Notes under the pieces: model-generated
Databases searched by the model: none
Told to the model about the DNA's origin: nothing
The model's input: only the letters and a program-made list of their open reading frames with translations
Translations under genes and position numbers: made by a program
In this document: positions 1 to 64,000 of the stretch, one piece after another
How positions within the stretch are numbered: the first letter of the stretch is position 1
Layout: each line of letters begins with the position of its first letter
IMG/VR virus record: IMGVR_UViG_3300025881_001848
DNA: 64,000 nucleotides
Origin: an uncultured virus (IMG/VR IMGVR_UViG_3300025881_001848)
Lineage: Duplodnaviria; Heunggongvirae; Uroviricota; Caudoviricetes
Reading direction: 5' to 3' (one strand)

Positions 1-18
1 TTAAATATTTTATCGCTA

Positions 19-324
19 ATGAAAGAAAAGCGAGAAGCATTACCTAACGATGCGGACTATATTGAAGAGCTGGAAAGGCTAGTCGAAGTTAACCATGAGA
101 TTGCGCAAAATTTAGAGGCAAAGACCATTACTCAGCCGCCAGACGAGCTTATTGTCAACGCGCTTGCAAAAGAGGTGGCTAAAATATTCATTGGTAGCGG
201 TAATTTAAAAAGCTTGAATGTCTCTCAACGCAGAATACGACATGTCATAAATATGGCAAAGGGAAAGACCGATATAACGCTTGTTGATATTCTTCAAGAG
301 ATGCACGAAGATCTTGATAGATAA
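19..324 (+). CDS. hypothetical protein
   Basis: 101-aa ORF ending just before a cassette promoter. Confidence 0.6.
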   Translation: MKEKREALPNDADYIEELERLVEVNHEIAQNLEAKTITQPPDELIVNALAKEVAKIFIGSGNLKSLNVSQRRIRHVINMAKGKTDITLVDILQEMHEDLDR

Positions 325-330
325 TACCCG

Positions 331-366
331 AAAAATGATTGACAAAACACTGTGATTTGTTACTAT
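331..366 (+). promoter_or_regulatory. class I (sigma70-type) cassette promoter, example of about 50 copies
   Basis: AAAAATGA-TTGACA-16 bp-TACTAT with TGn extended -10. Confidence 0.85.
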
Positions 367-401
367 TAATCCACTGAAAAAAACACCAAGAGAGAACGTA
401 A

Positions 402-716
402 ATGGACACTATTTCCAAAATTGAACTGATCGCTTTAATTGCGCACCTTCCCGACAATGCCGAATTAGCCTTAGGCGTAGATTACGGCGATCGTGTTAAC
501 ACTGTGCAGGCGGTTGGGTTTGAAATGGGTCTTGAAAAAGCTTACGTGGTTGAATCTGATTACTCCACCACCGGCTATAAGCTTGTGAATAAAGAAACAG
601 CGGAGCGCGAGCTTGATGGTGACGCAAGTGGTGTTGAAGTATGGGTATTAAACCCCTCATCCATTAGCGACATAAGCGATGGTGACGACGACGATGAAGA
701 TGAAGACGAATTCTAG
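402..716 (+). CDS. acidic hypothetical protein
   Basis: ORF after promoter; GAGAG RBS; D/E-rich tail. Confidence 0.8.
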   Translation: MDTISKIELIALIAHLPDNAELALGVDYGDRVNTVQAVGFEMGLEKAYVVESDYSTTGYKLVNKETAERELDGDASGVEVWVLNPSSISDISDGDDDDEDEDEF

Positions 717-728
717 AGGGTATTTATT

Positions 729-1172
729 ATGCCAGTATCATTAACACCAGTAGAAGAAATACTTGCAGAGGTGGCGGCTGCCGCTACCTTTGACACTGAA
801 TATGACGGTCGTACCTATTGTTTTTGCAAATACTGTGAAGCGAATATGGAAGACGGCGACTGTGAAGACGACTGTCTATCCCTGAAAGCTCGTGAAGCAT
901 TGGGTGAAAAATGGCTACAGATGCAACGTGAAGCAAGGGCGGCCGAATTAGAAGTATCTCGCGAACAAAAGCAATTGGATCGGTGGGACAACCAACGCCG
1001 GAGACGTCAAGAGAAACTGAATAGACGGGTAAAATGCGACCTATGCGACAAAACAGTTGCCGCCCAGGGCATACCAGAACATCAAAAGTCAGAAAGTTGC
1101 GCTAAACGCGCCAAGAGGAAATTGCTTGATGAAGCATTGCAAGCACAGTCGGTCGTAATGATAACACAATAA
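729..1172 (+). CDS. Cys-rich putative zinc-finger protein
   Basis: CKYC and CDLC...HQKSESC motifs; GAGG RBS. Confidence 0.75.
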   Translation: MPVSLTPVEEILAEVAAAATFDTEYDGRTYCFCKYCEANMEDGDCEDDCLSLKAREALGEKWLQMQREARAAELEVSREQKQLDRWDNQRRRRQEKLNRRVKCDLCDKTVAAQGIPEHQKSESCAKRAKRKLLDEALQAQSVVMITQ

Positions 1173-1237
1173 ATGATTGACAAAATAAATTATTCTGGTA
1201 GACTACTTGTATTGAAATTAAGCCAAAAGGACAGTCG

Positions 1238-1558
1238 ATGGAATTCTTTTATCAAACCAAGCAGGTCGTAGTTGATAGAAACGAGGATGGTGATGTGATT
1301 GGCGATGTTTTCCAGCCTATTATTGAGCTGCCATCAGGCCAGCGCTTTGCTCATCAAGAGTGTTTTGGGGATGTTTCTAAAGCTGATAGTTTCGTCACAA
1401 CATGCGAAGAGATGAATAGTGCAGGTGAAAATGTTTTGATGACATTAGAGGATGAGTGGCACGAAACGGATCCTCGTTATGGCTCAGCTCATCATCAGAA
1501 TATTGGTGACGCGCATCTAATGGATAGTGAAGAGCTATCGCACCGGTCACCCTACTAA
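1238..1558 (+). CDS. hypothetical protein
   Basis: promoter at 1177; AAGGA RBS. Confidence 0.8.
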   Translation: MEFFYQTKQVVVDRNEDGDVIGDVFQPIIELPSGQRFAHQECFGDVSKADSFVTTCEEMNSAGENVLMTLEDEWHETDPRYGSAHHQNIGDAHLMDSEELSHRSPY

Positions 1559-1858
1559 GGAATGTTATGAGCACTACCGCCCCCTTATCCATCCGTGAAC
1601 GTGATTTTTTAGCGGCATGCGGATTTGATTTAACTCACGGTTTCTTTTCGGAAGATGTAGCCCTTTGGCGGCATAAAGAGCCGGAGATGTATCGCCAGTA
1701 CGTGACCTTCGGGTAACACACCTTTTACCACTATACGGAATGGCTGAACGGCCATTTTTTTGTGCGCTCGCAATAAAATAAAAATAAAAGATTGACAGCT
1801 AGTTTCATTATGATAATATTAAGACTCTTAAAACACACACACATAAAGCGAGAAGATT

Positions 1859-2146
1859 ATGTCATTATTTACCAACGTTGTTAAAGAAAATCCAGTTGCT
1901 ATTAACGCCGAAAACGCTAACTTTTTTGCATTACTTAACTTCCTAACAGAAGATTTAGTCGAACGAGATTTCTTCGCTTTCATGGATGATGATAAAATTG
2001 AATCTTTAGCTAAGCTAGTATTGCAAGAAGTAGATGCTAATTTTTTCGAGCAAGACTTCTGTACTGATACTGGCGCATCAATCACTTATGCGAATGAAGC
2101 TGAGGCAATTGAGTTCATTATCTCACTCTCATTCAAATTAGCGTAA
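1859..2146 (+). CDS. hypothetical protein, paralog of the C-terminus of 2779..3306
   Basis: promoter and CA leader; shared FFAFMDxDKxxxLAKLVxQE. Confidence 0.8.
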   Translation: MSLFTNVVKENPVAINAENANFFALLNFLTEDLVERDFFAFMDDDKIESLAKLVLQEVDANFFEQDFCTDTGASITYANEAEAIEFIISLSFKLA

Positions 2147-2220
2147 ATAAACGCTTAGCATTCGATTCAGCTCCATATAGGGGCTGAATAAACCTAAACA
2201 TTCACACAAGGAATACTGTT

Positions 2221-2616
2221 ATGTCAACATCATCGATCACGATGGTCAATCAAGCCCCTTTTATGATCAGTATGTTTCGTAATTGGATACTGGCGAGCAA
2301 GGGAACGCCGTTCATTGTGATCATAGCCAGTGAAGTGATCAGCGATGCCGATATTGAAGCGATTTCGAAAAACAACGAATTGGTGCTCAATGTCTCGCAT
2401 GAAGCCGTAAACTCGTTTGATATTTCACAGGAAGGCGATATTACCGTCGTTACCCGACTGAAAGGGCAGAGCGTGACATTTAATTTCGCATCAACCGCAT
2501 GTAAGTCAATATACTGTATGGAAAATGGTATGGGGACTATATTAATTAAGCCTAAGGCGGCGACGTCTGACAACAAAGGAGACAGTGATAAAATACCTCA
2601 AAAGAAAGCACATTAA
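2221..2616 (+). CDS. possible SspB-like (ClpXP adaptor) protein
   Basis: WILASKGTPFIVI, LVLNVSHEAV and IYCMENGMG resemble SspB motifs (W..DN..TP, IVLN.S..AV, IYARENG.G). Confidence 0.6.
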   Translation: MSTSSITMVNQAPFMISMFRNWILASKGTPFIVIIASEVISDADIEAISKNNELVLNVSHEAVNSFDISQEGDITVVTRLKGQSVTFNFASTACKSIYCMENGMGTILIKPKAATSDNKGDSDKIPQKKAH

Positions 2617-2778
2617 CACGCCGTCAAGGTCTGTAGTTAAAGACAGGACATCACTGACCTAGAATTCAAGCCCCGTAAAACGGGCTTTTCCCGCGCCTGA
2701 AATAAAAGTTTAAATGATTGACAAATACAGTCAATATGATAATGTATATCCACTCAAACACACACAAGCGAGCACTAC

Positions 2779-3306
2779 ATGCAAACAGTGAACAATATAA
2801 GCCTACGGACATTATTAATACTGACACTCAAGTCAAAACACGGCAGTACAAGAACTGAGACGTTGACGGTCAGTGTTAGCGAAAATGACTGTAAGATGCA
2901 CTACCACATTATAGAGCGCAAAGACTTTATAAATAAATTACCATTGTTCTTAACCAACAGTGATGGTGATACCTTGGATTGCGTAATAAACGAGATAAGA
3001 AGATCGTCATCAATCGATATTATTGAATATCATTTTTCCCCCGCGCTTAACAACGCCAGTAAAGTGAAAACCGCACTTGCCGAGGGTAGGAATGTAGAAA
3101 CTGCATGGGCGTACTTGGTCGATAAACAATTTTTCGCATTCATGGATAATGATAAGTTAGATGGCCTAGCTAAATTAGTTGTGCAGGAGCTGAAAACAAA
3201 TCCCGTGAGCGCTAGCAAGGGCGTCATAGGGAAGTTTACGGGCACAGATGATGCCATGGAATGTATTATTGCACGCCTCATCAGAACGAAGGTGATGGCC
3301 GCTTAA
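2779..3306 (+). CDS. hypothetical protein
   Basis: promoter 2718, CA leader, terminator near 3341. Confidence 0.8.
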   Translation: MQTVNNISLRTLLILTLKSKHGSTRTETLTVSVSENDCKMHYHIIERKDFINKLPLFLTNSDGDTLDCVINEIRRSSSIDIIEYHFSPALNNASKVKTALAEGRNVETAWAYLVDKQFFAFMDNDKLDGLAKLVVQELKTNPVSASKGVIGKFTGTDDAMECIIARLIRTKVMAA

Positions 3307-3459
3307 CCTTACTGGCAGTATTTCATTCGCTTATTAATCAAGCCCCGTCGAACGGGCTTATTTTCGCGCACCTCAAACAAAACAAACAAAATGATTGACA
3401 AATAATGTCATTATGATAATATATACCCACTGAAGAAACACACACAAAGCGAGAACCAC

Positions 3460-4617
3460 ATGACACAATTCAACGACGTAAAAACCAATAGATTTTCTAC
3501 TTTTTCAACGCTTAAAAATGACACTATGCTTGAGCCTATGTTTTTTGGTAATGGCGTTAACGTGGCTCGTTTTGACCAACAAAAGCACCCTATATTTGAG
3601 AAGTTGATTGAAAAGCAAATTTCTTTCTTCTGGCGTCCAGAGGAAGTTGATATCTCAAAGGATCGTATTGACTTTGAAAAGCTAAGCGATGCTGAAAGAC
3701 ATATTTTCACCTCAAATCTTAAGTATCAAACTTTGCTTGATTCGGTTCAAGGTCGCAGTCCTAACATTGCATTGCTACCAATTTGCTCACTGCCAGAGCT
3801 TGAAACTTGGATTGAAACTTGGTCGTTTTTCGAAACTATCCATAGTCGTTCGTATACGCATATTATTCGTAACCTATACTCTGATCCATCAACTGTATTT
3901 GGTGATATTGTAGAGAACGAGAAGATTAAAGAGCGTGCTGAGGATGTAGCGTTTTACTATGATGAATTAATCTTTGCTGTGCAATTGTATCAAACACAAG
4001 GTTTAGGCGCTCATATTGTAGACGGTGTAGAGCATGTGATTACCTTACGTGAGCTTAAAAAGAAGTTGTACCTGTGCATGAATTCTGTGAACGCACTTGA
4101 AGCTATACGTTTCTATGTTTCTTTTGCCTGTACATTTGCTTTTGCTGAGCGTGAAATGATGGAAGGTAACTCGAAAATAGTCCGCCTTATCGCTCGTGAT
4201 GAAAATATACACCTTGCGTCTACTCAACACATACTTAACTTGTGGAGAAGTGGTCAAGATGATCCAGAGATGGCTGAGATTGCCATTGAATGTAAGGATC
4301 AGGCTCGTGAGATATTTATGTCTGCGGTAAAACAGGAAAAGAATTGGGCAAAGTACTTATTCTCTAACGGTTCGATGCTTGGTTTAAATGAAGCCATCTT
4401 ATGCCAGTACGTTGAATATATTGCTAACATCCGTATGAAGGCTATAGGCTTTGATGCCCCGTTTGATATTGAAACTAACCCGTTACCTTGGATGAACAAC
4501 TATTTAAGCTCTGACGCAGTTCAGGTTGCTCCTCAGGAAGTGGAAGTAAGCTCTTATCTAACAGCTCAAATAGATGTAGAAGTAAGCTCAGATGATTTTG
4601 GTGACATGGAGTTATAA
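3460..4617 (+). CDS. nrdB: class Ia ribonucleotide reductase beta subunit
   Basis: [66 protein letters not shown]. Confidence 0.98.
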
Positions 4618-4773
4618 AAGCCAGGGTTAACCGCCCTTATCTTTTACCTGCTGATGTGGTTTATTAAGGGCGTTAATTGCCCTTTTTATTTGCCTATTGT
4701 TTACCGAAAATGATTGACTTATTTATTCAAAATGATAAAATACTCGTATTGAAAAATTACCGATGAGACCTCT

Positions 4774-5166
4774 ATGCCATTAACAAAAACCCAGATTACC
4801 GCGCTGCTAAAGTTAAAGCGTGTTGACATAGATGTTTATTCGACTGCTACGGTAAGCCGTGATCAATTGCTGAATGAATATTTACTCCAATACTCTGATT
4901 GGTGGATGCATGAGGGTGATAAGAGCTATCAGCGTAAGATAGAAAGTGATTCGCTAAATATCGACAAGATCACTTTAAGTAAACCGTGGGTGGATGTGAG
5001 GGTGTTAGGTAATGATCATGTAGATATGCCTTTACCTGATGAACCGTATTTACTGTTGCAGGGCGAATATGGTGAGTTTGCGGTCGTCTGCGAACAATGG
5101 AACTTTTACCTCGTGGCAATAGATGACGATTTCTCTGAATTAATGATAGATAAAATGGAAAAATGA
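4774..5166 (+). CDS. hypothetical protein
   Basis: promoter 4714; stop codon lies inside next promoter. Confidence 0.75.
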   Translation: MPLTKTQITALLKLKRVDIDVYSTATVSRDQLLNEYLLQYSDWWMHEGDKSYQRKIESDSLNIDKITLSKPWVDVRVLGNDHVDMPLPDEPYLLLQGEYGEFAVVCEQWNFYLVAIDDDFSELMIDKMEK

Positions 5167-5230
5167 TTGACATAAAATCAAAATGATAATATACTGTTTG
5201 TACTGAAAAAGCACACACACGGAATTCAAA

Positions 5231-5641
5231 ATGGATACGCAAAACGCGCCCTATACAGCCCAATTAATTTTTGATTGTTCGTCAATGACAGACATTGAAG
5301 CGAGCATTCAGTTAAATCACAAAAAAGAGACCGATACGACTGCAATCTGCATGAAAGATGGTGTAGAGCTTTTCGTATGTGGTACACCTATTTTAACCAA
5401 TCCTAAGGGTCGCGTAATAACGGGCACCGAAGTGATGGGGATCATTCATACCGAAGTAAATGCCACCAAAGAAGAGTTGTTAGACTTCTTGTGTTTTGGT
5501 AACGATAAATTTGACGGCTATAGCATTGTGAAAATGCCCACTTTTCAGTGGATGGAACGCGATGGTGCGAGCGTTGGCGAAGATTTCGGGGTTATTCCTA
5601 AGGACTTATCCAGTATTGAAGCAGGGGAATTTTATTTATGA
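5231..5641 (+). CDS. hypothetical protein
   Basis: promoter 5166, CACACACAC-GGA leader. Confidence 0.8.
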   Translation: MDTQNAPYTAQLIFDCSSMTDIEASIQLNHKKETDTTAICMKDGVELFVCGTPILTNPKGRVITGTEVMGIIHTEVNATKEELLDFLCFGNDKFDGYSIVKMPTFQWMERDGASVGEDFGVIPKDLSSIEAGEFYL

Positions 5642-6066
5642 GTGCGATTGTGATTAATCAGGCGTTTGTTAAAATTATTGTGGCGTTTGCTGAAGGCGTA
5701 GACACCTCAAATATTAAGTTTGGTTCAATTGTCATCAAAGACAACACAAACGGTGCCACCCACCTGTTATCGCTTGTTTCTTTAATTGAAGTTCCGGAGC
5801 GCGGTGTATTTGAAGGGAAATTCAAACCTCAGATGGGTGTTGCTGATACTTTCGCCGATTTGGGTCATGAGATTCAGTACAATCTGGATCCCCGAGTATT
5901 ACAATTTCCAGAATCGATGGACGCAAAAATGTATATTGAGACGGCCACCGGCGACAAACCCAAGAGTATGAAGATTATGCTTGATTTACATGCAGTGTTA
6001 TCACTAAATGCTAGCGATGAGGCGATCAAGTTTTTGCCCGTTACATTCATGAAAAATAGCAAATAA
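5638..6066 (+). CDS. hypothetical protein
   Basis: ATGA overlap with upstream ORF. Confidence 0.75.
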   Translation: MSAIVINQAFVKIIVAFAEGVDTSNIKFGSIVIKDNTNGATHLLSLVSLIEVPERGVFEGKFKPQMGVADTFADLGHEIQYNLDPRVLQFPESMDAKMYIETATGDKPKSMKIMLDLHAVLSLNASDEAIKFLPVTFMKNSK

Positions 6067-6175
6067 CACGAGCAAAATGCAGTGTAAAAACACGTTCAAT
6101 AAATTAAAAATGATTGACAAAAACACTGATTGTGTTATTCTATGTGGACTGAAAACACGCACGGGATAGTCAATC

Positions 6176-6424
6176 ATGAAGTTACCAACGACAACAGGGA
6201 ATTTAGCTTTGCTTACGACAGCACAGCGCATTGAGGAGGCGTACAAGCGTGGTATGTTTAAGACGTTTACAGCCTTCTTTGACTTTGTACGCGCTAATAT
6301 GACTGTCTGGAAAGATGAAGTGAACGAAGATGGCAGTGCCATTCGAAATGTGAGGTTTAGTGATAACAGTTCAATTGATATTGACAAGAAAACTAAGCAA
6401 ATCACTGAAGTGTGGGATATATAA
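6176..6424 (+). CDS. hypothetical protein
   Basis: promoter 6114. Confidence 0.75.
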   Translation: MKLPTTTGNLALLTTAQRIEEAYKRGMFKTFTAFFDFVRANMTVWKDEVNEDGSAIRNVRFSDNSSIDIDKKTKQITEVWDI

Positions 6425-6636
6425 TGAATACCATTGAAATGAAAGATGTAAATGGTGTCATTGTTCAAGCTGAGGTGGGCGATACGATTGCGGCCTACTG
6501 TTACCTATGGAAAGGTGTGACGATAGGGAAGATAGAGCGAATAAAAAACGGCTTTCAAGCGTGCGGGTTGAAAATCACCCCAAAGGCAAAAAAGTGCGTG
6601 TTTATAGCAAAGGCTAGCGTGACAAAAAGTGAGTGA
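6424..6636 (+). CDS. hypothetical protein
   Basis: TAATG translational coupling. Confidence 0.7.
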   Translation: MNTIEMKDVNGVIVQAEVGDTIAAYCYLWKGVTIGKIERIKNGFQACGLKITPKAKKCVFIAKASVTKSE

Positions 6637-6724
6637 AAAAACGCCCTAAATAAGTAAAAATGATTGACAAAAAACACAATTCTGGTATTATGAAACTCTA
6701 CCCAATAGCAAAGAGACGCACACA

Positions 6725-7048
6725 ATGAATACTCAAAATAACATAGTAGCAGCTGACAAATTACTAACCCAAAGCAAAATATTCGCATGCTTATTTGCGG
6801 ACAATGAAAGTCAAGGCACGTGTACGGTTGAGGCTTACCAGTCTGCGTCGCTTTTGCTTGAAGCATTCGATGATATTCGTAAAAACAAGCGTGAAGCAGT
6901 TGTTTTAAAAGGTTCTGACGCACCACTACGTGTGAAAGACGGTATTACTATTAGCGTTGACTTTGAGACAGCAGAAGGCGAGCCAGTGGAATCTGCAAAG
7001 CTAAGCGGTATTCTCAAGGAATTAGGCATTAGCCCTCTCACTATTTAA
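6725..7048 (+). CDS. hypothetical protein
   Basis: promoter 6664, CA leader. Confidence 0.8.
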   Translation: MNTQNNIVAADKLLTQSKIFACLFADNESQGTCTVEAYQSASLLLEAFDDIRKNKREAVVLKGSDAPLRVKDGITISVDFETAEGEPVESAKLSGILKELGISPLTI

Positions 7049-7193
7049 TTAAACTATGATAAAGCGGCAACCGACTCATTAATTATGGTTGCCGTAATAC
7101 CCTTGGGAAACCTTCGCAAAAAAATAAAAATGATTGACAAATAGAGTCATTATGCTATTATACCCCTACACCCAATAGCGAAGAGACACACTC

Positions 7194-7520
7194 ATGAGCC
7201 TACTCAAGAACGAACAGATCGCAAAAGATTTTGTCATTAAAATCGGCGAAAAACGTGCCACTAGATTACTTAACTTGGTCACCAGTCGTATTGCTAGACG
7301 CATACGCAAAGGCAATGAGCAGATGTTCGGACAGTTCTTAACAGAAGACTGTGTACGTAAAGCGCCTTGGGAAGTCAATTTAACCTACAATATTAAAATG
7401 GGGTTAAGTCTCACCGATACTTACAATACACCTATTGCGGCGAAGCAACGTATTGCCAGTCGTATTGCTGAGCGAAACGCTCGACGTGCATTAAGGCTTC
7501 AATCACCGCAAGTCGCGTAA
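7194..7520 (+). CDS. basic hypothetical protein
   Basis: promoter 7134; leader nearly identical to that of 6725. Confidence 0.8.
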   Translation: MSLLKNEQIAKDFVIKIGEKRATRLLNLVTSRIARRIRKGNEQMFGQFLTEDCVRKAPWEVNLTYNIKMGLSLTDTYNTPIAAKQRIASRIAERNARRALRLQSPQVA

Positions 7521-7618
7521 AGGGAATGGATTAAGTTGCGGATTGTGTCAAGGTAAGCTTAGCGATTCACAGTAAACCCTAGATTTTTTTATATCCTATA
7601 TTGTTTGGAGAACCCGCA

Positions 7619-7846
7619 ATGTTAAACGTGATCACGAAAGTGTTATCAATTCACCCTATCCTGAGTTTGTTAATTGTGGGCTTGTACATATTTTCACTAT
7701 GGGCATGTTCTGCAATCGTGTGGATGGCGGGTCACCCGTTAATGGCTGTATTTTTATTTATCGTAGTCACTTCAAACACTAAAAAGTATGCCGGTTTTAT
7801 TATAGGTGAGGTTAGTCGCCGCAGAACTCTTGGTCGTCATCAGTAA
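7619..7846 (+). CDS. small membrane protein
   Basis: two hydrophobic segments; GGAG RBS. Confidence 0.65.
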   Translation: MLNVITKVLSIHPILSLLIVGLYIFSLWACSAIVWMAGHPLMAVFLFIVVTSNTKKYAGFIIGEVSRRRTLGRHQ

Positions 7847-7874
7847 AACCCCAAAAAGGAAAGTAGTACGTTTT

Positions 7875-8516
7875 ATGCAAATCATTAATGAGATCAAAGC
7901 ACTGTCAACACTGCGTAAAAATCAGCAGTTGATGTCGTTCTATATGCTATTTGTTAATGCATTGATCATCGCGTGCACCGCTACTTTTTATGTAGAGTTT
8001 TTTGGTAGTGAAGGTCTTATACTGAAGGATTACGCTGTATCACTATTAGGCCTTATGTTATTTATCCCTATGTTTGGTCGTTTCGCCACCAGCAAGCCCC
8101 TTAGAACGTTTACTATTGCCGTTGTGCTTGAACTTTTATCAGTCACCGGTTACCTATTAACAAGTTTAGGGGTAGCGCCCGAGATGTGCCTTATCGTCGC
8201 AACGTACTGTATTGTTCAATCCGGCGTGATTATGCGCCCAATCAATACCCAGGTGGACAGTATTGTGACCGCAGGTAGCGCAAGCTACTCTTTACTTAAG
8301 TCTAAGCTAGATGCTTTATATACTGCTATTAGTGCAGCAGTTGGCGCAAGCTTTGTATTACTGGGTGTATCTAAGACAGCTACGGTTGCTATGTTGGCCG
8401 CGAGTCTAATCTGCTCACGATACTACCGAAAACGTGTTCTTAAAGAAATTTACGCAGACGGTGTGGTACCGGAGGTTGATGTTGTCGTGTTAGCGCCGAT
8501 AAAAGATAATAAATGA
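7875..8516 (+). CDS. multi-pass membrane protein (half-MFS-like size)
   Basis: about 6 hydrophobic segments; start revised to ATG 7875. Confidence 0.7.
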   Translation: MQIINEIKALSTLRKNQQLMSFYMLFVNALIIACTATFYVEFFGSEGLILKDYAVSLLGLMLFIPMFGRFATSKPLRTFTIAVVLELLSVTGYLLTSLGVAPEMCLIVATYCIVQSGVIMRPINTQVDSIVTAGSASYSLLKSKLDALYTAISAAVGASFVLLGVSKTATVAMLAASLICSRYYRKRVLKEIYADGVVPEVDVVVLAPIKDNK

Positions 8517-8580
8517 TTGACATAAATACTCATTATGATAATATTGCCTTACTGAAAACACACACACAAGGCATTATATT

Positions 8581-9060
8581 ATGGGACGTTCAGTTAGCAC
8601 ACCAAGCAATTGCGAAGCAGTAGCGAGAAAAGATACACTACACTTTGGTTACCCTTTCAATGAAGATACGCAAGAACACGATTTTGATGCCGGTTACTGC
8701 GAGATGCAAGGGCAAGATGATTACGAATACCTCAAAGACTCTATCTTAGAGCAAGCACAAGCACGCTGGCCATCATTTAATGCGGTAGAAAACAAGTGGT
8801 TGGGCAATGAGGATAAAGTCCTCTTAGAAAACGATTTAGCGTACATTGGCATATCAGAATATTGCGGCCTAACAGCAGTATGGTTAAAATCAAAGCATTC
8901 TGAGCTAGACGGTAGTTATTATGCGGAGGAAGCAAGCAGAGCGCCACTGTGTGAAGGGTTTGTATCACGCATCAGCGACACCTTTATGAAAATGTTCAAT
9001 GAATATAATCAAGTGGGTGCCTTTTCAAATGGCGAGGTGCTGCTGGAAAAGGTCGCATAA
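8581..9060 (+). CDS. phage-type hypothetical protein
   Basis: promoter 8517, CA leader, terminator near 9085. Confidence 0.8.
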   Translation: MGRSVSTPSNCEAVARKDTLHFGYPFNEDTQEHDFDAGYCEMQGQDDYEYLKDSILEQAQARWPSFNAVENKWLGNEDKVLLENDLAYIGISEYCGLTAVWLKSKHSELDGSYYAEEASRAPLCEGFVSRISDTFMKMFNEYNQVGAFSNGEVLLEKVA

Positions 9061-9108
9061 CTCAATTACTAATACAATACAGATAAGGGCTTACGCCCTT
9101 TTTTGCGT

Positions 9109-9396
9109 TTAGGGGTGAATGGATTTAGGTAAGATGATCATCATGTCTGTAAAGAGGCGTATGTCATCGCTGTTGTGAGATACGATGATATTGCCGAATT
9201 CACTCGCCATGTTGTCAATATCATATATCGGCACATTGATTTCCAACGCCTCACTTAGCCATTTATTCCCCTCAATACTCATTACTTTTGGTTGATCATT
9301 ATCCATAGGCGCAGCACCAGCGTTAATGATTGCGGCGTTAGCGAAGGTGCTGCTCAATATTAATAGGGTAGCAAGTGCTGTTTTGTTTATGTTCAT
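9109..9396 (-). CDS. small secreted protein with PEP-CTERM-family-like N-terminus
   Basis: signal peptide ..STFANA-AII, GNKWL motif; AAGGA RBS. Confidence 0.6.
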   Translation of the reverse strand: MNINKTALATLLILSSTFANAAIINAGAAPMDNDQPKVMSIEGNKWLSEALEINVPIYDIDNMASEFGNIIVSHNSDDIRLFTDMMIILPKSIHP

Positions 9397-9554
9397 GTCT
9401 ATTCCTTTAGATATGCGTCTGTAGTGATAGCGAAATATTAGCATAAAATAATGTGAATAAAGCGCAACTAATTAAAAATAAATGATTGACAGATTATCAT
9501 AATGAAGTATACTGTAATCACTGAAACAAACACCCATACACAAGGTAATTTATT

Positions 9555-9764
9555 ATGAGCCAATCAGCAGTTGCAGCAAACGAAGCGTATTACGATGAAC
9601 TAATGGACGAAATGAGCAAGATGCCAGTAGAGGCTGCGGATAAACCTAAAACGGTACGGGTAGAAGGTGTCTATGGCACACTGGGCGGAAACACTGTTTA
9701 CAGTACATCTGATATGACTACGTACAATGTAACGGGAGCGGGAGCCACTGCACTGGTAAATTAA
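9555..9764 (+). CDS. hypothetical protein
   Basis: promoter 9486, ACACAAGG leader. Confidence 0.75.
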   Translation: MSQSAVAANEAYYDELMDEMSKMPVEAADKPKTVRVEGVYGTLGGNTVYSTSDMTTYNVTGAGATALVN

Positions 9765-10257
9765 GCCATGGTGTAATATAGAGGGCGTATAGTCGCCCTT
9801 ATGCATTAAGAGGCTTAATTGCCCTTTTGTGCATTTTTATACTTAGCCACCGCGCAAGATTAAGTTGGCGTGGACTTGGTTAAATTTATCAATAGTAAGA
9901 TGGTTTATGGATATATGTCTAAGGAAGTAAATAAAGACGAATTACTTAAGGCGTTTGCCGGTGCCTATATGCGTTCATTGAAATTGGTAACAAAGCCTAT
10001 CCATATAGTTATTAATAAGTATGGCGTAACTAAGCAGGTAGAGGCTTATTTGCTTTATGCATGCTTTGGTGTTTGTTTTCTCTGATGGCGTCATTACGAT
10101 CAACAAGGCGGGGTAGAAAAATAAAAATTGTGCTTAAGTGCCCTTTTGTTTGCCTGAACATTGCGTTAGATACGTTTTCTGTTTTTGTTAGGAAATTATA
10201 TTAATGTGATAAGTTACTACAAATAAATAGTGTATTTTTATTCAACAGAGGTTTTAC

Positions 10258-11022
10258 ATGTTTTTAAGTAATAGTAATAATAGTGGCGTATTTAGTAGAT
10301 TAGCGATAGTTGGTTTACTGTGTGTAGCATCAATTAGCGCATCGAATGCAGCTATCATCAGCGCCGATTTATTTGTCGCTAATGATGACAGGGCTTTCAT
10401 TGACACTTATACTGGTAATGAGTGGTTAAAATTAAATAATACATTGTATTACAGTATCAACCAATTTTCTGAAGACAATCCAGGTTCAACTTACTATCGT
10501 GGTTTGTTCCCAGGCTTTAGAGTGGCTACTTCAGCTGAGGTAAACACTTTATTTGAAAATACAATTGATTTTCTGGGGTTAACTTCGCTCACCAGTTCGG
10601 TTAATGGTGCGAGAACTGGCAACAGAGTTGATCATGATTTGGTTGAGATATTCACTGATAATGTATTTTCTCATAGGGATGCCTCTCGACAATTTATATC
10701 AAGCGGATTTCATTACTCGGCAGATGGGACGAATACAGTTTCAAGCTCATTTAATGGAAATACTCGTTCGGTTGATGCTCCGTTAAAAGTGAGTTTAGAT
10801 TTCAGTTCGCCCAACTATACTCTTGATACTAGCAGTTCGGGAACAGGTCTTTGGATGGTTTCTGAGGTTGTAGCTGGCACACTGAGCGCTCAGCTGGATG
10901 CTACATTGATAGAAAACCGTTCTAACAGCGAGGCTACCAGTGTCAATGCGCCAGCGACATTGTCGTTAATTGCATTGGGATTAGCCGGTGTGTTTTTTAG
11001 GCGAAAAGGTCTAATTGCATAA
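10258..11022 (+). CDS. PEP-CTERM-type sorted surface protein (VNAP variant)
   Basis: signal peptide; GNEWL; GFRVATSAEV; VNAP-TM-RRK tail. Confidence 0.85.
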   Translation: MFLSNSNNSGVFSRLAIVGLLCVASISASNAAIISADLFVANDDRAFIDTYTGNEWLKLNNTLYYSINQFSEDNPGSTYYRGLFPGFRVATSAEVNTLFENTIDFLGLTSLTSSVNGARTGNRVDHDLVEIFTDNVFSHRDASRQFISSGFHYSADGTNTVSSSFNGNTRSVDAPLKVSLDFSSPNYTLDTSSSGTGLWMVSEVVAGTLSAQLDATLIENRSNSEATSVNAPATLSLIALGLAGVFFRRKGLIA

Positions 11023-11205
11023 GGGGTTACCCGCAGCAGTACATTATCACCATTAAAGGGCTTAAGTGCCCTTTTTTGTGGTCGAACTATAGGGTTTATC
11101 TAAGAGAGGACTTGTAAATAATATTGTAAATTTGATTGACAAAGTGTATCAATATGATAATATTGCCCCACTGAAAAAACACACACTACTCAATCAGAGG
11201 TCTAC

Positions 11206-11712
11206 ATGTCAAATATCGTTGTCGCAGGTATAATTAATCGAAACACCGGTGAAATAATCGAAACTACATGTTCTCCTAAAGAAAAGACCGCTATGGCGTT
11301 GAAAGTTCGTGATGAGCTAGGCTGTAAGCATGGGCGAGGTGATTTCATGTCGTTTGAATTCGGCATAATGAACCATATGTCTTATTATAAAACAAAGATG
11401 ATAAATAAAGAGCCTAGTGCGTTTAGAACGCTTCAAATATTAAATGCTAAGTATAAAATAAGTAAGGGTAAGCTGTATCTTGAACAAGCCAAGACCGAGC
11501 TTGCTTTAGCAGAGGAAGTGTCTCAAGAGTGCTCAGCGCTTTATGCTTCGGATGAGAACAAGAAGAAGCGTTTGCTTATTGACGAGTGGACAGAAGAGGG
11601 GGTAAGCGAAGCAAATGAGGAAGTGAGCCAAGCAGCCTCAGGCCTTAAAAATTGTATTGAGATCCTGAAAAGCTTAGAAGCCGACGAAGCTGCCGAATTG
11701 CAAGGTAAGTGA
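11206..11712 (+). CDS. hypothetical protein
   Basis: promoter 11136, CA leader, GAGG RBS. Confidence 0.8.
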   Translation: MSNIVVAGIINRNTGEIIETTCSPKEKTAMALKVRDELGCKHGRGDFMSFEFGIMNHMSYYKTKMINKEPSAFRTLQILNAKYKISKGKLYLEQAKTELALAEEVSQECSALYASDENKKKRLLIDEWTEEGVSEANEEVSQAASGLKNCIEILKSLEADEAAELQGK

Positions 11713-11801
11713 TAGAGTTTACCAAAGACTAGATAATGATACCGCTGGGGTGAAAATCTCGGCGTTTTCAAACCCCTTTTAATATTAATGGATGGTGATG
11801 T

Positions 11802-11987
11802 ATGAAAAAATCAACGGTAGTAGCACGCGGCACTATGACGTCAGAAGAAAACACCCTGCATGATGTTGGTGGTAAGCGCTGTGGGAATATCCTCAGTATT
11901 GAGGCTAGCCGCTTGGAGACATCTCTTGGTCATAGAATATATCAATGTGACGGCTGCGATTCAAAATGGAAGTTTGGCGCGTCTTAA
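11802..11987 (+). CDS. small zinc-ribbon-like protein
   Basis: RCG...CDGC. Confidence 0.55.
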   Translation: MKKSTVVARGTMTSEENTLHDVGGKRCGNILSIEASRLETSLGHRIYQCDGCDSKWKFGAS

Positions 11988-12053
11988 TCACTTGACATAA
12001 TTTTTCATTATGATAATATTTACATACTGAAAAACACACACAAGAGCACCATT

Positions 12054-12392
12054 ATGACCGCTCCTACTTTAGGTTCTGATATTGTCACTAAGCTTACGCG
12101 TATTATCCCTCGCAAAGATGGTTCAGAGGTGCGTATAGTGGTTGATTCAACTGCTTGCCCTAGCACGCTTAATCGCCATTCCTTTACATATGTACACAAG
12201 CGCCAAACCCCCGAACATAATTGGGAGTTGTGTAGCGATTCGCCGCATCCAGATTGGAAAAAAATGTCGAGAGCCGATTATGTGTCCTTTGGCCGCTCTG
12301 AGAAGTTGCAGTCAGTTAGCCATGGAGAGATCTTAGGGCTTAGTCAGTGGATAGGTAAGCCTATGGCTGAATTCGAACAAGCACACGCTTAA
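12054..12392 (+). CDS. hypothetical protein
   Basis: promoter 11992, CA leader. Confidence 0.8.
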   Translation: MTAPTLGSDIVTKLTRIIPRKDGSEVRIVVDSTACPSTLNRHSFTYVHKRQTPEHNWELCSDSPHPDWKKMSRADYVSFGRSEKLQSVSHGEILGLSQWIGKPMAEFEQAHA

Positions 12393-12413
12393 AATCGCAT
12401 ACAGGAGCTTAAG

Positions 12414-13610
12414 ATGAGCCAACATGAACACTTGCAGGTTATAACCGATCCAGATACCCGCTTCATCACTTTCTACTCTGGTGGGAAGCAGGTTATTAAA
12501 AAACGAGACTTCCATTACCGATTGAGGCACAACGGCTTTGTTTTTGAATCAGCAATGATAGGCACTCAAAATTACAAGCACGTATTATTTCACATAGGCT
12601 GCATGACAAAAGCGCCTTACACTAGAATTGCTTTTTTGACGGTATCAAGAGCGTCAGACGTGAATGAGCACACCTTATTTAAGGACAGTATGCCTTATCG
12701 TGATCGCGTAACTGAGTCTTTCAGATTTGCTTACTCTATCGATCGTGATGCAGCGTCAGTTGCTTCTGTTAAATCTTTCATTGAGGATTTTGATGCTGAT
12801 AATCTGTCCTATGTAGATGCTATTTCTGAATCTTTGATCACTGATGTTATTAGCAAGTCATTTACTCGTTTTAGTTCTGTCAATGTTGAAGAAATAAAAT
12901 ACATGGACGAAAATTACAATGAAGCTGGTGATAACTTGTCGTTATCTTTTGCACAAAAGCTAATCACCTCGAAAGACATGGTGTTTGTTCCTGATGAGTT
13001 GGATGATGAACCACGCGAGCGCAATGAGTTCGTATTTGTTTCAAAGAAACTTTCATTTGAAGCAGGCGCAATTAAACATGTGGTAATTTTAAAGGTTGGT
13101 AGAAGTAAGAGAACCCCTGAAGAGACGCAGGTTATTTTTGATGTTCGACATACACCCAACAATGGCTTAGATAAATCAATATTCTACTGTGCGAAAATAA
13201 ACGATAGGGAATATGATGGTGTTACCTATGACGACAATGAGCATAATATCGCATATTCAGAGCTAAGCCAGTCAATTAAAGATGAAGTAGCGTTGTTGGT
13301 GAATATTATTGGCTATGAGCAAGCAATGCGTATACCTGTATATGCTATTAGTAGAACCACTCGTGCTTCTCACTACGAATCACCCTCAACGTCATATGAC
13401 AGTATGATGGGGTTTGGTTTTGATAAACAGGCGTTAATTGACAGGTATAATAAGAGTGTGGCTGTTTCGGCTCCATCACGAGCAATCAAAAATGGTGAAA
13501 ATTCAGTTAGCTATAGTGGCAGCACTGGGGGTGGTTGTAGCTCAGTTTCACATCGCGTCACTGTTAGCGAGTTCAGGGAATTCGATATGCCAAGATTGGA
13601 AGTAAACTGA
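12414..13610 (+). CDS. hypothetical protein (398 aa)
   Basis: long ORF; AGGAG RBS. Confidence 0.85.
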   Translation: MSQHEHLQVITDPDTRFITFYSGGKQVIKKRDFHYRLRHNGFVFESAMIGTQNYKHVLFHIGCMTKAPYTRIAFLTVSRASDVNEHTLFKDSMPYRDRVTESFRFAYSIDRDAASVASVKSFIEDFDADNLSYVDAISESLITDVISKSFTRFSSVNVEEIKYMDENYNEAGDNLSLSFAQKLITSKDMVFVPDELDDEPRERNEFVFVSKKLSFEAGAIKHVVILKVGRSKRTPEETQVIFDVRHTPNNGLDKSIFYCAKINDREYDGVTYDDNEHNIAYSELSQSIKDEVALLVNIIGYEQAMRIPVYAISRTTRASHYESPSTSYDSMMGFGFDKQALIDRYNKSVAVSAPSRAIKNGENSVSYSGSTGGGCSSVSHRVTVSEFREFDMPRLEVN

Positions 13611-13701
13611 ATTCATAACTAAATAAATGATTGACAAAATACTGTCATGAATTATACTTTGTCTATCGAAAAAGTATTCACAAAAAGCAGGTAGAGAAAA
13701 C

Positions 13702-13932
13702 ATGGGTTTAACCGTTACATTTACTATTAATTTTGCATACGTGCTTTACCCAATATTCGGTATTATTGCGTTTTGGATAGGGTTAATGCTGTTGTTTACA
13801 GTCACATTAGCCTTTACTAACGGTGCAAACATGCCCGATAAGCTCCGTATTATGGGTAGGATGTTGTTTCGCCCAACTGCTTTTGTCTTGGCCTTACATT
13901 GGTTTGCTCAGGATGTATTACGCTTGAGGTAG
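13702..13932 (+). CDS. small membrane protein
   Basis: promoter 13631; hydrophobic. Confidence 0.7.
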   Translation: MGLTVTFTINFAYVLYPIFGIIAFWIGLMLLFTVTLAFTNGANMPDKLRIMGRMLFRPTAFVLALHWFAQDVLRLR

Positions 13933-14069
13933 CATTATCGGCAGTGCGTCGAGTGTCACATTGAAAGGGAGGTATACCTCTCTTTTTTGGCGCTCAAATT
14001 AAAATTAATGATTGACATATTATCATAATGAACTATAATGAATCATCAAATAAACGAGAGCACACACAC

Positions 14070-15269
14070 ATGACACCTATTAATTTCGCAAACATTATTA
14101 AATATAGCAACGCAGTTTTACCAGAAGTTGAGAAGCCGGTGTCCAAGATGTGGGCAATCGAATTACGTTCAAAACGAACGGATATCTTTATTGCCCTATA
14201 TGAGCGTTTACTCGAAGCAACTTCGCCTTTAGTGGTTGATTGCGCTCACGCGAATATGGAAGAGTGCCCCTTAATGAATGGTGGTGTTGCGGTGTTCTTC
14301 TTTGAGACTAAAGAGCAAGCTCAATCATTATCAACGTTGTATGATTTGTTTGAGGAGGACGCCAGAGAAAAAAGTATTCATCAGTTAGCGGGTGAGCCTA
14401 ACCCTTTACAAGTGTTAATAAGTTCTTATGAGCTATTCGGTACGCACGTTGACCGTTTGTTTGAAGTAAGTAAGATAGGTGCAGATACTGCCATGAAGCG
14501 TGCTGAGGATATTGCTAGCAATGCGACAGTGGATAGTGATTGGCATGATCGTGTTATTGGTGTGGCTAAGCGATTAAATGATGAGTCTTTAACGCTACAG
14601 TCAGAAGTCGATGAAATGATTGAGACGATTAAAGCGACTTACAGTGGTTTTGAGGATGATGCGGATTTACGTCGATTTATAGAGGTTATTGCCAATGAGA
14701 CGGTAGAAATCTATACACAGGGTAATGTGATTGAAAGCCATGCAGCTTTATACACTGATATATCATTGACCGAGCTTATTGATGTACTGGGTACACAAGA
14801 TGATAGTGACGATGCGTTAATAGCAAAGCATGATGCTAAGCAAAATAAATTATTGAACAGCAATGAGCGTGCAAGTATTGTGCGTGATAACTGGGAAATG
14901 CACAAAAAAAGCTTGAACATCATGTTATGTAAGCGTTACTGCGATGCGAAACATAAGCGTTTGTCAGCCCCTGTGTCGTTTTGTGGTTTGCATATTGGTT
15001 CGTTAATGACTGAATCATTTGGTGAGCGATTGGAGACTAAAAGTGCAGTGCGCACCATGGAAAATATTGGGCTAACAGATCTAGAATTACTCGCGAGTGC
15101 TATTGTAGCGCAACTAGGTGGATACATTGAACTTAAACGCGGTCAGAGATTACGTAACAAGCGTCATGCGTTGGCCAAAGCGTTAGTGGCTAAAGAAAGC
15201 TTTTCTAAAATTGAAGCGTATGAGCAGATGAATCGCGATCTTGAAGATGTGCTGGATATTACTGGCTAA
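14070..15269 (+). CDS. hypothetical protein
   Basis: long ORF; start revised to ATG after GAGAG-CACACACAC. Confidence 0.85.
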   Translation: MTPINFANIIKYSNAVLPEVEKPVSKMWAIELRSKRTDIFIALYERLLEATSPLVVDCAHANMEECPLMNGGVAVFFFETKEQAQSLSTLYDLFEEDAREKSIHQLAGEPNPLQVLISSYELFGTHVDRLFEVSKIGADTAMKRAEDIASNATVDSDWHDRVIGVAKRLNDESLTLQSEVDEMIETIKATYSGFEDDADLRRFIEVIANETVEIYTQGNVIESHAALYTDISLTELIDVLGTQDDSDDALIAKHDAKQNKLLNSNERASIVRDNWEMHKKSLNIMLCKRYCDAKHKRLSAPVSFCGLHIGSLMTESFGERLETKSAVRTMENIGLTDLELLASAIVAQLGGYIELKRGQRLRNKRHALAKALVAKESFSKIEAYEQMNRDLEDVLDITG

Positions 15270-15415
15270 ACCTTACGAGTTAATTCAAAATGATAATAAG
15301 GCTGTACATATTAAGTGCAGTCTTTTTCGTGCTTAAATAAAAATAAATGATTGACAAATTATCATAATAAAGTATAATTACCTCATCAAGTCGAAACACA
15401 CACAAGGCGATTATT

Positions 15416-15727
15416 ATGAATACTTCAGGCAACTTCAACTCACGTAGATTTGTTACTCAAACTATTCAATTTACAGGTAACAGTCAAGTACGTACTGCCC
15501 CAGAGCAATCTGTTCAACTGATGAGCGTACACGGTTTCCGTTTTAATACCTCAGCTAACGTTAATGGCGCTTGGGTGATGGAATACACGCGCATAGTAAA
15601 TAGCTTTGAAGCGGTATCAAGTAAGTTCATGGAAAAGCTAGGCGCTCAGTTCTCTGTTATCAATAACAAAGATTCGGTGTTACTTAACCATGATGTTAAA
15701 TTCACAGGACAATCAGCAGGGCTTTAA
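15416..15727 (+). CDS. hypothetical protein
   Basis: promoter 15351, CA leader. Confidence 0.8.
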   Translation: MNTSGNFNSRRFVTQTIQFTGNSQVRTAPEQSVQLMSVHGFRFNTSANVNGAWVMEYTRIVNSFEAVSSKFMEKLGAQFSVINNKDSVLLNHDVKFTGQSAGL

Positions 15728-15800
15728 TGCTTTGCTTTACTCTTGCATTACTGCACATGACGAACGTGTGCATTCCCTGATAACTTTTTAATGGTGAACC

Positions 15801-16151
15801 ATGCGTAAAATTCCGAAGGATATCCCTGAAACAATTACCGCGTTTATGCCGCATCGTCATTTTATAGGTGTTGTGCAATACAATTTCACTTACAAGACAA
15901 CAATAAGTGATGATGGTGTTGATTGCCATGTGTATAAGTCTGCGTCGCCTTATGAGGATGAGCCTAGTGTAACGGCATCATTAACCACTATTTTAGATAC
16001 CCGTCATGGTTATACAGTGAGTTTAAGTGATGCTAAAGCGACATGTATAAAGCGCAAAAAAGATAGCGTTGATTTGTTAGCAAGACAGTTAGCGAATACG
16101 ACAAAAGAACTTGAAGATTTAGTGTTGAATTGTAATGTAATAGCAGGCTAA
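15801..16151 (+). CDS. hypothetical protein
   Basis: ORF in operon. Confidence 0.7.
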   Translation: MRKIPKDIPETITAFMPHRHFIGVVQYNFTYKTTISDDGVDCHVYKSASPYEDEPSVTASLTTILDTRHGYTVSLSDAKATCIKRKKDSVDLLARQLANTTKELEDLVLNCNVIAG

Positions 16152-16170
16152 CCCTGTATTTTGTGAGGTT

Positions 16171-16596
16171 GTGATGGAAGCATTTGAGATATTGGATTTA
16201 TACGGCAACAAGAAGACCTTTACGCTAAGTGAAGTAAGAGCTGAGCTAAAGCGTGATTATTTATGTAACACGGTTATCCCATTTAAAATGGTTAATGGTG
16301 TTGGTGAACCGATTGAGGGGCGTGAGAGCGAAATTAGCACTCGTAAAGAATATTGGTCTGATGCTCGCATGAAAGTGAAGCATGCTAAAAAAGGCACGCA
16401 AACAACGGTTGTATTAACTGACAATAAGAGTGGTTACAACGATTATGATGTATTTGGTAATACAGTCTATCGCGCAAAAGTGGTATTTGATATTGAAGTA
16501 GGCGACATTTTTAATGTGTACATCGGTGAATCGTCCAAAGAGGGTGTGGTTTGGCAGGGTGATATTATCACTTCGTTAACGGCAGCTGATTACTAA
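16171..16596 (+). CDS. hypothetical protein
   Basis: GAGG RBS; terminator near 16628-16668. Confidence 0.75.
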   Translation: MMEAFEILDLYGNKKTFTLSEVRAELKRDYLCNTVIPFKMVNGVGEPIEGRESEISTRKEYWSDARMKVKHAKKGTQTTVVLTDNKSGYNDYDVFGNTVYRAKVVFDIEVGDIFNVYIGESSKEGVVWQGDIITSLTAADY

Positions 16597-16740
16597 ACAA
16601 CTCGGCAGCAATCAGTAAAACAAATAACCCGTCTCTTGCTCAAGCAGGGTGCGGGTTTTCTTTTTTTTGGGGCTTGTTGGCTTGCGGCGGTATTGTGATA
16701 AGTTTACGAATAGGAAATAACACAAACATGGTAATTAGAT

Positions 16741-17445
16741 ATGAAATTAACAAAAGTATTAGCGGCTGCGTTGCTCTTAGGTGCTTCGCTAAGCTCACAA
16801 GCAGCAGTTATTAGCGTAGATTGGAAAGAAGCTGGTGATAATGGCGCGTTTGTAGAAACGACCTCGGGCACTGAGTGGTTAAAGTTAACGCAGACTCAAG
16901 GGGTTGGGCTTAACACTGTTCAGCAGCAGCTAGGTGCCGGTGGACTCTATGAAGGCTTTAGAGTGGCAGATTCGAATGAAGTACAGTTCCTTTTTGACTA
17001 TTTCTTGGGGCAGGCAACGGGGTTAACGTACACATCAATCTCGGCGTTTGATTTTGCTGACAGCAGCACAGTCGATGGCAGAGCGTTGATGGTTGACTTG
17101 TTGGATGCTTTAGGCCGAGCGATAGTGGGTACAAATACCTTTTCAACTGGTCGGTATTTTCAAGCGGGTTCTCAATCGGTGTTATCATCAACATTCAGAG
17201 ACGATGACGCAAACGGGTTTGCTCGGCTTATTTACGACAGGGTAACATCAACAACGAATGCAAATACTCCAGGTTCTGCTCCTGGTGTATTCTTGGTGTC
17301 TGACGGCGGGAATACGTTCAGCTCAATTAACAACCCTGGGATCCTAAGTGGCATCGAAACACCATCGGTAGCCGTGAGTGAGCCACATGCGTTAGCATTG
17401 TTAGCGTTAGGTTTTGCTGGGTTAGTGCTTAGACGAAAAGCGTAA
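16741..17445 (+). CDS. PEP-CTERM-type sorted surface protein (VSEP)
   Basis: signal peptide; GTEWL; GVFLVSDGG; VSEP-TM-RRKA. Confidence 0.9.
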   Translation: MKLTKVLAAALLLGASLSSQAAVISVDWKEAGDNGAFVETTSGTEWLKLTQTQGVGLNTVQQQLGAGGLYEGFRVADSNEVQFLFDYFLGQATGLTYTSISAFDFADSSTVDGRALMVDLLDALGRAIVGTNTFSTGRYFQAGSQSVLSSTFRDDDANGFARLIYDRVTSTTNANTPGSAPGVFLVSDGGNTFSSINNPGILSGIETPSVAVSEPHALALLALGFAGLVLRRKA

Positions 17446-17510
17446 TAATTACATTGATAAAAAAGAGGCTGAGGCCTCTTTTTTGTTTTACATCCTCACT
17501 AATCACTCTC

Positions 17511-18125
17511 TTATAAGAGCTTTATGTAGTTATCGAAACCTTTTATAAATACACACGCTTCATTATTCAGTCTCTCCAGACATTGACACCATTTTTGAAC
17601 AACATCTTCACTATACTTACCGACCTCACCGTTGGACATTAATTGAAAGAAATCGTTACAGCCTAAATAACTAAGTTTAAAGAAGTCAAAGCCTTTAATA
17701 TAATAGGCCTCATTTTCTATCGTTTTCACAAAATCATAAAGTTTGACTTTTGAACCATTCGCCTTAACGCTTTCCTCAAACAAAGCAGTAATTTCCCTCC
17801 AATACTGGTAGTAAGGCTTGTAGTGTTTTATATTTTCTGAAATAAGTTTCAGTATTTCGCTGTTTCTAGAGCAAGACATTGCATTTAATCGAAAATCTAT
17901 ATTTTCGTAGGATCTATTTGTGATTTCCTCTTCGGGTTTATTCCCATTATGGTTTAAGCTACGAGAGTCATATTTACGCCCACTTACCGAATTATAAGGA
18001 AACCCCGCATCTATTCTTCTCAAAAAGGAAGTGACTGCTTCTGTTTGGGCTTCTTTTTCGGTATAACTCTTCATTAATGTTGTCATATTATCAATTCCAT
18101 TTGGCAAAGAATATTTATACTTCAA
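17511..18125 (-). CDS. hypothetical protein
   Basis: 204-aa ORF; shares YxPYxQxW motif with 18178..18738; start uncertain. Confidence 0.7.
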   Translation of the reverse strand: MKYKYSLPNGIDNMTTLMKSYTEKEAQTEAVTSFLRRIDAGFPYNSVSGRKYDSRSLNHNGNKPEEEITNRSYENIDFRLNAMSCSRNSEILKLISENIKHYKPYYQYWREITALFEESVKANGSKVKLYDFVKTIENEAYYIKGFDFFKLSYLGCNDFFQLMSNGEVGKYSEDVVQKWCQCLERLNNEACVFIKGFDNYIKLL

Positions 18126-18177
18126 TATGATAAAAAGGATCTGCGAAAAATTAAGACAACACTCGTTTCATATTAGG

Positions 18178-18738
18178 TTACGGGTCTTGTTTAATGAGTG
18201 TGTCAATTGAAATTTCGTTTACAACCATTGAAAATGCTTCAAGTTCATCTATAAAAGCGCAAGCTTCAGTCATCCTGTCGCATGTGTTTTTATGCTCATG
18301 ATCATCACTTTTCATCGCGTCAATTAAGATACCAATAATCGCTTTGTTTGGTGGGCAAAATACGACTAACTCTAAGCAGTAAAGTCGTGTGTTCGCGAGA
18401 TTAAAAAAAGAGCCAGAGAAGGCGTTTTCTTTATGGCTCAAAAACATGGCTACAACGTCAATCCAGAATTGGTTGTACGGCGTATAATATTCCAAAGAAC
18501 TCGATAAGAGCGCTAATGAATCCTTATTAGGCATCAACCCTAGTCTTAATAATACAACGTTAATTGCTTGCTTGATGTTGTGTTTTTTATCATGATAATC
18601 AGCAAGTTGCTGCGTTTCCCAACTTTTGCGTTTACTCTCTACTCGCAGAAGTGTATTTGATTTTTCGAGCATGCTCAATACGTAGCGCTGGCTATCATTT
18701 GGGATAATATTGTTAGGGCTAATTGTTTCAGATGTCAT
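18178..18738 (-). CDS. hypothetical protein
   Basis: AAGGA RBS. Confidence 0.75.
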   Translation of the reverse strand: MTSETISPNNIIPNDSQRYVLSMLEKSNTLLRVESKRKSWETQQLADYHDKKHNIKQAINVVLLRLGLMPNKDSLALLSSSLEYYTPYNQFWIDVVAMFLSHKENAFSGSFFNLANTRLYCLELVVFCPPNKAIIGILIDAMKSDDHEHKNTCDRMTEACAFIDELEAFSMVVNEISIDTLIKQDP

Positions 18739-18754
18739 AATGATTCCTTGTTGC

Positions 18755-19186
18755 TCACGGCGTTTTACATGTTGATGGTAAATCTTCAGTGCGTATGATC
18801 ATGCCTTTGCAATATTTATCATCACCCTCAACTACATCAAATGCGATATGAGGTATATTTGTTCTGTAATGCCAGGAGTAGTCTCCTTGTGCCCAAAGTG
18901 CCTCAATTAGCTTGGACGACTTTTTATCCGCCAGCCATTGTTCGATTTGTTCGTCAGTATCTAAATCGTCTCGACTACCTAGCACGCCAGTTTTGTTGAT
19001 CAATATTTGTTTGCCGTTCCACGCGCCTAACTCTTCGCAGATAGCGCCTTCAAATAAGACTAAATCATCAGAGCCGCCATGCACAATAACAAGCCCCGCT
19101 TCCAACGCGGATTTAATTAACGAAATATCAAGTCGCAAGGGGTATTCGGTGCCGTTAAGGGTGTCAGCCAGCGTTTGCGCATTCAT
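18755..19186 (-). CDS. phage-type hypothetical protein
   Basis: coupled to upstream ORF; GLVIVHGGSDDL motif. Confidence 0.75.
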   Translation of the reverse strand: MNAQTLADTLNGTEYPLRLDISLIKSALEAGLVIVHGGSDDLVLFEGAICEELGAWNGKQILINKTGVLGSRDDLDTDEQIEQWLADKKSSKLIEALWAQGDYSWHYRTNIPHIAFDVVEGDDKYCKGMIIRTEDLPSTCKTP

Positions 19187-19722
19187 ATTTTATCACTCTT
19201 AATGTGTGTCGCGGCATCTCGCTTACGCTTAAGTCCTTGTTCGCCCAGTTCCTGTAAATCGAACAAGTTATCAAGCGTTGGCGTCACCCCTGTGAATTGT
19301 TCAAAAGTGGCTAATTCCATATACTGACAGTTAAACAGGACACGGCCGGTTATGAAATGAGCTTCTTTGTCAATTCGCTTCATTAACCGATAAAGGTTAG
19401 GGGCTTTATTTTTGTGTACTTTGATATCATCTTTGTACAGTTTAACCATTTTATCCCAATCGCGGATAAACGGGGCATACTGGGGGGCGTCATCAACGAT
19501 GGCCGATATATTTTTGATGGAGGGGCATGCGGCTAACATATCCATGCAGCGTTTTAGATCAGATGGATCTGATGGGGTTGAGATGTGTTTTGTCTCAATG
19601 CTGGCCATGCGAAAAGCGATACATTTTGATGATGTGCCAGTGCGGCCATTAGCAAGCCAGTTAAGTACTTCTAATCGAATAGTGTCTATATCACCATTGG
19701 TGGCGGTAGCATTATGCGTCAT
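19183..19722 (-). CDS. phage-type hypothetical protein
   Basis: WLANGRTGTSSK, PSDPSDLKRC; AAGGA RBS. Confidence 0.75.
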   Translation of the reverse strand: MTHNATATNGDIDTIRLEVLNWLANGRTGTSSKCIAFRMASIETKHISTPSDPSDLKRCMDMLAACPSIKNISAIVDDAPQYAPFIRDWDKMVKLYKDDIKVHKNKAPNLYRLMKRIDKEAHFITGRVLFNCQYMELATFEQFTGVTPTLDNLFDLQELGEQGLKRKRDAATHIKSDKI

Positions 19723-19912
19723 GCGTAATTCCTTTTGTTATTGCGTCCGTTGTAAACCCAGGCGAAGTGATTGCTTTTACCCGTGTGTTGAGATGATAGC
19801 AGTTTTTATTTTTTTACCCTCAACCACGCTATTTAGCGGCTGTGTATTGTGGGTTTTATTTTTTATTGTGATAAATTTACGCATACAATATAGATTAATA
19901 TGGACATTACTT

Positions 19913-20629
19913 ATGAAATTAACAAATATTTTAGCTGCCGCCGCATTGCTTAGCGCTTCGTTAGGCTCTCAAGCAGCCATTATTAGTGTTGACTGGAAAG
20001 TTGCGGGTGACAACCGAGCGTTTATAGAAACCACCTCGGGCACTGAATGGTTGAATGTGAATGAGACACAAGGACTCAGTGTTAACACGGTTAGCGGTGA
20101 ATTTGGTGCTAATGGTTTATACGAAGGTTTTAGGGTAGCAACGGCAAGTGAGATGCAGCCCTTGTTTGATTTATTTTTGGGGAGCGCACCAAATTTAGTT
20201 AGTGAGCCGAATCCGGATTACACCAACATCCTCTCGTATACAAATGAGGGGATGGCAATAATGGCTGATATTCGTGGTGTTATTGGGGAGACCAACGCTA
20301 ATGTAAATAGCGCTGTAACTGTCGGCATGTATTTTGATGACGCTGGCACTGGTTCATCATCAGTCAGGATGACGCATTTTATTGAATCCTTTTCATCAGA
20401 TGCTGGTCGGCTTATTTACGATAGGACGTTTTCCTCTTTAGATAATGGTTATACCGGATCGTCTGTTGGCGTTTTTCTTATCTCAGATGGCGGCAACACA
20501 TTTAGCACGATTAATAACCCAGGGTTATTAACGGGCGGTAATACATCGACAACAGAAGTGAGTGAGCCACATGCGTTAGCGCTGCTTGCATTTGGTTTCG
20601 CCGGATTAGTACTTAGACGTAAGGCGTAA
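19913..20629 (+). CDS. PEP-CTERM-type sorted surface protein (VSEP), close paralog of 16741
   Basis: start revised to ATG 19913 (MKLTNILAAA); near-identical tail to 16741. Confidence 0.9.
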   Translation: MKLTNILAAAALLSASLGSQAAIISVDWKVAGDNRAFIETTSGTEWLNVNETQGLSVNTVSGEFGANGLYEGFRVATASEMQPLFDLFLGSAPNLVSEPNPDYTNILSYTNEGMAIMADIRGVIGETNANVNSAVTVGMYFDDAGTGSSSVRMTHFIESFSSDAGRLIYDRTFSSLDNGYTGSSVGVFLISDGGNTFSTINNPGLLTGGNTSTTEVSEPHALALLAFGFAGLVLRRKA

Positions 20630-20637
20630 CAATAATA

Positions 20638-21345
20638 GTGAGAAAATATATAGGTAAACTATTGGTAACGGGCGCGTTATTAATGACCGCATCGATAGGG
20701 GCGAATGCTGCTATTATCAGCGCCGACTTTGAGACGGGTAATGATGGTAACGCTTTTATCGATACACGTGCTGGGTATGAGTGGATTAAGTTGACGCAGA
20801 CCGCCGGCATGGCTATTTCGACAGCATCCCAAAGAACGGAAGAGGGTCAGCGCTTTGAAGGCTTTAGAGTGGCCTCTGAAGTGGAAATGGGGGAGTTGTT
20901 CGCATCTATTGATGAGTTGTTAACGTATGAGCGCTCTGGGGGGATCCTAAGCGGCAGAAGTAATTTACAAGCTGACTATGATGCCATGCTAAGTGTCATA
21001 ACAACAATCGGTATATTGCAAAGTGGCTCAACCGCAAAACATGCCCCTGGGCTTTATCAGGGGACTAATGGGGTTATCTACCGGTCACTAATGTCGGTAG
21101 GGACGGCGAGCAATAGAAGTAATTCATTAAGCACTCAGTACACTGGCAACTATTTCGAATACCAAGGGCTAAATGGTTTTGGTATTTTCCTTGTGTCAGA
21201 TGGCTACAATACGTTGTCATCCCAACTCGCCCCCACATTATTGAACAACAATCCGCTATACGCGGTTACCGAGGTTTCAGCACCCGCGTCTTTTGCGTTG
21301 CTGGGCGTAGGTTTGTTGGGGTTATTGGCAAGACGCCGAGACTAA
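20638..21345 (+). CDS. PEP-CTERM-type sorted surface protein (VSAP)
   Basis: signal peptide; GYEWI; GIFLVSDG; VSAP-TM-RRRD. Confidence 0.85.
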   Translation: MRKYIGKLLVTGALLMTASIGANAAIISADFETGNDGNAFIDTRAGYEWIKLTQTAGMAISTASQRTEEGQRFEGFRVASEVEMGELFASIDELLTYERSGGILSGRSNLQADYDAMLSVITTIGILQSGSTAKHAPGLYQGTNGVIYRSLMSVGTASNRSNSLSTQYTGNYFEYQGLNGFGIFLVSDGYNTLSSQLAPTLLNNNPLYAVTEVSAPASFALLGVGLLGLLARRRD

Positions 21346-21414
21346 TAATATCATTATGATAAAGACTCACGAATGACGCGTGCGTTATATTGACTTTTCT
21401 ATGGAGCAAACACG

Positions 21415-22023
21415 ATGTTTGGCGATAAAAGACTTAAGAAAAAGATTACAGAATTAGAAACCCGAATAAAGCTTGTTCGAAATGGCGAAAAGGTGGCGCT
21501 TGCGCGAAATGAGCAACTGGAAAAAGAAATCGCTGAGCTGCGAGATATTGTACAAAGGCAGCATGCATTAGGGGGTGTCCATCCTATGGCGAAGTATGAT
21601 CTAGTGGATAACCAAGACCACAACCAAAAACGCCGAAAAGAAGACGGTGATGGGCTATTGACGGCAGCGGTGATAATGACCGCCCTTGATGATGGTGATG
21701 AGCAGATAAGTGATGAGACTGATTTATCGGATATATTGTTAGAAGGTACGTTAATTGACACGAGCGGCGTAGATGAAGTGTTGCGCGTTGAAGACGATGC
21801 AAATGCTCAACAAGCGAATGACGTCCTCGCTGATGTGGCTTCAGAGGTAAGGGGTAGACCTGCGCCGGAAAGTGGCAACGGTCATACTGGGGATTTATCA
21901 CGACATCAACCTCAATCCGATCCAGAGCCTTCACGTGCGAGTGCAAGTGGGTACGGCGGTGGTTCTGACAGTTTTAGTTCAAGCAGTAGTGATTCTGGCG
22001 GCGGTGGCGGTGGGTGCGATTAA
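21415..22023 (+). CDS. hypothetical protein with coiled coil and Ser/Gly-rich tail
   Basis: GGAG RBS; tail SSSSSDSGGGGGGCD; terminator near 22041. Confidence 0.75.
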   Translation: MFGDKRLKKKITELETRIKLVRNGEKVALARNEQLEKEIAELRDIVQRQHALGGVHPMAKYDLVDNQDHNQKRRKEDGDGLLTAAVIMTALDDGDEQISDETDLSDILLEGTLIDTSGVDEVLRVEDDANAQQANDVLADVASEVRGRPAPESGNGHTGDLSRHQPQSDPEPSRASASGYGGGSDSFSSSSSDSGGGGGGCD

Positions 22024-22182
22024 TCCACCGGCCAAAAAGCAAGCTCGTTAGACGGGCTTTTTTTAGCGCCAAACACATATAAATGATTGACAAAAGCGCC
22101 AATTACCGTATACTTACCTTACCCTTTTACGCCGCTATAGGCGCAAACAATTTACTAACTGCCGTTTCGGTCAGGGATCTTT

Positions 22183-22452
22183 ATGTTTATGAGAAATGTG
22201 AAATATAATTTAGGCTTTATAGGCAATGCAGCCATCGTGCTAGTCGCGTATGCGGTACTGTTTGTGATGATTGCGTCGGTTGCGTCTTTTCCCTTTACGT
22301 TCACGGCTGGATTAACACAATTTGCTACGGATAATGAAGGCTGGCTATTGGCAATAATAGCGGTTTTGTCGGCTATTGCATTTAAGGCAATTGGTCGCCA
22401 TGGTGACATTAAATTTTGGTTTAAGACACAGCCGGATGAACATCATGAGTAA
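22183..22452 (+). CDS. small membrane protein
   Basis: promoter 22087; two hydrophobic helices. Confidence 0.7.
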   Translation: MFMRNVKYNLGFIGNAAIVLVAYAVLFVMIASVASFPFTFTAGLTQFATDNEGWLLAIIAVLSAIAFKAIGRHGDIKFWFKTQPDEHHE

Positions 22453-22837
22453 GCAAGGAGACTCTGTTGCGACGCAATTAGCGGATACGCAAGCAGAGCT
22501 TGAGCGCACAAGAAGGATATTAGCGGTAGAGCGTGCTCGAAACACAGATTTATCAAACATGTTGGGTGCTGGCTCACAAAGAGAGCTTGCTGCGCCTGTC
22601 GTTGTATTGGGTGATGTTGGCGCAGGACTATTGACATCAGTGATGGTAAAGGCAAGTGCAATAGCTGCCCCAGTGGTTATTACTATGCCCGAAGAAAAAG
22701 CGCCAGTGCCGGTGGATTTACTTAATTTGGCTAGTAAAATACCCCCTATTATGCGTTACGAAAACACATTTCCACCCTTACCAATGTCATCCACACTGCA
22801 CCATTTAATTTCCCTCGAACAAAAAACCGATAAATAG
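22445..22837 (+). CDS. hypothetical protein
   Basis: start revised to ATG 22445 overlapping upstream ORF end. Confidence 0.65.
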   Translation: MSKQGDSVATQLADTQAELERTRRILAVERARNTDLSNMLGAGSQRELAAPVVVLGDVGAGLLTSVMVKASAIAAPVVITMPEEKAPVPVDLLNLASKIPPIMRYENTFPPLPMSSTLHHLISLEQKTDK

Positions 22838-22911
22838 TGTGTCTACAGCCTACTGTTTCAGTGAATTTGTGATAAGTTTTGAGTTCAAATTAAAATCACA
22901 AGGATGTTACA

Positions 22912-23622
22912 ATGAGACTGCCAAAATTATTAACAGTTGGACTACTGCTTAGTCTTACTTTTTCTTCGCAAGCCGCTATTATTGATATTGACTGGAAGGT
23001 CGCAGGCGATAATCGTGCTTTCTTGGAAGTTGAATCTGGCACAGAGTGGTTAGATGTCAGTGAAACTTCAGGTCTGAGTCTCGTTGATGCGGCCTCTTTA
23101 ATAGTTACCGGCGGAATTTACGAAGGGTTCAGGATTGCCAGTGAAACCGAAGTCAACTATTTGTTTGACACCCTTTTTACGCCATCCAACCAATATTCTG
23201 AACAGGTATATAGTGCAGGTGACTACTTTAAAACATTTTCAGCTTCAGATGTTGCTTTAGTTGGGAATAATGTTGCTAGTATGGGCGTTGTAGTTGATCA
23301 CCCTGCTGTGTTTGCGACGGGTGGCACTTATTACAATGACCAGAACCAAGCATCAGTAATGTTTAAGCAGCAAAGATCGGCGGCTGGTGAGGCTAGAGTG
23401 TTTAACAACACTCAGTTTGCCAGCATAGCAGCCGAAGATAATCAAACGTTATATGGCGTATATTTGGTTTCAGATGGTGGGGCGACATACAGCACTATTA
23501 ACGATCCCTCTTTGGTTGCTAATAACACAGGCGTTCCGAACGCAACTGAAGTCAGTGAGCCTGGGGCACTAGCGCTACTTGGCTTGGGGCTGGCTGGTTT
23601 ATTGGTTCGCCGCAAAGTTTAA
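22912..23622 (+). CDS. PEP-CTERM-type sorted surface protein (VSEP)
   Basis: signal peptide; GTEWL; GVYLVSDGG; VSEP-TM-RRKV. Confidence 0.9.
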   Translation: MRLPKLLTVGLLLSLTFSSQAAIIDIDWKVAGDNRAFLEVESGTEWLDVSETSGLSLVDAASLIVTGGIYEGFRIASETEVNYLFDTLFTPSNQYSEQVYSAGDYFKTFSASDVALVGNNVASMGVVVDHPAVFATGGTYYNDQNQASVMFKQQRSAAGEARVFNNTQFASIAAEDNQTLYGVYLVSDGGATYSTINDPSLVANNTGVPNATEVSEPGALALLGLGLAGLLVRRKV

Positions 23623-23714
23623 GACATAGCTAAAAAGGCCTAAGGGTCTTTTTTTATGTATCACGTAAACAAAAATGATTGACAAAAAAGAGTTTATTCC
23701 GTATTATAAAGACT

Positions 23715-23863
23715 GATCTGCATCGTCTAGAGGCTAGGGCACTGCGACAGCGAAATGCCGGTATGGAATCCGGTAAGCAAGCTTTAGGGTTTGTCTCGTC
23801 TAATATCTTAGGACGCGCTTTACGGTAGAAACATCGGTTCGAATCCGGTTGTGGATCTCCCCA
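23715..23863 (+). ncRNA. double tRNA-like RNA (two tRNA-Glu-like units, swapped acceptor strands)
   Basis: own promoter 23679-23707 and terminator; two TCGTCTA..AGG(G/A)C D-arms; T-arm ATCGG-TTCGAAT-CCGGT; 5' GATCTGCA pairs with 3' TGTGGATC. Confidence 0.75.
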
Positions 23864-23869
23864 CTCAAG

Positions 23870-23894
23870 AAGCTGGCTTATGCCGGCTTTTTTT
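23870..23894 (+). terminator. intrinsic terminator
   Basis: AAGCTGGC-TTAT-GCCGGCTT followed by T-run. Confidence 0.85.
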
Positions 23895-24157
23895 ATGCGC
23901 GAAGATAAAAAATGATTGACATTAGTTATCATTTTGATATGATTGTGTTGTTGACAGAGCGTGATGTGCACTCGGGGTACATTGCCAGTCAATTAGCAAG
24001 TCAGGCTAGCCACTCGTGTACAGAATACTTCTGGATGGTGAACTGATAACAACAGTTATTTCATATGACGTTCGTTTACAAATTTAACGCAGTGCAACCT
24101 AAGTGTTGCGGTGTTTAATACACGGGTCACCTAAAGCAACACACAATAGGAAGCATT

Positions 24158-25054
24158 ATGTCCCCCATTAATATTAGTGAAATCAAAAATCGTGTACCCA
24201 TGGTGCAATCAGCAGTAAAGCATGTGCTTAAAGTTGATGCTGGCACGCAATCCACATTGGATATTATCGCCGCCTCTCATGGTATCAAAGATTTTAACAC
24301 GGCCAAAGGATTAGCAAGCACCCAGTATAGTGCCGCTACCAACCTAGGCTTTGATGAACACCCTTGCATGATGCAACAAGCGCTTGGCAGCTTTAAAAGC
24401 GATGCTGAAGCGTATGAGGCGCTTATTGCGTTCTTGCATACCGTTAAGAAAAACATGAAGTGGATGTTACTTAAAGATGGTCAGCCCACAGGCATACGTG
24501 AAGTGTCGGGAGACATCCCTGAGAATGAATTGTATGCGGAGATATTTCTTACCGGCAAAACCTATAGTGATTTAGAGTTTGCGCTTGAGAAGGCTAAGCA
24601 AGGTATTGGATCTGAATATGAACGCGCTGAGGATCGTAACGTGTCAATGTCATATCGGTTTAGTGTCTCGGGTAAGGAGACTAATGTATTAGAGGATGTG
24701 AGTAAGTACATTGTTAAAAATGAAAATGACTACGCTATTATTGTGAAAGATAAGATGGTGTATGAGAGTAATGATTTAAGTAAAGCTACGAGGGAGTGCT
24801 TGCCGTACACGAATGATAATCGTGAAGACCTTGAGGGAAATGCCTTGTTTTTGGCTCAGGTTGAAATAGCGGATGCATTACTAAACGATAAGCTTGATTA
24901 TGTGTTCACCTATCCGGCCACCGGAAGTATAATGGAAATTGGGCTGATTTCGGAAATTTTGGCTATTTGGGCGGATGATTTTGAGAATTGTTTTGACGAC
25001 GATCCTAGTTCGGTTGAATTTACCTTATACCGACTGGAAAAAACGCTTAGTTAA
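24158..25054 (+). CDS. hypothetical protein with N-terminal helical motif (glyoxalase-superfamily-like)
   Basis: LDIIAASHGIKDFNT; ~200-nt leader. Confidence 0.75.
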   Translation: MSPINISEIKNRVPMVQSAVKHVLKVDAGTQSTLDIIAASHGIKDFNTAKGLASTQYSAATNLGFDEHPCMMQQALGSFKSDAEAYEALIAFLHTVKKNMKWMLLKDGQPTGIREVSGDIPENELYAEIFLTGKTYSDLEFALEKAKQGIGSEYERAEDRNVSMSYRFSVSGKETNVLEDVSKYIVKNENDYAIIVKDKMVYESNDLSKATRECLPYTNDNREDLEGNALFLAQVEIADALLNDKLDYVFTYPATGSIMEIGLISEILAIWADDFENCFDDDPSSVEFTLYRLEKTLS

Positions 25055-25184
25055 TATGGCGGGACCTGGCGGCGTGATGTCGCCAGTGGCTATTTTAATG
25101 ATAGTGACAAAAAATGATTGACATTAATCGTCATTATGATAATATAACCCCAGTGAAGCAAAACCCTATTTGAAGAGCACACAC

Positions 25185-26036
25185 ATGACACTTATTGCAA
25201 AAGAAGCAGCATTTAATGGATCGATCATTACCTTGGCACGCAGTTTGTCGCTTAGTGATGTTGTGGTGAAAGAATACAGCACGGATACTAATCATTATTT
25301 GGAGAACGTTATGATGCGTCTAGGTCTATCAAAAAAAAATATTCAAGAGCTTGTTAACGATACCGCTGTTGCGTATCGAGATAACAATGTAAGCTTTAAG
25401 CTAAATAAGCTACGTGATTCGATTGCAATGGCTATATCAGGAAGAAAGTGGTCATCTTGGCTTTCTGATTGGGATGAAAATACTTACCGCTATTACTCAA
25501 TCAAAGAGAGTGCGCTTGATACTCTGCCAAATAAATATTTCTTTTTTGAGGAATCTAGTCGATTTTCTTCTGACACCGACAACGCATTAAAAGAAATGAT
25601 CATTGTTCACGTAAGAACTGCTGATTTCTCCGACGATGAAAGTGAGATTGAAGTGAAAGCAATTTCTAACGACAAAACGCAGATATTCTATGTTCAACTG
25701 ACAGACGGTGAGCATCGCGGGGATCTCGGTTGCTGGTTGCTTGCAGAAGGTGACGATGGCGACATTAATTCTGACGATTACCTAGATTTTGATTTGCCGT
25801 TGATAATAGATGTAGCAGAGCGATTTTATGGAAGCATTACAGACGAATTAGCGACTGAATATCAAATTGACGGTGAATATGCGTATCTCTTAGTCGGTGA
25901 AAGTGAAGTCAAGATTGTAACCAAAAATTCAAGATTTATTAATAGTGCAACATCATCTTATCAGCGTGAATTTAGTGAGCCTTTATATACTTTCGAAACA
26001 AAAGATGAAGCTTTTAGCTTTTTGAGACAGTTATAA
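25185..26036 (+). CDS. hypothetical protein
   Basis: promoter 25118; GAGCACACAC-ATG; RDSIAMAISGRKWSSW motif. Confidence 0.8.
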   Translation: MTLIAKEAAFNGSIITLARSLSLSDVVVKEYSTDTNHYLENVMMRLGLSKKNIQELVNDTAVAYRDNNVSFKLNKLRDSIAMAISGRKWSSWLSDWDENTYRYYSIKESALDTLPNKYFFFEESSRFSSDTDNALKEMIIVHVRTADFSDDESEIEVKAISNDKTQIFYVQLTDGEHRGDLGCWLLAEGDDGDINSDDYLDFDLPLIIDVAERFYGSITDELATEYQIDGEYAYLLVGESEVKIVTKNSRFINSATSSYQREFSEPLYTFETKDEAFSFLRQL

Positions 26037-26210
26037 AAACGCAGCAGCCAAGCCGATCCACGTAAGCGGAACGGCTTGGCGTCATTTAGTCCTTTTGAAG
26101 AGTTTTAACCCTATTAGTGCCACCGGAGAGGCGTCCCTCACCGGTGGCCAATTATTGTTTTCTCCCAACATTGAGGCTTCGGCCTCTTTTTTTTCTTGAA
26201 GGTATGTAAT

Positions 26211-26573
26211 ATGTCAACTAAAACTGTATTTTTAAAAGAGCAGTATAAAGGTCACCCCCGTGGTACACAGTTATTTAGTGTGATGGAAATCAGAGATTCG
26301 GGGTATGCGTGCATGTTATGCATTGTGCCTGATGATGTCGCGAAAAAGCGCCTCAAAGAAGCGGGTGTGAAAACTATCCCTGAATTTTTTAACGAGTTTC
26401 CCAGTATGTTCAACCAAGACGCTATCGAGCGCAACTTTATCACGATAAAGCCCATGCGTGAGGGCGTGATCACCGCGACAGCCTTGTTTGATAAAAAGCA
26501 GGCATTGCAAAGTGAGCTTGATGAGTTGCTTAGCTTGGAATTTGATATCTCAAATGAAAGCTCAGCTGACTGA
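26211..26573 (+). CDS. hypothetical protein
   Basis: AAGG RBS; start revised. Confidence 0.7.
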   Translation: MSTKTVFLKEQYKGHPRGTQLFSVMEIRDSGYACMLCIVPDDVAKKRLKEAGVKTIPEFFNEFPSMFNQDAIERNFITIKPMREGVITATALFDKKQALQSELDELLSLEFDISNESSAD

Positions 26574-26776
26574 TGGCTACCGAAGACAGTATGTTGCATG
26601 ACTGGCTAAAAGAACCGATGAGCGCGGTGGAGGAAGCCGTAGGCTTAGATATGTATAAGTGCAAACATTGCCCAGCAAAAATGAACCTTGGTGCGTATAC
26701 GGTACAGGGTGTGCCCGATATCCATTACGAACAATGCCCAAACAAAAATGCAGTCAAAGATCTGCTTGTCTTTTGA
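26573..26776 (+). CDS. small Cys/His protein
   Basis: CKHC...HYEQC; TGATG coupling. Confidence 0.65.
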   Translation: MATEDSMLHDWLKEPMSAVEEAVGLDMYKCKHCPAKMNLGAYTVQGVPDIHYEQCPNKNAVKDLLVF

Positions 26777-26869
26777 GGTATGGTTCGTCTACCCGATACT
26801 ATTCACTTTTCTAAAAAACGAAATTTTATGATAGGTTTATGAGCTAATTAATTCCAATCCGGAAACCTC

Positions 26870-27742
26870 ATGAACCCATTTTATCGCTTTCAATTATTTG
26901 TAATATTAACTACATTAGCACTACTTCCACTTTCAATAAAAGCAGATGACACTACCCCTGTTTATATAATGAAGATGACTGCGGCCGGACAGGTTTCAAG
27001 TAATATAGTAGGGCGTCTTGAAGTGCCAGTTTGGAGAGAAGATGTCGCCCAAACTTTTTATTCGCCATGGGTTGAAGTTGGTGGGCTTTATGATTGTACT
27101 CCCTTAACACCCCCGGCAAATACAGTTGATTTGGGTGTTTCTTTCCAGCAGTCAAAGACGTGCTCTCAAGTTGAGAGTCGCACAGTGACAACGCAATTAG
27201 TGTCAAGTAAACCTGGTATTTCACGTCCAAGCGAAACGGTGACTGAAGAGAGGGTTTTAATTGTTAATTTAACGAATGGAGCTGTCGGCACAAATGGTGA
27301 AGTGAAGCCAGTAGGAGAAAGGGTAGGTGAATGGGTAGTGCTTAATACTAACAATAGCTGCTCGTCAAGTCCTAGTGAGTTTTCCGTTAGCTTAGGTGAG
27401 GTATTCACCCAAACGACAGTATGTACCACAGTGACTAATTTTCAACGTGATATTTATCAAATTATGTCAGATGGTCAAGAAAATTTCCTTAGGAGTGAGA
27501 GTAAATCCGAATCAGAGAGTGAGTCAACGTCTCAGGATGCTACAGGGAAAATGGATTATATTGTTTCATCAGGCACTACAAGTAGTGTATCCCCTTTTTA
27601 TGGGTGTACGGGAGGAGGTAAGTACAGGATTATAACTCGTAGCAATTTTGACGAGTATGCTAGTGGGAATAGAGTGGTTACAAGTGTAGTGGAGACGGTG
27701 CAAAAAACGTCAACTTGTACTAGGGATCCCCGATTTAATTAA
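26870..27742 (+). CDS. secreted protein with two Cys/Trp beta-rich repeats
   Basis: signal peptide; repeat W..C...V.LG..F.Q...C seen twice. Confidence 0.75.
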   Translation: MNPFYRFQLFVILTTLALLPLSIKADDTTPVYIMKMTAAGQVSSNIVGRLEVPVWREDVAQTFYSPWVEVGGLYDCTPLTPPANTVDLGVSFQQSKTCSQVESRTVTTQLVSSKPGISRPSETVTEERVLIVNLTNGAVGTNGEVKPVGERVGEWVVLNTNNSCSSSPSEFSVSLGEVFTQTTVCTTVTNFQRDIYQIMSDGQENFLRSESKSESESESTSQDATGKMDYIVSSGTTSSVSPFYGCTGGGKYRIITRSNFDEYASGNRVVTSVVETVQKTSTCTRDPRFN

Positions 27743-28041
27743 CAAGTAATGCTGGGATAGTAAATGGCCGCAATTATGTGGCCATTTTTGCACTTACTTC
27801 TTCCGAAATCTTGCTTTTTGGATTGACATTCAATTTCATTATGATAATATGTGTGTATCAACTGCATTACTCGAACATGTTTCGGGCTAGTACATTGAGA
27901 GGCAAACGCCTTGCACGAATGCACTGCTAATTAGCAGGCTAAAACATTACTACTGTAAGCCCCTATATTAAACATGACTTTTAATTTATGGCAGAGGACG
28001 TAATGCATTCACCTCACAGCCATCATATTGAGAGAAATGTT

Positions 28042-28764
28042 ATGACACAGACCAACATCACCCAAGATCAATTCGACGCGGCACAAGCTCGTTTAGCGAC
28101 CTTCCTTGAAGAAAAATACAACATTAAGAAGCAATCAAATGGCTTAATGGAATTTGGTGCGGCTTTCATCCTGGGCTTTGATAACCATCATGCCTTAAAT
28201 GCTCAGCTGGCGGAACAACAGACCTCAATGGAACAGTCCAATATTTATAACAATATGGACGATGATGATTTTATTATCGCTATCTTTCGTGATTCAGAAT
28301 GTCGCGACTTTGTACTGGGTAACCGACCTTCTGCTGATTTTACGGATAAAGAGGTAAATGATTTCATTTTTGAGCGATTTGAGATAAAACCGTCACGCTT
28401 AACATCATTTATTACCGCGTACACGAAAGCGATATTCAATCAAGTGGCTGGCTTCACCATCAAGTTTTATGATAGCAAGGAAGCGTTTGATAAGCGCAAG
28501 GACGAGGGCGTATTACATAACTGCGATGATCGCCAAGGCGGCTACGCTTATTTTGCTGATGCTATGATAGCTTGCTACAACATTATTAATAGCGATGAAG
28601 GTCGCAAGCCCAATTTTTACGGGATAGAAGTGTTTGATGATGAGCACGAGGTTGAGGAGTCATACACCTATGAGGAATTAGTGGGCGGGTTTAAGATGTT
28701 TGAGGATAAAAAGGAATTGGAGCAGTTCTATATTAATCATTTAAAAGTGAACCTAAAAAAATAA
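28042..28764 (+). CDS. hypothetical protein with N-terminal helical motif
   Basis: LMEFGAAFILGFDNHHAL; start revised; long leader. Confidence 0.75.
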   Translation: MTQTNITQDQFDAAQARLATFLEEKYNIKKQSNGLMEFGAAFILGFDNHHALNAQLAEQQTSMEQSNIYNNMDDDDFIIAIFRDSECRDFVLGNRPSADFTDKEVNDFIFERFEIKPSRLTSFITAYTKAIFNQVAGFTIKFYDSKEAFDKRKDEGVLHNCDDRQGGYAYFADAMIACYNIINSDEGRKPNFYGIEVFDDEHEVEESYTYEELVGGFKMFEDKKELEQFYINHLKVNLKK

Positions 28765-28861
28765 AAAAGATTGACAAATTATCAAAATAGCGTATAGTTA
28801 TCCCACTCCCAACACATACCAGTGAAGGGAGTACCCTATTCACACACATTAAGGCGTTATT

Positions 28862-29194
28862 ATGACTCAGCAAGCGTATAAGAACATCTCGACGGATTTA
28901 ACGGGCACAAAGCTTAGTGCATTCATCAACCATAACGAGAGCACTATCTGCGTCGCGTGGGGAAATGAAAATGGCGATGGCGCTCACAAGATTGAAATTT
29001 GTGATTACAATGAGTATAACGAAGTTGAGATAGATGGCGCTAAATTCGAACTTAAAATAGCGCATGACGAAGACGGTATCTTTCTGTGTATTTATGAAGC
29101 GTTGGAATATAAAGATGGTCACGTTGAGCCAGATACGGCCACAGGGCAAGATGTATTTTTCACCGAAATTGGCGAACGCCCTGAGCTAGATTAA
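28862..29194 (+). CDS. acidic hypothetical protein
   Basis: promoter 28771, CA leader. Confidence 0.8.
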   Translation: MTQQAYKNISTDLTGTKLSAFINHNESTICVAWGNENGDGAHKIEICDYNEYNEVEIDGAKFELKIAHDEDGIFLCIYEALEYKDGHVEPDTATGQDVFFTEIGERPELD

Positions 29195-29300
29195 GCCCCT
29201 ATTTCCATGTTCATTATGATAATTAATGATTGACAAATTATCATAATGAAGTATACTTATCATAATGAAGTATAATTATCCTACACACACAGGAGCACCA

Positions 29301-29777
29301 ATGATGAAAACATCAAGAAACGCACGATTAATCGCTATCGCTACATTCGCCCTTTTATTAGGTTCAGGTTGCGCTAGTTCGAATTCACCAAGAGTACAAA
29401 TGACATATGTTGATGCATCAGTTAATAGCATTGATAAAGCCCCTAAGATATGTGCGACCGATAATGCGGGTCGTGGCCACCCAATTGCCGGTGGTATAGT
29501 GGGTGGTTTAGTAGGCAATCAATTTGGTGGTGGTAAAGGTAAAGCTGCTATGACCTTGTTGGGCATAGGTATAGGCATTAATGTCGCCAGTGGTGATAAG
29601 CGTAAGGGCAGTAAGTTAAAATGTTCGTCTAATGGTTATATTGCTTCGGTATCGTTTGTTGATCCGCAGACAGGCTATGTTAAGACTGATTATGTTAGAT
29701 TACAGAAGAATACACGGGTAAGAGCGCTGAATATCCCAGTGTGTTTGTATCCTCAAGGTACGAGGACGTGTGTATAA
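29301..29777 (+). CDS. glycine-zipper 2TM lipoprotein
   Basis: lipobox LGSGC; GGIVGGLVGNQFGGGKGKAAMT. Confidence 0.85.
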   Translation: MMKTSRNARLIAIATFALLLGSGCASSNSPRVQMTYVDASVNSIDKAPKICATDNAGRGHPIAGGIVGGLVGNQFGGGKGKAAMTLLGIGIGINVASGDKRKGSKLKCSSNGYIASVSFVDPQTGYVKTDYVRLQKNTRVRALNIPVCLYPQGTRTCV

Positions 29778-30062
29778 ATACACATAGTTACCAATAATGA
29801 TAATACCCTTGCACTAGTGAGGGTTTACTATAGATAATCTATTGAAGTGATGTGGGAAACTGTGAACGGCGGGTATAAGTGACTTCGACGGAGGTGGCTC
29901 GCTGTTGCGTAGTGTAAAACCATAAAGGGCATACAAGTGATCATAGTATGGCTGGGGTTAAATGCAATGCTTATTCCGCTAAACGTGAGTTTGGAGATAC
30001 CCTGTAGAAGGGCGTCACCTCAATGTATTATTAATAAACGAATTAAATAAAAGGAAAGCAGT

Positions 30063-30461
30063 GTGAAAGGTACGATAAGCGATATTCAAGAGGATATATT
30101 CACTCGCAATAAACTCAGGAAGGATATGTTTGGGTATACCCTGATGTTTTCAGTTGTATTTGCCTTGGTTGTGATTTACGCAATAGTATTCGCGCCTCAA
30201 GTTTTTGTTGGTGTGGTTAATTATACTATGTCCGTGGTGCTGGTTGTTTATGGCGTTCTGTTTTGTACTTATGTTTTTTTGCTGGTTGTTTTTTTAGGGA
30301 AAACAAGTTTACTTAACCAAGATGTAAAGGGTGCTATAACAGCGATTTTTTGTTTTCAGAAGGATCATGAGTTGTCGTTTATTGATGGCTTCAGCAGGCG
30401 AGAAAGATTGTATATTAAGCGCTTGTTAAAGGTGAAGGAAGAGAACACTCTTCAACAATAA
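30063..30461 (+). CDS. membrane protein
   Basis: two hydrophobic helices; AAGGA RBS, GTG start. Confidence 0.7.
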   Translation: MKGTISDIQEDIFTRNKLRKDMFGYTLMFSVVFALVVIYAIVFAPQVFVGVVNYTMSVVLVVYGVLFCTYVFLLVVFLGKTSLLNQDVKGAITAIFCFQKDHELSFIDGFSRRERLYIKRLLKVKEENTLQQ

Positions 30462-30533
30462 AAATGATTGACAAAATAATTCAATATGATATTATGTGTG
30501 CAGTTAAAAAGTTCACACACACAAGGTCATATT

Positions 30534-30746
30534 ATGTATCCTAATTTAGTTAATAACGATCCACAAAATAACGAAAAGAAACCCAGCAATGCGGGTAAGC
30601 TTTTAGGTACATTGCCGTATTTATTCCCCGATGGTAAGCACCACGTACATTTTTATGCCAAGTCAGATGGCGATCTAGTTAAAGCAGAGGCTGAGTTCGA
30701 TAGACTGGCTAATCCGTCAAAGCATGGCCTTGGGAGAAACTTCTAA
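30534..30746 (+). CDS. hypothetical protein
   Basis: promoter 30468, CA leader; start revised. Confidence 0.75.
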   Translation: MYPNLVNNDPQNNEKKPSNAGKLLGTLPYLFPDGKHHVHFYAKSDGDLVKAEAEFDRLANPSKHGLGRNF

Positions 30747-30976
30747 TGAGCGAGATATTACAAGCATGCATAGGGCAAGCCCAAGAGCATAAAATTACTA
30801 ATGGGATGGCTCCGGCCGTCTTTGAAGCCACGACGCTAGATGGCACCAAGCACACAGGGTTTAACTTTCAGCCAGTGGGCACCAAAGTGGGTCATACTTT
30901 CCATTACGATCACGGTGTGGGCATCGCTCGCAATCAAGATGCAAAGGTCGTGTGGATCATGGAAAGTGACAGCTAA
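30746..30976 (+). CDS. hypothetical protein
   Basis: TAATG coupling. Confidence 0.7.
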   Translation: MSEILQACIGQAQEHKITNGMAPAVFEATTLDGTKHTGFNFQPVGTKVGHTFHYDHGVGIARNQDAKVVWIMESDS

Positions 30977-31266
30977 TGGCTAAAGTACTTCCGCTTATTC
31001 CCCCTGATCTTCGGGAGAAATGGGCGGATTTATCAGTATCAGATATTGAAGCGGTATTGGCCGAAAAGGGCTTGACGTTTCGACTGGCTAATTATGACAA
31101 CAAACACTTTATTGTCACGGGCAAAGTACGCACCGTATCGCTTTACGCTACCACGGGCACCGTAAACGCGACAAGGCATGATCAAATGAAACCCTTCACC
31201 TGCAAAAAGATGGCTCCAAAAAGGGCGTTTGAACGCCTAGCATCCATTGCTAATATTGGCTATTAA
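30976..31266 (+). CDS. hypothetical protein
   Basis: TAATG coupling. Confidence 0.7.
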   Translation: MAKVLPLIPPDLREKWADLSVSDIEAVLAEKGLTFRLANYDNKHFIVTGKVRTVSLYATTGTVNATRHDQMKPFTCKKMAPKRAFERLASIANIGY

Positions 31267-31275
31267 GGAACACTA

Positions 31276-31602
31276 ATGACACAAAAATATGCGAAAACCA
31301 TTCATGTAGTAAACAGGACGAATGCTTACTTTACCTTGCGTTTTAACCATGAAGCGGTCAACGAACAGGTATTGATAGATAACGACTGTCATTTACTTGA
31401 AAGTGTCGGTGAAATGTATCAATTTGTCATGGACGCCTGCTCTTTAGAAGCCGATGAAGTTGAGTGCTTTGAGTATGTCATTCAGCCTAGTGAGTTAATC
31501 CCAAGTGAATGGCTAATATATGACTCAAGAGACATAGCGACGACAGTCGAACTTGAAGAGGGCGAAACACTTGAGTTGTATATCGCTAACTTCGAAAATT
31601 AG
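31276..31602 (+). CDS. acidic hypothetical protein
   Basis: AAGGA RBS. Confidence 0.75.
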   Translation: MTQKYAKTIHVVNRTNAYFTLRFNHEAVNEQVLIDNDCHLLESVGEMYQFVMDACSLEADEVECFEYVIQPSELIPSEWLIYDSRDIATTVELEEGETLELYIANFEN

Positions 31603-31733
31603 CAACGAACACTTATATCATTCGTATTTTACGGTAAAGTGAAATAATATTGTATGTCAAAAATAAATGATTGACATTAAGAGTCATTATGATAATATTA
31701 CCTCACTGAAACAAAACACACACAAAAGGCAGA

Positions 31734-32222
31734 ATGAACATGGCTTCAAAAGGCGTAAATAAGTGCATATTAGTTGGTAATTTGGGTCAAGATCCAGAAG
31801 TAAGAACCATGCCCAACGGCACCGCAGTGGCAAATTTAAGTATCGCGACCAGTGAGTCGTGGAAAGATCAACAAGGTGTCAAGCAAGAGCGCACTGAGTG
31901 GCACAGGTTGACGATGTATAAGGGTTTAGCGGAGATTGCAGGTAAATTCCTTACTAAGGGGTCGCAGATTTACGTTGAAGGCAAACTGCAAACGCGTAAA
32001 TGGCAAAATCAGCAAGGTCAAGATCAATATACGACTGAAATTGTTGTGAGCGACATGCAAATGTTGGGCGGTGGCAAGCAAAACCAAAATAATCAGAATG
32101 GCGGCCAGAACCAAGGTGGTGGCGGTTATCAACAAAATAATCAGCAACCGCAGAACCAAGGTGGTCAGCAAAACAATCAACAGCCTTCAAATAATGATTT
32201 TAACGATTTCCCCGACAATTAA
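31734..32222 (+). CDS. ssb: single-stranded DNA-binding protein
   Basis: [37 protein letters not shown] linker; tail DFNDFPDN differs from canonical DDDIPF. Confidence 0.97.
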
Positions 32223-32365
32223 AGGGGATCGTCAAGTATAGCGAAGAGGTCACCCTAAGGTGGCCTTTTTTGTGGGTGTCTATATGCAAATAAACGAAAA
32301 AAATGATTGACAAAATAACGCATTATGATAATATAGACTCTCTTAAACACACACGGATAATAATC

Positions 32366-32752
32366 ATGCCACAAGTTAATACACAAAATTTAGTAAATGT
32401 TCTTCAAGGTGAAATTGGCTATAATGCCGCCAACAAAAAGATTTTTACACGCGAAGCTAAAAAAGTCCTTAAAGCGATTGTTGAAAAACTTGGCCTAAGC
32501 AAAGATGAATACGACATTCGCGTCAATGCAGGTGGGATTGCCGGTTCTGGTGAAGTTAAATTGCATACAGATAGATTATATATCTCATTATCACAGGGTT
32601 CTTGTGGTGATATGACTAGTCAGATGTATCGCTCGTGCAACCATAGAAAAGATTATTCTGGCGGAAGCAACCGTTGGGTTGACGCATCAAGACTACTTGA
32701 TGATGATACTTTATCCCATTTCAGGCTCATTCAAGGCACTGTCAACGCATAA
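32366..32752 (+). CDS. hypothetical protein, paralog of 32837 C-terminus
   Basis: QMYRxCN...SGGxNRWVD..RLLDDDT; start revised. Confidence 0.8.
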   Translation: MPQVNTQNLVNVLQGEIGYNAANKKIFTREAKKVLKAIVEKLGLSKDEYDIRVNAGGIAGSGEVKLHTDRLYISLSQGSCGDMTSQMYRSCNHRKDYSGGSNRWVDASRLLDDDTLSHFRLIQGTVNA

Positions 32753-32836
32753 CAACATAAACCTTAATCACGAGGGGTTGATATCCTCTCGTGGTCTCTA
32801 CGTCCATTACAGCGCCTTATTACGGAGCAATCAAAA

Positions 32837-33454
32837 ATGAATAAAGCAATCAGCCTTAAAAACGTTACATGGATGTCAAACGGTCTTGTTGCGGCTTTCA
32901 CGTCAAGTACTGCCGGATTTGGGATAGTTAACGCTAAAGGTCAGCTGTTAAGTTCAAATGGCGTTTCACCTGCGGCTTTTTTGAGAAAGTCTCACGCTCA
33001 AGAACAAGCACCCTATGCAGATGGATTCACGGATCATTCATGGGTAACCCCTGTTAGTGGTACTACGTTACCGGAAAACACCGATAACCTGACTCAGTTG
33101 GTCAATGTAGAGGGGAAGTTTAGTGCTGAGCATAAAGCAGCCTTTCACCTAGAGGCTCGCCGAGTACTGACAATATTAGCTAAGCGTATGGGGCTAGAGG
33201 ACGATGAATTCAAATTCGGTGTGTATCAAGATGATCACGGTATGTCAGGGCATGTAAGCTTTCATACCGAGTCAATGTTTATGATCATATCGCGTGGCGC
33301 ATGGGGTTCAACCACAAAACAGATGTATCGCCGATGCAATGGGTTAAACAACGCAAGTGGTGGCATGAACCGCTGGGTAGACGTCTTCCGTTTACTGGAT
33401 GATGATACGGTAGAAGAGTTCACGCGTATTCACGAAACGGCTATGACGGCGTAA
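32837..33454 (+). CDS. two-domain hypothetical protein
   Basis: GGAG RBS; C-domain paralogous to 32366. Confidence 0.8.
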   Translation: MNKAISLKNVTWMSNGLVAAFTSSTAGFGIVNAKGQLLSSNGVSPAAFLRKSHAQEQAPYADGFTDHSWVTPVSGTTLPENTDNLTQLVNVEGKFSAEHKAAFHLEARRVLTILAKRMGLEDDEFKFGVYQDDHGMSGHVSFHTESMFMIISRGAWGSTTKQMYRRCNGLNNASGGMNRWVDVFRLLDDDTVEEFTRIHETAMTA

Positions 33455-33590
33455 CAAAAATTCACATGGATAAGGTCGCTAAAAAGCGGCCTTTTTTATT
33501 GCATTAAATAATAAAAATGATTGACAATAATGTTCATTATGATAATATTACCTTACTGAAACGCAACACACACACCAAAGGAAAACGTTT

Positions 33591-34007
33591 ATGTCAAATG
33601 TAAAAAAATTAGATCCCACTGCACTAAGAATGATCCGCCCTCAAATCGATGCTGGTTTAAAAGAGTTAGGTGATAAACTTGGTATTAAATTTCATGCGGG
33701 TAATGCTCGTTGTGATGGGCTTACCGGTAACTATAAGCTTGAAATGACGCTAGTAGGTGATATTGAAGGGAAAAGCCCTCAAGAAATCGAAGAAGCGCGT
33801 TTAAAGACCGAATTTGAAAACTATGCTGCGTTATTTGGTTTGAAAGTAACTGATTTTCTTCGTGAAGTGAACGTGAACGGCGAAACATTTGCACTGGTAG
33901 GATTAAATCCGAAAGCGCCTAAAAATTCATATCTTGGTCGAAACGCGAAAGGCACAGTGTATAGATTGCCATCGTCCATGGTAGAGCCTCAGCTTAAGGC
34001 GGGGTAA
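33591..34007 (+). CDS. phage-type hypothetical protein
   Basis: promoter 33521, CA leader. Confidence 0.8.
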   Translation: MSNVKKLDPTALRMIRPQIDAGLKELGDKLGIKFHAGNARCDGLTGNYKLEMTLVGDIEGKSPQEIEEARLKTEFENYAALFGLKVTDFLREVNVNGETFALVGLNPKAPKNSYLGRNAKGTVYRLPSSMVEPQLKAG

Positions 34008-34053
34008 TTAATAGGGGGGCTTAAGCCTCCCTTTTCAAGAGGAATACACACAC

Positions 34054-34212
34054 ATGAGAGTCACTATTCAAGTAAACGAGGAAGGCGAGAGTATTATGAT
34101 CTTCCCAAAATCAGCCCCCTTAGGGTTAATTGAGCAAATCCGCCGTGTTACTAATGTCCAGCGTGAATTCATTGGGAAATTGGGCAACTTGGTATTCGTA
34201 TTAGCAGATTAG
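34054..34212 (+). CDS. 52-aa hypothetical protein (not in ORF track)
   Basis: AGAGGAATACACACAC-ATG; MRVTIQVNEEGES... Confidence 0.7.
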   Translation: MRVTIQVNEEGESIMIFPKSAPLGLIEQIRRVTNVQREFIGKLGNLVFVLAD

Positions 34213-34222
34213 GAGCTTCATT

Positions 34223-34603
34223 ATGTCTTCAAAATGTAAAAAACCATGCTCAAGCTGCGCGTTTCGAAAAGGTGCAGCTAAAAACTATTTTGGCGCAAAC
34301 TCTATTGAGGTGTATGCGTCTTACTATGACGTAGACGAGCCTATCCCCTGTCACACTAAATCAGGTGTTGACGATAAAGGGATGTTGGAGAACAAAGGGG
34401 ACACCCCCTGTATTGGTCATTTGATTGCTCAAATAAAATCGTGCAAATCGCCTCATTCGGTCGAGTCGCAAGCGTTGATAGCGCAGTTGCGTAAGCAAGA
34501 TAATATTGGCGAGTTAAAAGAAAATGCGCTGGCGAGATGGGAGTTCATGCCATATCACCAAGGTGAATTAGAGACGCAAAAGGATGTATTTTCATGTCAA
34601 TAG
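34223..34603 (+). CDS. Cys-rich protein
   Basis: KPCSSCAFRK, PCH, PCIG; AGGAG RBS. Confidence 0.75.
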   Translation: MSSKCKKPCSSCAFRKGAAKNYFGANSIEVYASYYDVDEPIPCHTKSGVDDKGMLENKGDTPCIGHLIAQIKSCKSPHSVESQALIAQLRKQDNIGELKENALARWEFMPYHQGELETQKDVFSCQ

Positions 34604-34974
34604 GGATTGAAATACACGTTAGAGATGGCGGTGTAAAACACGTTGATTGCAACATAAATAAAAGCATCCGTTTCTCGCTATCAGTGAATTACACTGATTA
34701 CCCTTACCTGAATCTTCAAAAAATCGTAAACGATGTGCCAGAAGCATCGCTTGACGTGTCGGTGTCTATCAAGGTAACCGGAAAAACGTATGATGTTGAT
34801 GTTACCAAACCATCTGAATTACCATTTTACTACAAGGTGCTGAACTTTGATGTGCTTGCAGGCACCTGGAACTTAGAACGTTTGGAAAAAGTAAAGACGC
34901 CAGAGGGACGGTGCGAGTATGCCGAGGTAACGGAGGTTTATTTAAAGGCACATGAACAATTCAAAGAAAAATGA
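34594..34974 (+). CDS. hypothetical protein, distant paralog of 35038
   Basis: RxGxVxxV and Y(D/E)V(D/E)VxKP shared. Confidence 0.7.
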   Translation: MSIGIEIHVRDGGVKHVDCNINKSIRFSLSVNYTDYPYLNLQKIVNDVPEASLDVSVSIKVTGKTYDVDVTKPSELPFYYKVLNFDVLAGTWNLERLEKVKTPEGRCEYAEVTEVYLKAHEQFKEK

Positions 34975-35037
34975 TTGACACATTATCATATTGAAGTATA
35001 CTGAACGTATCAAGTAAATAACATCAAAGGCAGCAAC

Positions 35038-35427
35038 ATGCAGATAGATTTAGTGGCATCCATCAGGGGTGGTTTAATTTCTGAAGTGAAGTCAAGCCAC
35101 AAAGATGACGTGAGCATTACCGTTATTGCTGTAGATCCTCTGGATGATACTAATCGTGTCGAAAACATTGTGAGCTTACCGAGCGAGAAGGCAGAGAAGG
35201 TTGTTATTACCATCACGCTTCATGCTAATGCTTATGAGGTTGAAGTGGATAAGCCAGCGCATATCAGCGTTAAGGTGAGGCTACACGACTTCGATATTGA
35301 TGAAGACGCGCAAGAGCAAGGAGAGGAAGGGTATTCGGATGAGTATATTCGTGTCCAGACATCTAAGGATAAGGAAGAATTTGCGTATGAGTATATGCAT
35401 GCATTTTTTGGTGATGAAGATTTTTAA
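35038..35427 (+). CDS. acidic hypothetical protein
   Basis: promoter 34975. Confidence 0.75.
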   Translation: MQIDLVASIRGGLISEVKSSHKDDVSITVIAVDPLDDTNRVENIVSLPSEKAEKVVITITLHANAYEVEVDKPAHISVKVRLHDFDIDEDAQEQGEEGYSDEYIRVQTSKDKEEFAYEYMHAFFGDEDF

Positions 35428-35499
35428 AATAAATGATTGACAACATTATCATAATGAAGTAAAATGGTTTTATTGAATCGGAACACACAAGGCAAGACG

Positions 35500-36129
35500 A
35501 TGACCCAGAACAATCAGTACGAACAATCAGAGACCCAGCGCATTATTGATTTAATGCAGCGTATTGAGAGCGACGGGTTTAAGGGCGGCATAGTGATGTC
35601 GGCCGATGGTCAGAAGTCCAAGAATTTATCTATCTCGGTAGCCCAGGCTATCAAGATCCAAGCGATACTTGTAGAAGGTGACATCCCTTTACGCCAGGAG
35701 GCAGCATTTACCCTTACGTTGGTGAGTGAGTTGTCATCGGGCATGATGCTAGATTTAGGTCGTGATGAGCACGTAGATCCACATGATAAGAATGTGAGGC
35801 TAAGAGATGCTTATGTAACAGTTGAGGCTGTTACGCGAACGAATACAGGTATCATTGTGGCTTTTGCAGATTTTGAAAATGTACGATTGCCGGAGGATCA
35901 CCAAGTGAAGGTGGTTGCGTTGGTACCAGAAAAAGCAGGCGACAAGGTGTATGCGTATGCGGTTAGTGATGAGTCTGGAGAAACTGTATTAGAAACCGAC
36001 GACATCGAGGCAGCACGAGAATGTGTAGATGATATTAATGATGAGCTTTCTGAAGACGATAGAATTACCGCCCGAGCTGCATTAATGGAACGAAATAGTG
36101 ATGGCACTGGATACACCCGCCTTGACTAA
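35500..36129 (+). CDS. hypothetical protein directly upstream of the hairpin array
   Basis: promoter 35437; ACACACAAGG leader; start revised. Confidence 0.8.
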   Translation: MTQNNQYEQSETQRIIDLMQRIESDGFKGGIVMSADGQKSKNLSISVAQAIKIQAILVEGDIPLRQEAAFTLTLVSELSSGMMLDLGRDEHVDPHDKNVRLRDAYVTVEAVTRTNTGIIVAFADFENVRLPEDHQVKVVALVPEKAGDKVYAYAVSDESGETVLETDDIEAARECVDDINDELSEDDRITARAALMERNSDGTGYTRLD

Positions 36130-36141
36130 TGTGAAGACTTC

Positions 36142-36454
36142 GACTTGCTAGACTGTGTGTGGTGTAGCAAGTCACCCTACTACGGGTAATAAGACTGTGT
36201 GTGGTTTTATTACCCACCCCTACGAGTGACTGAACTGTGTGTGGTTTTGTCACTCATCCTTTAGATTGGCGAGCTGTGTGTGGCACGCCAATCACTTTCT
36301 TCGGGCAACTGACTGTGTGTGGTTAAGTTGCCCACCCTTTTCGATTGGTGCGCTGTGTGTGGCTCACCAATCCATTTCTTCGGGTGACAATGCTGTGTGT
36401 GGCGTTGTTACCCAACCTCTTCGAGATGGCAGACTGTGTGTGGTTTGCCATCTC
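36142..36454 (+). ncRNA. array of eight hairpins with invariant UGUGUGUG loops
   Basis: loops at 36154, 36196, 36236, 36275, 36314, 36354, 36394, 36435; variable complementary stems; G-U pairs favour + strand. Confidence 0.85.
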
Positions 36455-36586
36455 AACCTCTTTGCAATAAAACCCCTTGATACAACATCCCTTAAGACCC
36501 ATTAAACCTCAATAAAATAACTAAATGATTGACAAAATAATTCACCATGATAATATGTATTCATTGAAATAACCCAAGAGAGCACC

Positions 36587-36937
36587 ATGAAAAAAATCAA
36601 CGTATTATTCAGTAAAGACAATAATCATGCGGTTACAGACTGTAATGCCGCGAGCTGGTACCAGACGTTATTGGCGTGCTCCAACGAGGGTGGTGTACAG
36701 ACGGCGGTTATGGCCACGGGCACCATGTTAAATGAGCTTCGTATCGGCGTGCGTTTGAAAGAAATTGAACCTTTTGAGTTCCAGTACGAAGGGCAAACGA
36801 TTAAGTGCGGTGAGCAAGGGCAGTTAGATTCTTGGCCACTGGGGTTGTTTGATGAATTGTCATCTCAAATGTACGTATTAATGTCTGGTTGCACGCGTGA
36901 AGAGGCTGCCGAGAAGAGCGCAGGGAGGCTGCGCTAA
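36587..36937 (+). CDS. hypothetical protein
   Basis: promoter 36529. Confidence 0.8.
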   Translation: MKKINVLFSKDNNHAVTDCNAASWYQTLLACSNEGGVQTAVMATGTMLNELRIGVRLKEIEPFEFQYEGQTIKCGEQGQLDSWPLGLFDELSSQMYVLMSGCTREEAAEKSAGRLR

Positions 36938-37602
36938 TGTCAACAGGGGATAGTAGAGTTGATAGTGGTCGTGCGATAAAGTTAGCGCTGATAAGTGTTG
37001 ATGTGCCTGTTAGCGTCTTTGATTTGGTAGTGAGTGGCTACAATGTATTTAAGGGTCGTGATTTCGCAGATGAAATATATCTAGATACTCGCGGTATGAT
37101 AGAGGATGAAATCCTTATATTGGCGGAGTTGCTGCGTGTTGATGCACAGGATATCACTGAGGTTGTTGTACTTATTTATCACTATGATCATGATGACTGG
37201 GATAGAATTGGCGAGCTAAATGATGGATTAGATGGCATAGAAGGACTGGAAAGTGAAGTGCCTGTGGCAAAACCAGTAAACGATATTGTGGAAGATGTGC
37301 AGCGAGTATTGCTGGCCAATGCGAGTGCAACCATGGCAACCGATAGAGAAGGGTATTTTATGTTTACGGGTGCCAAGTCATATGTGAACAGTGTGTTAGC
37401 TGTATTAGTACCGCTACATAAAGAAGGTAAGCTTGCTTTGCGTGATATGAGTGCTGAGAGTACGGTTGATTTAATTGCTCAATTTCATAAGCTTGACGAG
37501 TGGGAGTACTGTCCAAGTGATGTGGTGCTGCCAAGCCAATCTCAAATTGATACCATTAACTCTCGATTATCGTCAGACATTAAATGGAAAGAAACGGATT
37601 AA
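36937..37602 (+). CDS. acidic hypothetical protein
   Basis: TAATG coupling. Confidence 0.75.
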   Translation: MSTGDSRVDSGRAIKLALISVDVPVSVFDLVVSGYNVFKGRDFADEIYLDTRGMIEDEILILAELLRVDAQDITEVVVLIYHYDHDDWDRIGELNDGLDGIEGLESEVPVAKPVNDIVEDVQRVLLANASATMATDREGYFMFTGAKSYVNSVLAVLVPLHKEGKLALRDMSAESTVDLIAQFHKLDEWEYCPSDVVLPSQSQIDTINSRLSSDIKWKETD

Positions 37603-37712
37603 CGGTGACAGCACTCGCAAGGGTATTTCATTTATTTAGCTATAAATGATTGACAAAACATCAAAATGATAATATACTGGTTTTACTGAATCGGAACACA
37701 CAAGGCAAGACG

Positions 37713-37901
37713 ATGAGTAACCACACATTAACTGAATCGCAGATCGCTTGGTTTGCAGAACGCATAGATACTGCGCCCTCGGGGAAAGTTATCGTAAAAT
37801 CGAATTTAATCACCAAATTTAAAAAGATGTTTCCAGCAAGCAGCATGAGTAATGAAGTCGCTCGTTCGGATATCATCAGGAACTGCCAACAGTTCATATA
37901 G
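37713..37901 (+). CDS. small hypothetical protein
   Basis: leader 38/39 identical to that of 35500; start revised. Confidence 0.7.
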   Translation: MSNHTLTESQIAWFAERIDTAPSGKVIVKSNLITKFKKMFPASSMSNEVARSDIIRNCQQFI

Positions 37902-37907
37902 TAAGAC

Positions 37908-38038
37908 GAGGTAAGAGAGCTTGTTTTCCTGCAAGCTTTCTTGACTCAACCCGTAGATGTTTGACCAACCATTCATCTACACAGCACGATAAGTGAATGA
38001 GGTAGGAGAGTTTGTTTTCCTGCAAGCTTTCTTACCTC
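37908..38038 (+). repeat. two copies of a 40-nt hairpin (loop TTTTCCTG) flanking a third hairpin
   Basis: 37908-37947 and 37999-38038; middle GTAGATG/CATCTAC stem. Confidence 0.8.
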
Positions 38039-38104
38039 AGAAGCTTCTGTTTATCCCTGTGCTACTATCATTTTAAACCCATTTATTACGACCAGAGAAG
38101 CCCT

Positions 38105-38560
38105 ATGCTAAATATAATGCGCTTTATTCGCCATTTTTCCCTGACTAAACTCCCCAAGACACATGTGGTGTTCTATTTCCCTGAGGATCTTTCGCGTAAA
38201 GCTCAACAGTATGCACATTTTATAGCGTTGCCAGTAGACGAGGTTGCTCCTGTATTACAGATTGCATTTACTGAGGTGAATGACTATATGCCTTATGAGT
38301 TAGATCAGATAGCGTCAGAGATCCGAAAAGGCAACATTCACATCCAGTGTATGCGATTCACCCAGTGTCCTGATGATTATCAGTATACCGTTATTGATAA
38401 AGTAGGTGCGCCTTCGCTAAAGCCTTTGACGGATTATAAAGGCAGTGAAGTTATTAATTTTGGTGGCGGCAGGTTGGGGTATACAGTAGGGCATTTTAAT
38501 GTGGTGCCACAGCCAAATAGGCTTGCAAGAAACACTCACTATTTAAAGATAATTGATTGA
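38105..38560 (+). CDS. hypothetical protein
   Basis: start revised; stop inside next promoter. Confidence 0.7.
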   Translation: MLNIMRFIRHFSLTKLPKTHVVFYFPEDLSRKAQQYAHFIALPVDEVAPVLQIAFTEVNDYMPYELDQIASEIRKGNIHIQCMRFTQCPDDYQYTVIDKVGAPSLKPLTDYKGSEVINFGGGRLGYTVGHFNVVPQPNRLARNTHYLKIID

Positions 38561-38618
38561 CAAATGTTCAAAATGATAATATAATGTTTGTATTGAATCA
38601 AACCACGGAAACACACAC

Positions 38619-39050
38619 ATGACACCTATAATCAAACCTATAATCAAACCTATATTTAAAGCCATATTAGACGAAGCAATTGCCACCGGCGATCAAGCTA
38701 ACATTGACGCGATGAAAGTGGCTATTGAGCAAGAAATATTCTTTGTTGAAGTTATTGTTACCGGCATAGGCCAGTATAGCATGGGTTCGACCTCTGTTGA
38801 TGTTGAGGGTAAAGATACGCCTATTCCTTGTGTGTATGCAACTCAAGCGGAAGTATTAGCCGAAATTAAAGATGAAACCCAGCGTTACGAATCAGAAGTG
38901 CAAGGCGGCGAACGTGATGTAGAAGATGAATACGAAGGTCAGTTAATGGCCATGAAGTGGGATGGCGGTACGCAAGTGTCATTCTTTGATGTTGATGATT
39001 TGGATGCGAAACTTGATGAAGGCGCGTGGCGCTGGCATGCGGGTCACTAG
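38619..39050 (+). CDS. acidic hypothetical protein
   Basis: promoter 38557; GGAAACACACAC-ATG. Confidence 0.8.
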   Translation: MTPIIKPIIKPIFKAILDEAIATGDQANIDAMKVAIEQEIFFVEVIVTGIGQYSMGSTSVDVEGKDTPIPCVYATQAEVLAEIKDETQRYESEVQGGERDVEDEYEGQLMAMKWDGGTQVSFFDVDDLDAKLDEGAWRWHAGH

Positions 39051-39371
39051 TGTCGATGGTCGGTTGTGTTGTCAGTCGGCCTTCTCATCCTAACTGCCAA
39101 TCATTTATAAATTAATGATTGACAAAAAGGTGATAATCATTATAATAGGTAGTAAGAGTTAAGGGGGAACGCCCCCACGCAAGCCAAGCGGTTAAAGAGC
39201 TTAGATGTCTTCCAGTTATTTACAATTGAGTCGCCATGCTAGATACCCAAGAGGATGAAAGAACACGAAAGGAGCTGTCAACATCAGCTGTTAACCTTTC
39301 ATTTAATTAATAACCGGTGTCCATAGTGGTACGCCAGTCCACTTTATTGAATTAAATGAGAGTCGCATATT

Positions 39372-39911
39372 ATGAACCTGATCAAATTAAACAGTCAACT
39401 CGCCCGATTAAATCGAAATACGCCTATGACAGGTGTGTTTAAGCAAATCCTTGCTGAGTTTGACCATCGCAAAATCGTCCTAGTAACCTGTGTTGGTAAT
39501 GAGGAAGGCAAAGAGGGTTACGATCCTGATGGCCGCTGTATCACGGGCAGTTACTATGAGCTGGTGGATGGTAATATGCGAGTGGTGTTTGATTTCCCTG
39601 TGCATTTAAAAGCGCACTTACAATCACTGATTGATGTAGAAGGTATAAAAGACTTCCCCCAACAACAAGCAGAATCCCCTGAGCAGTTATTTGTCGAGTC
39701 GGTTGAAGCCGCGATTAATAGCCCTCAAATTAGCGTCAGTGTCGAAGAAGGTGAGGCGAACTACTTTACGATACAGATTGACAACCCTTTTATCAGTAAT
39801 GAGCATATAAGGCCAACGGATGCGCTTGTTGCTATCATTCGTGAACAAGGTTTGGCCATTTTGGGTAAGGAAGTTCAATTTGATAACATCCGGCGTTCTT
39901 TCTGGTTTTAA
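39372..39911 (+). CDS. hypothetical protein
   Basis: promoter 39119 plus ~220-nt leader. Confidence 0.75.
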   Translation: MNLIKLNSQLARLNRNTPMTGVFKQILAEFDHRKIVLVTCVGNEEGKEGYDPDGRCITGSYYELVDGNMRVVFDFPVHLKAHLQSLIDVEGIKDFPQQQAESPEQLFVESVEAAINSPQISVSVEEGEANYFTIQIDNPFISNEHIRPTDALVAIIREQGLAILGKEVQFDNIRRSFWF

Positions 39912-40118
39912 AGCTTTCTGGTTTTAAAGTGAGCTGATGGTACCTGACGCTTGAATTATCAACATCCTATATAAAAGTCGCCTTATAGCGGCTTTTTTTT
40001 TGTGTTGGAACTGGATAAGTAGTGGATTGTGATAGGTTTAGCTGGAAGATTTATGTGGCTTTTTGAAAGGCGATAAATCAATTTGATCATTAGTAATGAC
40101 TGACAAGGATGTAAGGGT

Positions 40119-40886
40119 ATGAAGAGTATGATGAGAAAGGTGGCAGTTACCGCTGTATTACTGTTGACCATGGGGTCGGCGTCAGCTGAGCTTATTAAAG
40201 TTGATTTGAGCGAGACGGGATCGCTAGGTGTGACACTTGATTCTGACACAGGACTTGAGTGGTTAGGGCTTCGAAGCACGCTTGGTATGTCAATGAATGA
40301 GGCCTTAACGGCCTTTTCAGGATGGCGATTAGCTACTGAATTTGAAGTTAACACGGTTGTTGATAAAGTGAGGCAAGGAGAGCGTTACAGTAGTTATTTT
40401 GGCAGTGCGTTTCAGCAAGATATCTCGCTATATAATTCCAGTAACTCAGGAAATAGTTACTTTGTGCAGTATGCAGGCAAGCTTTTTAATACGTTTCAAG
40501 GCGGTAACACAGCTCCTTATCAAAGTGGTGTTAGCATGCGCGTAGGGTCGGGTCTGCATCTTAGTGACACCACGGGTGGATTGTTGCTGACAGGCGGCAA
40601 TAGCTTCTCGGATTCAAACGGTACTTATATTCGCTATAACGATATTACGTCGTCGAATTTGTCGGATGTGAAAGATTATAAAGGTGCACAAATGTCAGTG
40701 TTTTTAGTGTCAGATGGTGGTCAGTCATTTGCTTCATTGCAAGACCCAACACTGAATATTAACAATCCTAACGCACCAATTAACAATGCAACTGCGGTAA
40801 GTGAGCCTGGGGCGTCAGCAATTTTAGGTTTAGGACTGATGGGCTTGGCGGTTCGCCGCAAGCGAATGAATGAGTTTAATGGATAA
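40119..40886 (+). CDS. PEP-CTERM-type sorted surface protein (VSEP)
   Basis: signal peptide; GLEWL; VFLVSDGG; VSEP-TM-RRKR. Confidence 0.9.
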   Translation: MKSMMRKVAVTAVLLLTMGSASAELIKVDLSETGSLGVTLDSDTGLEWLGLRSTLGMSMNEALTAFSGWRLATEFEVNTVVDKVRQGERYSSYFGSAFQQDISLYNSSNSGNSYFVQYAGKLFNTFQGGNTAPYQSGVSMRVGSGLHLSDTTGGLLLTGGNSFSDSNGTYIRYNDITSSNLSDVKDYKGAQMSVFLVSDGGQSFASLQDPTLNINNPNAPINNATAVSEPGASAILGLGLMGLAVRRKRMNEFNG

Positions 40887-40896
40887 AAAGGGTAGT

Positions 40897-41703
40897 ATGA
40901 ACATGAAAAGTTTGATGAAAAAGGTAATTGTAGCGACGGCGCTGTTATTAACAGTAAACGCAGCATCCGCTGGGCTTATCCGAGTTGATTTAAGCAGCGC
41001 GGGTTCTCAGGGTGTAACGCTTGATACTGACACTGGTATAGAGTGGTTAGGGTTAAGCAATACTTTAGGTATGTCAATGAATGAGGCCTTAACGGCTTTC
41101 TCTGGCTGGCGCGTAGCAACACAGTTTGAAGTCGGCACGGTGATTAATAAAGTTCTTGCCGGTGAAGCTTATGAGAATTTCTTTGGCAGTGCGCTTCAAA
41201 GTGGTTATGGTCAAATTGACTACGGAAGCTCGCGTAACAGTTATTATGTGCAGTTTACTAATAAGATGCACAGTGTATTTCAAGGTGGAAACACGGCACC
41301 GGCATCTGATGGGCGTTTTTTGAGGGTGGCTGATGGCTTGCACATTAATGACGTTACAGGCGGTCTAATCCGTTCAGGCACCACTATTGCGTCAAACCGG
41401 TATTACCAGCGAATTTATTTTAACCGTGGCTTAGGCATAAGTTTGCCTGATATTATGGATTATAAAAGGGCAGATGCTTCGGTGTTTTTAGTGTCAGACG
41501 GTGGCCGGTCATTTGCTTCATTGCAAGATCCAACTATCAATGCTAACAACGCCAATGCGCCAATCAATAACGCGACTGCCGTGAGCGAGCCTGGGGCGTT
41601 AGCGCTCTTAGGATTAGGCCTAATGGGTTTAGCCGTTAGCCGTAAGCGTAAAAATGGTTTAGCGGTTCGTCGTAAGCGTCACAATGGCTTTTCCGGTGGC
41701 TAA
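40897..41703 (+). CDS. PEP-CTERM-type sorted surface protein, tandem paralog of 40119
   Basis: same motifs; duplicated basic tail; start revised. Confidence 0.9.
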   Translation: MNMKSLMKKVIVATALLLTVNAASAGLIRVDLSSAGSQGVTLDTDTGIEWLGLSNTLGMSMNEALTAFSGWRVATQFEVGTVINKVLAGEAYENFFGSALQSGYGQIDYGSSRNSYYVQFTNKMHSVFQGGNTAPASDGRFLRVADGLHINDVTGGLIRSGTTIASNRYYQRIYFNRGLGISLPDIMDYKRADASVFLVSDGGRSFASLQDPTINANNANAPINNATAVSEPGALALLGLGLMGLAVSRKRKNGLAVRRKRHNGFSGG

Positions 41704-41852
41704 GTAATACCGTTTATCAAGATGCCGTATCAGCCTTTGCTGTTGCGGCATTTTTTTTGCTCAAAAACGAGCAATAAAAGCAAAATTGATTGACAATTCG
41801 CGTCATTATGATAAAGTTAATGCACTTAAAAATATACGCGCAAGGCATTATC

Positions 41853-42242
41853 ATGTATACTTTCGGCCGTCTAAAACATCATGGGTTCACCCCGTCAGCG
41901 CCCTTGGGCTTATTGCAAGCTTTTAAGACCATTTATCGCAACGGAGAGAGGTTTATTGCCATTGGCATTAATGCCGACACCGATGTATTTGAGAAGCCGA
42001 CACAGTGCAAGCTCATATTTACTGTGTTAACGGAAGATTTTGGTGTGCATATTCCCTTGGGGAATGCGGATGATTTAGCCCAAGCGATTAAGTTAATCAT
42101 CGAAAATGTCGATAGCCTACATGGCTATCAGTTGGCGCTTAGTGATATTAAGCTGCTTGATGAGCTACTAAAAATAGCGACATACTTTTTAGAGACAGGT
42201 TTGTCTCTTCAAGAAATGAAAAAGGCGATGGCCTATGAGTAA
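41853..42242 (+). CDS. hypothetical protein
   Basis: promoter 41790; start revised. Confidence 0.75.
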   Translation: MYTFGRLKHHGFTPSAPLGLLQAFKTIYRNGERFIAIGINADTDVFEKPTQCKLIFTVLTEDFGVHIPLGNADDLAQAIKLIIENVDSLHGYQLALSDIKLLDELLKIATYFLETGLSLQEMKKAMAYE

Positions 42243-42546
42243 GCTCGATGCACTGCTCACCCAGCCCATGAAGTCGTCAAAGGCGTTGGTGATGTTTTTA
42301 GTCGTTATATCAGTGCTAACGATAGTAGATTATGCATTAGGTGCCACCGGCGTGTATACGTCCTTTGGCAGTGGGTATATCGCTTCGTTTGTATTGGGTG
42401 TTTCGCTCATGATATTGGGCGGTATGTTTCTTCATCGTCGTGCAGAGGATTCTCACGATCTTTATTATGGTGCTGTGTTTGTCAGTGCCGGACTGCTGCT
42501 CACCACATTGGTGGTGATAGTCCAATTTATCAAGTTATTAATATAA
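42235..42546 (+). CDS. membrane protein (3 TM)
   Basis: three hydrophobic segments. Confidence 0.75.
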   Translation: MSKLDALLTQPMKSSKALVMFLVVISVLTIVDYALGATGVYTSFGSGYIASFVLGVSLMILGGMFLHRRAEDSHDLYYGAVFVSAGLLLTTLVVIVQFIKLLI

Positions 42547-42560
42547 TTTACAGGAATAAT

Positions 42561-42944
42561 ATGTCATTAAATACTACCGTTGCCGAATGTCGAAGCCGAA
42601 TGAGCGTTAAGGGCTGGAAAGCATTTTGTGAAAAGCGGGTTAAGAAAGGTAAAGGGTCGCCCACATTACTTGTGGGACAAACGCCTGTTTTTTTGAGCAC
42701 TGAAGATATGAAGGTGTATGAGTATGAGGTTGATCCGATTGCCCCTATGAGTCCGAGAGTGACGCCAATAGATACGCCGGCTGAAGATGCCGACTTTGGT
42801 GTGCAAATGGTAAAGGTGATATCAAACCAAGACGATTTTGATTTCTCGATGCGCATACGAGGGTATGTGGTCAGCAAAGTCATGGCGAATATGCCATTAA
42901 TGCCGATTAAGCGATATAACGGTGGCTATGCATACATAGCATGA
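42561..42944 (+). CDS. hypothetical protein
   Basis: AGGA RBS. Confidence 0.75.
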   Translation: MSLNTTVAECRSRMSVKGWKAFCEKRVKKGKGSPTLLVGQTPVFLSTEDMKVYEYEVDPIAPMSPRVTPIDTPAEDADFGVQMVKVISNQDDFDFSMRIRGYVVSKVMANMPLMPIKRYNGGYAYIA

Positions 42945-43027
42945 GTAGCGTTGCATCAGAGTAGTTTACGCGCCTTGTGCGCAATAATTTGCCTTGTCAC
43001 GAGGCGTAAAAAGGAAAATGCGTTAAT

Positions 43028-43315
43028 ATGAGTAATATTACCCCGTCACATTATTTGCAGCGCCCCGTTGGGTCGGTGTCACAAAACGGCGATACGGAAA
43101 CTATCGCTCGCAATATCATGGCGATATTGTCCCGAGAAGGTAATCAGTTTCGCGAATTGTCATTTGATGAATACAAATTGTCGCGTATTCAAGACGGTGC
43201 AACTGAGTTTGCTGTGTCAGCTGAGAAGCCGCATTTTGATATTGCTGCGCCATACTGTATATCCGCGCAACGTGCGAATGACTTTTGTGAGGGATGGTAT
43301 ACACAAAAAGTGTAA
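43028..43315 (+). CDS. hypothetical protein
   Basis: ORF in operon. Confidence 0.7.
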   Translation: MSNITPSHYLQRPVGSVSQNGDTETIARNIMAILSREGNQFRELSFDEYKLSRIQDGATEFAVSAEKPHFDIAAPYCISAQRANDFCEGWYTQKV

Positions 43316-43342
43316 ATTAATGGACTAATGGAGTAGGTTAAC

Positions 43343-43498
43343 ATGGATGTAAATCAAGCATATTCACAAGGCAAAAAAGCGGGACTTGCAGGGGATGGTA
43401 TCAATAAGGATCCCTATCCACCTTTAGGTGCGTTTAGTCATCGTTGGCAGCATGGTTATCGGGATGGCGCTGAGGCGCGTAAAACTGAAAGTGCGTAA
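43343..43498 (+). CDS. RMF/CrpP-like 51-aa protein (not in ORF track)
   Basis: AYSQGKKAGLAG.....DPY.......RWQHGYRDG matches the RMF pattern A...G..AG.AG.....CPY......W..GW. Confidence 0.65.
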   Translation: MDVNQAYSQGKKAGLAGDGINKDPYPPLGAFSHRWQHGYRDGAEARKTESA

Positions 43499-43550
43499 TG
43501 TGATAGATAAAAGAAAGGCAGCGTTATCGAAAGGTAAGCTGCCTTTTTTG

Positions 43551-44342
43551 TTATGCGCGGTTTAAGCGTCTAGTCAACAGCCCTGCTACGCCAAGTAGCA
43601 TAATAGCAATTGAGCTGGGTGCGTTAACGCTGGTAGGGCTAATAAACTGCTGGGAGATGATGAGTTCGTCTGTCATCGTCCGCGCCACGCCATTACCTTC
43701 AAGTACGGCGCGATTAGAGTCGTACTGTCGTGACAAAAATAAACCGGTATTAATAGGACCTGCTAAAGCACCGACAGAAACGACGTCGGTAAATCCTGAG
43801 TCAGTAGGTGGGTAATATTCAACGCCTAATGCTTTTAGTCGCCCAGGCGCGAGGAATGTGTTTGATGTGCCGTATATGAAACTAGCGCCGTAATCGGTGC
43901 GAACTTCACCTAAGAACAAGTCGCTCACTTCTTGTATACCTTCTTGTGTCAAGCCGGAGGTAACACTATTGCGTGTCGGCAGTGTTACATTGTGAAGGTT
44001 TGATAAGAAGGTGTGAGCTGCATCAAAGTCGGTTAATCGCCAGTCTTCAAGGATAAGGTTTCGCAGTGACTCTGATAGTAATACCGAGTTATCCTCTCCA
44101 TTGACGCAGGTGTAAGGTTGGTTAACGGGAGCATCGACAAAGCTTGCTTCATACTCGCATGCGCTTACCCCGAATGTAAGTCCTATGTCGAGCCATTCAA
44201 TGCCCGTTTGGAGATCGACAACGGATGCACCGCGATCGATAAATTGGTTGTCATTTTGAAATGACGTGAAATTATATATGACGTCGGCATGAGAAAAAGT
44301 GCTGATCGCCAGTAGTGCGGCGGTAATAAGGCTGCGTTTCAT
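43551..44342 (-). CDS. PEP-CTERM-type sorted surface protein (VNAP, divergent)
   Basis: signal peptide; DLQTGIEWL; VNAP-TM-RR. Confidence 0.85.
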   Translation of the reverse strand: MKRSLITAALLAISTFSHADVIYNFTSFQNDNQFIDRGASVVDLQTGIEWLDIGLTFGVSACEYEASFVDAPVNQPYTCVNGEDNSVLLSESLRNLILEDWRLTDFDAAHTFLSNLHNVTLPTRNSVTSGLTQEGIQEVSDLFLGEVRTDYGASFIYGTSNTFLAPGRLKALGVEYYPPTDSGFTDVVSVGALAGPINTGLFLSRQYDSNRAVLEGNGVARTMTDELIISQQFISPTSVNAPSSIAIMLLGVAGLLTRRLNRA

Positions 44343-44491
44343 GTGTTTACTTCCATTTTATTTAACGAAGTAAACCTATCATATTAGCTGCACTATAGCG
44401 TAAAGCGGATGGTTTAATTTTGTGCTGCGATGCACCATCAAAAAGGTTGTGCTGAGGTTGGTTGAGGGTATCTACCCTCAACCTAGATAAA

Positions 44492-44757
44492 CTACACCGT
44501 ATTGATTATTTCTTTTCGAGCTTCTTGTAGTTGCGTGATAAGTGTATCAATGCTGTTCAAGGCACTGGCTTTATCAAAGGGATCAAAGCCCCTCTCTTTT
44601 TCACACTGTGTTGCGTCATCCTCATCTACTGGGCGTATATCGTCTTCCTTGTGTCGCCTTTTTGGGGCACAAAATCATCGATGATGTCGCTTGAGTTGCT
44701 GGCGATAGCGTCCATTACTTTAACAAAGATGTCGTGAATTTGGCTGCGATTACTCAT
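44492..44757 (-). pseudogene. frameshifted small gene
   Basis: promoter 44820 and CA leader; frame break near CCCCAAAAA (44659-44667). Confidence 0.5.
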
Positions 44758-44825
44758 AGTGTTTCCCGTGTGTGGTTTAGTTTATTTACTGTACACAGTG
44801 TACATTCAAAATGATAAAATGTCAA

Positions 44826-45134
44826 TCATTTATCATTTTCTTTAGCGAAAGGCTCATTTGTTCTGATGAAGCAAAATCCGCGCCCAGCGCAATTGTCGCA
44901 CCACATGGTTTCGTCAGGCAAGAACACATCGCCTTCCAATCCGGTTTGCTTAACTGAGCCAGTGCCTTTGCATGTTGGGCATTTGTAGCTTACCTCGGAG
45001 ATGACGTATTCGCCAACGTCGGTAGGCAAGCTGCTGACTGTTTTCATTTTATCTTTGAGCCACTGGGGCAGTGCGGGTAATTTCACGCTATTTTCCTTGT
45101 ACTGAGAAGCGCCCTTGGTTTCCCATGAGCGCAC
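44826..45134 (-). CDS. DnaJ-type zinc-finger-like protein
   Basis: CPTCKGTG...CDNCAGRG. Confidence 0.7.
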   Translation of the reverse strand: MRSWETKGASQYKENSVKLPALPQWLKDKMKTVSSLPTDVGEYVISEVSYKCPTCKGTGSVKQTGLEGDVFLPDETMWCDNCAGRGFCFIRTNEPFAKENDK

Positions 45135-45141
45135 CTTGTGT

Positions 45142-45381
45142 TTATTTTGTGAAGGAGATGGCTTCGGGGTTTTCCCACTCCCAGTACCCGCCTTGTTCTT
45201 CAGCCCACTTTTCTAGTTCTGGGGCGATGTAGGGCGTTCCTCCTCTGAACTCACCATAGTAGTCGATAGCGTCAGGATCGGCGGTCATGATAAGCGTCTC
45301 ATGCTTAACGAATACGACGGGGCGTGTCGTCATTTCAAGTTGGGCGTCTAGGACTTGTATATGGATAGTAGGTGTTTTCAT
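45142..45381 (-). CDS. hypothetical protein
   Basis: promoter 45446 on - strand, CACACACAAGG leader. Confidence 0.8.
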   Translation of the reverse strand: MKTPTIHIQVLDAQLEMTTRPVVFVKHETLIMTADPDAIDYYGEFRGGTPYIAPELEKWAEEQGGYWEWENPEAISFTK

Positions 45382-45557
45382 CGGTTTGACCTTGTGTGTG
45401 CAAGTGTATTTAACTTACCAATATAGTATATTAAATACGATATAATGTCAATCATTTATTGTAAACAAAGCAAATACATCACGGCCGATAAGGCGGTCGT
45501 GATGGTGGCAAGGTTGTGTAATATCCTTTAAGGCGCACTCACCCTGCTTTTTTAGGC

Positions 45558-45809
45558 TTAATGTGCCTTAAAGGGGGGATTGTCCCACTTGGTTTTGCAT
45601 GATGGGCATAGTACTGCATCAGGAATGAGGCCTTTTATGGTTACCCACTGCGTACAGTGTCCACAATATTGCTCGCAAGCGGATTGGTCTGCACTACTGT
45701 CCACGTCAATCGATTGTCCATCGGGAAGAATGAACGTGCTCTCCTGTTGTTTCTTTTCTATACGCCAGTCGCGGCGTTGGCCATGTTGAGGGTTCGTTTT
45801 AGTATCCAT
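45558..45809 (-). CDS. zinc-ribbon protein
   Basis: CGHC...CPSC. Confidence 0.7.
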   Translation of the reverse strand: MDTKTNPQHGQRRDWRIEKKQQESTFILPDGQSIDVDSSADQSACEQYCGHCTQWVTIKGLIPDAVLCPSCKTKWDNPPFKAH

Positions 45810-45813
45810 AGCG

Positions 45814-46290
45814 TTATATGCCTATTTTGATAGTGTGTGATGTATACGGTCTATCATCACCCGCATCTATACGAAGGCCATTGGCCTTTCTAGTCAATTC
45901 AGTGTTGTTGATAAAACCGGCATCGATATACAAGGGGATAATAGCATCATCACCATTGGTGATATGAAAAGTCACATGGGCGAGCTGCATCATATTTGGG
46001 ATATTAAACTGGTATTGCGCTTCTTTAGCACCTTCATTAAACCAACCGTCAAGGTGACGCTTAATAGCGTGTCGTAAAGAGCCGTTAGTATGCGCTTTCA
46101 CTTCATCGTGAAATACGTTGTGTCCGTTGATGGTATATTCAACCACGGCGTTGCCGTTGGTGTGTCTTGATATGCTAATAGTACCACCGTTGGCCAGCAT
46201 TGCAATGACGCCCCAGCCGCGAGTATCAAAATCCACGATGATCGTGTTTTCATTGTCCGTTTCGGCAGTCGCCAAGGCGTGAGTGGTCAT
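45814..46290 (-). CDS. hypothetical protein
   Basis: promoter 46344 on - strand, CA leader. Confidence 0.8.
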   Translation of the reverse strand: MTTHALATAETDNENTIIVDFDTRGWGVIAMLANGGTISISRHTNGNAVVEYTINGHNVFHDEVKAHTNGSLRHAIKRHLDGWFNEGAKEAQYQFNIPNMMQLAHVTFHITNGDDAIIPLYIDAGFINNTELTRKANGLRIDAGDDRPYTSHTIKIGI

Positions 46291-46358
46291 AAGTTACCCT
46301 AGTGTGTGTTTCATTATGATAATGATACCATGCACACTAAAATTGTCAATCATTTATG

Positions 46359-46631
46359 CTAAATGTTTACAAGTATTTCACCCGATTCAATCATTAGGTT
46401 AATGTCGTTTTCGAATTTATAGGCGACTTGGTAAAAGGCTTGTTTTTCCTCAAGCTCCGCGAGGGAATTGATTTTTCGTGGGCGGTTGGCAGCCACATCC
46501 TCTGCGCTTTGCAAGGAATCAAATATTGTATCGGGATCGTCCAATGCAATAAACTGTTTAGCCACATCCAATATAGCATTGTGTCTGGCGGGTTGTTCAA
46601 GTGCAAAAAGTGCTTTTACGGTGGCCGTCAT
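46359..46631 (-). CDS. hypothetical protein
   Basis: degenerate promoter upstream; start revised. Confidence 0.7.
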   Translation of the reverse strand: MTATVKALFALEQPARHNAILDVAKQFIALDDPDTIFDSLQSAEDVAANRPRKINSLAELEEKQAFYQVAYKFENDINLMIESGEILVNI

Positions 46632-46866
46632 AAAAATTTCCAATGGACGTTATTCTTACTGCCACTATACATTTCAAAATGATAAAAGTCCAGTCGTATT
46701 ACTCCTTACGCCGGATTAATATCAATAGGCGAAAATTCGATAATAAAGTGCGCTTTGCAATCTTCATTGACGCACATGAAATTTATCTGGCAGCTGTCAG
46801 CGGCGATGATGGTGTTGTCGATTTCATCATCTTGCGTGAGATCGCCATTACATTCTTGGCATTGCA

Positions 46867-47040
46867 TCAGTTATCCCACCCTTCACCTTCTTCGGATAGA
46901 TCATCTAAACAGGATTCGCATCTACCAGAATCATCGTGCTTGGTTAATTCGGTAACATTACACACGTAACAGATCTCGACCTCTTTTACCGCTTTTTTTG
47001 CTGTGCGATTTGGTTTGCGTTTTTTAGTAATGTTACTCAT
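46867..47040 (-). CDS. 57-aa zinc-finger mini-protein (not in ORF track)
   Basis: promoter 47101, ACACACACAAAGGA leader; CYVC...CESC. Confidence 0.7.
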   Translation of the reverse strand: MSNITKKRKPNRTAKKAVKEVEICYVCNVTELTKHDDSGRCESCLDDLSEEGEGWDN

Positions 47041-47182
47041 TTTCTGCGTCCTTTGTGTGTGTTTCTTAACTGTCCCTATTATCCGTTAAACAGCCTTATT
47101 TGTCAATCATAAATATTTATTAACCCACAAAAAAGGCTACACAATAGTAGCCCTTTTACGGTGGTTGGTTAGTGCATAACCC

Positions 47183-49507
47183 TTAGATTTTGCACGCTCC
47201 TCCCTCACAATCCGACTCACCTTCTACTTCAATAACGGTGTTCACTGCTACTGCATCATCTTTCATAGTAACTTCATCACCCGCACCATCGCGAGTGTTA
47301 TGATAGTACAATGTTTTCACGCCTAGCTTGTAGCACTTAAGTAAGTCTTTAAGCATCAGTTTCATCGGTACGCGACCATTATCAAACTTGCTAGGATCAT
47401 AGCTAGTGTTAGCTGAAATCGTTTGGTCAACAAACTTTTGCATGATAGCCACTAGGTTAATGTAACCATCATTGTTAGGTAAGTCCCATAACGTTTCATA
47501 CGCTTTTTTAAGTCTTTCAAACTCTGGTACTACTTGCCCGAATATACCGTCTTTACTTGACTTGATGGTAACAAGCCCTCTTGGTGGCTCAATACCGTTT
47601 GTTGCATTTGACACTTGTGAACTTGTTTCAGAAGGCATCAAGGCTGATAACGTTGAATTGCGCATGCCGTACTTAAGGATATCGGCACGTAATGTTTCCC
47701 AATCCATTTTAAGCGGTGTATCACAAATTGCATCTACGTCTTTTTTGTAGGTGTCGATAGGTAAGATACCTTGTGACATTTTAGTTTCGTGAAACAAAGG
47801 ACATGCCCCTGATTCTTTCGCTAAATTTACCGATGCTTTCATGAGGTAATATTGCATAGCTTCAAATGTTTCGTGTACTAAGCTATTAGCTGAACCGTCT
47901 GAATATTTCACACCATTTTTAGCTAAGAAGTAAGCAAAGTTGATTACGCCTACGCCTAGTGTTCTGCGTCCCATTGTCGCTATCTTAGCCGCGATAACAG
48001 GGTAGTTTTGGTAATCTAGTAAGCTGTCAAGCGCTCTTACTGCTAAATCAGCAAGCTCGTCCATTTCTTCTAGTGAATCAATCGCGCCTAGGTTGAATGC
48101 TGATAATGTACATAAGGCAATTTCACCATTTTCATCATGTATATGCTCAAGTGGTTTTGTTGGCAATGCAATTTCAAGGCAAAGGTTGCTTTGCTTAATA
48201 GGGGCAACTTCTGGTCTAAATGGGCTGTGCGTATTACAGTGATCAACGTTTTGAATGTAAATGCGGCCAGTACCTGAGCGCTCTTGCATTAACACTGAAA
48301 ATAAATCTAGTGCTTTAACGACTTTCTTAGTGATAGTTTCATCTGCTTCATACATTGCATATAAACGCTCGAACTCGGCTTGATCAGCAAAGAATGCGTC
48401 ATACAATCCTGGGACGTCTGACGGACTAAATAGGGTGATATTGCCATTTGACTTAATTAAACGCTGATACATGGCTTTGTTAAGTTGTACACCATAATCT
48501 AAATGACGAACACGATTTTCATCAACGCCTTTGTTGTTCTTAAGGACTAATAAAGATTCACACTCAGCATGCCATAATGGATAAAATACGGTAGCCGCGC
48601 CACCTCTAACTCCACCTTGTGAACATGATTTAACAGCCGTCTGCATGTGCTTATAAAAAGGAATGCAGCCAGTGTGAAAAGCTTCACCGCCACGGATAGG
48701 GCTACCAAGGGCACGAATTTGACCTAAGTTAAGTCCAATACCTGCACGTTGACTTACATATTTAACTACCGCACTTGATGCCGCATTAATCGAATCTAAG
48801 CTATCACCCGCTTCAATGAGTACACAAGAGCTAAACTGTCTTGTTGGTGTTCTTACACCCGACATAATTGGCGTAGGCAATGACAACTTGAATGTTGATG
48901 TTGCATCGTAAAAGCGCTTTACATACCCCATACGTGTTTCTTTAGGGTAGTTTTGGAACAAGCAAGCCGCTACGAGTACATATAGGAATTGTGGTGTTTC
49001 AAAGATAGGCTTCATTTTCTCTTTTGATGCTCTATCTTGCACTAAGTATTTGCCTTCGAGTTGCTTTAACCCTGCATAAGCAAACGTTAGGTCTCTTGAA
49101 TGGTCTATATAGTCATTAAGCTCGTTGAATTCAGCTTCACTGTAAGACGATAACAACTCACTGTCATACTTGCCAATACCGACTAATCGAGTCACTTGGT
49201 CAAACAATGTTGGTGGTTCAAATTGACCGTATGCACGCTTACGTAAATGGAACATCGCTAGTCTAGCCGCTAAGTACTGGTAATCAGGTGTTTCTTCACA
49301 TATAAGCTCAGCCGCCGCCTTGATAAGGGTCTCATGAATTTGCGCTGTTGATATACCTTCAAAGAACATGATTTGTGCTTTTAGCTCAACTTGTGAAACC
49401 GATACGTTCTTAAGCCCTTTAGCCGCCCATTCAACTACTCTATGAATTTTATCTAACTGAATTGGTTCTGATGTGCCGTTGCGCTTAGTTACTAATAATG
49501 TGCTCAT
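47183..49507 (-). CDS. nrdA: class Ia ribonucleotide reductase alpha subunit
   Basis: ATP-cone VTKRNG, RQFSSCVLI, SCSQGGVRGG, QSNLCLEI, KTLYY, C-terminal CEGGACKI. Confidence 0.98.
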   Translation of the reverse strand: MSTLLVTKRNGTSEPIQLDKIHRVVEWAAKGLKNVSVSQVELKAQIMFFEGISTAQIHETLIKAAAELICEETPDYQYLAARLAMFHLRKRAYGQFEPPTLFDQVTRLVGIGKYDSELLSSYSEAEFNELNDYIDHSRDLTFAYAGLKQLEGKYLVQDRASKEKMKPIFETPQFLYVLVAACLFQNYPKETRMGYVKRFYDATSTFKLSLPTPIMSGVRTPTRQFSSCVLIEAGDSLDSINAASSAVVKYVSQRAGIGLNLGQIRALGSPIRGGEAFHTGCIPFYKHMQTAVKSCSQGGVRGGAATVFYPLWHAECESLLVLKNNKGVDENRVRHLDYGVQLNKAMYQRLIKSNGNITLFSPSDVPGLYDAFFADQAEFERLYAMYEADETITKKVVKALDLFSVLMQERSGTGRIYIQNVDHCNTHSPFRPEVAPIKQSNLCLEIALPTKPLEHIHDENGEIALCTLSAFNLGAIDSLEEMDELADLAVRALDSLLDYQNYPVIAAKIATMGRRTLGVGVINFAYFLAKNGVKYSDGSANSLVHETFEAMQYYLMKASVNLAKESGACPLFHETKMSQGILPIDTYKKDVDAICDTPLKMDWETLRADILKYGMRNSTLSALMPSETSSQVSNATNGIEPPRGLVTIKSSKDGIFGQVVPEFERLKKAYETLWDLPNNDGYINLVAIMQKFVDQTISANTSYDPSKFDNGRVPMKLMLKDLLKCYKLGVKTLYYHNTRDGAGDEVTMKDDAVAVNTVIEVEGESDCEGGACKI

Positions 49508-49599
49508 GTGTGATTCCTCTAATTAATCTTGGGTAGTGCTTATTTGATGTAGCTATATTACTTCATTATGATAATATTGTCAATCATTAATTCTTAAAC

Positions 49600-49615
49600 A
49601 ACCTCTATATAGTGT
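49600..49615. promoter_or_regulatory. candidate NrdR box
   Basis: AACCTCTATATAGTGT upstream of nrdA; resembles acaCwAtATaTwGtgt. Confidence 0.45.
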
Positions 49616-49795
49616 TTAAATATTATCTCACTACTACATAGGCGATTTACTTGACAAATATATGTACTAAAACCCACCCTCCTGTAAGGCGCAGCCGAGT
49701 GTGAGCATTTTACCTTTAGTATCTGGCAATAAATGATTGACAAAATGCACTATGATGGTATGATTAACTCCTCCACACACACAAGGTAAAAAAAT

Positions 49796-50293
49796 ATGTC
49801 AAACATCAGTTTCCTCACCAGTCAAAAAGAACAAGCAGTGGTTAATAATGTTGAAACATTAAAGACCGCAATCTTATCGGCATATGATCCCGTATCCTTT
49901 ACAGAGAAAAGTAATATCATTCGGATCAGTCCCGTAATTAATGTGCTGTATGGAATACGCATTGAGTCTACGGGTAATTTTAGTCGTGCTAGCTTTTCGT
50001 TTGAGATTGGTTTATTTGAAGAAGCCGATTTTTACGGCTTAGCGAATGACAAACTACAAGCGATTTACGCCCAAGAGAGAGCGGGTGATAAAAAGGCGTT
50101 CCTTGCACTGCAAAAGATCGCCAGAAGACGTTACGGCAAAAATCTTGATATCTCATTGTACTCGGGTAAGTCTCGCGTAAAGGTTGATGTGACGGAGTTA
50201 GATATTGAAACGCTAGCCTGCGTTGAGAAGTTGTTGCGAGTGAGCCGTTTAAAGCCCCGCGCCAATGACATCAGACATGTTAACTTTAGATAA
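49796..50293 (+). CDS. hypothetical protein
   Basis: promoter 49737, CA leader. Confidence 0.8.
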   Translation: MSNISFLTSQKEQAVVNNVETLKTAILSAYDPVSFTEKSNIIRISPVINVLYGIRIESTGNFSRASFSFEIGLFEEADFYGLANDKLQAIYAQERAGDKKAFLALQKIARRRYGKNLDISLYSGKSRVKVDVTELDIETLACVEKLLRVSRLKPRANDIRHVNFR

Positions 50294-50310
50294 GGGAATA
50301 AGGAACAATT

Positions 50311-50610
50311 ATGCAAATATCAGCCGCAGGTGAACATCCTATACAGCCGCCCCTTGAGTCGGTAGACCACCCTGATTATTATGCGTGGGTGAAATACCGC
50401 GCCGAAAGTGCAAATGGACTAACCCAAGCCCTGCCGTTTGCAGCGTGGCTGTCTACCGTTGAGATAGAACGTCAACGTGCAGCTGGTCAGTTGTCATATC
50501 AAATTATCAATGCCCATGAACGTGGTGAAGCGTATTGGTCGTATAGCCGCGCTGAGCACGCGCAAAATCGCACACCAGTCGTATTCGAAGAGTGGTTAAT
50601 TAAGTGTTAA
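50311..50610 (+). CDS. hypothetical protein with two internal repeats
   Basis: Y.AW..YRAE...F..WL pattern twice; AAGGA RBS. Confidence 0.75.
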   Translation: MQISAAGEHPIQPPLESVDHPDYYAWVKYRAESANGLTQALPFAAWLSTVEIERQRAAGQLSYQIINAHERGEAYWSYSRAEHAQNRTPVVFEEWLIKC

Positions 50611-50678
50611 TGATTGACAAATTATCATAATGAAGTATACTGTCTATATTGAATTAACACACACGTAGGCAGTTTTTT

Positions 50679-51245
50679 ATGCAGAAGTTTAAATCAAAAT
50701 ACCTTATGAACGATGGTGAAGTGCGCTTTACGACATTTCGCCCGAGTTTTAATGTGCATCGTAGTAATTTTGATGTGTCGCTAGCCAATCTTAAAATGTT
50801 TAAGGCGAGTTTAGAGATGACGGGCGCTATCGTAGTGACCGGTCGTATACTGCAAGGCAAAGAAGCTAGGCGTCATATTGCGCTATTAGTCCATGTTGCT
50901 GTTAATCGCTTTAATAAAACCCCTCGTTCAAACAGAGATCGCACAATCAGTAAGGAACGCTGTGCGATTGCGTATCAAAACAAATTTGCACAAAGTAAGC
51001 AGTGGAGCACCCTCATTAGGCAAGCGATTAAAGCATATGCTAATGTTAAGCATGCTGCCAAACAAACAATGACACAAGATGATTACGAGCCTACCCCTCG
51101 CGGGAAAGCAAAAGATCCATACGAGACTGAATTCACCCGTATTATTAAGCGTGTTGGTCTTCGTCATTTTGAGCGTATATTGCGTGATGCAAAGACCAAT
51201 GATCCCTTCATAGATAACCTTATCAGCGATGCCATTATCGCCTAG
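50679..51245 (+). CDS. basic hypothetical protein
   Basis: promoter 50614, CA leader. Confidence 0.8.
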   Translation: MQKFKSKYLMNDGEVRFTTFRPSFNVHRSNFDVSLANLKMFKASLEMTGAIVVTGRILQGKEARRHIALLVHVAVNRFNKTPRSNRDRTISKERCAIAYQNKFAQSKQWSTLIRQAIKAYANVKHAAKQTMTQDDYEPTPRGKAKDPYETEFTRIIKRVGLRHFERILRDAKTNDPFIDNLISDAIIA

Positions 51246-51440
51246 TCATTATTTGGGCAGGTTTGCTGTCAACTTTACTTTATGTGATATTATCATTTTG
51301 TTGATTTAATAAGTGCTGAACGTTCAATCCTTGCTTGTAGCCCAAGCAAAGTGTGCACACCTTTGTATTTTAAGATGCATCGGTTCGCATATTAGCGATT
51401 GTCGTTTAGGGCTTATTTACACATGAACTAAGGAAGTACT

Positions 51441-52148
51441 GTGAAAAATAGTAAATTATTTGCGCTTGTAGCGCTGGTATCAATCTCAATGAGCATAACG
51501 GCTAATGCCGCGCTTATTCATTCTGACTGGGAGGTAGATGGCGATCAACGTGCTACTTTGCATGAAGAAACGGGTATTGAGTGGTTGAAACTTGATAACA
51601 CAATAGGTTTAAGTGCTAATGATGCGCTTGGTCAGTTTAGTGGATGGAGAATTGCTTCAGGATCTGAGGTGACTATGTTCATGAATGCGGCTTATACCGG
51701 CCTAGGGTTTACTAATAGAGCCAAAGCTGGGTACAACCGTGGGTATGGCAGTAAATCGTTGAATTATGGTAATTTGATGGGGTTTACTGCGCCAGGTGTA
51801 TCAAGTCGAAGTGCCGGATTGTTTATTGAAAACGACAATTTGAGAACCAGTACAATTATTTATTCATCAAGGTATTTAAGCCACAATAGTTATAACCATT
51901 TTGCAGGATCTTTTGCGACCGGTGAGGCGGCGAATACTACTGGGTTGGCTGGTGTTGGTGTGTTTTTGGTAAGTGATGGCGGCGTGACGTTGAGTTCAAG
52001 GTTAAATCCGTCCCTAAACAGCAATAATGAAAATGCGCCCATAAACGCGACACAAGTGAATGCGCCTGCCTCACTAGGGTTTCTAGCCGTTGGTATGTTG
52101 GGCTTGATGTTTGTTCGCAAAAGAAAATCTGAAAAACTGACGTCTTAA
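51441..52148 (+). CDS. PEP-CTERM-type sorted surface protein (VNAP)
   Basis: signal peptide; TGIEWLKL; GVFLVSDGG; VNAP-TM-RKRK. Confidence 0.9.
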   Translation: MKNSKLFALVALVSISMSITANAALIHSDWEVDGDQRATLHEETGIEWLKLDNTIGLSANDALGQFSGWRIASGSEVTMFMNAAYTGLGFTNRAKAGYNRGYGSKSLNYGNLMGFTAPGVSSRSAGLFIENDNLRTSTIIYSSRYLSHNSYNHFAGSFATGEAANTTGLAGVGVFLVSDGGVTLSSRLNPSLNSNNENAPINATQVNAPASLGFLAVGMLGLMFVRKRKSEKLTS

Positions 52149-52278
52149 GGCTTTATTTTTTAGTTGAGAGAAGGTGCCTAAGGGTGCCTTTTTTGTTGCT
52201 TTCATTAAAATAAATGATTGACAAAATATACCCTTTCTATATACTTTACGCATTGAAAAGATATGAAAGGCGAAGACC

Positions 52279-52554
52279 ATGAGCAGTCCATCAACAACAG
52301 TTAAGTCACCAGATATGCCTACGGACGTAGAGACATTACAAGCGCTTGTGTTGGCATATCGTGCCCGAGAAGTCTTGCGTGAAAAGCGTGAGGATGACTT
52401 AAGTGAGGCGCTGGGGTGTTTATGCTACAATGTGGGGACAACGAGAAAGCCTTCGTATACCAATTCGTTTGATAAAGACGAGGATGTTACTGAGGTGGTT
52501 GAGAGTGTCTTGTATTTTGATAATGGTGAGTCGTTACCCGATGTGGAGTCGTGA
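52279..52554 (+). CDS. hypothetical protein
   Basis: promoter 52218. Confidence 0.75.
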   Translation: MSSPSTTVKSPDMPTDVETLQALVLAYRAREVLREKREDDLSEALGCLCYNVGTTRKPSYTNSFDKDEDVTEVVESVLYFDNGESLPDVES

Positions 52555-52557
52555 GAT

Positions 52558-52776
52558 ATGTCAAAAATTTTAAGTAGGCCGCACGCGACCGCAAAAAAGA
52601 AAGCGGATGTGCGCTCAAGTATTCGCTGCTTCTTTGGGTTTCATAAGCCTAATGATGAATGGATATTGAAATTTTCCAGTCAAGTGCATTATTGTAATTG
52701 CAAACGGTGTGGTCGGTATATGCCAGAAAACACTCGATTTACCTTTACGGAAGCCGAGTTTTACAAACAGTATTAG
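52558..52776 (+). CDS. small phage-type Cys/His protein
   Basis: RCFFGFHK...CKRCG. Confidence 0.7.
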   Translation: MSKILSRPHATAKKKADVRSSIRCFFGFHKPNDEWILKFSSQVHYCNCKRCGRYMPENTRFTFTEAEFYKQY

Positions 52777-53047
52777 TCGTGGTGGCGGTAAAGTAGCTTA
52801 AAAGACACGCCTTCGACAGCCTACAGTAATACTTCTGCCTAAATAATATGTCGATAGATGCTTGGGCGTAAAAGACCTCAGAATCGCTCTGGGTGGTAAA
52901 TGCTCGACTTATTTCGCAATCATTATTATCGTTAATACGTTCATCCCTTGTGAAGTAAATATCCATCGCTCATAAAAAATAAAAGATTGACAATATTATC
53001 ATTTTAAATTATTATGATTACTCATTCGCGCACACGAGAACCTTATT

Positions 53048-53503
53048 ATGATTGACCTAGCCCGACCTAAAACTCCGTTAGATTCTGCCAAAATTGCTGG
53101 CTATATGGCCGTGATGTCAAGTCGTGGTGAAAGATGTCCTTTCCCCGCATCTGATCCCTTTGGTATCGCTTTTAAAGAGGGCGTAGCATTGGCGAAGGCG
53201 CAACCGAAATTCAAGAAGGGCGAGATGTTCGACTTAGGGCATTATACTGGCCTAAGCGCGTCAGTGTGCTTTGACGATATTGAAATTGGCGATCCTATTG
53301 TGATGATATGCAAGATGTATGGCCTAATGGTGCAAGCAGCCGATCATGATCCTCGTTTAGTGAGAGGTGAGTTAACCCGTATTGCGGGTAAAAGGGAAGG
53401 CACACTTATCTATGCTGATAATGGCAAAAGTACCACCATGTTTAAAACCGATGCTCTGCTTGGTGGCTGGCATCAGTCTTTCGCCCTTCGCTGGGTAGGG
53501 TAA
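53048..53503 (+). CDS. hypothetical protein with RMF/CrpP-like N-terminus
   Basis: AGYMA......CPF.......AFKEG. Confidence 0.7.
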   Translation: MIDLARPKTPLDSAKIAGYMAVMSSRGERCPFPASDPFGIAFKEGVALAKAQPKFKKGEMFDLGHYTGLSASVCFDDIEIGDPIVMICKMYGLMVQAADHDPRLVRGELTRIAGKREGTLIYADNGKSTTMFKTDALLGGWHQSFALRWVG

Positions 53504-53518
53504 TAGGAGTAATTCGAT

Positions 53519-53953
53519 ATGGCTAAAAAAGAAGGGTATTATAGTGCGGCATTGGCGGGTTGTTCAGATCCTACTATCCTGTTGTACTTTGATGGCAAGC
53601 AGTTGTGGACACATGGCAGTGATAAACCTCTAACGGATGAGTTCTTGTTGTTTATTGATAGTGAGCCATTTAATCATCGCTTTGTGGGTGAGGCAGAATC
53701 AGTGGATGGTACGGTTAAAGTCACGCAGACCGCTGATGAATGGTTCAAAGAAGCTGCGCAGGGTGTATTGGCGGTTATGGATCTTCCAAAAGAAATTTAT
53801 GCGGTAGTATTGATGATTAATGGCGAGCGTGTCACGACCTACGTGGAAGCCACATTGAAGTCTGATATTTTCGATGCTGTTGCCAATTCAAAAAAGGATG
53901 TCACTATTGTATCAGTGAATAGCATAGCGAAGCCGCTATCAGAACTGTTATAG
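53519..53953 (+). CDS. hypothetical protein
   Basis: AGGAG RBS. Confidence 0.75.
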   Translation: MAKKEGYYSAALAGCSDPTILLYFDGKQLWTHGSDKPLTDEFLLFIDSEPFNHRFVGEAESVDGTVKVTQTADEWFKEAAQGVLAVMDLPKEIYAVVLMINGERVTTYVEATLKSDIFDAVANSKKDVTIVSVNSIAKPLSELL

Positions 53954-53960
53954 GCATATT

Positions 53961-54389
53961 ATGATTGCATCAGCTCCTACACCACCTCCTACAAGACCTC
54001 CGCAGGAGCGAGATGCTGCGATAACGAGATTTGAGAATAACAGTCCGGTGATGAGTCATTTCCCGATTACCTTATGTAATGGGAATACTGTGAGTATATT
54101 AAACGGTGGGTGTGTGGAATGTAAAAAGGTTGTACCTGATGAGTGTCTGCGCGGTAGCGTGAGTAAACTTGGTGAGCCAGACAGTCCGAAAGTAATTTCA
54201 TTTGATGCCATAGCGCTGTGCACGGATTGCAACTTGTTGTCGCCCGTTTTTGGTCGTATTAGGGCGGTAGGAAAATCGATGCAAATGGAAACCATCAGGA
54301 ATGGCCTGTGGGTGGGTGGATTGATGACCCGTGAAAGTTGGTGGGTGAGGACGCGAGCGGCACTATATTCGTTATTGGGAATGCGATAA
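53961..54389 (+). CDS. zinc-binding hypothetical protein
   Basis: CVEC...CTDC. Confidence 0.7.
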   Translation: MIASAPTPPPTRPPQERDAAITRFENNSPVMSHFPITLCNGNTVSILNGGCVECKKVVPDECLRGSVSKLGEPDSPKVISFDAIALCTDCNLLSPVFGRIRAVGKSMQMETIRNGLWVGGLMTRESWWVRTRAALYSLLGMR

Positions 54390-54429
54390 CGAAGCAAGAG
54401 ATGGATGTTTCACTTAAAAGGATGTAGTT

Positions 54430-54627
54430 GTGACCACAGATGAGAGATTTTTACTGAGAATTGAAACGGTACTGGATACTAAGCGAGCTGAGCTGACAAA
54501 GTGGCAGCTTGAATTCATGTTGAATGTGCAAGGGCTTTTGCGTGGTGCTCACCGCAATAAAACGGCGTCCCCAAAACAAAAGGGCTTGGCGTATGGCATA
54601 ATCAAAAAGGCTGGCGTTGAGTGGTGA
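54430..54627 (+). CDS. small hypothetical protein
   Basis: LTKWQLEFM...SPKQ; GTG start with AGGA RBS. Confidence 0.65.
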   Translation: MTTDERFLLRIETVLDTKRAELTKWQLEFMLNVQGLLRGAHRNKTASPKQKGLAYGIIKKAGVEW

Positions 54628-54866
54628 TGGTGATCACTCGCAAGGTGTAATAACTAATTAAATATAAAAGATTGACTAAATCACTCAAAATGATAAAAAT
54701 ATATTGAAGTCACCCTCTGTATTTGCTATTGTAGGTACATGGGGTTGCTTACTCCTGTCCCGCCACAAGGCAAAGCTACCGCATAAGCATTTATCTTAAC
54801 AACCAAACTGGTGTATTCACATTATACAATGCCAGTAGGAGTGGCGCTTACCGGCGAGAGGATATA

Positions 54867-55499
54867 ATGATGTTACAAAGACCACGTTTGACCGAAGAAT
54901 CAATTAAGCAGTTAAAGCAAGATATTAAGGCTGTCTCTAACGAGCTACGCCATCAAATCAACCACCCTAAACCCTTTCCCGTGACGACGACACAAAACGC
55001 CGTTGCAAAGTTAATGAATTACAGTAGTTTTTCAGAGTTAAGCTTACACAAGGCTGCTTCATGGAGCAAGCCGGATGATCTTGACTTTATTCGCGATGTA
55101 ACCGCAGCAGAGCTATTAACTGTCTATGATGTGGGTAATCGGGTGCAGCATCGTTTAAATGACGTCTTGGACGCGCTAAGAGAGCGTAAAGCTGGCGTTG
55201 ATTCGCAGTTAACAATTATTTCAGCCTCCGCGTTTAAAAATGCCTATGATACGGATGAAATCAACGGCGGCTTACTGAATTTGACCACCGGCCTGCCTTC
55301 ATATGGTGATGTGTACGCAAAAGCGGCCATGTTTGAAGGTTTTGGTGAGGGCGATATGTTCACTGTGTCGCACAATGGGGAAACATTCACCTATACGGTA
55401 ATGTCCTTGGGCGAAATAGGCAGCACAGGTTTGCCGGTATTAAAGGTAAACAAAGGAGTATGGGTAGAGGGCGGCAATGGCGCTATGTGCGTCGGGTAA
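54867..55499 (+). CDS. hypothetical protein with N-terminal helical motif
   Basis: QNAVAKLMNYSSFSEL; ~160-nt structured leader. Confidence 0.75.
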   Translation: MMLQRPRLTEESIKQLKQDIKAVSNELRHQINHPKPFPVTTTQNAVAKLMNYSSFSELSLHKAASWSKPDDLDFIRDVTAAELLTVYDVGNRVQHRLNDVLDALRERKAGVDSQLTIISASAFKNAYDTDEINGGLLNLTTGLPSYGDVYAKAAMFEGFGEGDMFTVSHNGETFTYTVMSLGEIGSTGLPVLKVNKGVWVEGGNGAMCVG

Positions 55500-55632
55500 T
55501 ATAACCTATTAGCCCAGGTCTCTTGGCTTGGGTTTTCACGCATAAGTCCGTGCTTTATGTAGATAAAAGATTGACAAAACACCTCATTATGATAATATAG
55601 TCGTGTATTCAAACACACACATAGGATCACAC

Positions 55633-55881
55633 ATGGCTACGGCACCTACGACTATATCAGTCGCATTCAAAGTTCAAAAAAACAAAAAATATGGCGATCA
55701 TCGCGTTGTAGAATTTTTTGATGGTAAGTGGAATAATGAGCGTGACAACAACTGGACGAAGCCGCAAGCCGATTTAATCAAAGAGCAGTTATCCACAGAG
55801 CTTATGCGTGCAAATAGCGCCATGATTGTCCCCGTATCATGTGACACGGCGCTTTATATCGACGACAAAACTATTATTTAA
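55633..55881 (+). CDS. hypothetical protein
   Basis: promoter 55571, CA leader; start revised. Confidence 0.75.
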   Translation: MATAPTTISVAFKVQKNKKYGDHRVVEFFDGKWNNERDNNWTKPQADLIKEQLSTELMRANSAMIVPVSCDTALYIDDKTII

Positions 55882-55891
55882 GGCAATCCCT

Positions 55892-56221
55892 ATGAAAACA
55901 GAACTCTTAGTAGCCATTATCTCCGCGTCTGGGGCTATCATTTCAGCCCTCATTGCTGGCGGGGCAATATTATTTGCGGCAAAGCGCGTGATCAGTCGTA
56001 AAAAATTACGGGTTGACTATGCCCAAGCGTTAGCCGATCTCCAATTTTTACTGGAAGTCGAAAAAGCGCATACAGAAATAAGTGTTGGCTTGCACGAAAG
56101 AAGCAATAAGGTAGCGATCCGAGATGCGATTAGGACAGAAAAAGGGATTGATATTAGCGGTAAGAATACGCTCACGTCAATTAGGCGCAAATTAGCAGTG
56201 CTCTCGACGCATGATGATTAA
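55892..56221 (+). CDS. single-TM hypothetical protein
   Basis: N-terminal hydrophobic helix; start revised. Confidence 0.7.
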   Translation: MKTELLVAIISASGAIISALIAGGAILFAAKRVISRKKLRVDYAQALADLQFLLEVEKAHTEISVGLHERSNKVAIRDAIRTEKGIDISGKNTLTSIRRKLAVLSTHDD

Positions 56222-56227
56222 GGCGAT

Positions 56228-56476
56228 ATGATGAGTGAAGAATTAATTGAAAAAATAGACGCATTATTAAAATCAAGTGTCCCTGTGTATTTTGTGCACC
56301 CCGACACAAAGGCCTTGATGCCTGTCGTGCGATACGAACCTGATTGGCTTGAGTTTCCGGATGATGTTAGTTGTACGGCTGAGCCTGTCGTATGGCTCCA
56401 AGACACCACGTGTGTGGCGCTTCATAATGTGCAACCCAGTGATTTTAAATGCGGTACGTTATTTTCTTTAGGTTAA
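56228..56476 (+). CDS. hypothetical protein
   Basis: operonic ORF. Confidence 0.7.
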   Translation: MMSEELIEKIDALLKSSVPVYFVHPDTKALMPVVRYEPDWLEFPDDVSCTAEPVVWLQDTTCVALHNVQPSDFKCGTLFSLG

Positions 56477-56496
56477 GATGAACAGGTGGCAATAGT

Positions 56497-56736
56497 ATGT
56501 TGATAATGGATCGTAACCGCTCGGGTATTAAGCCCACTGAAGTGAATACGTGTCGCTTGGATAGTGGCGAGGTGCGCTCTTATGATATGTGTAATAGCAA
56601 TATAGATGAGACGCCACGTTATGAAAAGTTTGATTTCATTGGTGATGGCGTTATTGATACGATCGACGGTGTTTCACAGCATGAATCCAAGACCCGTTAT
56701 AGTTTTTTTGTGAAAAACGCGAAATTTTCCCAGTAA
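56497..56736 (+). CDS. hypothetical protein
   Basis: operonic ORF. Confidence 0.65.
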   Translation: MLIMDRNRSGIKPTEVNTCRLDSGEVRSYDMCNSNIDETPRYEKFDFIGDGVIDTIDGVSQHESKTRYSFFVKNAKFSQ

Positions 56737-56747
56737 AAGGAGGGCGT

Positions 56748-57026
56748 ATGCCTAAATATGTAGAAGAGCAGAACGAAATTGATGCAGTTGTTGACGCCTT
56801 AAAGGCGCAGTCTACTGGTGAGGACTCTGTTGAAGCTAAAGCCATTGATGCTATTGCTAAACTGCGTGAGATTGCCACTGAGGGTGTTGATTTGATGGGG
56901 TTGGCGTCTTATGCAGAGATAGTCGGTGGGGTGGGTGTCAATAGAGCCGGTGTACGCAAGGCGTGTGACTTGGTTATTGCGGCAAACAATAAATTAGCAC
57001 AACCAATAGAGTATAAAAGCGAATGA
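56748..57026 (+). CDS. hypothetical protein
   Basis: AGGAGG RBS. Confidence 0.75.
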   Translation: MPKYVEEQNEIDAVVDALKAQSTGEDSVEAKAIDAIAKLREIATEGVDLMGLASYAEIVGGVGVNRAGVRKACDLVIAANNKLAQPIEYKSE

Positions 57027-57229
57027 AAGTTATTATTGTCAACACCCGATATTTTGATTTTATCGGTATAGGCGAAACGGAAAAGAAAGCCGCAGCCGCC
57101 TTAGTGAGGCATTGGAAAACGCATTGTGCGAATTACCCAGGTGCCGATAAGGATTTGATGAAGGGGATTGTGGCCGAACGTGAGTATAACTGCTTTGATA
57201 TGGAAATGAATCAAGCAGCAACTTACTAG
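57023..57229 (+). CDS. hypothetical protein
   Basis: ATGA coupling. Confidence 0.7.
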   Translation: MKVIIVNTRYFDFIGIGETEKKAAAALVRHWKTHCANYPGADKDLMKGIVAEREYNCFDMEMNQAATY

Positions 57230-57304
57230 GTGCTAATATAAAAAAGGATTGACAAAATTGTTCATTATGATACTATTGTGTAACTAAAAACACACACGCA
57301 AGGT

Positions 57305-57475
57305 ATGATGATGAACACTAAAAAACCACAAGTGGATACGCCAAGAGCGGGTTCATGGGCATCAACGATTAACACTGCACCACTTCCCCCAGCTAAGCCT
57401 AAGCAGAGCGTGCATTTACGCACTATTAGCGCAGCAGAATACAAATCACTACAACCGATATTGCACGGGCGATGA
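57305..57475 (+). CDS. 56-aa hypothetical protein (not in ORF track)
   Basis: promoter 57249, CA leader; ATGA overlap with next ORF. Confidence 0.6.
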   Translation: MMMNTKKPQVDTPRAGSWASTINTAPLPPAKPKQSVHLRTISAAEYKSLQPILHGR

Positions 57476-57864
57476 ATTTCGCACCGATGGACTATGAGCA
57501 CATGACGGCCGCGCAGCTTGATGAGCTTGAGTCGGCTTTCTACTGCGGCAGCTGTATGTATTTGGCTATTGCCTTGCATAGACTGTATGGCTACCCTATA
57601 CAAGCTCGGTTTTTAGACGATGATACGCTTGAGCATGCATGGGTACGCTCCCCCGATGGAGATGTTATTGATATAATGGGTAAGTTTCCCCCTGAGATGC
57701 TTGGCTTTGAGGTGACTCATGAGGATTTAGATGAGGGTAAATTCAAGTGTTATATTGAGGCTGGCGTTGAGGTGGAGTGGGATGAAGCCCCGATAGAAGA
57801 AAGTATTAAGATCATTGAGCAATACTTGCTTCCGCGTTATCATTTTACCACCCTTACACTGTAA
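57472..57864 (+). CDS. hypothetical protein, possible papain/transglutaminase-like triad
   Basis: GSC..LAIAL, HAWV, IDIMG (C-H-D order). Confidence 0.7.
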   Translation: MNFAPMDYEHMTAAQLDELESAFYCGSCMYLAIALHRLYGYPIQARFLDDDTLEHAWVRSPDGDVIDIMGKFPPEMLGFEVTHEDLDEGKFKCYIEAGVEVEWDEAPIEESIKIIEQYLLPRYHFTTLTL

Positions 57865-57934
57865 AAATGATTGACATAAGGCGTCATTATGATAATATTA
57901 AGGTATAGAAAAACCCCGCACAAAGGTAGTGATT

Positions 57935-58207
57935 ATGTCGTATATAATCAAAGGTAAACCCGCAACGGAAGATCCTAAAAAAATCAGTGATGCCGATGAA
58001 ATAAGTGGCACTGCACCCGACAGGGAATCGGCCGATAAAGTATTTGAGCAAATGACGAATGTTATTCTCAGCCAGCTAAAAGTGCCGAAGAGAAGTAGCG
58101 CTATTGTGGCGATGTATTCAACAAAAGACCGGCCAAATAAACATATTCGCAAGGTGCGCGTGCGTCATAATGACGAAGGTAAGTCCATTATTGAAGGGTG
58201 CAAATAA
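57935..58207 (+). CDS. hypothetical protein
   Basis: promoter 57871. Confidence 0.7.
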   Translation: MSYIIKGKPATEDPKKISDADEISGTAPDRESADKVFEQMTNVILSQLKVPKRSSAIVAMYSTKDRPNKHIRKVRVRHNDEGKSIIEGCK

Positions 58208-58224
58208 GGAGCATAGTAATTCAA

Positions 58225-58635
58225 TTATGCGATGACGATGTTTTTGAATCCACCCAGCACATCAATGTGCTTTTTAATATCATAGGTATCGACCAGTTCG
58301 GCACCTACTTCAATCTCCGTTAGGGCGTAGACGTAAAGTTTACGCCCTTTTAGTATGCTATATACATTGGCAACACTGTTGTGATTGATGTAGCTGTACT
58401 TTGTTCTAAATGGGATGGCGGCGATATGCGTTTCATCTATTTTGTACTTTTCCATGAAATACACCAGGTCATGATCATCACTTGCCAACAGTGCTTTATA
58501 CTCCTGGGTAGTCAATACCTGTCCTTCTAATATACATAGCAAAGTGTCTTTGGCGATAAGGTGTGTGGCAAACAGTCCGTGCCCGTGCAGCGGTGAGGGT
58601 TTAACGGTGGTGTGCTTGATGTTATCGATGGCCAT
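58225..58635 (-). CDS. SET-domain protein (putative lysine methyltransferase)
   Basis: SPLHGHGLFA, YINHN..AN, ALTEIEVGAELVDTY. Confidence 0.85.
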   Translation of the reverse strand: MAIDNIKHTTVKPSPLHGHGLFATHLIAKDTLLCILEGQVLTTQEYKALLASDDHDLVYFMEKYKIDETHIAAIPFRTKYSYINHNSVANVYSILKGRKLYVYALTEIEVGAELVDTYDIKKHIDVLGGFKNIVIA

Positions 58636-59069
58636 GATTGTACCTTCCTTGGTGAGTACATAGCATAGTGCATTTTAGTGATTATTCCGCATGGTGGGTA
58701 AATGGGTATTAGCTTTATTTTTTGCCTTGTAATCTCGCCGCGACGGGGCTTACTGCGTCTTTAACAAGGTGTGCTTTGGATGGGTGTGTGCCCGTTTGGA
58801 TGGCGCTAAAGATCTTTGGGCAGCATGATAGTTTTTTGACTTCTCCACGCAGTTGCAGTGTGGTATCCATGGTAATGGCTATTTGGTGTTGAGCTGAGTA
58901 TTTCTGTATGCGAGAGGAGATGTACAGCGCTGGGTCTGCTATTGGATTGGCACCATCGTGGTTTAACCGTCCGTATGCGAGTACGTAGCCCTCCTTTTCA
59001 TGTTTAATTAGCCAGCAGTCAATCAGTGTTTTAATAGTGCTATTCGTTATGCAGGTGAATGTTTAGTGA

Positions 59070-59276
59070 CTATATCAGATGGTATTCCCATCTGCCTCTG
59101 ATTTTTACGCCCGAGATAATACCGTCTTGGCATAGTTCATCCAAATAGTGACTTATTTTATTGTAAGGTTTACGAGGCTTGAGTGAAAAACCCGTGTCTA
59201 TTTTTGCTTGTTTGTCCGATGGTCTGATTGATCCATGTTTGCGAATATACGCTAAAATTCGATTTCGTCTTCTCAT
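59070..59276 (-). CDS. small basic winged-helix-like protein
   Basis: ILAYIRKHG...HYLDELCQDGII...GRWEY. Confidence 0.6.
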   Translation of the reverse strand: MRRRNRILAYIRKHGSIRPSDKQAKIDTGFSLKPRKPYNKISHYLDELCQDGIISGVKIRGRWEYHLI

Positions 59277-59378
59277 TATGAATGTCCTTGCTGCACGATT
59301 GATTGTGCTAAGTTGATAGTCTTAGTATGCCTAATTATCGTTGTAAAATCAAGCTATAAATGCAAAAATGATTGACAA

Positions 59379-59395
59379 ATTATCAAAATGATAAT
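59379..59395. promoter_or_regulatory. perfect copy of the spacer dyad ATTATCA-AAA-TGATAAT (candidate operator)
   Basis: 7-3-7 inverted repeat between -35 and -10. Confidence 0.6.
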
Positions 59396-59429
59396 ATACT
59401 TTACTTATTGTCACTAAGGAGTATTCGTT

Positions 59430-59597
59430 ATGTCTGTTTGGGTAGTAGCATGTGGTGGAACAGAACCCGTTATGACCGTTAAAGGTCGTCGTATTCAGTA
59501 TATGTGGAATAGGCAAACGCGTGAACATGCCTATTACGATTTAGGGCGTGATCTATTCTTGGATAATGCCGATTTGCAGTCGTTAGGAATGACATAG
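59430..59597 (+). CDS. 55-aa hypothetical protein (not in ORF track)
   Basis: promoter 59372; AAGGAG RBS; MSVWVVACGGTEP... Confidence 0.75.
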   Translation: MSVWVVACGGTEPVMTVKGRRIQYMWNRQTREHAYYDLGRDLFLDNADLQSLGMT

Positions 59598-60506
59598 CGA
59601 GTAAAAGCATTACGTTGTCAAGTGGACACACCACCTTCTGTGCCGTCGCCTAACAAATATAATTCCCCTTTGCGTGGAAAGCTTTCACTTTGTGCTATAT
59701 TTCTAATAACGCAGTAGTGTTGTATTGTGTTGCATTTGTGTATGCATGTTCACATAACATGCTTCCATATCGGGCAACCCTGGTAATTCTTGGTTGTTAT
59801 GCCTAAGCTTCAGACGTTTAGGCTTGGCGTGTAGCAGAGTGGTGGCCAAGATACAAATAACTCTCTGGATTGAAAGTCTTCTCCCATTTGTTAAGGATAA
59901 TAGGTTTTTGTTGCTCGGCTCACCGCTTTATTGAACGGTCTGACTGGGGATGAAAAGCGGGAAGGGTTTTGGATATTGTGTCTGTGCCGGTGTCATTTCC
60001 GGTGACAAATATTTACTGCTTCTTATTATCTGATAGCGCCTCCTTAGGGGCAGTGATCACTTGCAGGTGATTAGTGTTTAGATGATTCAGTTGACGGCGG
60101 GAAAGACCGCGATACCTTTACTTAATTAACATGGAGTGTTGATATGTTGCTAAACATTATTATCCCCGTTATATTTATGCCCCTTGCAGTATTGACTCTT
60201 ATTGGTGTCTTTGCGACGTTATATGTGACATACAAACTGTTTTTTGCTCCGCAGCCGGCCGAAAGAATTCGTCAGTTTCACTAAAAAGACTAACTATAGA
60301 GTTAAACTATGTCCACTACAATTACCATACCCGCCATATATATTCCTATCGCGTTTTTTACTGCCATTGGCATTGTTGTTTCGTTAAAGGTGTCTTATCA
60401 ATATTTTCTGAGCTGTTTGCCAGACAAAGAATAAGTCAAGCAAAAAAGATTGACAACAAAGTTCATTTTGATAAACTATAGGTAGATTTTATTAATGAGC
60501 ACACAC

Positions 60507-60911
60507 ATGAGTAGTTTACCCGTTTCACAAACTTTCACCCTCCGTCAATGGCAAGTTGCCTTAGCGTGTAATGTTGCCGGCCAATTAGGTATCACCCTTA
60601 TTAGCACGGACGGTACCGCTGTTGATGCTGTTGATGTTATCGCCGGCGATCCTAACGATGGTGACAGTGAATACGGTGAGCGATTTACCACAGAAGGTAT
60701 TGAGGCTGCGTATCAGAAAGACGATTCTATTGAGTACCCTCAGTTAAAAGAGTCAGTCACGATACAGGCGTTTAAAGTGGTGCTTATTGCAGATAGTGAT
60801 AACCATTTGAATGTGTATGTGACGCACGCAGACAAAGTCAGTTTGTTTACGGTTGATGATAAGCAAAATGACGCACAATCCCAATTTATTCGTACCTTTA
60901 AGGAAATATAA
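60507..60911 (+). CDS. hypothetical protein
   Basis: promoter 60450; GAGCACACAC-ATG. Confidence 0.75.
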   Translation: MSSLPVSQTFTLRQWQVALACNVAGQLGITLISTDGTAVDAVDVIAGDPNDGDSEYGERFTTEGIEAAYQKDDSIEYPQLKESVTIQAFKVVLIADSDNHLNVYVTHADKVSLFTVDDKQNDAQSQFIRTFKEI

Positions 60912-60914
60912 TTC

Positions 60915-61169
60915 ATGTCCAATAAAACATTTGAAGTGAAAGTGCCCGTATATGGCTATGTAACACTGCATATTGAAGCAGCTGACGCCCAGCAAGCGGG
61001 TGAAAAGGGGATGGAAGATTGCTTAAATATTAACACTGATTTAAGTGAAATGGAGAACGATTGCGATCAGCTTGAGTTGCTGCCCTATGAAAAATTAATT
61101 GAGGGTAACCGGTCATATGTCACGGAGAGTAAGTTGGTAGTGAGAGAGTTAGAAGATGAAGAGTGGTAA
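60915..61169 (+). CDS. acidic hypothetical protein
   Basis: AAGGA RBS. Confidence 0.75.
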   Translation: MSNKTFEVKVPVYGYVTLHIEAADAQQAGEKGMEDCLNINTDLSEMENDCDQLELLPYEKLIEGNRSYVTESKLVVRELEDEEW

Positions 61170-61346
61170 GCCGTTTCACTCTTGCAATAAAATATAAATG
61201 ATTGACAAAAAGGCGCGATAGTGTATACTGGTGTTATTGAGTTAGCACACTGATACACACTATTTACTGATTTAAGCCGAGGTGAGGGGAAACCCTTAAC
61301 TTACCCGACAGTCTGCCTTCGGGCAGACACCCCTTTCGTATGATGG

Positions 61347-61568
61347 ATGATGAAAATGAGCAATGAACTTGAAGTTACAGAAGAAACCACTGATAAGCGC
61401 CAAATGCTTGTCACGGGTGGTGGCATGTTCAGTAACTCGCAAACGGTCTTTTTTATTAGGGCTGGTCGAGTTGTAGATGTTGATAAATTATGTTCCATTA
61501 GAAAAGAAAAGGGTAAATTATTCCCAGCACCTCGCGTTAAGAAAAACGCAAGATTGCGCAGCCATTAA
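61347..61568 (+). CDS. hypothetical protein
   Basis: promoter 61202. Confidence 0.6.
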   Translation: MMKMSNELEVTEETTDKRQMLVTGGGMFSNSQTVFFIRAGRVVDVDKLCSIRKEKGKLFPAPRVKKNARLRSH

Positions 61569-61652
61569 CACTAACACGGCTATTAATCCCTTGCGTACAA
61601 TCCTAAAAAGCGCAATGATAAGGTTGAATTAACATAAGGCACCCTTCCTGCT

Positions 61653-62642
61653 ATGGCCAGAAAAAACAAACCCACTAAACGTGCAAAATTCAGGGTATAT
61701 TCCCGTTTTTGTAGCCTCATTGAAAAGTCAATGGCCAGCTCCCGAGTGCCCCCTGAAATGCGAAACTTAAAAGGTTGGCAAGCACTTCGAGCAATTTCAA
61801 AGATGAATGACGAGTTCGCCAGCCCGATTAATAAGCTCATTATGAGCGCAGAAGTCAATTGGGAAAGCACAGGCAGTCACGCACTGTTTGTTCAGCAAAG
61901 GGATATCGACGCCTTACTTGATGGTAAATATTCGCTTAACAAGCTCCCAGAGATGTTTACGCCCTATAAAGCGTTCACGTTGTGTTTGCCTGCTGAGTTT
62001 GAAGTAAAAGGCATTAAGCCTGGGGGCGTATTAGTGTCAACCTATCCAGACATGAGTGATTATAACGCCTGTCTACAGACCGTATTTGCTCACCTTGACA
62101 TGGAAGGTGTTGCGCCACCAGATGGATTGCAGCAAGGCAGTGACATCATGACGATTTCATATATGGACAGTGACGGTGCGCACAGTGTATTGAGTTATTA
62201 CGGTCGTGAGCTGGAAACTATCTTTAAGGCCAAAAGTTTCGCAGAGTATAAAAAATCCATTTATGACGTAGAGGGTATAACCCAAACAGAAGCTAACTTA
62301 AGTGATGATGAAAAAGAGCTGCAATATGTACTCATCAAGCTCATTGTATCATTATCTATTTTCGCGATGACCAAAACCAATGCGATCGTGGACGGGTTCC
62401 CCAAGGTAAAAGGTTTTGTGATGGATCATCCTTTTGGTGAAAAGGTACAATCCACTTCACTGACGACGCCGTTTAAAACGCGCAGTGTATCTGAACATCA
62501 TCGCTCGTGGTTTATTCGTCAATTATCTCATGAGAAGTACTATCAAGGGGATTATGCTAACTGGGCACCCAACAGCCGTTTTGTGTTTGTGGAAGATACC
62601 GTGGTAAATTCCAAAATCCACCCAAAGCATCTAGAGCGGTAG
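61653..62642 (+). CDS. hypothetical protein (329 aa)
   Basis: long ORF; C-terminal HHRSWFIRQL motif. Confidence 0.85.
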   Translation: MARKNKPTKRAKFRVYSRFCSLIEKSMASSRVPPEMRNLKGWQALRAISKMNDEFASPINKLIMSAEVNWESTGSHALFVQQRDIDALLDGKYSLNKLPEMFTPYKAFTLCLPAEFEVKGIKPGGVLVSTYPDMSDYNACLQTVFAHLDMEGVAPPDGLQQGSDIMTISYMDSDGAHSVLSYYGRELETIFKAKSFAEYKKSIYDVEGITQTEANLSDDEKELQYVLIKLIVSLSIFAMTKTNAIVDGFPKVKGFVMDHPFGEKVQSTSLTTPFKTRSVSEHHRSWFIRQLSHEKYYQGDYANWAPNSRFVFVEDTVVNSKIHPKHLER

Positions 62643-62709
62643 GCGTAGGATAAGTCATAAAAAGATTGACAAAAATCGTCATTCTGATAAGATAGACACA
62701 AGAGTAATA

Positions 62710-63156
62710 ATGCATAAGGTGGTTTCACCGGTGAAAAATGACAACCAAACGGTAAAGGTTGGCGACGAGGTCGTTGTGTTTACCAATTATGGTCGGGCAT
62801 CTACGCACGAGAAGGTTAAAAGTCTCGATAAGTGGGCGCTTGTCATGGAAAGCGGTGAAAAGTATTCCATATGGGATTTCCCCCGAAAATTCACCATTGC
62901 GGTTAAAGGATCTGATAGATATCGTGATGCGATAAGCGATCACCGTTGTAAAGTAATTATCGATATCCTTGGCAGCTCTGACGCCACGGAAAACCCGATT
63001 ATACTCAAAGCGCTTGAAGTATGCGCAGCACAGCTAGGCGAAGAGGAGCTTAGGCTACGTCATTCAAGGCTGATTTCTATGGGTGCCAGTCATACTGAGG
63101 ACGAACATGTGTACCGAAAGGGCACTATTGACAATATAAATGGAGAGGGTAAGTGA
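62710..63156 (+). CDS. hypothetical protein
   Basis: promoter 62666. Confidence 0.75.
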   Translation: MHKVVSPVKNDNQTVKVGDEVVVFTNYGRASTHEKVKSLDKWALVMESGEKYSIWDFPRKFTIAVKGSDRYRDAISDHRCKVIIDILGSSDATENPIILKALEVCAAQLGEEELRLRHSRLISMGASHTEDEHVYRKGTIDNINGEGK

Positions 63157-63177
63157 ACAATATAGGTAGCCAAAAAC

Positions 63178-63384
63178 ATGCGTAAGTATATTTTTCACGC
63201 TTATCTTGCCACACTATTGGTGATATGTTTCACATTCACCTATGCTGCCAGTATAGATGCATTAAATAATGGAATAGACAAGCACTGGGTGATTACCTGT
63301 GTAGGATTTGGAATAACGCTAATGCTACTATGTGGTGCGGCGGTCTACATGAGCACGCGTATTCGTGATGTAGATAAACTGTAA
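63178..63384 (+). CDS. small 2-TM protein
   Basis: two hydrophobic helices. Confidence 0.65.
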   Translation: MRKYIFHAYLATLLVICFTFTYAASIDALNNGIDKHWVITCVGFGITLMLLCGAAVYMSTRIRDVDKL

Positions 63385-63409
63385 TGGATTAACCTAAAGG
63401 TGTACGAAT

Positions 63410-63658
63410 ATGAGTGATCGAAAAAATCATGGCAATTCGGTAAACGCAAATTCAGCGATGATGGCTAAAGTGACGGTGTTCACTTTGGCTTTTATCTTTT
63501 TGTTTGTGGGGGTATTTAGTGTCGCAGTGCTGAGCGTAACGTGGACTAATTTATTGTCAGGGATGGGTATATTGCTTAGTATGACTGTTTTATTTATGGG
63601 TCTATCTTACGCTGCCAGCGCGTGCAAAAACATACTCACTGGCAGTACGGTAGAGTAA
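63410..63658 (+). CDS. small 2-TM protein
   Basis: two hydrophobic helices. Confidence 0.65.
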   Translation: MSDRKNHGNSVNANSAMMAKVTVFTLAFIFLFVGVFSVAVLSVTWTNLLSGMGILLSMTVLFMGLSYAASACKNILTGSTVE

Positions 63659-64000
63659 TGCTACTCGGTGAAAGGCTTGGTTATATCGTCGATAGCCGCG
63701 CCTAACTTATCCCAGTGTTCCTTAATTTGTTTAGGTGTGTATTGCTCACCTTGCATCATGGGGAATACCATATCATCAAGGGTTTTCTTGGCCTTTGCTT
63801 TATTGTCGAGCATAGTGTCGTAAGCTTGTGAAACATTCATGTGTGTTGCCTCTCAGTTAAACGATTTAACAATCAAGTTAGGTATTTTGTAATTAGCGTC
63901 TATTTCGATACCAATATTGTGTATTTGAGGGTTCTCATCTTCTATCATTTGCGCCAACTGGCGAAGATGTTCTACTAGCCATGTATTATCTGACCAATCT

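Follow-up and report, generated by a model that had tools for sequence, protein, structure and literature searches.

Why does the same short alternating run of C and A, (A)CACACACA, stand beside so many ribosome-binding sites (RBSs) in this uncultured virus, and what connects it with an array of hairpins in the same DNA whose loops match it on the opposite strand? The window (the whole stretch analysed, 64,000 nt) contains 34 copies of CACACACA, against a mean of 2.51 (sd 1.89, largest 8) in 100 dinucleotide shuffles, none of which reaches 34. With overlaps merged, the array excluded and alternating runs of at least 8 nt counted, these resolve into 26 distinct leader runs, 23 on the + strand and 3 on the - strand; the remaining 8 matches are the array loops (36139-36460), on the - strand. 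All 26 leader runs are in sense orientation with respect to the next gene and end 0-20 nt 5' of its ATG, and none lies in a coding region. A sequence-only reading of this DNA had placed the motif next to the RBS of more than 25 genes, always pointing in the sense direction, and had expected it to be enriched in leaders over coding sequence and background: the counts bear this out, and all 21 of the motif coordinates it listed were recovered within 1-2 nt. The leader runs are as follows.

1833..1843, + strand: CA run, leader of gene 1859
2758..2766, + strand: CA run, leader of gene 2779
3438..3446, + strand: CA run, leader of the RNR small subunit gene (3460)
5212..5220, + strand: CA run, leader of gene 5231
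8558..8568, + strand: CA run, leader of gene 8581
11179..11186, + strand: CA run, leader of gene 11206
12034..12042, + strand: CA run, leader of gene 12054
14061..14070, + strand: CA run between SD (GAGAG) and ATG 14070
15396..15404, + strand: CA run, leader of gene 15416
25178..25185, + strand: CA run abutting ATG 25185
28841..28848, + strand: CA run in a long leader (63 nt), still 13 nt from ATG 28862
29283..29291, + strand: CA run, leader of gene 29301
30514..30523, + strand: CA run, leader of gene 30534; the ortholog in the relative L077 keeps the run
31716..31724, + strand: CA run, SSB leader
32347..32354, + strand: CA run, leader of gene 32366; the L077 ortholog keeps the run
33566..33575, + strand: CA run, leader of gene 33591
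34046..34054, + strand: CA run abutting ATG, without early promoter; a terminator-like hairpin precedes
38611..38619, + strand: CA run abutting ATG 38619
49774..49783, + strand: CA run, leader of gene 49796
50657..50664, + strand: CA run, leader of gene 50679
55613..55621, + strand: CA run, leader of gene 55633
57290..57297, + strand: CA run, leader of gene 57305
60500..60507, + strand: CA run abutting ATG
47054..47062, - strand: CA run, leader of the gene with ATG 47040
46302..46309, - strand: CA run, leader of gene 46290
45393..45400, - strand: CA run, leader of gene 45381

Both of the placements described earlier are found: the run lies either directly 5' of a short Shine-Dalgarno (SD) sequence, CACACACA-AAGGC-N5-8-ATG, or between SD and start codon, GAGAG-CACACACAC-ATG.

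An early promoter lies upstream of 25 of the 26 long runs. The intergenic repeat unit is a strong sigma-70 promoter, AAATGATTGACA-N16-(TG)nTAATAT, with 42 copies by a strict rule; a CA run of at least 6 nt follows 28 of these and one of at least 8 nt follows 21, compared with 3.4% and 1.5%, respectively, of random 65-nt windows. A third to a half of the early leaders are without a run. Among ORFs of at least 70 aa that have no promoter, 6 carry the motif and 67 do not, while promoter-proximal ORFs are evenly divided (15 and 15); the motif is specific to promoter-proximal cistrons as a class. A representative promoter-leader module is that of the SSB gene:

31669..31736, + strand: GATTGACA, N16, TAATAT, ACTGAA, ACACACACA, AAAGGC, ATG

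Integron gene cassettes were considered as an explanation of this layout and rejected: what recurs between genes is a promoter (TTGACA-N16-TAATAT) and not attC, and a scan of 82 ORFs turned up no integrase. What had been called cassette genes are instead promoter-led early genes of a phage-like element, and the window looks like the early region of a marine phage that is novel and probably huge. Pfam matches are absent for 71 of the 82 proteins scanned in it. Many small ORFan genes, each behind a conserved early promoter module in a hyperplastic region, are also a feature of T4-like phages, as described in the portions of PMC4122927 drawn on here. The promoter part has about 42-50 copies in the present case, with a terminator hairpin upstream of the promoter in some (e.g., 34010); the T4-like PeSL unit combines terminator stem-loop and promoter, whereas the conserved module here is promoter plus CA leader.

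PeSL-type promoter cassettes are mobile (PMC4122927), and the promoter-plus-leader modules of the window are highly alike over about 40-70 sites, as they would be if the CA run were a functionless part of a module spread by recombination or duplication. We regard such hitch-hiking as extremely improbable: sequence has diverged among sites and orthologs both from the -10 element to the run and from the run to the ATG, but the run itself has been kept, and in two different arrangements relative to the SD. It is conserved as well in diverged marine relatives, at 21 of 33 promoters, although protein identity is only 38-46% and these relatives share no nucleotide HSP of at least 150 nt with the window.

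Within the module, the run is tied to the RBS rather than to the promoter: it lies anywhere between 9 and 42 nt past the -10 element (mostly 12-18 nt) but is always within 20 nt of the ATG, and the motif is also present at a few RBSs without an early promoter (34046, 24139, 2203).

What might a CA run do there? In the predicted mRNAs it is highly accessible (single-stranded), with a mean computed opening cost of 0.65 kcal/mol, as opposed to 2.1 in 117 control windows taken from those RNAs. It is C/A-rich, contains ACA triplets (3.31 in the 25 nt upstream for CA leaders, versus 0.77 and 0.72 in the other two groups), and keeps no fixed spacing from the SD, at or upstream of which it lies. According to the parts of PMC3879156 considered here, SD-adjacent ACA motifs raise translation with no strict spacing and are silenced by the G/U-rich seed of GcvB; similarly, excerpts of PMC5934652 describe 5' tails of (CA)4-8 as standby sites giving strong translation enhancement. 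Thus the earlier statement that C/A-rich RBS elements are enhancers, and targets of a G/U-rich sRNA seed, is documented. By analogy, the run most likely belongs with known CA/ACA translational enhancers or ribosome standby sites. The Salmonella yifK, dppA and gltI leaders and the synthetic (CA)n tails used in E. coli are likewise C/A-only, unstructured and near or upstream of the SD, and the likeness extends to flexible spacing and several ACA triplets (PMC3879156; PMC5934652). The run in the window differs from them: it is a perfect dinucleotide repeat, it is used across a whole regulon (of more than 40 early leaders of the phage, about half to two thirds have it), it is limited to the first cistron after the promoter, and its enhancer activity is presumed. 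An enhancer that compensates for a weak SD is unsupported, since no significant difference in SD strength was seen between groups (medians of -3.4 kcal/mol for CA leaders and -4.1 and -4.3 for the others; p = 0.16 and 0.24).

The other part of the question concerns the array and the gene before it.

35500..36129, + strand: early gene for a 209-aa protein with no family match, directly upstream of the array
36139..36460, + strand (favoured): array of eight tandem hairpins

The array begins about 10 nt past the stop codon of the 209-aa gene. That gene is served by an early promoter of its own at 35435, and its leader contains CACACA. In two relatives, L077 and L071, the gene and the array occur in synteny, and the protein is 46% and 38% identical, respectively. 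Array periods are 39-42 nt, not multiples of 3. Stems of 10-13 bp vary around an unchanging 10-nt loop, CUGUGUGUGG, and the linkers are rich in pyrimidines (CACCCUUUUCG). Stem pairing holds in 89.4% of cells versus 66.1% when shuffled, with 0 of 500 shuffles reaching the observed value, and 10 of 13 stem pairs have changed on both sides around the constant loop. Wobbles in the stems comprise 19 G.U and one internal A.C; the + strand folds more stably than the - strand in each of three genomes (-151.5 vs -126.2, -92.0 vs -68.1 and -55.4 vs -39.1 kcal/mol), and promoter-like sites around the array are on the + strand only. A search for RNA runs that contain the region found none. A covariance model search of 168,767 bases found such hairpins in arrays only. 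In the 64 kb window no Rfam family reached its gathering score, and around the array there were three chance-level hits only (E above 2).

Because of the stabler + fold, the G.U wobbles, the stem covariation with an invariant loop and the early gene just 5', the array is best read as a putative + strand RNA. Its loops, UGUGUGUG, would then be antisense to the leader motif instead of copying it. The sequence-only reading had proposed that the motif matches the loop of this array (its 36142 array): the relationship is real, and it is one of antisense complement, not of match or mimic. CsrB/RsmZ-type sponge RNAs carry loops that copy an mRNA motif, GGA, and so titrate a protein. The array is built as they are, from hairpins in tandem whose stems drift while a single apical loop motif is conserved, with single-stranded stretches as linkers, but its loops complement the leader motif on the favoured strand, and GGA is absent. 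Type III toxin-antitoxin (ToxI-like) arrays consist of near-identical tandem repeats upstream of a toxin endoribonuclease gene; this identity was rejected, as the units here have a mean column identity of 68% and drifting stems, and the array is downstream of a gene without a family match.

A duplex site reads alike on both strands, and would therefore explain the complementarity if (CA)4/(TG)4 were an operator at which a DNA-binding protein, shortly after each early promoter, acts as roadblock or repressor, with the array as a cluster of eight such sites, e.g., an origin, partition or packaging site. The promoters upstream of nearly all long runs, most of them 12-18 nt past the -10 element, would suit such a site. 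The inconstant -10 distance beside a bounded ATG distance, the promoter-less RBSs with the motif and the uniform sense orientation of the leader runs all argue against it, and the compensatory stem changes and 19:1 preponderance of G.T over A.C point to a single-stranded + strand molecule; we consider a DNA-level site very unlikely.

If both motif and loop act in RNA, do they act on each other? Only two 8-mers are strongly over-represented in the window, and they are exact reverse complements of each other. The loop-leader complementarity is exact, but confined to the 8-nt repeat core, the flanks being not systematically complementary; loop and motif are both dinucleotide repeats of a single type, and a chance match between them is less surprising than one between arbitrary 8-mers. 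Every relative keeps both the leader motif and the array loop, and motif-loop co-variation is accordingly absent. Predicted energies favor pairing: opening a loop would cost 1.7-1.8 kcal/mol, an 8-bp loop-leader duplex is worth -10.4 kcal/mol, and the net energy over 28 leaders averages -10.1 kcal/mol (range -13.4 to -6.6), duplex energies that leave out the strain of a full 8-bp helix in an 8-10 nt loop. In MFE folds the loop shrinks, by C-G and U.G pairs, to a GUGUGU hexaloop (a GUGU tetraloop in L077).

The best explanation, which we hold tentatively and at somewhat less than an even chance, is that the CA run is both an enhancer and a handle for a phage-encoded multivalent antisense RNA, with pairing suggested by the sequences. 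Each early transcription unit would begin with a host sigma-70 promoter close to consensus and continue, from a putative start site, into a leader of some 30 nt with (A)CACACACA at the RBS. As an unstructured enhancer, where the 30S subunit stands by or S1 anchors, the run would act on the cistron that comes first in every early mRNA; it would at the same time be a common handle for regulating the whole early class. The eight-hairpin RNA would be co-transcribed as the 3' part of an early mRNA, and its eight loops could pair with the leader motif, masking enhancer and RBS; as the structured RNA accumulated, it would shut down or time early protein synthesis, repression being the presumed direction.

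This arrangement shares with GcvB the logic of a post-transcriptional regulon with many targets, in which a G/U-rich single-stranded element is complementary to CA-rich sequence at or upstream of many RBSs (PMC3879156, in the parts cited), as the CUGUGUGUGG loops are to the leader motif. The parallel drawn earlier with GcvB holds as analogy and not as membership: the window contains no GcvB gene or other Rfam family, and the array would be an analogue, not a homologue. Unlike GcvB, with its one linear seed, the candidate regulator is phage-encoded and in a 3' UTR, has eight hairpin-loop seeds, and would target the phage's own early genes.

Another possibility is that the CA run functions in cis only, as an enhancer or standby site for 5'-proximal cistrons, and that the array has a separate function, whether as a platform for protein binding, as a stabiliser of the mRNA or as structure in the 3' UTR, its complementarity being a low-complexity coincidence. 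All of the cis features (enrichment, placement, promoter link, accessibility) are consistent with this, experiments in E. coli and Salmonella supply a direct precedent in the cited parts of PMC3879156 and PMC5934652, the part-closed GUGU(GU) loops predicted are typical of protein-recognition hairpins, and loop and leader flanks are non-complementary. Coincidence would nonetheless have to account for the two sole over-represented 8-mers being exact reverse complements, with the array copy held in invariant loops while stems drift, for the persistence of the complementary pattern in relatives at about 40% protein identity, and for loops that open at a cost of just ~1.7 kcal/mol. Such an unrelated array seems rather unlikely, if a serious contender.

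A protein could also be the agent. T4 RegB, an early product, inactivates early mRNAs via a motif in their RBS (PMC3014915, in the portions available), and the MazF recognition sequence is ACA (PMC3879156): CACACACA might be the site of a phage or host RNA-binding protein or endoribonuclease that inactivates or activates early mRNAs, for instance a MazF-type toxin that cuts at ACA or a nuclease resembling RegB, with the array acting indirectly by covering sites. The preponderance of window proteins outside known families leaves room for one, but an RNA-binding or nuclease domain was found in none of the 82 ORFs scanned, and the array does not display the CA motif on its favoured + strand, so that it cannot be a simple decoy; a protein handle is quite improbable. 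The proposed antisense RNA would itself resemble RegB as an early phage product hitting a motif common to early RBS regions and so ending the early phase (PMC3014915). It would differ in its effector, a candidate RNA instead of a protein nuclease, and in its target: RegB acts on the SD (GGAG), and the CA run is next to the SD.

What would this mean for the phage? Possibly, though we put it short of probable, a giant marine phage times its early phase with 3' UTR hairpin loops that kiss the CACACACA beside the RBS, silencing or destabilising a whole class at once: dozens of early mRNAs, and perhaps hundreds genome-wide. Such a device would do with RNA alone what T4 RegB does with a protein, and would resemble a GcvB that is encoded by a virus and has several seeds. 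The promoter-leader module is, besides, an expression element both compact and portable. Should the cis part hold, the CA run is a natural, regulon-wide CA-repeat enhancer, conserved across a diverged lineage of uncultured marine phages; such enhancers are so far known from a few enterobacterial genes and synthetic constructs. Should the trans part hold, the array is a new viral off-switch for a temporal gene class, in the form of a multivalent antisense RNA whose hairpin loops are aimed at a shared enhancer.

The leader motif CACACACA, an alternating CA repeat beside the ribosome-binding site (RBS) of many early genes, matches the window 34 times, against a mean of 2.51 (largest 8) in 100 dinucleotide-preserving shuffles, none of which reaches 34; the enrichment predicted by the sequence-only reading is thus borne out, the background falling short of the observed count. 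When all alternating runs are listed with their context, there are 26 distinct CA runs of at least 8 nt outside the hairpin array at 36139-36460 (23 on the + strand, three on the -), and the remaining eight matches to CACACACA lie on the - strand within the array. Every one of the 26 is in sense orientation to the next gene and ends 0-20 nt 5' of the ATG, and all 21 coordinates for which that reading had claimed an RBS-proximal, sense-directed motif are among them. Two arrangements occur: the run is either directly 5' of a short Shine-Dalgarno (SD) sequence, as CACACACA-AAGGC-N5-8-ATG, or 3' of an SD-like GAGAG or GAAGAG, before the ATG (e.g., at 14061, 25178, 38611, and 60500).

The genes concerned had been described as cassette genes, a term that does not survive closer inspection: the repeat upstream of them is a sigma-70 promoter and no integrase was found among the ORFs scanned, and for these two reasons an integron reading is rejected. 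The promoter unit is near consensus, with an A-rich upstream part, AAATGATTGACA, about 16 nt, and (TG)nTAATAT, after which there usually come ACTGAA, the CA run, a weak SD, and the ATG. ACTGAA is probably the transcription start region. An ACTGAA or ATTGAA box is conserved 6-8 nt after most -10 hexamers, before the CA run (e.g., 31705-31710); as a start, it would probably provide the early mRNAs with a shared 5' end. Under a strict rule, requiring exact GATTGACA and a -10-like hexamer, there are 42 promoters; in the next 65 nt or so, 28 of them have a CA run of at least 6 nt and 21 have one of at least 8 nt, compared with 3.4% and 1.5% of 20,000 random 65-nt windows of the same sequence. A looser rule yields 50, of which 45 have an ORF; (CA)3 or more is present in 26 of these 45 and (CA)4 or more in 15.

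The position of the CA run follows the RBS more closely than the promoter: it lies 9-42 nt (sd 6.9) from the -10 element and 0-20 nt (sd 4.7) from the ATG, and in long leaders it mostly remains close to the ATG: 13 nt away in the 63-nt leader of promoter 28769, 1 nt away in the 39-nt leader of promoter 25116. It is also present at a few RBSs without an early promoter (34046, 24139, 2203). The run marks the first cistron after a promoter: among 103 ORFs of at least 70 aa, promoter-proximal ones are divided 15 with and 15 without a CA run, and promoter-less ones 6 with and 67 without, the promoter flag in this count having overlooked some variant promoters, such as that at 12054. Folding predictions for the mRNAs make the run unusually accessible, with a mean opening cost over 28 leaders of 0.65 kcal/mol vs. 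2.1 in 117 control windows of the same RNAs. SD strength does not differ significantly between CA leaders and others (medians -3.4, -4.1, and -4.3 kcal/mol; p = 0.16 and 0.24), leaving unsupported the idea that the run offsets a weak SD.

Relatives come from one metagenome scan with the promoter-plus-motif pattern, which returned 16 loci; three (L065, L072, and L074), each with a single match and deviant G+C, were put aside as probable chance matches. The other 13 represent about seven distinct genomes with the same promoter followed by CACACA(CA) leaders, and among their 33 non-redundant strict promoters a CA run of at least 6 nt follows 21 and one of at least 8 nt follows 13. One locus, L077, shares gene order with window 27800-36343, the nucleotide identity being 65-75%; between the window and the other relatives no HSP reaches 150 nt. 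In orthologous leaders the CA run is kept and the flanking leader sequence has changed. That the run is a passenger without function, carried along by a mobile promoter module of the PeSL kind (PMC4122927), is very unlikely, since it is conserved amid diverged flanks. Megablast of 28000-40000 against phages gave no match, and no cultured phage resembles it at the DNA level; tblastn of three window ORFs against phages gave 0, 0, and 2 records, and NrdA only generic matches, at 71% identity or less. Scans of IMG/VR found nothing with the exact array pattern, 10 loci with a relaxed one (all G-rich low-complexity repeats), 25 unrelated single matches to the promoter pattern, 37 loci with SSB relatives (none with an early promoter), and no relatives of the 221-aa form of the array-adjacent protein or of alignment A2; a scan of a species-genome collection gave two chance matches in gut MAGs, and by these scans neither collection contains a relative.

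Several further features of the early promoters were seen. Those at 23677, 23914, 27821, and 39117 have no ORF start within about 130 nt and may drive small RNAs or long structured leaders. Gene 29301 is preceded by two -10 elements, the spacer and -10 portion of its early promoter being duplicated in tandem at 29236-29280 (19-nt unit, 2.4 copies). In some promoters GTGTG(T) stands just after the -10, both in the window (30496-30502, 27851-27857, 57282-57287) and in relatives (L077 at about 6037, L064 at about 8265, L076 at about 310), and the one before gene 30534 is retained by its ortholog in L077; should transcription include this stretch, it could base-pair in cis with the CA run in its own leader. 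A second over-represented motif, TGATARGTTW (7 vs. 0.68 expected), lies about 35-45 nt upstream of start codons, at genes without an early promoter or CA run, several of them encoding PEP-CTERM-tailed proteins; it is a candidate for the promoter of a further temporal class.

Occurrences of TGATARGTTW
10207, 16696, 22870, 26829, 40030; + strand
44381; - strand
3150

The array itself follows directly on an early gene.

Array and adjacent gene
35500-36129; + strand; array-adjacent early gene (209-aa protein), directly upstream of the array
36139-36460; + strand; hairpin array, eight tandem units with a period of 39-42 nt, not multiples of three

Its stems vary between units yet stay complementary: 89.4% of cells are paired, vs. 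66.1% in shuffles (0 of 500 reach this) and only 32-51% when the partner is slid, and 10 of 13 pairs have changes on both sides. In the loop, ten columns, CTGTGTGTGG, are invariant across units. A covariance model of the unit has 14 matches in 168,767 bases, all within arrays: seven in the window, four in L077, and three in L071. In these two relatives a hairpin array starts directly after a homolog of the 209-aa protein (46% and 38% identity, respectively), on the same strand, and ends incomplete at the contig edge; the loops read CUGUGUGUGG, UUGUGUGUGG, UUGUGUGG, or UUGUGUAUGG, with linkers like CACCCUUUACG. Both motifs, that of the leader and that of the loop, have been conserved across great divergence, and there is therefore no co-variation between them to exploit.

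The + strand is the best reading of the functional strand of the array, and we infer that it is expressed. Summed unit folding energies are -141.2 (+) vs. -113.6 (-), whole-array folds -151.5 vs. -126.2 kcal/mol, and those of the L077 and L071 arrays -92.0 vs. -68.1 and -55.4 vs. -39.1 kcal/mol. Stem wobbles in fifteen hairpins from three genomes, one truncated unit left out, are 19 G.T vs. 9 A.C, and of the nine A.C eight fall outside the stem, at the outermost position counted, and one is internal. The array lacks a promoter of its own, its start lying about 10 nt beyond the stop codon of early gene 35500-36129, and promoter-like sites within 35300-37000 are on the + strand only. A CsrB-like decoy on the - strand is disfavored by the better + folds, the excess of G.T over internal A.C, and the + strand-only promoter-like sites. 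A duplex-DNA operator, with the array as a cluster of sites, is a distinctly unlikely explanation given the variable promoter distance of the CA run, the stem covariation, and the G.U asymmetry. With the + strand functional, the RNA loops would read CUGUGUGUGG and so be exactly complementary to the leader motif. The sequence-only reading had the leader motif matching the loop of the array; the sequences are indeed related, but on + strand RNA the loops are antisense to it. The pyrimidine-rich linkers between hairpins, CACCCUUUUCG, CAACCUCUUCG, and CACCCUUUACG (window 36177-36190 and others, L077 9134-9147), resemble the anti-Shine-Dalgarno tail of 16S rRNA, and are therefore complementary to the AAGG or GAAGAG SD-like parts of leaders. 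Pairing of one leader with linker and loop at the same time was set aside as sterically unlikely, with a 10-13 bp stem between them.

Against 5.8 billion proteins the 209-aa protein matches itself alone, its AlphaFold model is unusable (pLDDT 44.2), and an ESM Atlas search gave a best score of 0.77 and no lead. It is on record on a 564,925 bp contig; by that measure the element may be a genome in excess of 0.5 Mb. PHROG matches were found in 7 of 82 ORFs, a tRNA search of the window found none, and Pfam matches are few.

Pfam matches (11 of 82 ORFs of 95 aa or more)
Both class Ia ribonucleotide reductase (RNR) subunits
SSB
58225-58635; - strand; SET-domain protein (E = 9.5e-11), phage-like context
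DnaJ-type zinc finger, below the curated cut-off
16741-17445, 19412-20629, 20638-21345, 22912-23622, 40119-40886, 40870-41703; six PEP-CTERM tail proteins, one just under the Pfam cut-off

Six C-termini with PEP-CTERM sorting motifs are unusual for a phage-like region, and hint at a host with exosortase. Dense early promoters before small ORFans, together with RNR and SSB, would suit a very large phage, with the window as its early or hyperplastic region; since the window contains no virion gene, we infer this and go no further.

By analogy with known systems, the CA run quite likely acts on translation initiation. By its sequence it counts as a candidate CA/ACA translational enhancer, a class defined by experiment, with putative activity: PMC3879156 describes ACA triplets adjoining the SD of yifK and dppA that stimulate initiation, without strict spacing, and that the G/U-rich seed of GcvB silences, and protein S1 is the suspected anchor in PMC5934652. 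Regulation in trans by the array RNA, through leader pairing, is possible rather than probable: the RNA would present eight seeds to CA leaders, pairing within -1 to -25 would cover either the enhancer or the start site, and the array, because it would be part of the early transcript and highly structured, could accumulate and close the early phase. A functional precedent is T4 RegB (PMC3014915), an early protein whose cuts fall in the SD of early mRNAs. Computed loop opening is 1.7-1.8 kcal/mol and the 8-bp CA:UG duplex -10.4 kcal/mol; the net energy including leader opening (mean -10.1, range -13.4 to -6.6 kcal/mol) falls in these models, which leave loop geometry out of account, in the range of working sRNA seeds. 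MFE folds shrink the loop to GUGUGU or GUGU via C-G and U.G pairs, and the flanks of loop and leader are not complementary. That the run is an enhancer only, the array being an unrelated protein-binding or stabilizing element, is somewhat unlikely, and carries the most weight among the rivals. Next comes a handle for a protein or nuclease, RegB-like or MazF-like, which seems improbable. The duplex-DNA operator and then the passenger rank below it.

In architecture the array is like CsrB/RsmZ, but it lacks GGA and its loops are complementary, not identical, to the mRNA motif. It shares the seed logic of GcvB but is not a member, no Rfam family being found in the window or around the array, so that the GcvB link drawn earlier stays an analogy. 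Searches of open-access full text turned up no account of a comparable motif-and-array pair in a phage. If the antisense function is real, a multivalent hairpin-loop design directed against the virus's own early regulon would be new.

Follow-up and report, generated by a model that had tools for sequence, protein, structure and literature searches.

Eight tandem RNA hairpins with an invariant loop complementary to CA tracts at ribosome-binding sites of a marine phage-like contig: a possible multivalent antisense element

ACA/CA enhancers of translation are known from a few enterobacterial mRNAs, and GcvB is a host gene with one linear single-stranded seed per RNA and an intrinsic terminator. 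The part of the GcvB literature that deals with these enhancers describes ACA motifs near the Shine-Dalgarno sequence as enhancing translation with flexible positioning, and GcvB as repressing by covering them (PMC3879156). The hairpin array presented here lies in a window of 64,000 nucleotides, which is the whole stretch of DNA analysed. It resembles GcvB, as described in that same part (PMC3879156), in offering a G/U-rich seed complementary to CA/ACA tracts that adjoin the Shine-Dalgarno sequence of many mRNAs, with a flexible enhancer position; in contrast to GcvB, it presents eight seeds in hairpin loops, belongs to a phage 3' UTR and has no terminator. A second point of comparison is provided by CsrB/CsrC and RsmX/Y/Z, which share with the array many repeated hairpins, one short conserved loop motif and variable stems. 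In CsrB-type RNAs, however, the loops contain GGA and imitate the mRNAs that CsrA binds, whereas the array carries the complement of an mRNA motif and not a copy of it.

The array occupies positions 36142-36454 on the + strand and comprises eight non-coding tandem units with a period of 39-42 nt. An invariant 10-mer, CTGTGTGTGG, sits at every hairpin apex, where the displayed loop is UGUGUGUG. Copies of the 10-mer start at 36153, 36195, 36235, 36274, 36313, 36353, 36393 and 36434, at successive spacings of 42, 40, 39, 39, 40, 40 and 41 nt; all eight copies in the 64-kb window fall inside the array, against 0.08 expected, and none of 100 shuffles reached this count. In the minimum-free-energy fold of 36142-36456, every one of the eight units forms a hairpin, in agreement with the positions and arms quoted in the first-pass annotation. 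The fold contains 97 pairs, 83 of them Watson-Crick and 14 G·U, with eight of the G·U pairs accounted for by an invariant U·G beneath the loop. Loop closure in the thermodynamic model consists of a C-G pair plus this U·G, and a 6-nt GUGUGU remains reliably open; the central UGUG of each loop is unpaired with a probability of 95-100%, and the flanking G/U with 72-77%.

The stems of the array, 11-13 bp long, differ in detail along the + strand. Hairpin 1 (36142-36173) contains one G/G mismatch in the minimum-free-energy fold, hairpin 2 (36184-36215) has 13 uninterrupted pairs with one G·U in its variable stem, and hairpin 3 (36224-36255) has one U/U mismatch and one G·U. Hairpins 4 (36264-36293) and 6 (36343-36372) are paralogues that differ by a compensatory change from C-G to U-A at the seventh stem pair. 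Hairpin 5 (36303-36333) carries a one-base bulge in its 3' arm and one G·U, while hairpins 7 (36382-36413) and 8 (36423-36454) each have 13 pairs, including two (G·U and U·G) in the variable stem of the former and one G·U in the latter. Tandem Repeats Finder recognises a single two-unit duplication in the array, with a 79-nt period at 36229-36384 (2 copies, 80% matches). Between the hairpins lie seven linkers of 8-10 nt (36174-83, 36216-23, 36256-63, 36294-302, 36334-42, 36373-81 and 36414-22, all +). These are pyrimidine-rich, as had been pointed out at first pass, and more striking still is that their summed 62 nt (C26, T24, A12) contain no G, an outcome with a chance of about 8e-8 at the G content of the window.

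The array loop is the exact complement of CACACACA, the most enriched motif of the window, with 34 copies against 2.5 expected. A leader tract was counted if it contained (CA)≥3 and its ATG opened an ORF of at least 45 aa, the array being left out; on this definition, 36 of the 48 (CA)3-5 tracts outside the array lie 0-23 nt upstream of an ATG or abut it (29 of 31 on the + strand). The commonest length among these tracts linked to ribosome-binding sites is 8 nt (14 of 36), which matches the (UG)4 of the loop. Complementarity to a motif beside the ribosome-binding site, a central claim of the first-pass annotation, stands, although its figure of more than 25 genes holds only when tracts of 6-7 nt are counted, the full 8-nt complement being present in just 21 of the 36. 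The 36 leaders are open at the tract, with a mean unpaired probability of 0.78, and carry mostly A on both sides of it. In every case the CA tract contacts the Shine-Dalgarno sequence or the ATG, while its distance from the -10 box ranges over 12-32 nt, and such tracts also precede genes without a promoter of their own; the CA motif is tied to ribosome-binding sites rather than to promoters.

Several leaders illustrate the range of arrangements. CACACACA is found at 3439-3446 (+) in the leader of the gene for the small subunit of ribonucleotide reductase (ATG at 3460), at 12035-12042 (+), where the ATG of ORF 12054-12392 is 11 nt on and the unpaired probability is 0.97, at 31717-31724 (+) in the leader of the SSB gene (31734-32222), at 38612-38619 (+), where it abuts the ATG of ORF 38619-39050, and at 47054-47061 on the - strand, 13 nt upstream of a - strand ATG. 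A (CA)5 tract lies at 8559-8568 (+), directly 5' of the Shine-Dalgarno AGG of ORF 8581-9060. A second arrangement is seen at 14061-14070 (+), where the order is GAGAG, (CA)5 and ATG, with the tract abutting the start codon. The leader of the array's own operon likewise carries CACACA at 35484-35489 (+), directly 5' of a Shine-Dalgarno AGG.

Equally important is the pattern of variation among the units. In an alignment of the eight, 88.5% of stem cells are paired, compared with 63.4% in shuffles (0 of 500 equal the observed value), and pairing falls to 30-55% once the partner is shifted by 1-3 columns. Ten of the 12 stem pairs vary on both sides; all stem positions are variable apart from the closing C-G, the loop is constant, and of the 36 aligned columns, which average 70% identity, 10 show no variation. 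A covariance model of the single unit, scanned across the 64 kb, recovers only these eight units at 40-50 bits, the next match being an 18-bit hit on the opposite strand of the array's own units. G·U pairs occur six times in the variable stems and A·C mismatches not at all, and the folding energy is -151.5 kcal/mol for the + strand against -126.2 kcal/mol for the - strand; the + strand is favoured for both reasons. Internal covariation and the + strand call, both proposed from the first reading of the DNA, are thus borne out by these figures, and the sequence evidence marks the array as a genuine non-coding RNA element, structured and read from the + strand.

The same observations bear on two other readings. 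A transcript of the - strand would display CACACACA loops that mimic the leaders and could serve as a sponge for a CA-tract binder, either a host G/U-rich small RNA such as GcvB or a protein. Prophage-encoded anti-sRNAs reportedly act against GcvB. Such anti-sRNAs are documented, in the relevant part of PMC4104026, and known sponges copy the target motif and not its complement, both of which would suit a - strand sponge. It is nevertheless highly improbable, as the six G·U pairs would turn into C·A mismatches, the - strand fold is 25 kcal/mol worse, no - strand promoter-like site was found downstream of the array, and the neighbouring genes are all on the + strand.

Very unlikely, too, is an element acting at the DNA level, whether as single-stranded + strand hairpins (a replication, packaging or recombination signal) or as eight double-stranded CACACACA/TGTGTGTG protein sites, with one DNA-binding protein occupying array sites and CA tracts alike. 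G·T pairs are tolerated in DNA hairpins, so that the strand asymmetry is no proof of RNA, and a double-stranded site is orientation-blind and would link the array with the CA tracts without any pairing between them. Against this, the CA tracts follow ribosome-binding sites, promoter-less internal genes included, at variable distances from promoters, which points to a role at the RNA level; moreover, a double-stranded site would have no use for arms that vary and are nonetheless compensated, cruciform extrusion is disfavoured by a 10-nt spacer, and the cumulative GC skew climbs steadily across the region with no switch at the array.

The genomic setting places the array in the 3' UTR of ORF 35500-36129, flanked by two sigma-70-type promoters, with all neighbouring genes on the + strand. 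The upstream promoter at 35437-35465 (+; TTGACA, 17 nt, TAAAAT) is near-consensus and is the predicted driver of both the ORF and the array, whereas a promoter belonging to the array itself was rejected for want of any promoter-like candidate between the stop codon at 36129 and hairpin 1. Neither was a terminator found between that stop codon and the array, nor an intrinsic terminator after the array or in its tail; the array hairpins are without U-tracts and none scored as a terminator. The tail (36455-36528, +) is C-rich, G-poor and unstructured, with a composition like that of Rho-loading sites, and leads to the next sigma-70-type promoter at 36529-36556 (+; TTGACA, 16 nt, TAATAT, with TG), whose leader has no CA tract. 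Altogether, the window holds 26 sigma-70-like promoters, some preceded by short palindromes, and ARAGORN found no tRNA or tmRNA gene in it. A coding interpretation was rejected: a reading frame is not kept across units with a period of 39-42 nt, and the 88-aa ORF at 36239-36505, which the array overlaps, has no word in common with any protein in a collection of 5.8 billion sequences.

This layout raises the alternative of a cis-acting 3'-end element, in which the stable hairpins would form a barrier to 3' exonucleases and keep the upstream mRNA stable while linkers and tail load Rho and stop read-through. High C and low G content is the composition of Rho-loading sites, and it is found here both in the linkers (0 G and 26 C in 62 nt) and in the tail (4 G and 20 C in the 72 nt of 36457-36528). 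The position of the array directly after a stop codon and ahead of the next promoter, with no intrinsic terminator, also fits, and stem-loops ahead of early promoters are a known phage layout, the PeSLs, as described in part of PMC2839356. Such an element would, however, leave the invariance of the loop and its complementarity to CA tracts without explanation; one or two hairpins would suffice for it, and the other intergenic regions of the window use single hairpins, A/T-rich or ordinary, none with the array loop. An account of the array in these terms is accordingly judged improbable, and a 3'-end function would be compatible, and could coexist, with either an antisense RNA or a protein-binding platform.

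The genes on either side offer limited guidance. The product of the upstream ORF (35500-36129, +; 209 aa, the start being set at 35500 by alignments) has no Pfam, PHROGs or PADLOC family and an AlphaFold model that is unusable (mean pLDDT 38), and its family is tiny, with 11 proteins at E <= 0.001 among 1.84 billion representatives. An atlas match to this protein scored 0.77 and is a lead only. A 209-aa entry 100% identical to it (P0001) is found on contigs of up to 564,925 bp, and the window belongs to a phage-like contig, marine in origin, that measures up to 565 kb. The stretch is present in three runs, all of marine metagenome DNA, and in no run recorded as RNA; in the likely source run it is unchanged, and the other two give low-depth identical fragments outside the array. 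In a 44%-identical homologue (P0002, encoded on a 38.7-kb contig), an N-terminal extension corresponds to a translated leader and includes 8 residues identical to the translation of the window's leader, CA tract included, which suggests, at the level of sequence, that the leader is conserved in a diverged relative. Downstream, the 116-aa ORF 36587-36937 (+) resembles the DUF3696 C-terminal part of AAA_15/AAA_21 ATPases, on weak matches to PF12476 (E = 0.0014, below cut-off) and PADLOC NsnB (E = 0.0011) and a structure match with a TM of 0.60. Pfam was uninformative for four homologues of the upstream protein and for the two ORFs that follow the array.

The explanation preferred here, held tentatively and at less than even confidence, is that the array works as an antisense RNA with several seeds and, in the manner of GcvB, silences translation enhancers of the CA type. 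It would be transcribed on the + strand from the promoter at 35437-35465, as the 3' UTR of ORF 35500-36129, and would accumulate as a stable RNA whose eight loops act as identical antisense seeds, each held on a stable 11-13-bp stem. These seeds would pair with single-stranded CA tracts that, in at least 35 genes of the window, lie beside the Shine-Dalgarno sequence or the start codon, and would progressively lower, or otherwise co-regulate, the translation of the phage's own CA-leader genes. The array would then do as an RNA what a translational repressor of phage early genes does. Structure, covariation, strand preference, complementarity, the open CA tracts at ribosome-binding sites and the transcriptional context are seen in the sequence, while RNA accumulation, loop-leader pairing in vivo and repression are inferred.

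On the energetic level, an 8-bp CA/UG duplex is worth -10.4 kcal/mol, and 8-bp pairing between loop and leader requires opening of the U·G closing pair; a single contact is therefore estimated to be weak, at a net -8 to -9 kcal/mol before any penalty for loop geometry. The first-pass interpretation is supported in silico with regard to + strand structure, complementarity to CA tracts at ribosome-binding sites, multivalency and the lack of a described family, but not in its suggestion that the linkers could reach the Shine-Dalgarno sequence of the same target. Geometry excludes contiguous pairing of one unit with both sites, because an 11-13-bp stem arm parts the linker from the loop while the CA tract of the leader touches the Shine-Dalgarno sequence or ATG. 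Stems as target-specific guides were also considered and rejected, as they have no extended complementarity to any of the leaders and their longest exact complementarity to the rest of the window is 10-11 nt and located in coding sequence. Two further features are not accommodated by the antisense model: the G-free linkers are unaccounted for, and the array operon has the same type of promoter and leader as its presumed targets, so that the timing of a shut-off is left unexplained.

The invariant closing C and G (8 of 8), which leader pairing does not need, would be explained at least equally well by a protein that recognises the 10-mer. They bring in an alternative that we regard as rather unlikely, namely a protein-binding platform in which the eight loops, perhaps together with the G-free linkers, dock one phage or host RNA-binding protein or nuclease, and for which CA-tract complementarity would be an indirect or chance correspondence. 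Variants include a sponge or decoy, as CsrB is for CsrA and pseudo-ToxI for ToxN, or a cis-regulatory 3' UTR, of which the tandem iron-responsive elements of transferrin-receptor mRNA are an example. The constancy of the entire 10-mer with its closing C-G while the stems drift is a signature of loop-specific protein recognition, and non-random G-free linkers suggest a second feature that is recognised or deliberately unstructured. Neutralisation of a host toxin by RNA repeats of a phage has been documented (PMC3475682), and the resemblance of the downstream gene to a defence-type ATPase fragment is a weak hint of an anti-defence neighbourhood. On the other hand, no RNA-binding family was detected among 106 ORFs compared with Pfam (35 + 71) or 35 compared with PHROGs, no bacterial UG-loop binder turned up in a literature search, and loops without GGA exclude CsrA as the partner. 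Furthermore, a protein platform would have to treat exact complementarity to the most enriched 8-mer of the window as coincidence. Two separate ideas were considered as well: four GUGUGU loops might assemble into a poly(UG)-type quadruplex, or the hairpins might serve as anticodon-loop-like decoys for a GU-specific anticodon nuclease, but the stems (11-13 bp) and loops (6-8 nt) of the array are unlike anticodon arms.

Searches for relatives set the array apart from catalogued RNAs. Rfam at gathering thresholds gave no match in the whole window, and a permissive pass (E up to 10) over 35900-36700 gave seven, all with E >= 2.6 and 10.7-21.5 bits, compared with gathering scores of 45-88; literature searches found no described array of this kind, and the first-pass statement that the element belongs to no described family is upheld by both. 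Two CTGTGTGTGG cores recurred at seven loci in viral contigs and three cores at 13 loci in genome contigs, none of them a hairpin array. In metagenome contigs, the stretches listed with three cores, at least 131, were all GT-rich tandem repeats without an array; at the best locus listed, at least 8 of 12 Watson-Crick flank pairs were reached by 3 of 8 cores, whereas in the window all eight cores have at least 9. Three (TG)4 repeats were found in 95 stretches of viral contigs, none with any core having at least 9 flank pairs. Megablast of the window against phages and plasmids gave no match, distant blastn of 36100-36600 only two 30-nt chance matches, and tblastn of two ORFs none. Related-locus searches of viral contigs produced one weak match, L270, which was rejected as a relative, having 59% GC and no such promoters. 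The promoter-plus-CA pattern occurred once each in 30 viral contigs, which is the level of chance, and an 18-nt leader pattern had no match in viral contigs.

The array thus lies outside the coverage of RNA family databases, and its potential significance depends on what the loops bind. Should they pair with the CA tracts, the array would be the first phage-encoded multivalent antisense RNA directed against an enhancer common to a temporal class of the phage's own genes, and ACA/CA enhancers would become usable genome-wide as a regulatory handle. Should the array bind a protein instead, it would define a new loop-specific RNA-protein pair in giant-phage infection. Either way, the design is compact and testable: the apex of 10 nt is invariant, the stems are free and the linkers contain no G.

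Set against the described systems one by one, the array agrees with GcvB in its seed, with (UG)4 loops facing 36 (CA)3-5 tracts linked to ribosome-binding sites, a correspondence of complementarity only. It does not have the form of a stand-alone gene, since promoter-like sites are missing from the interval that separates it from the stop codon at 36129 and nothing terminator-like follows it; the Rfam GcvB model gave no match. The GGA of CsrB- and RsmZ-type RNAs is absent from all of 36142-36456; the Rfam models of CsrB, CsrC and RsmX/Y/Z had no gathering match in the window and do not figure among the seven permissive matches of 35900-36700. CRISPR arrays consist of conserved repeats of about 24-48 nt split by unique spacers that are not self-complementary, and this class was rejected, as conservation here is limited to a 10-nt core and the variation falls in the paired arms of the hairpins.

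LhrC1-5, RNAIII and the Rsa RNAs, antisense regulators with several loops or in several copies, come from bacterial genes that have promoters and terminators of their own, and direct C/U-rich seeds, two or three per RNA, at the Shine-Dalgarno sequence itself, with C-rich loops in RNAIII and Rsa. Like the array, these RNAs of Listeria (LhrC1-5) and S. aureus (RNAIII, Rsa) use several conserved loop seeds against ribosome-binding regions, according to the parts of PMC4132741 and PMC2790875 that treat them. The PeSL cassettes of T4-type phages, in the portion of PMC2839356 devoted to them, resemble the window in combining strong sigma-70-like early promoters and stem-loops between small uncharacterised early genes. 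PeSLs, however, are single stem-loops that terminate effectively, whereas the array consists of eight tandem hairpins without U-tracts and with a loop unique in the window; an early-type promoter (36529-36556) does follow it, none of the eight hairpins is terminator-like, and the loop motif is confined to the array.

The ToxI unit measures about 36-40 nt. Phage pseudo-ToxI repeats, as far as the relevant part of PMC3475682 describes them, are like the array phage-borne tandem RNA units that can expand by duplication. The units of ToxI repeat directly and are almost identical, whereas the array has 10 of 36 columns invariant and one two-unit duplication at 80%. No ToxN/CptN/TenpN-type gene was found among 106 ORFs compared with Pfam, although phage mimics do not require one, and PADLOC returned only the weak NsnB match on nine ORFs neighbouring the array. 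The boldest form of the antisense reading is that of an RNA-only global switch, a stable eight-seed RNA that titrates the CA enhancers of the phage's own early regulon (at least 35 genes in the 64-kb window and probably many more over the roughly 565 kb) and so shuts off or co-ordinates early translation with no repressor protein. This form we consider doubtful; if it held, the switch would be an RNA analogue of T4 RegA, with GcvB-like chemistry in multivalent hairpin form.

Between the stop codon at 36127-36129 and the next promoter at 36529-36556, eight tandem hairpins (36142-36454, + strand) carry at their apex the same 10-mer, CTGTGTGTGG, with cores starting at 36153, 36195, 36235, 36274, 36313, 36353, 36393 and 36434 and thus spaced 42, 40, 39, 39, 40, 40 and 41 nt apart. 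This core occurs eight times in the 64 kb, in the array only, against 0.08 expected, a count reached in none of 100 shuffles. The minimum-free-energy fold of 36142-36456 consists of eight separate hairpins, in which 83 Watson-Crick and 14 G·U pairs make 97 in all; the invariant U·G immediately beneath the loop accounts for eight of the 14. Tandem Repeats Finder recovers from the array nothing beyond a duplication spanning two units (period 79 nt, 80% matches), and the units are therefore old and diverged. When the eight units were aligned on the core and a helix of 12 pairs was tested, the ten core columns were the only invariant ones, and 88.5% of cells were paired against 63.4% in column shuffles (observed value reached in 0 of 500), a proportion that fell to 30-55% once the 3' partner was slid by 1-3 columns. 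Both-side changes affect 10 of the 12 helix pairs, with 29 double-change cells against 10.8 expected, and hairpins 4 and 6 differ by C-G to U-A at the same stem position. A single-unit covariance model run on the window retrieves all eight, scoring 40-50 bits, and no other unit, its next best match (18 bits) being the opposite strand of array units. The fold, the pairing statistics with their both-side changes, and the specificity of the covariance model together confirm the first-pass annotation's description of an eight-hairpin array with paired yet variable stems, a structure that cannot stem from chance. The evidence, drawn from one genome, makes the array a genuine structured element under strong selection and of new design; its putative link to the leader motif found across the regulon is specific and can be tested.

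Within the variable stems there are six G·U pairs and no A·C mismatch; G/G, U/U, A/A and C/U oppositions and one bulge make up the other irregularities. Folding energy over 36130-36470 is -151.5 kcal/mol on the + strand and -126.2 kcal/mol on the - strand, all neighbouring genes lie on the + strand, and no - strand promoter-like site was found to the right of the array. These features therefore favour a + strand transcript, in line with what the G·U pairs had initially been taken to indicate, and they weigh against a sponge transcribed from the - strand and mimicking the CA motif, which is extremely unlikely.

The CA motif, the 8-mer CACACACA, is found 34 times in the window against 2.5 expected, and the - strand of the array supplies eight of these. 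In the remaining sequence there are 48 tracts of (CA)3 or longer, 36 of which lie 0-23 nt 5' of, or abut, an ATG that begins an ORF of 45 aa or more (29 of 31 on the + strand, 7 of 17 on the - strand). The ATG-linked tracts measure 8 nt (n = 14), 6 nt (9), 7 nt (6), 10 nt (5) or 9 nt (2), and in 21 of the 36 the tract is long enough to complement all 8 nt of the loop. Two arrangements recur. In one, the tract immediately precedes the Shine-Dalgarno sequence (CA tract, AGG, about 8 nt, ATG); in the other, it follows a GAGAG Shine-Dalgarno sequence and abuts the ATG. A leader CA tract is present for 21 of 26 promoters, promoter 36529-36556 being among the five without. The distance from tract to -10 box is variable (12-32 nt) and tracts also precede genes without a promoter of their own (e.g., 2203, 6719, 24140, 28841 and 34047); the motif thus belongs to the ribosome-binding site and the mRNA, not to the promoter. 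Prediction leaves the tracts open, their mean unpaired probability across the 36 leaders being 0.78.

The leader of the ORF immediately upstream of the array (35500-36129, + strand) offers a further view of this motif. The true start of this ORF is 35500 and not 35464, and P0002, a 44%-identical homologue of its protein, bears as called an N-terminal extension in which eight residues equal the translation of window leader 35464-35499, CA tract included. ORF callers can extend an upstream gene into its leader, and the extension happens to record the relative's leader as amino acids; read from protein letters and not from DNA, it suggests that the leader's nucleotide sequence may be conserved in a diverged relative. 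Leaders 35484-35499 and 37697-37712 (+ strand), serving genes with ATG at 35500 and 37713, are identical from CA tract to ATG, and the pattern suggests that genes may have acquired promoter-leader cassettes by copying from one another, as in PeSL shuffling.

The invariant 8-nt loop exactly complements the 8-mer with the strongest over-representation in this genome, a correspondence very unlikely to be coincidental; base pairing, a shared double-stranded DNA site, and common descent of both motifs are possible links. An element acting at the DNA level is formally conceivable, since DNA tolerates G·T pairs and would permit a hairpin in + strand single-stranded DNA; the tie of CA tracts to ribosome-binding sites argues against a shared DNA site, and the variable yet compensated arms of the array argue against double-stranded recognition, making such an element very improbable. 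As described in PMC3879156, ACA motifs adjoining the Shine-Dalgarno sequence raise translation with flexible position, and the G/U-rich seed of GcvB covers such motifs and represses its regulon. Given this precedent for base pairing and the disfavoured DNA-site link, the preferred reading, held tentatively, is that the array is a multi-seed antisense "anti-enhancer" RNA. The eight loops of each transcript would act as seeds on stable stems that should also shield the array RNA from 3' exonucleases; this RNA would accumulate, and its loops would cover CA tracts on the phage's own messages and lower their translation. The analysis shows the array's structure and strand, the loop-leader complementarity, that both partners are open, and the transcriptional setting; accumulation of the RNA, pairing in vivo and the direction of the effect are inferred.

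Several points weigh on this antisense model. The predicted fold opens only GUGUGU fully (central UGUG 95-100% unpaired, flanking bases 72-77%), with the U·G closing pair about 94% formed, and the calculated CA/UG duplex energy is -10.4 kcal/mol for 8 bp and -6.1 kcal/mol for 6 bp. The invariant closing C-G is superfluous for leader pairing because leaders mostly carry A on both sides, the G-free linkers are left unexplained, and, because the array shares its operon type with the presumed targets, the model does not account for timing. A protein-binding platform or decoy, which we hold to be somewhat unlikely, would predict by loop-specific recognition the full 10-mer invariant on drifting stems, and phage RNA repeats neutralising a host toxin are described in PMC3475682; however, a Pfam scan of 106 ORFs revealed no RNA-binding family, the array contains no GGA for CsrA, and its complementarity to CA tracts would need to be incidental.

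Neither a promoter-like site of the array's own nor a terminator-like site before or after it was found, so that its transcription is expected to run from the predicted sigma-70-type promoter at 35437-35465 (+ strand), as the 3' UTR of ORF 35500-36129. Its seven linkers, 8-10 nt each, comprise C26, T24 and A12 with no G (chance about 8e-8 at the window's G content), and the tail from the array to the next promoter (36455-36528, + strand) is rich in C and poor in G (20 C against 4 G among 72 nt); no intrinsic terminator was found in it. Such composition is typical of Rho-loading sites. Both position and composition agree with a 3'-end element, in which the hairpins would form an exonuclease barrier and the C-rich, G-free linkers together with the tail would load Rho; this account, which does not explain the invariant loop, is quite unlikely, and a 3'-end role may coexist with the antisense or protein-platform reading.

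As a whole, the window has the appearance of an early region from a very large phage. Its roughly 110 ORFs are mostly small, almost all without a family match, and encode both subunits of class I ribonucleotide reductase and an SSB; no tRNA genes were found in the window, and no DNA matches to it among 50,697 phage and 72,556 plasmid records. The upstream-ORF protein occurs on contigs up to 564,925 bp. Runs containing the stretch are marine metagenomes only, with no RNA run among them, and the sequence is unchanged in contigs of the probable source run. The + strand carries 26 near-consensus sigma-70-type promoters with TTGACA, in two classes that have an 11-bp palindrome in common. This perfect palindrome, ATTAT[G/C]ATAAT, overlaps the -10 region in one class and lies within the spacer, in opposite orientation, in the other; with at most one mismatch it has 33 matches in the window against 3.4 expected (e.g., 1807-1817, 3410-3420, 9493-9503, 35445-35455 and 57886-57896), and it resembles a common operator through which a putative dimeric regulator would act on every early promoter. 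Short palindromes rich in A/T (8-11 bp) stand directly before or overlap the conserved AAATGA-TTGACA of several promoters (23889-23912, 33493-33517, 37628-37649, 39098-39121 and 44808-39), a layout that resembles a stem-loop-plus-promoter cassette.

Further cargo was observed in this phage-like genome. A SET-domain (lysine methyltransferase-like) protein is encoded at 58225-58635 (- strand; Pfam E = 1e-10). Seven + strand ORFs (10258-11022, 16741-17445, 19412-20629, 20638-21345, 22912-23622, 40119-40886 and 40870-41703) end in a C-terminal PEP-CTERM sorting motif (E 6e-6 to 2e-3, five of the seven at or above the Pfam cut-off), an unusual cargo for such a genome that may point to an exosortase system in the host. 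The 116-aa protein downstream of the array (36587-36937, + strand) is like the DUF3696 C-terminal part of AAA_15/AAA_21 ATPases (atlas structure rows at TM ~0.6; Pfam E = 0.0014, below cut-off; PADLOC NsnB E = 0.0011), and could be a defence-protein fragment serving as an anti-defence decoy; the promoter of its gene is among the few that lack a CA leader.

The expectation that the array belongs to no described family held, as no Rfam model matches it and no description of such an array was found in the literature searched. Viral, genome and metagenome contigs were scanned for two to three correctly spaced cores, with only GT-rich tandem repeats among the matches listed. A CRISPR is ruled out, the 10-nt core alone being conserved and the variable parts being self-complementary hairpin arms; a PeSL, as portrayed in PMC2839356, is a poor fit given eight non-terminator hairpins and a loop unique in the window; and ToxI arrays have near-identical units, whereas those of the present array are not, which rules out a ToxI-like element. 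Membership in GcvB or CsrB/RsmZ is likewise rejected, given the lack of an Rfam match, of GGA and of an own promoter or terminator, and the placement of the seeds inside loops. As a candidate trans-acting seed RNA or sponge, the array nevertheless comes closest to GcvB in its proposed working, a G/U seed directed against CA enhancers, and to CsrB/RsmZ in its build of many hairpins displaying one loop motif.
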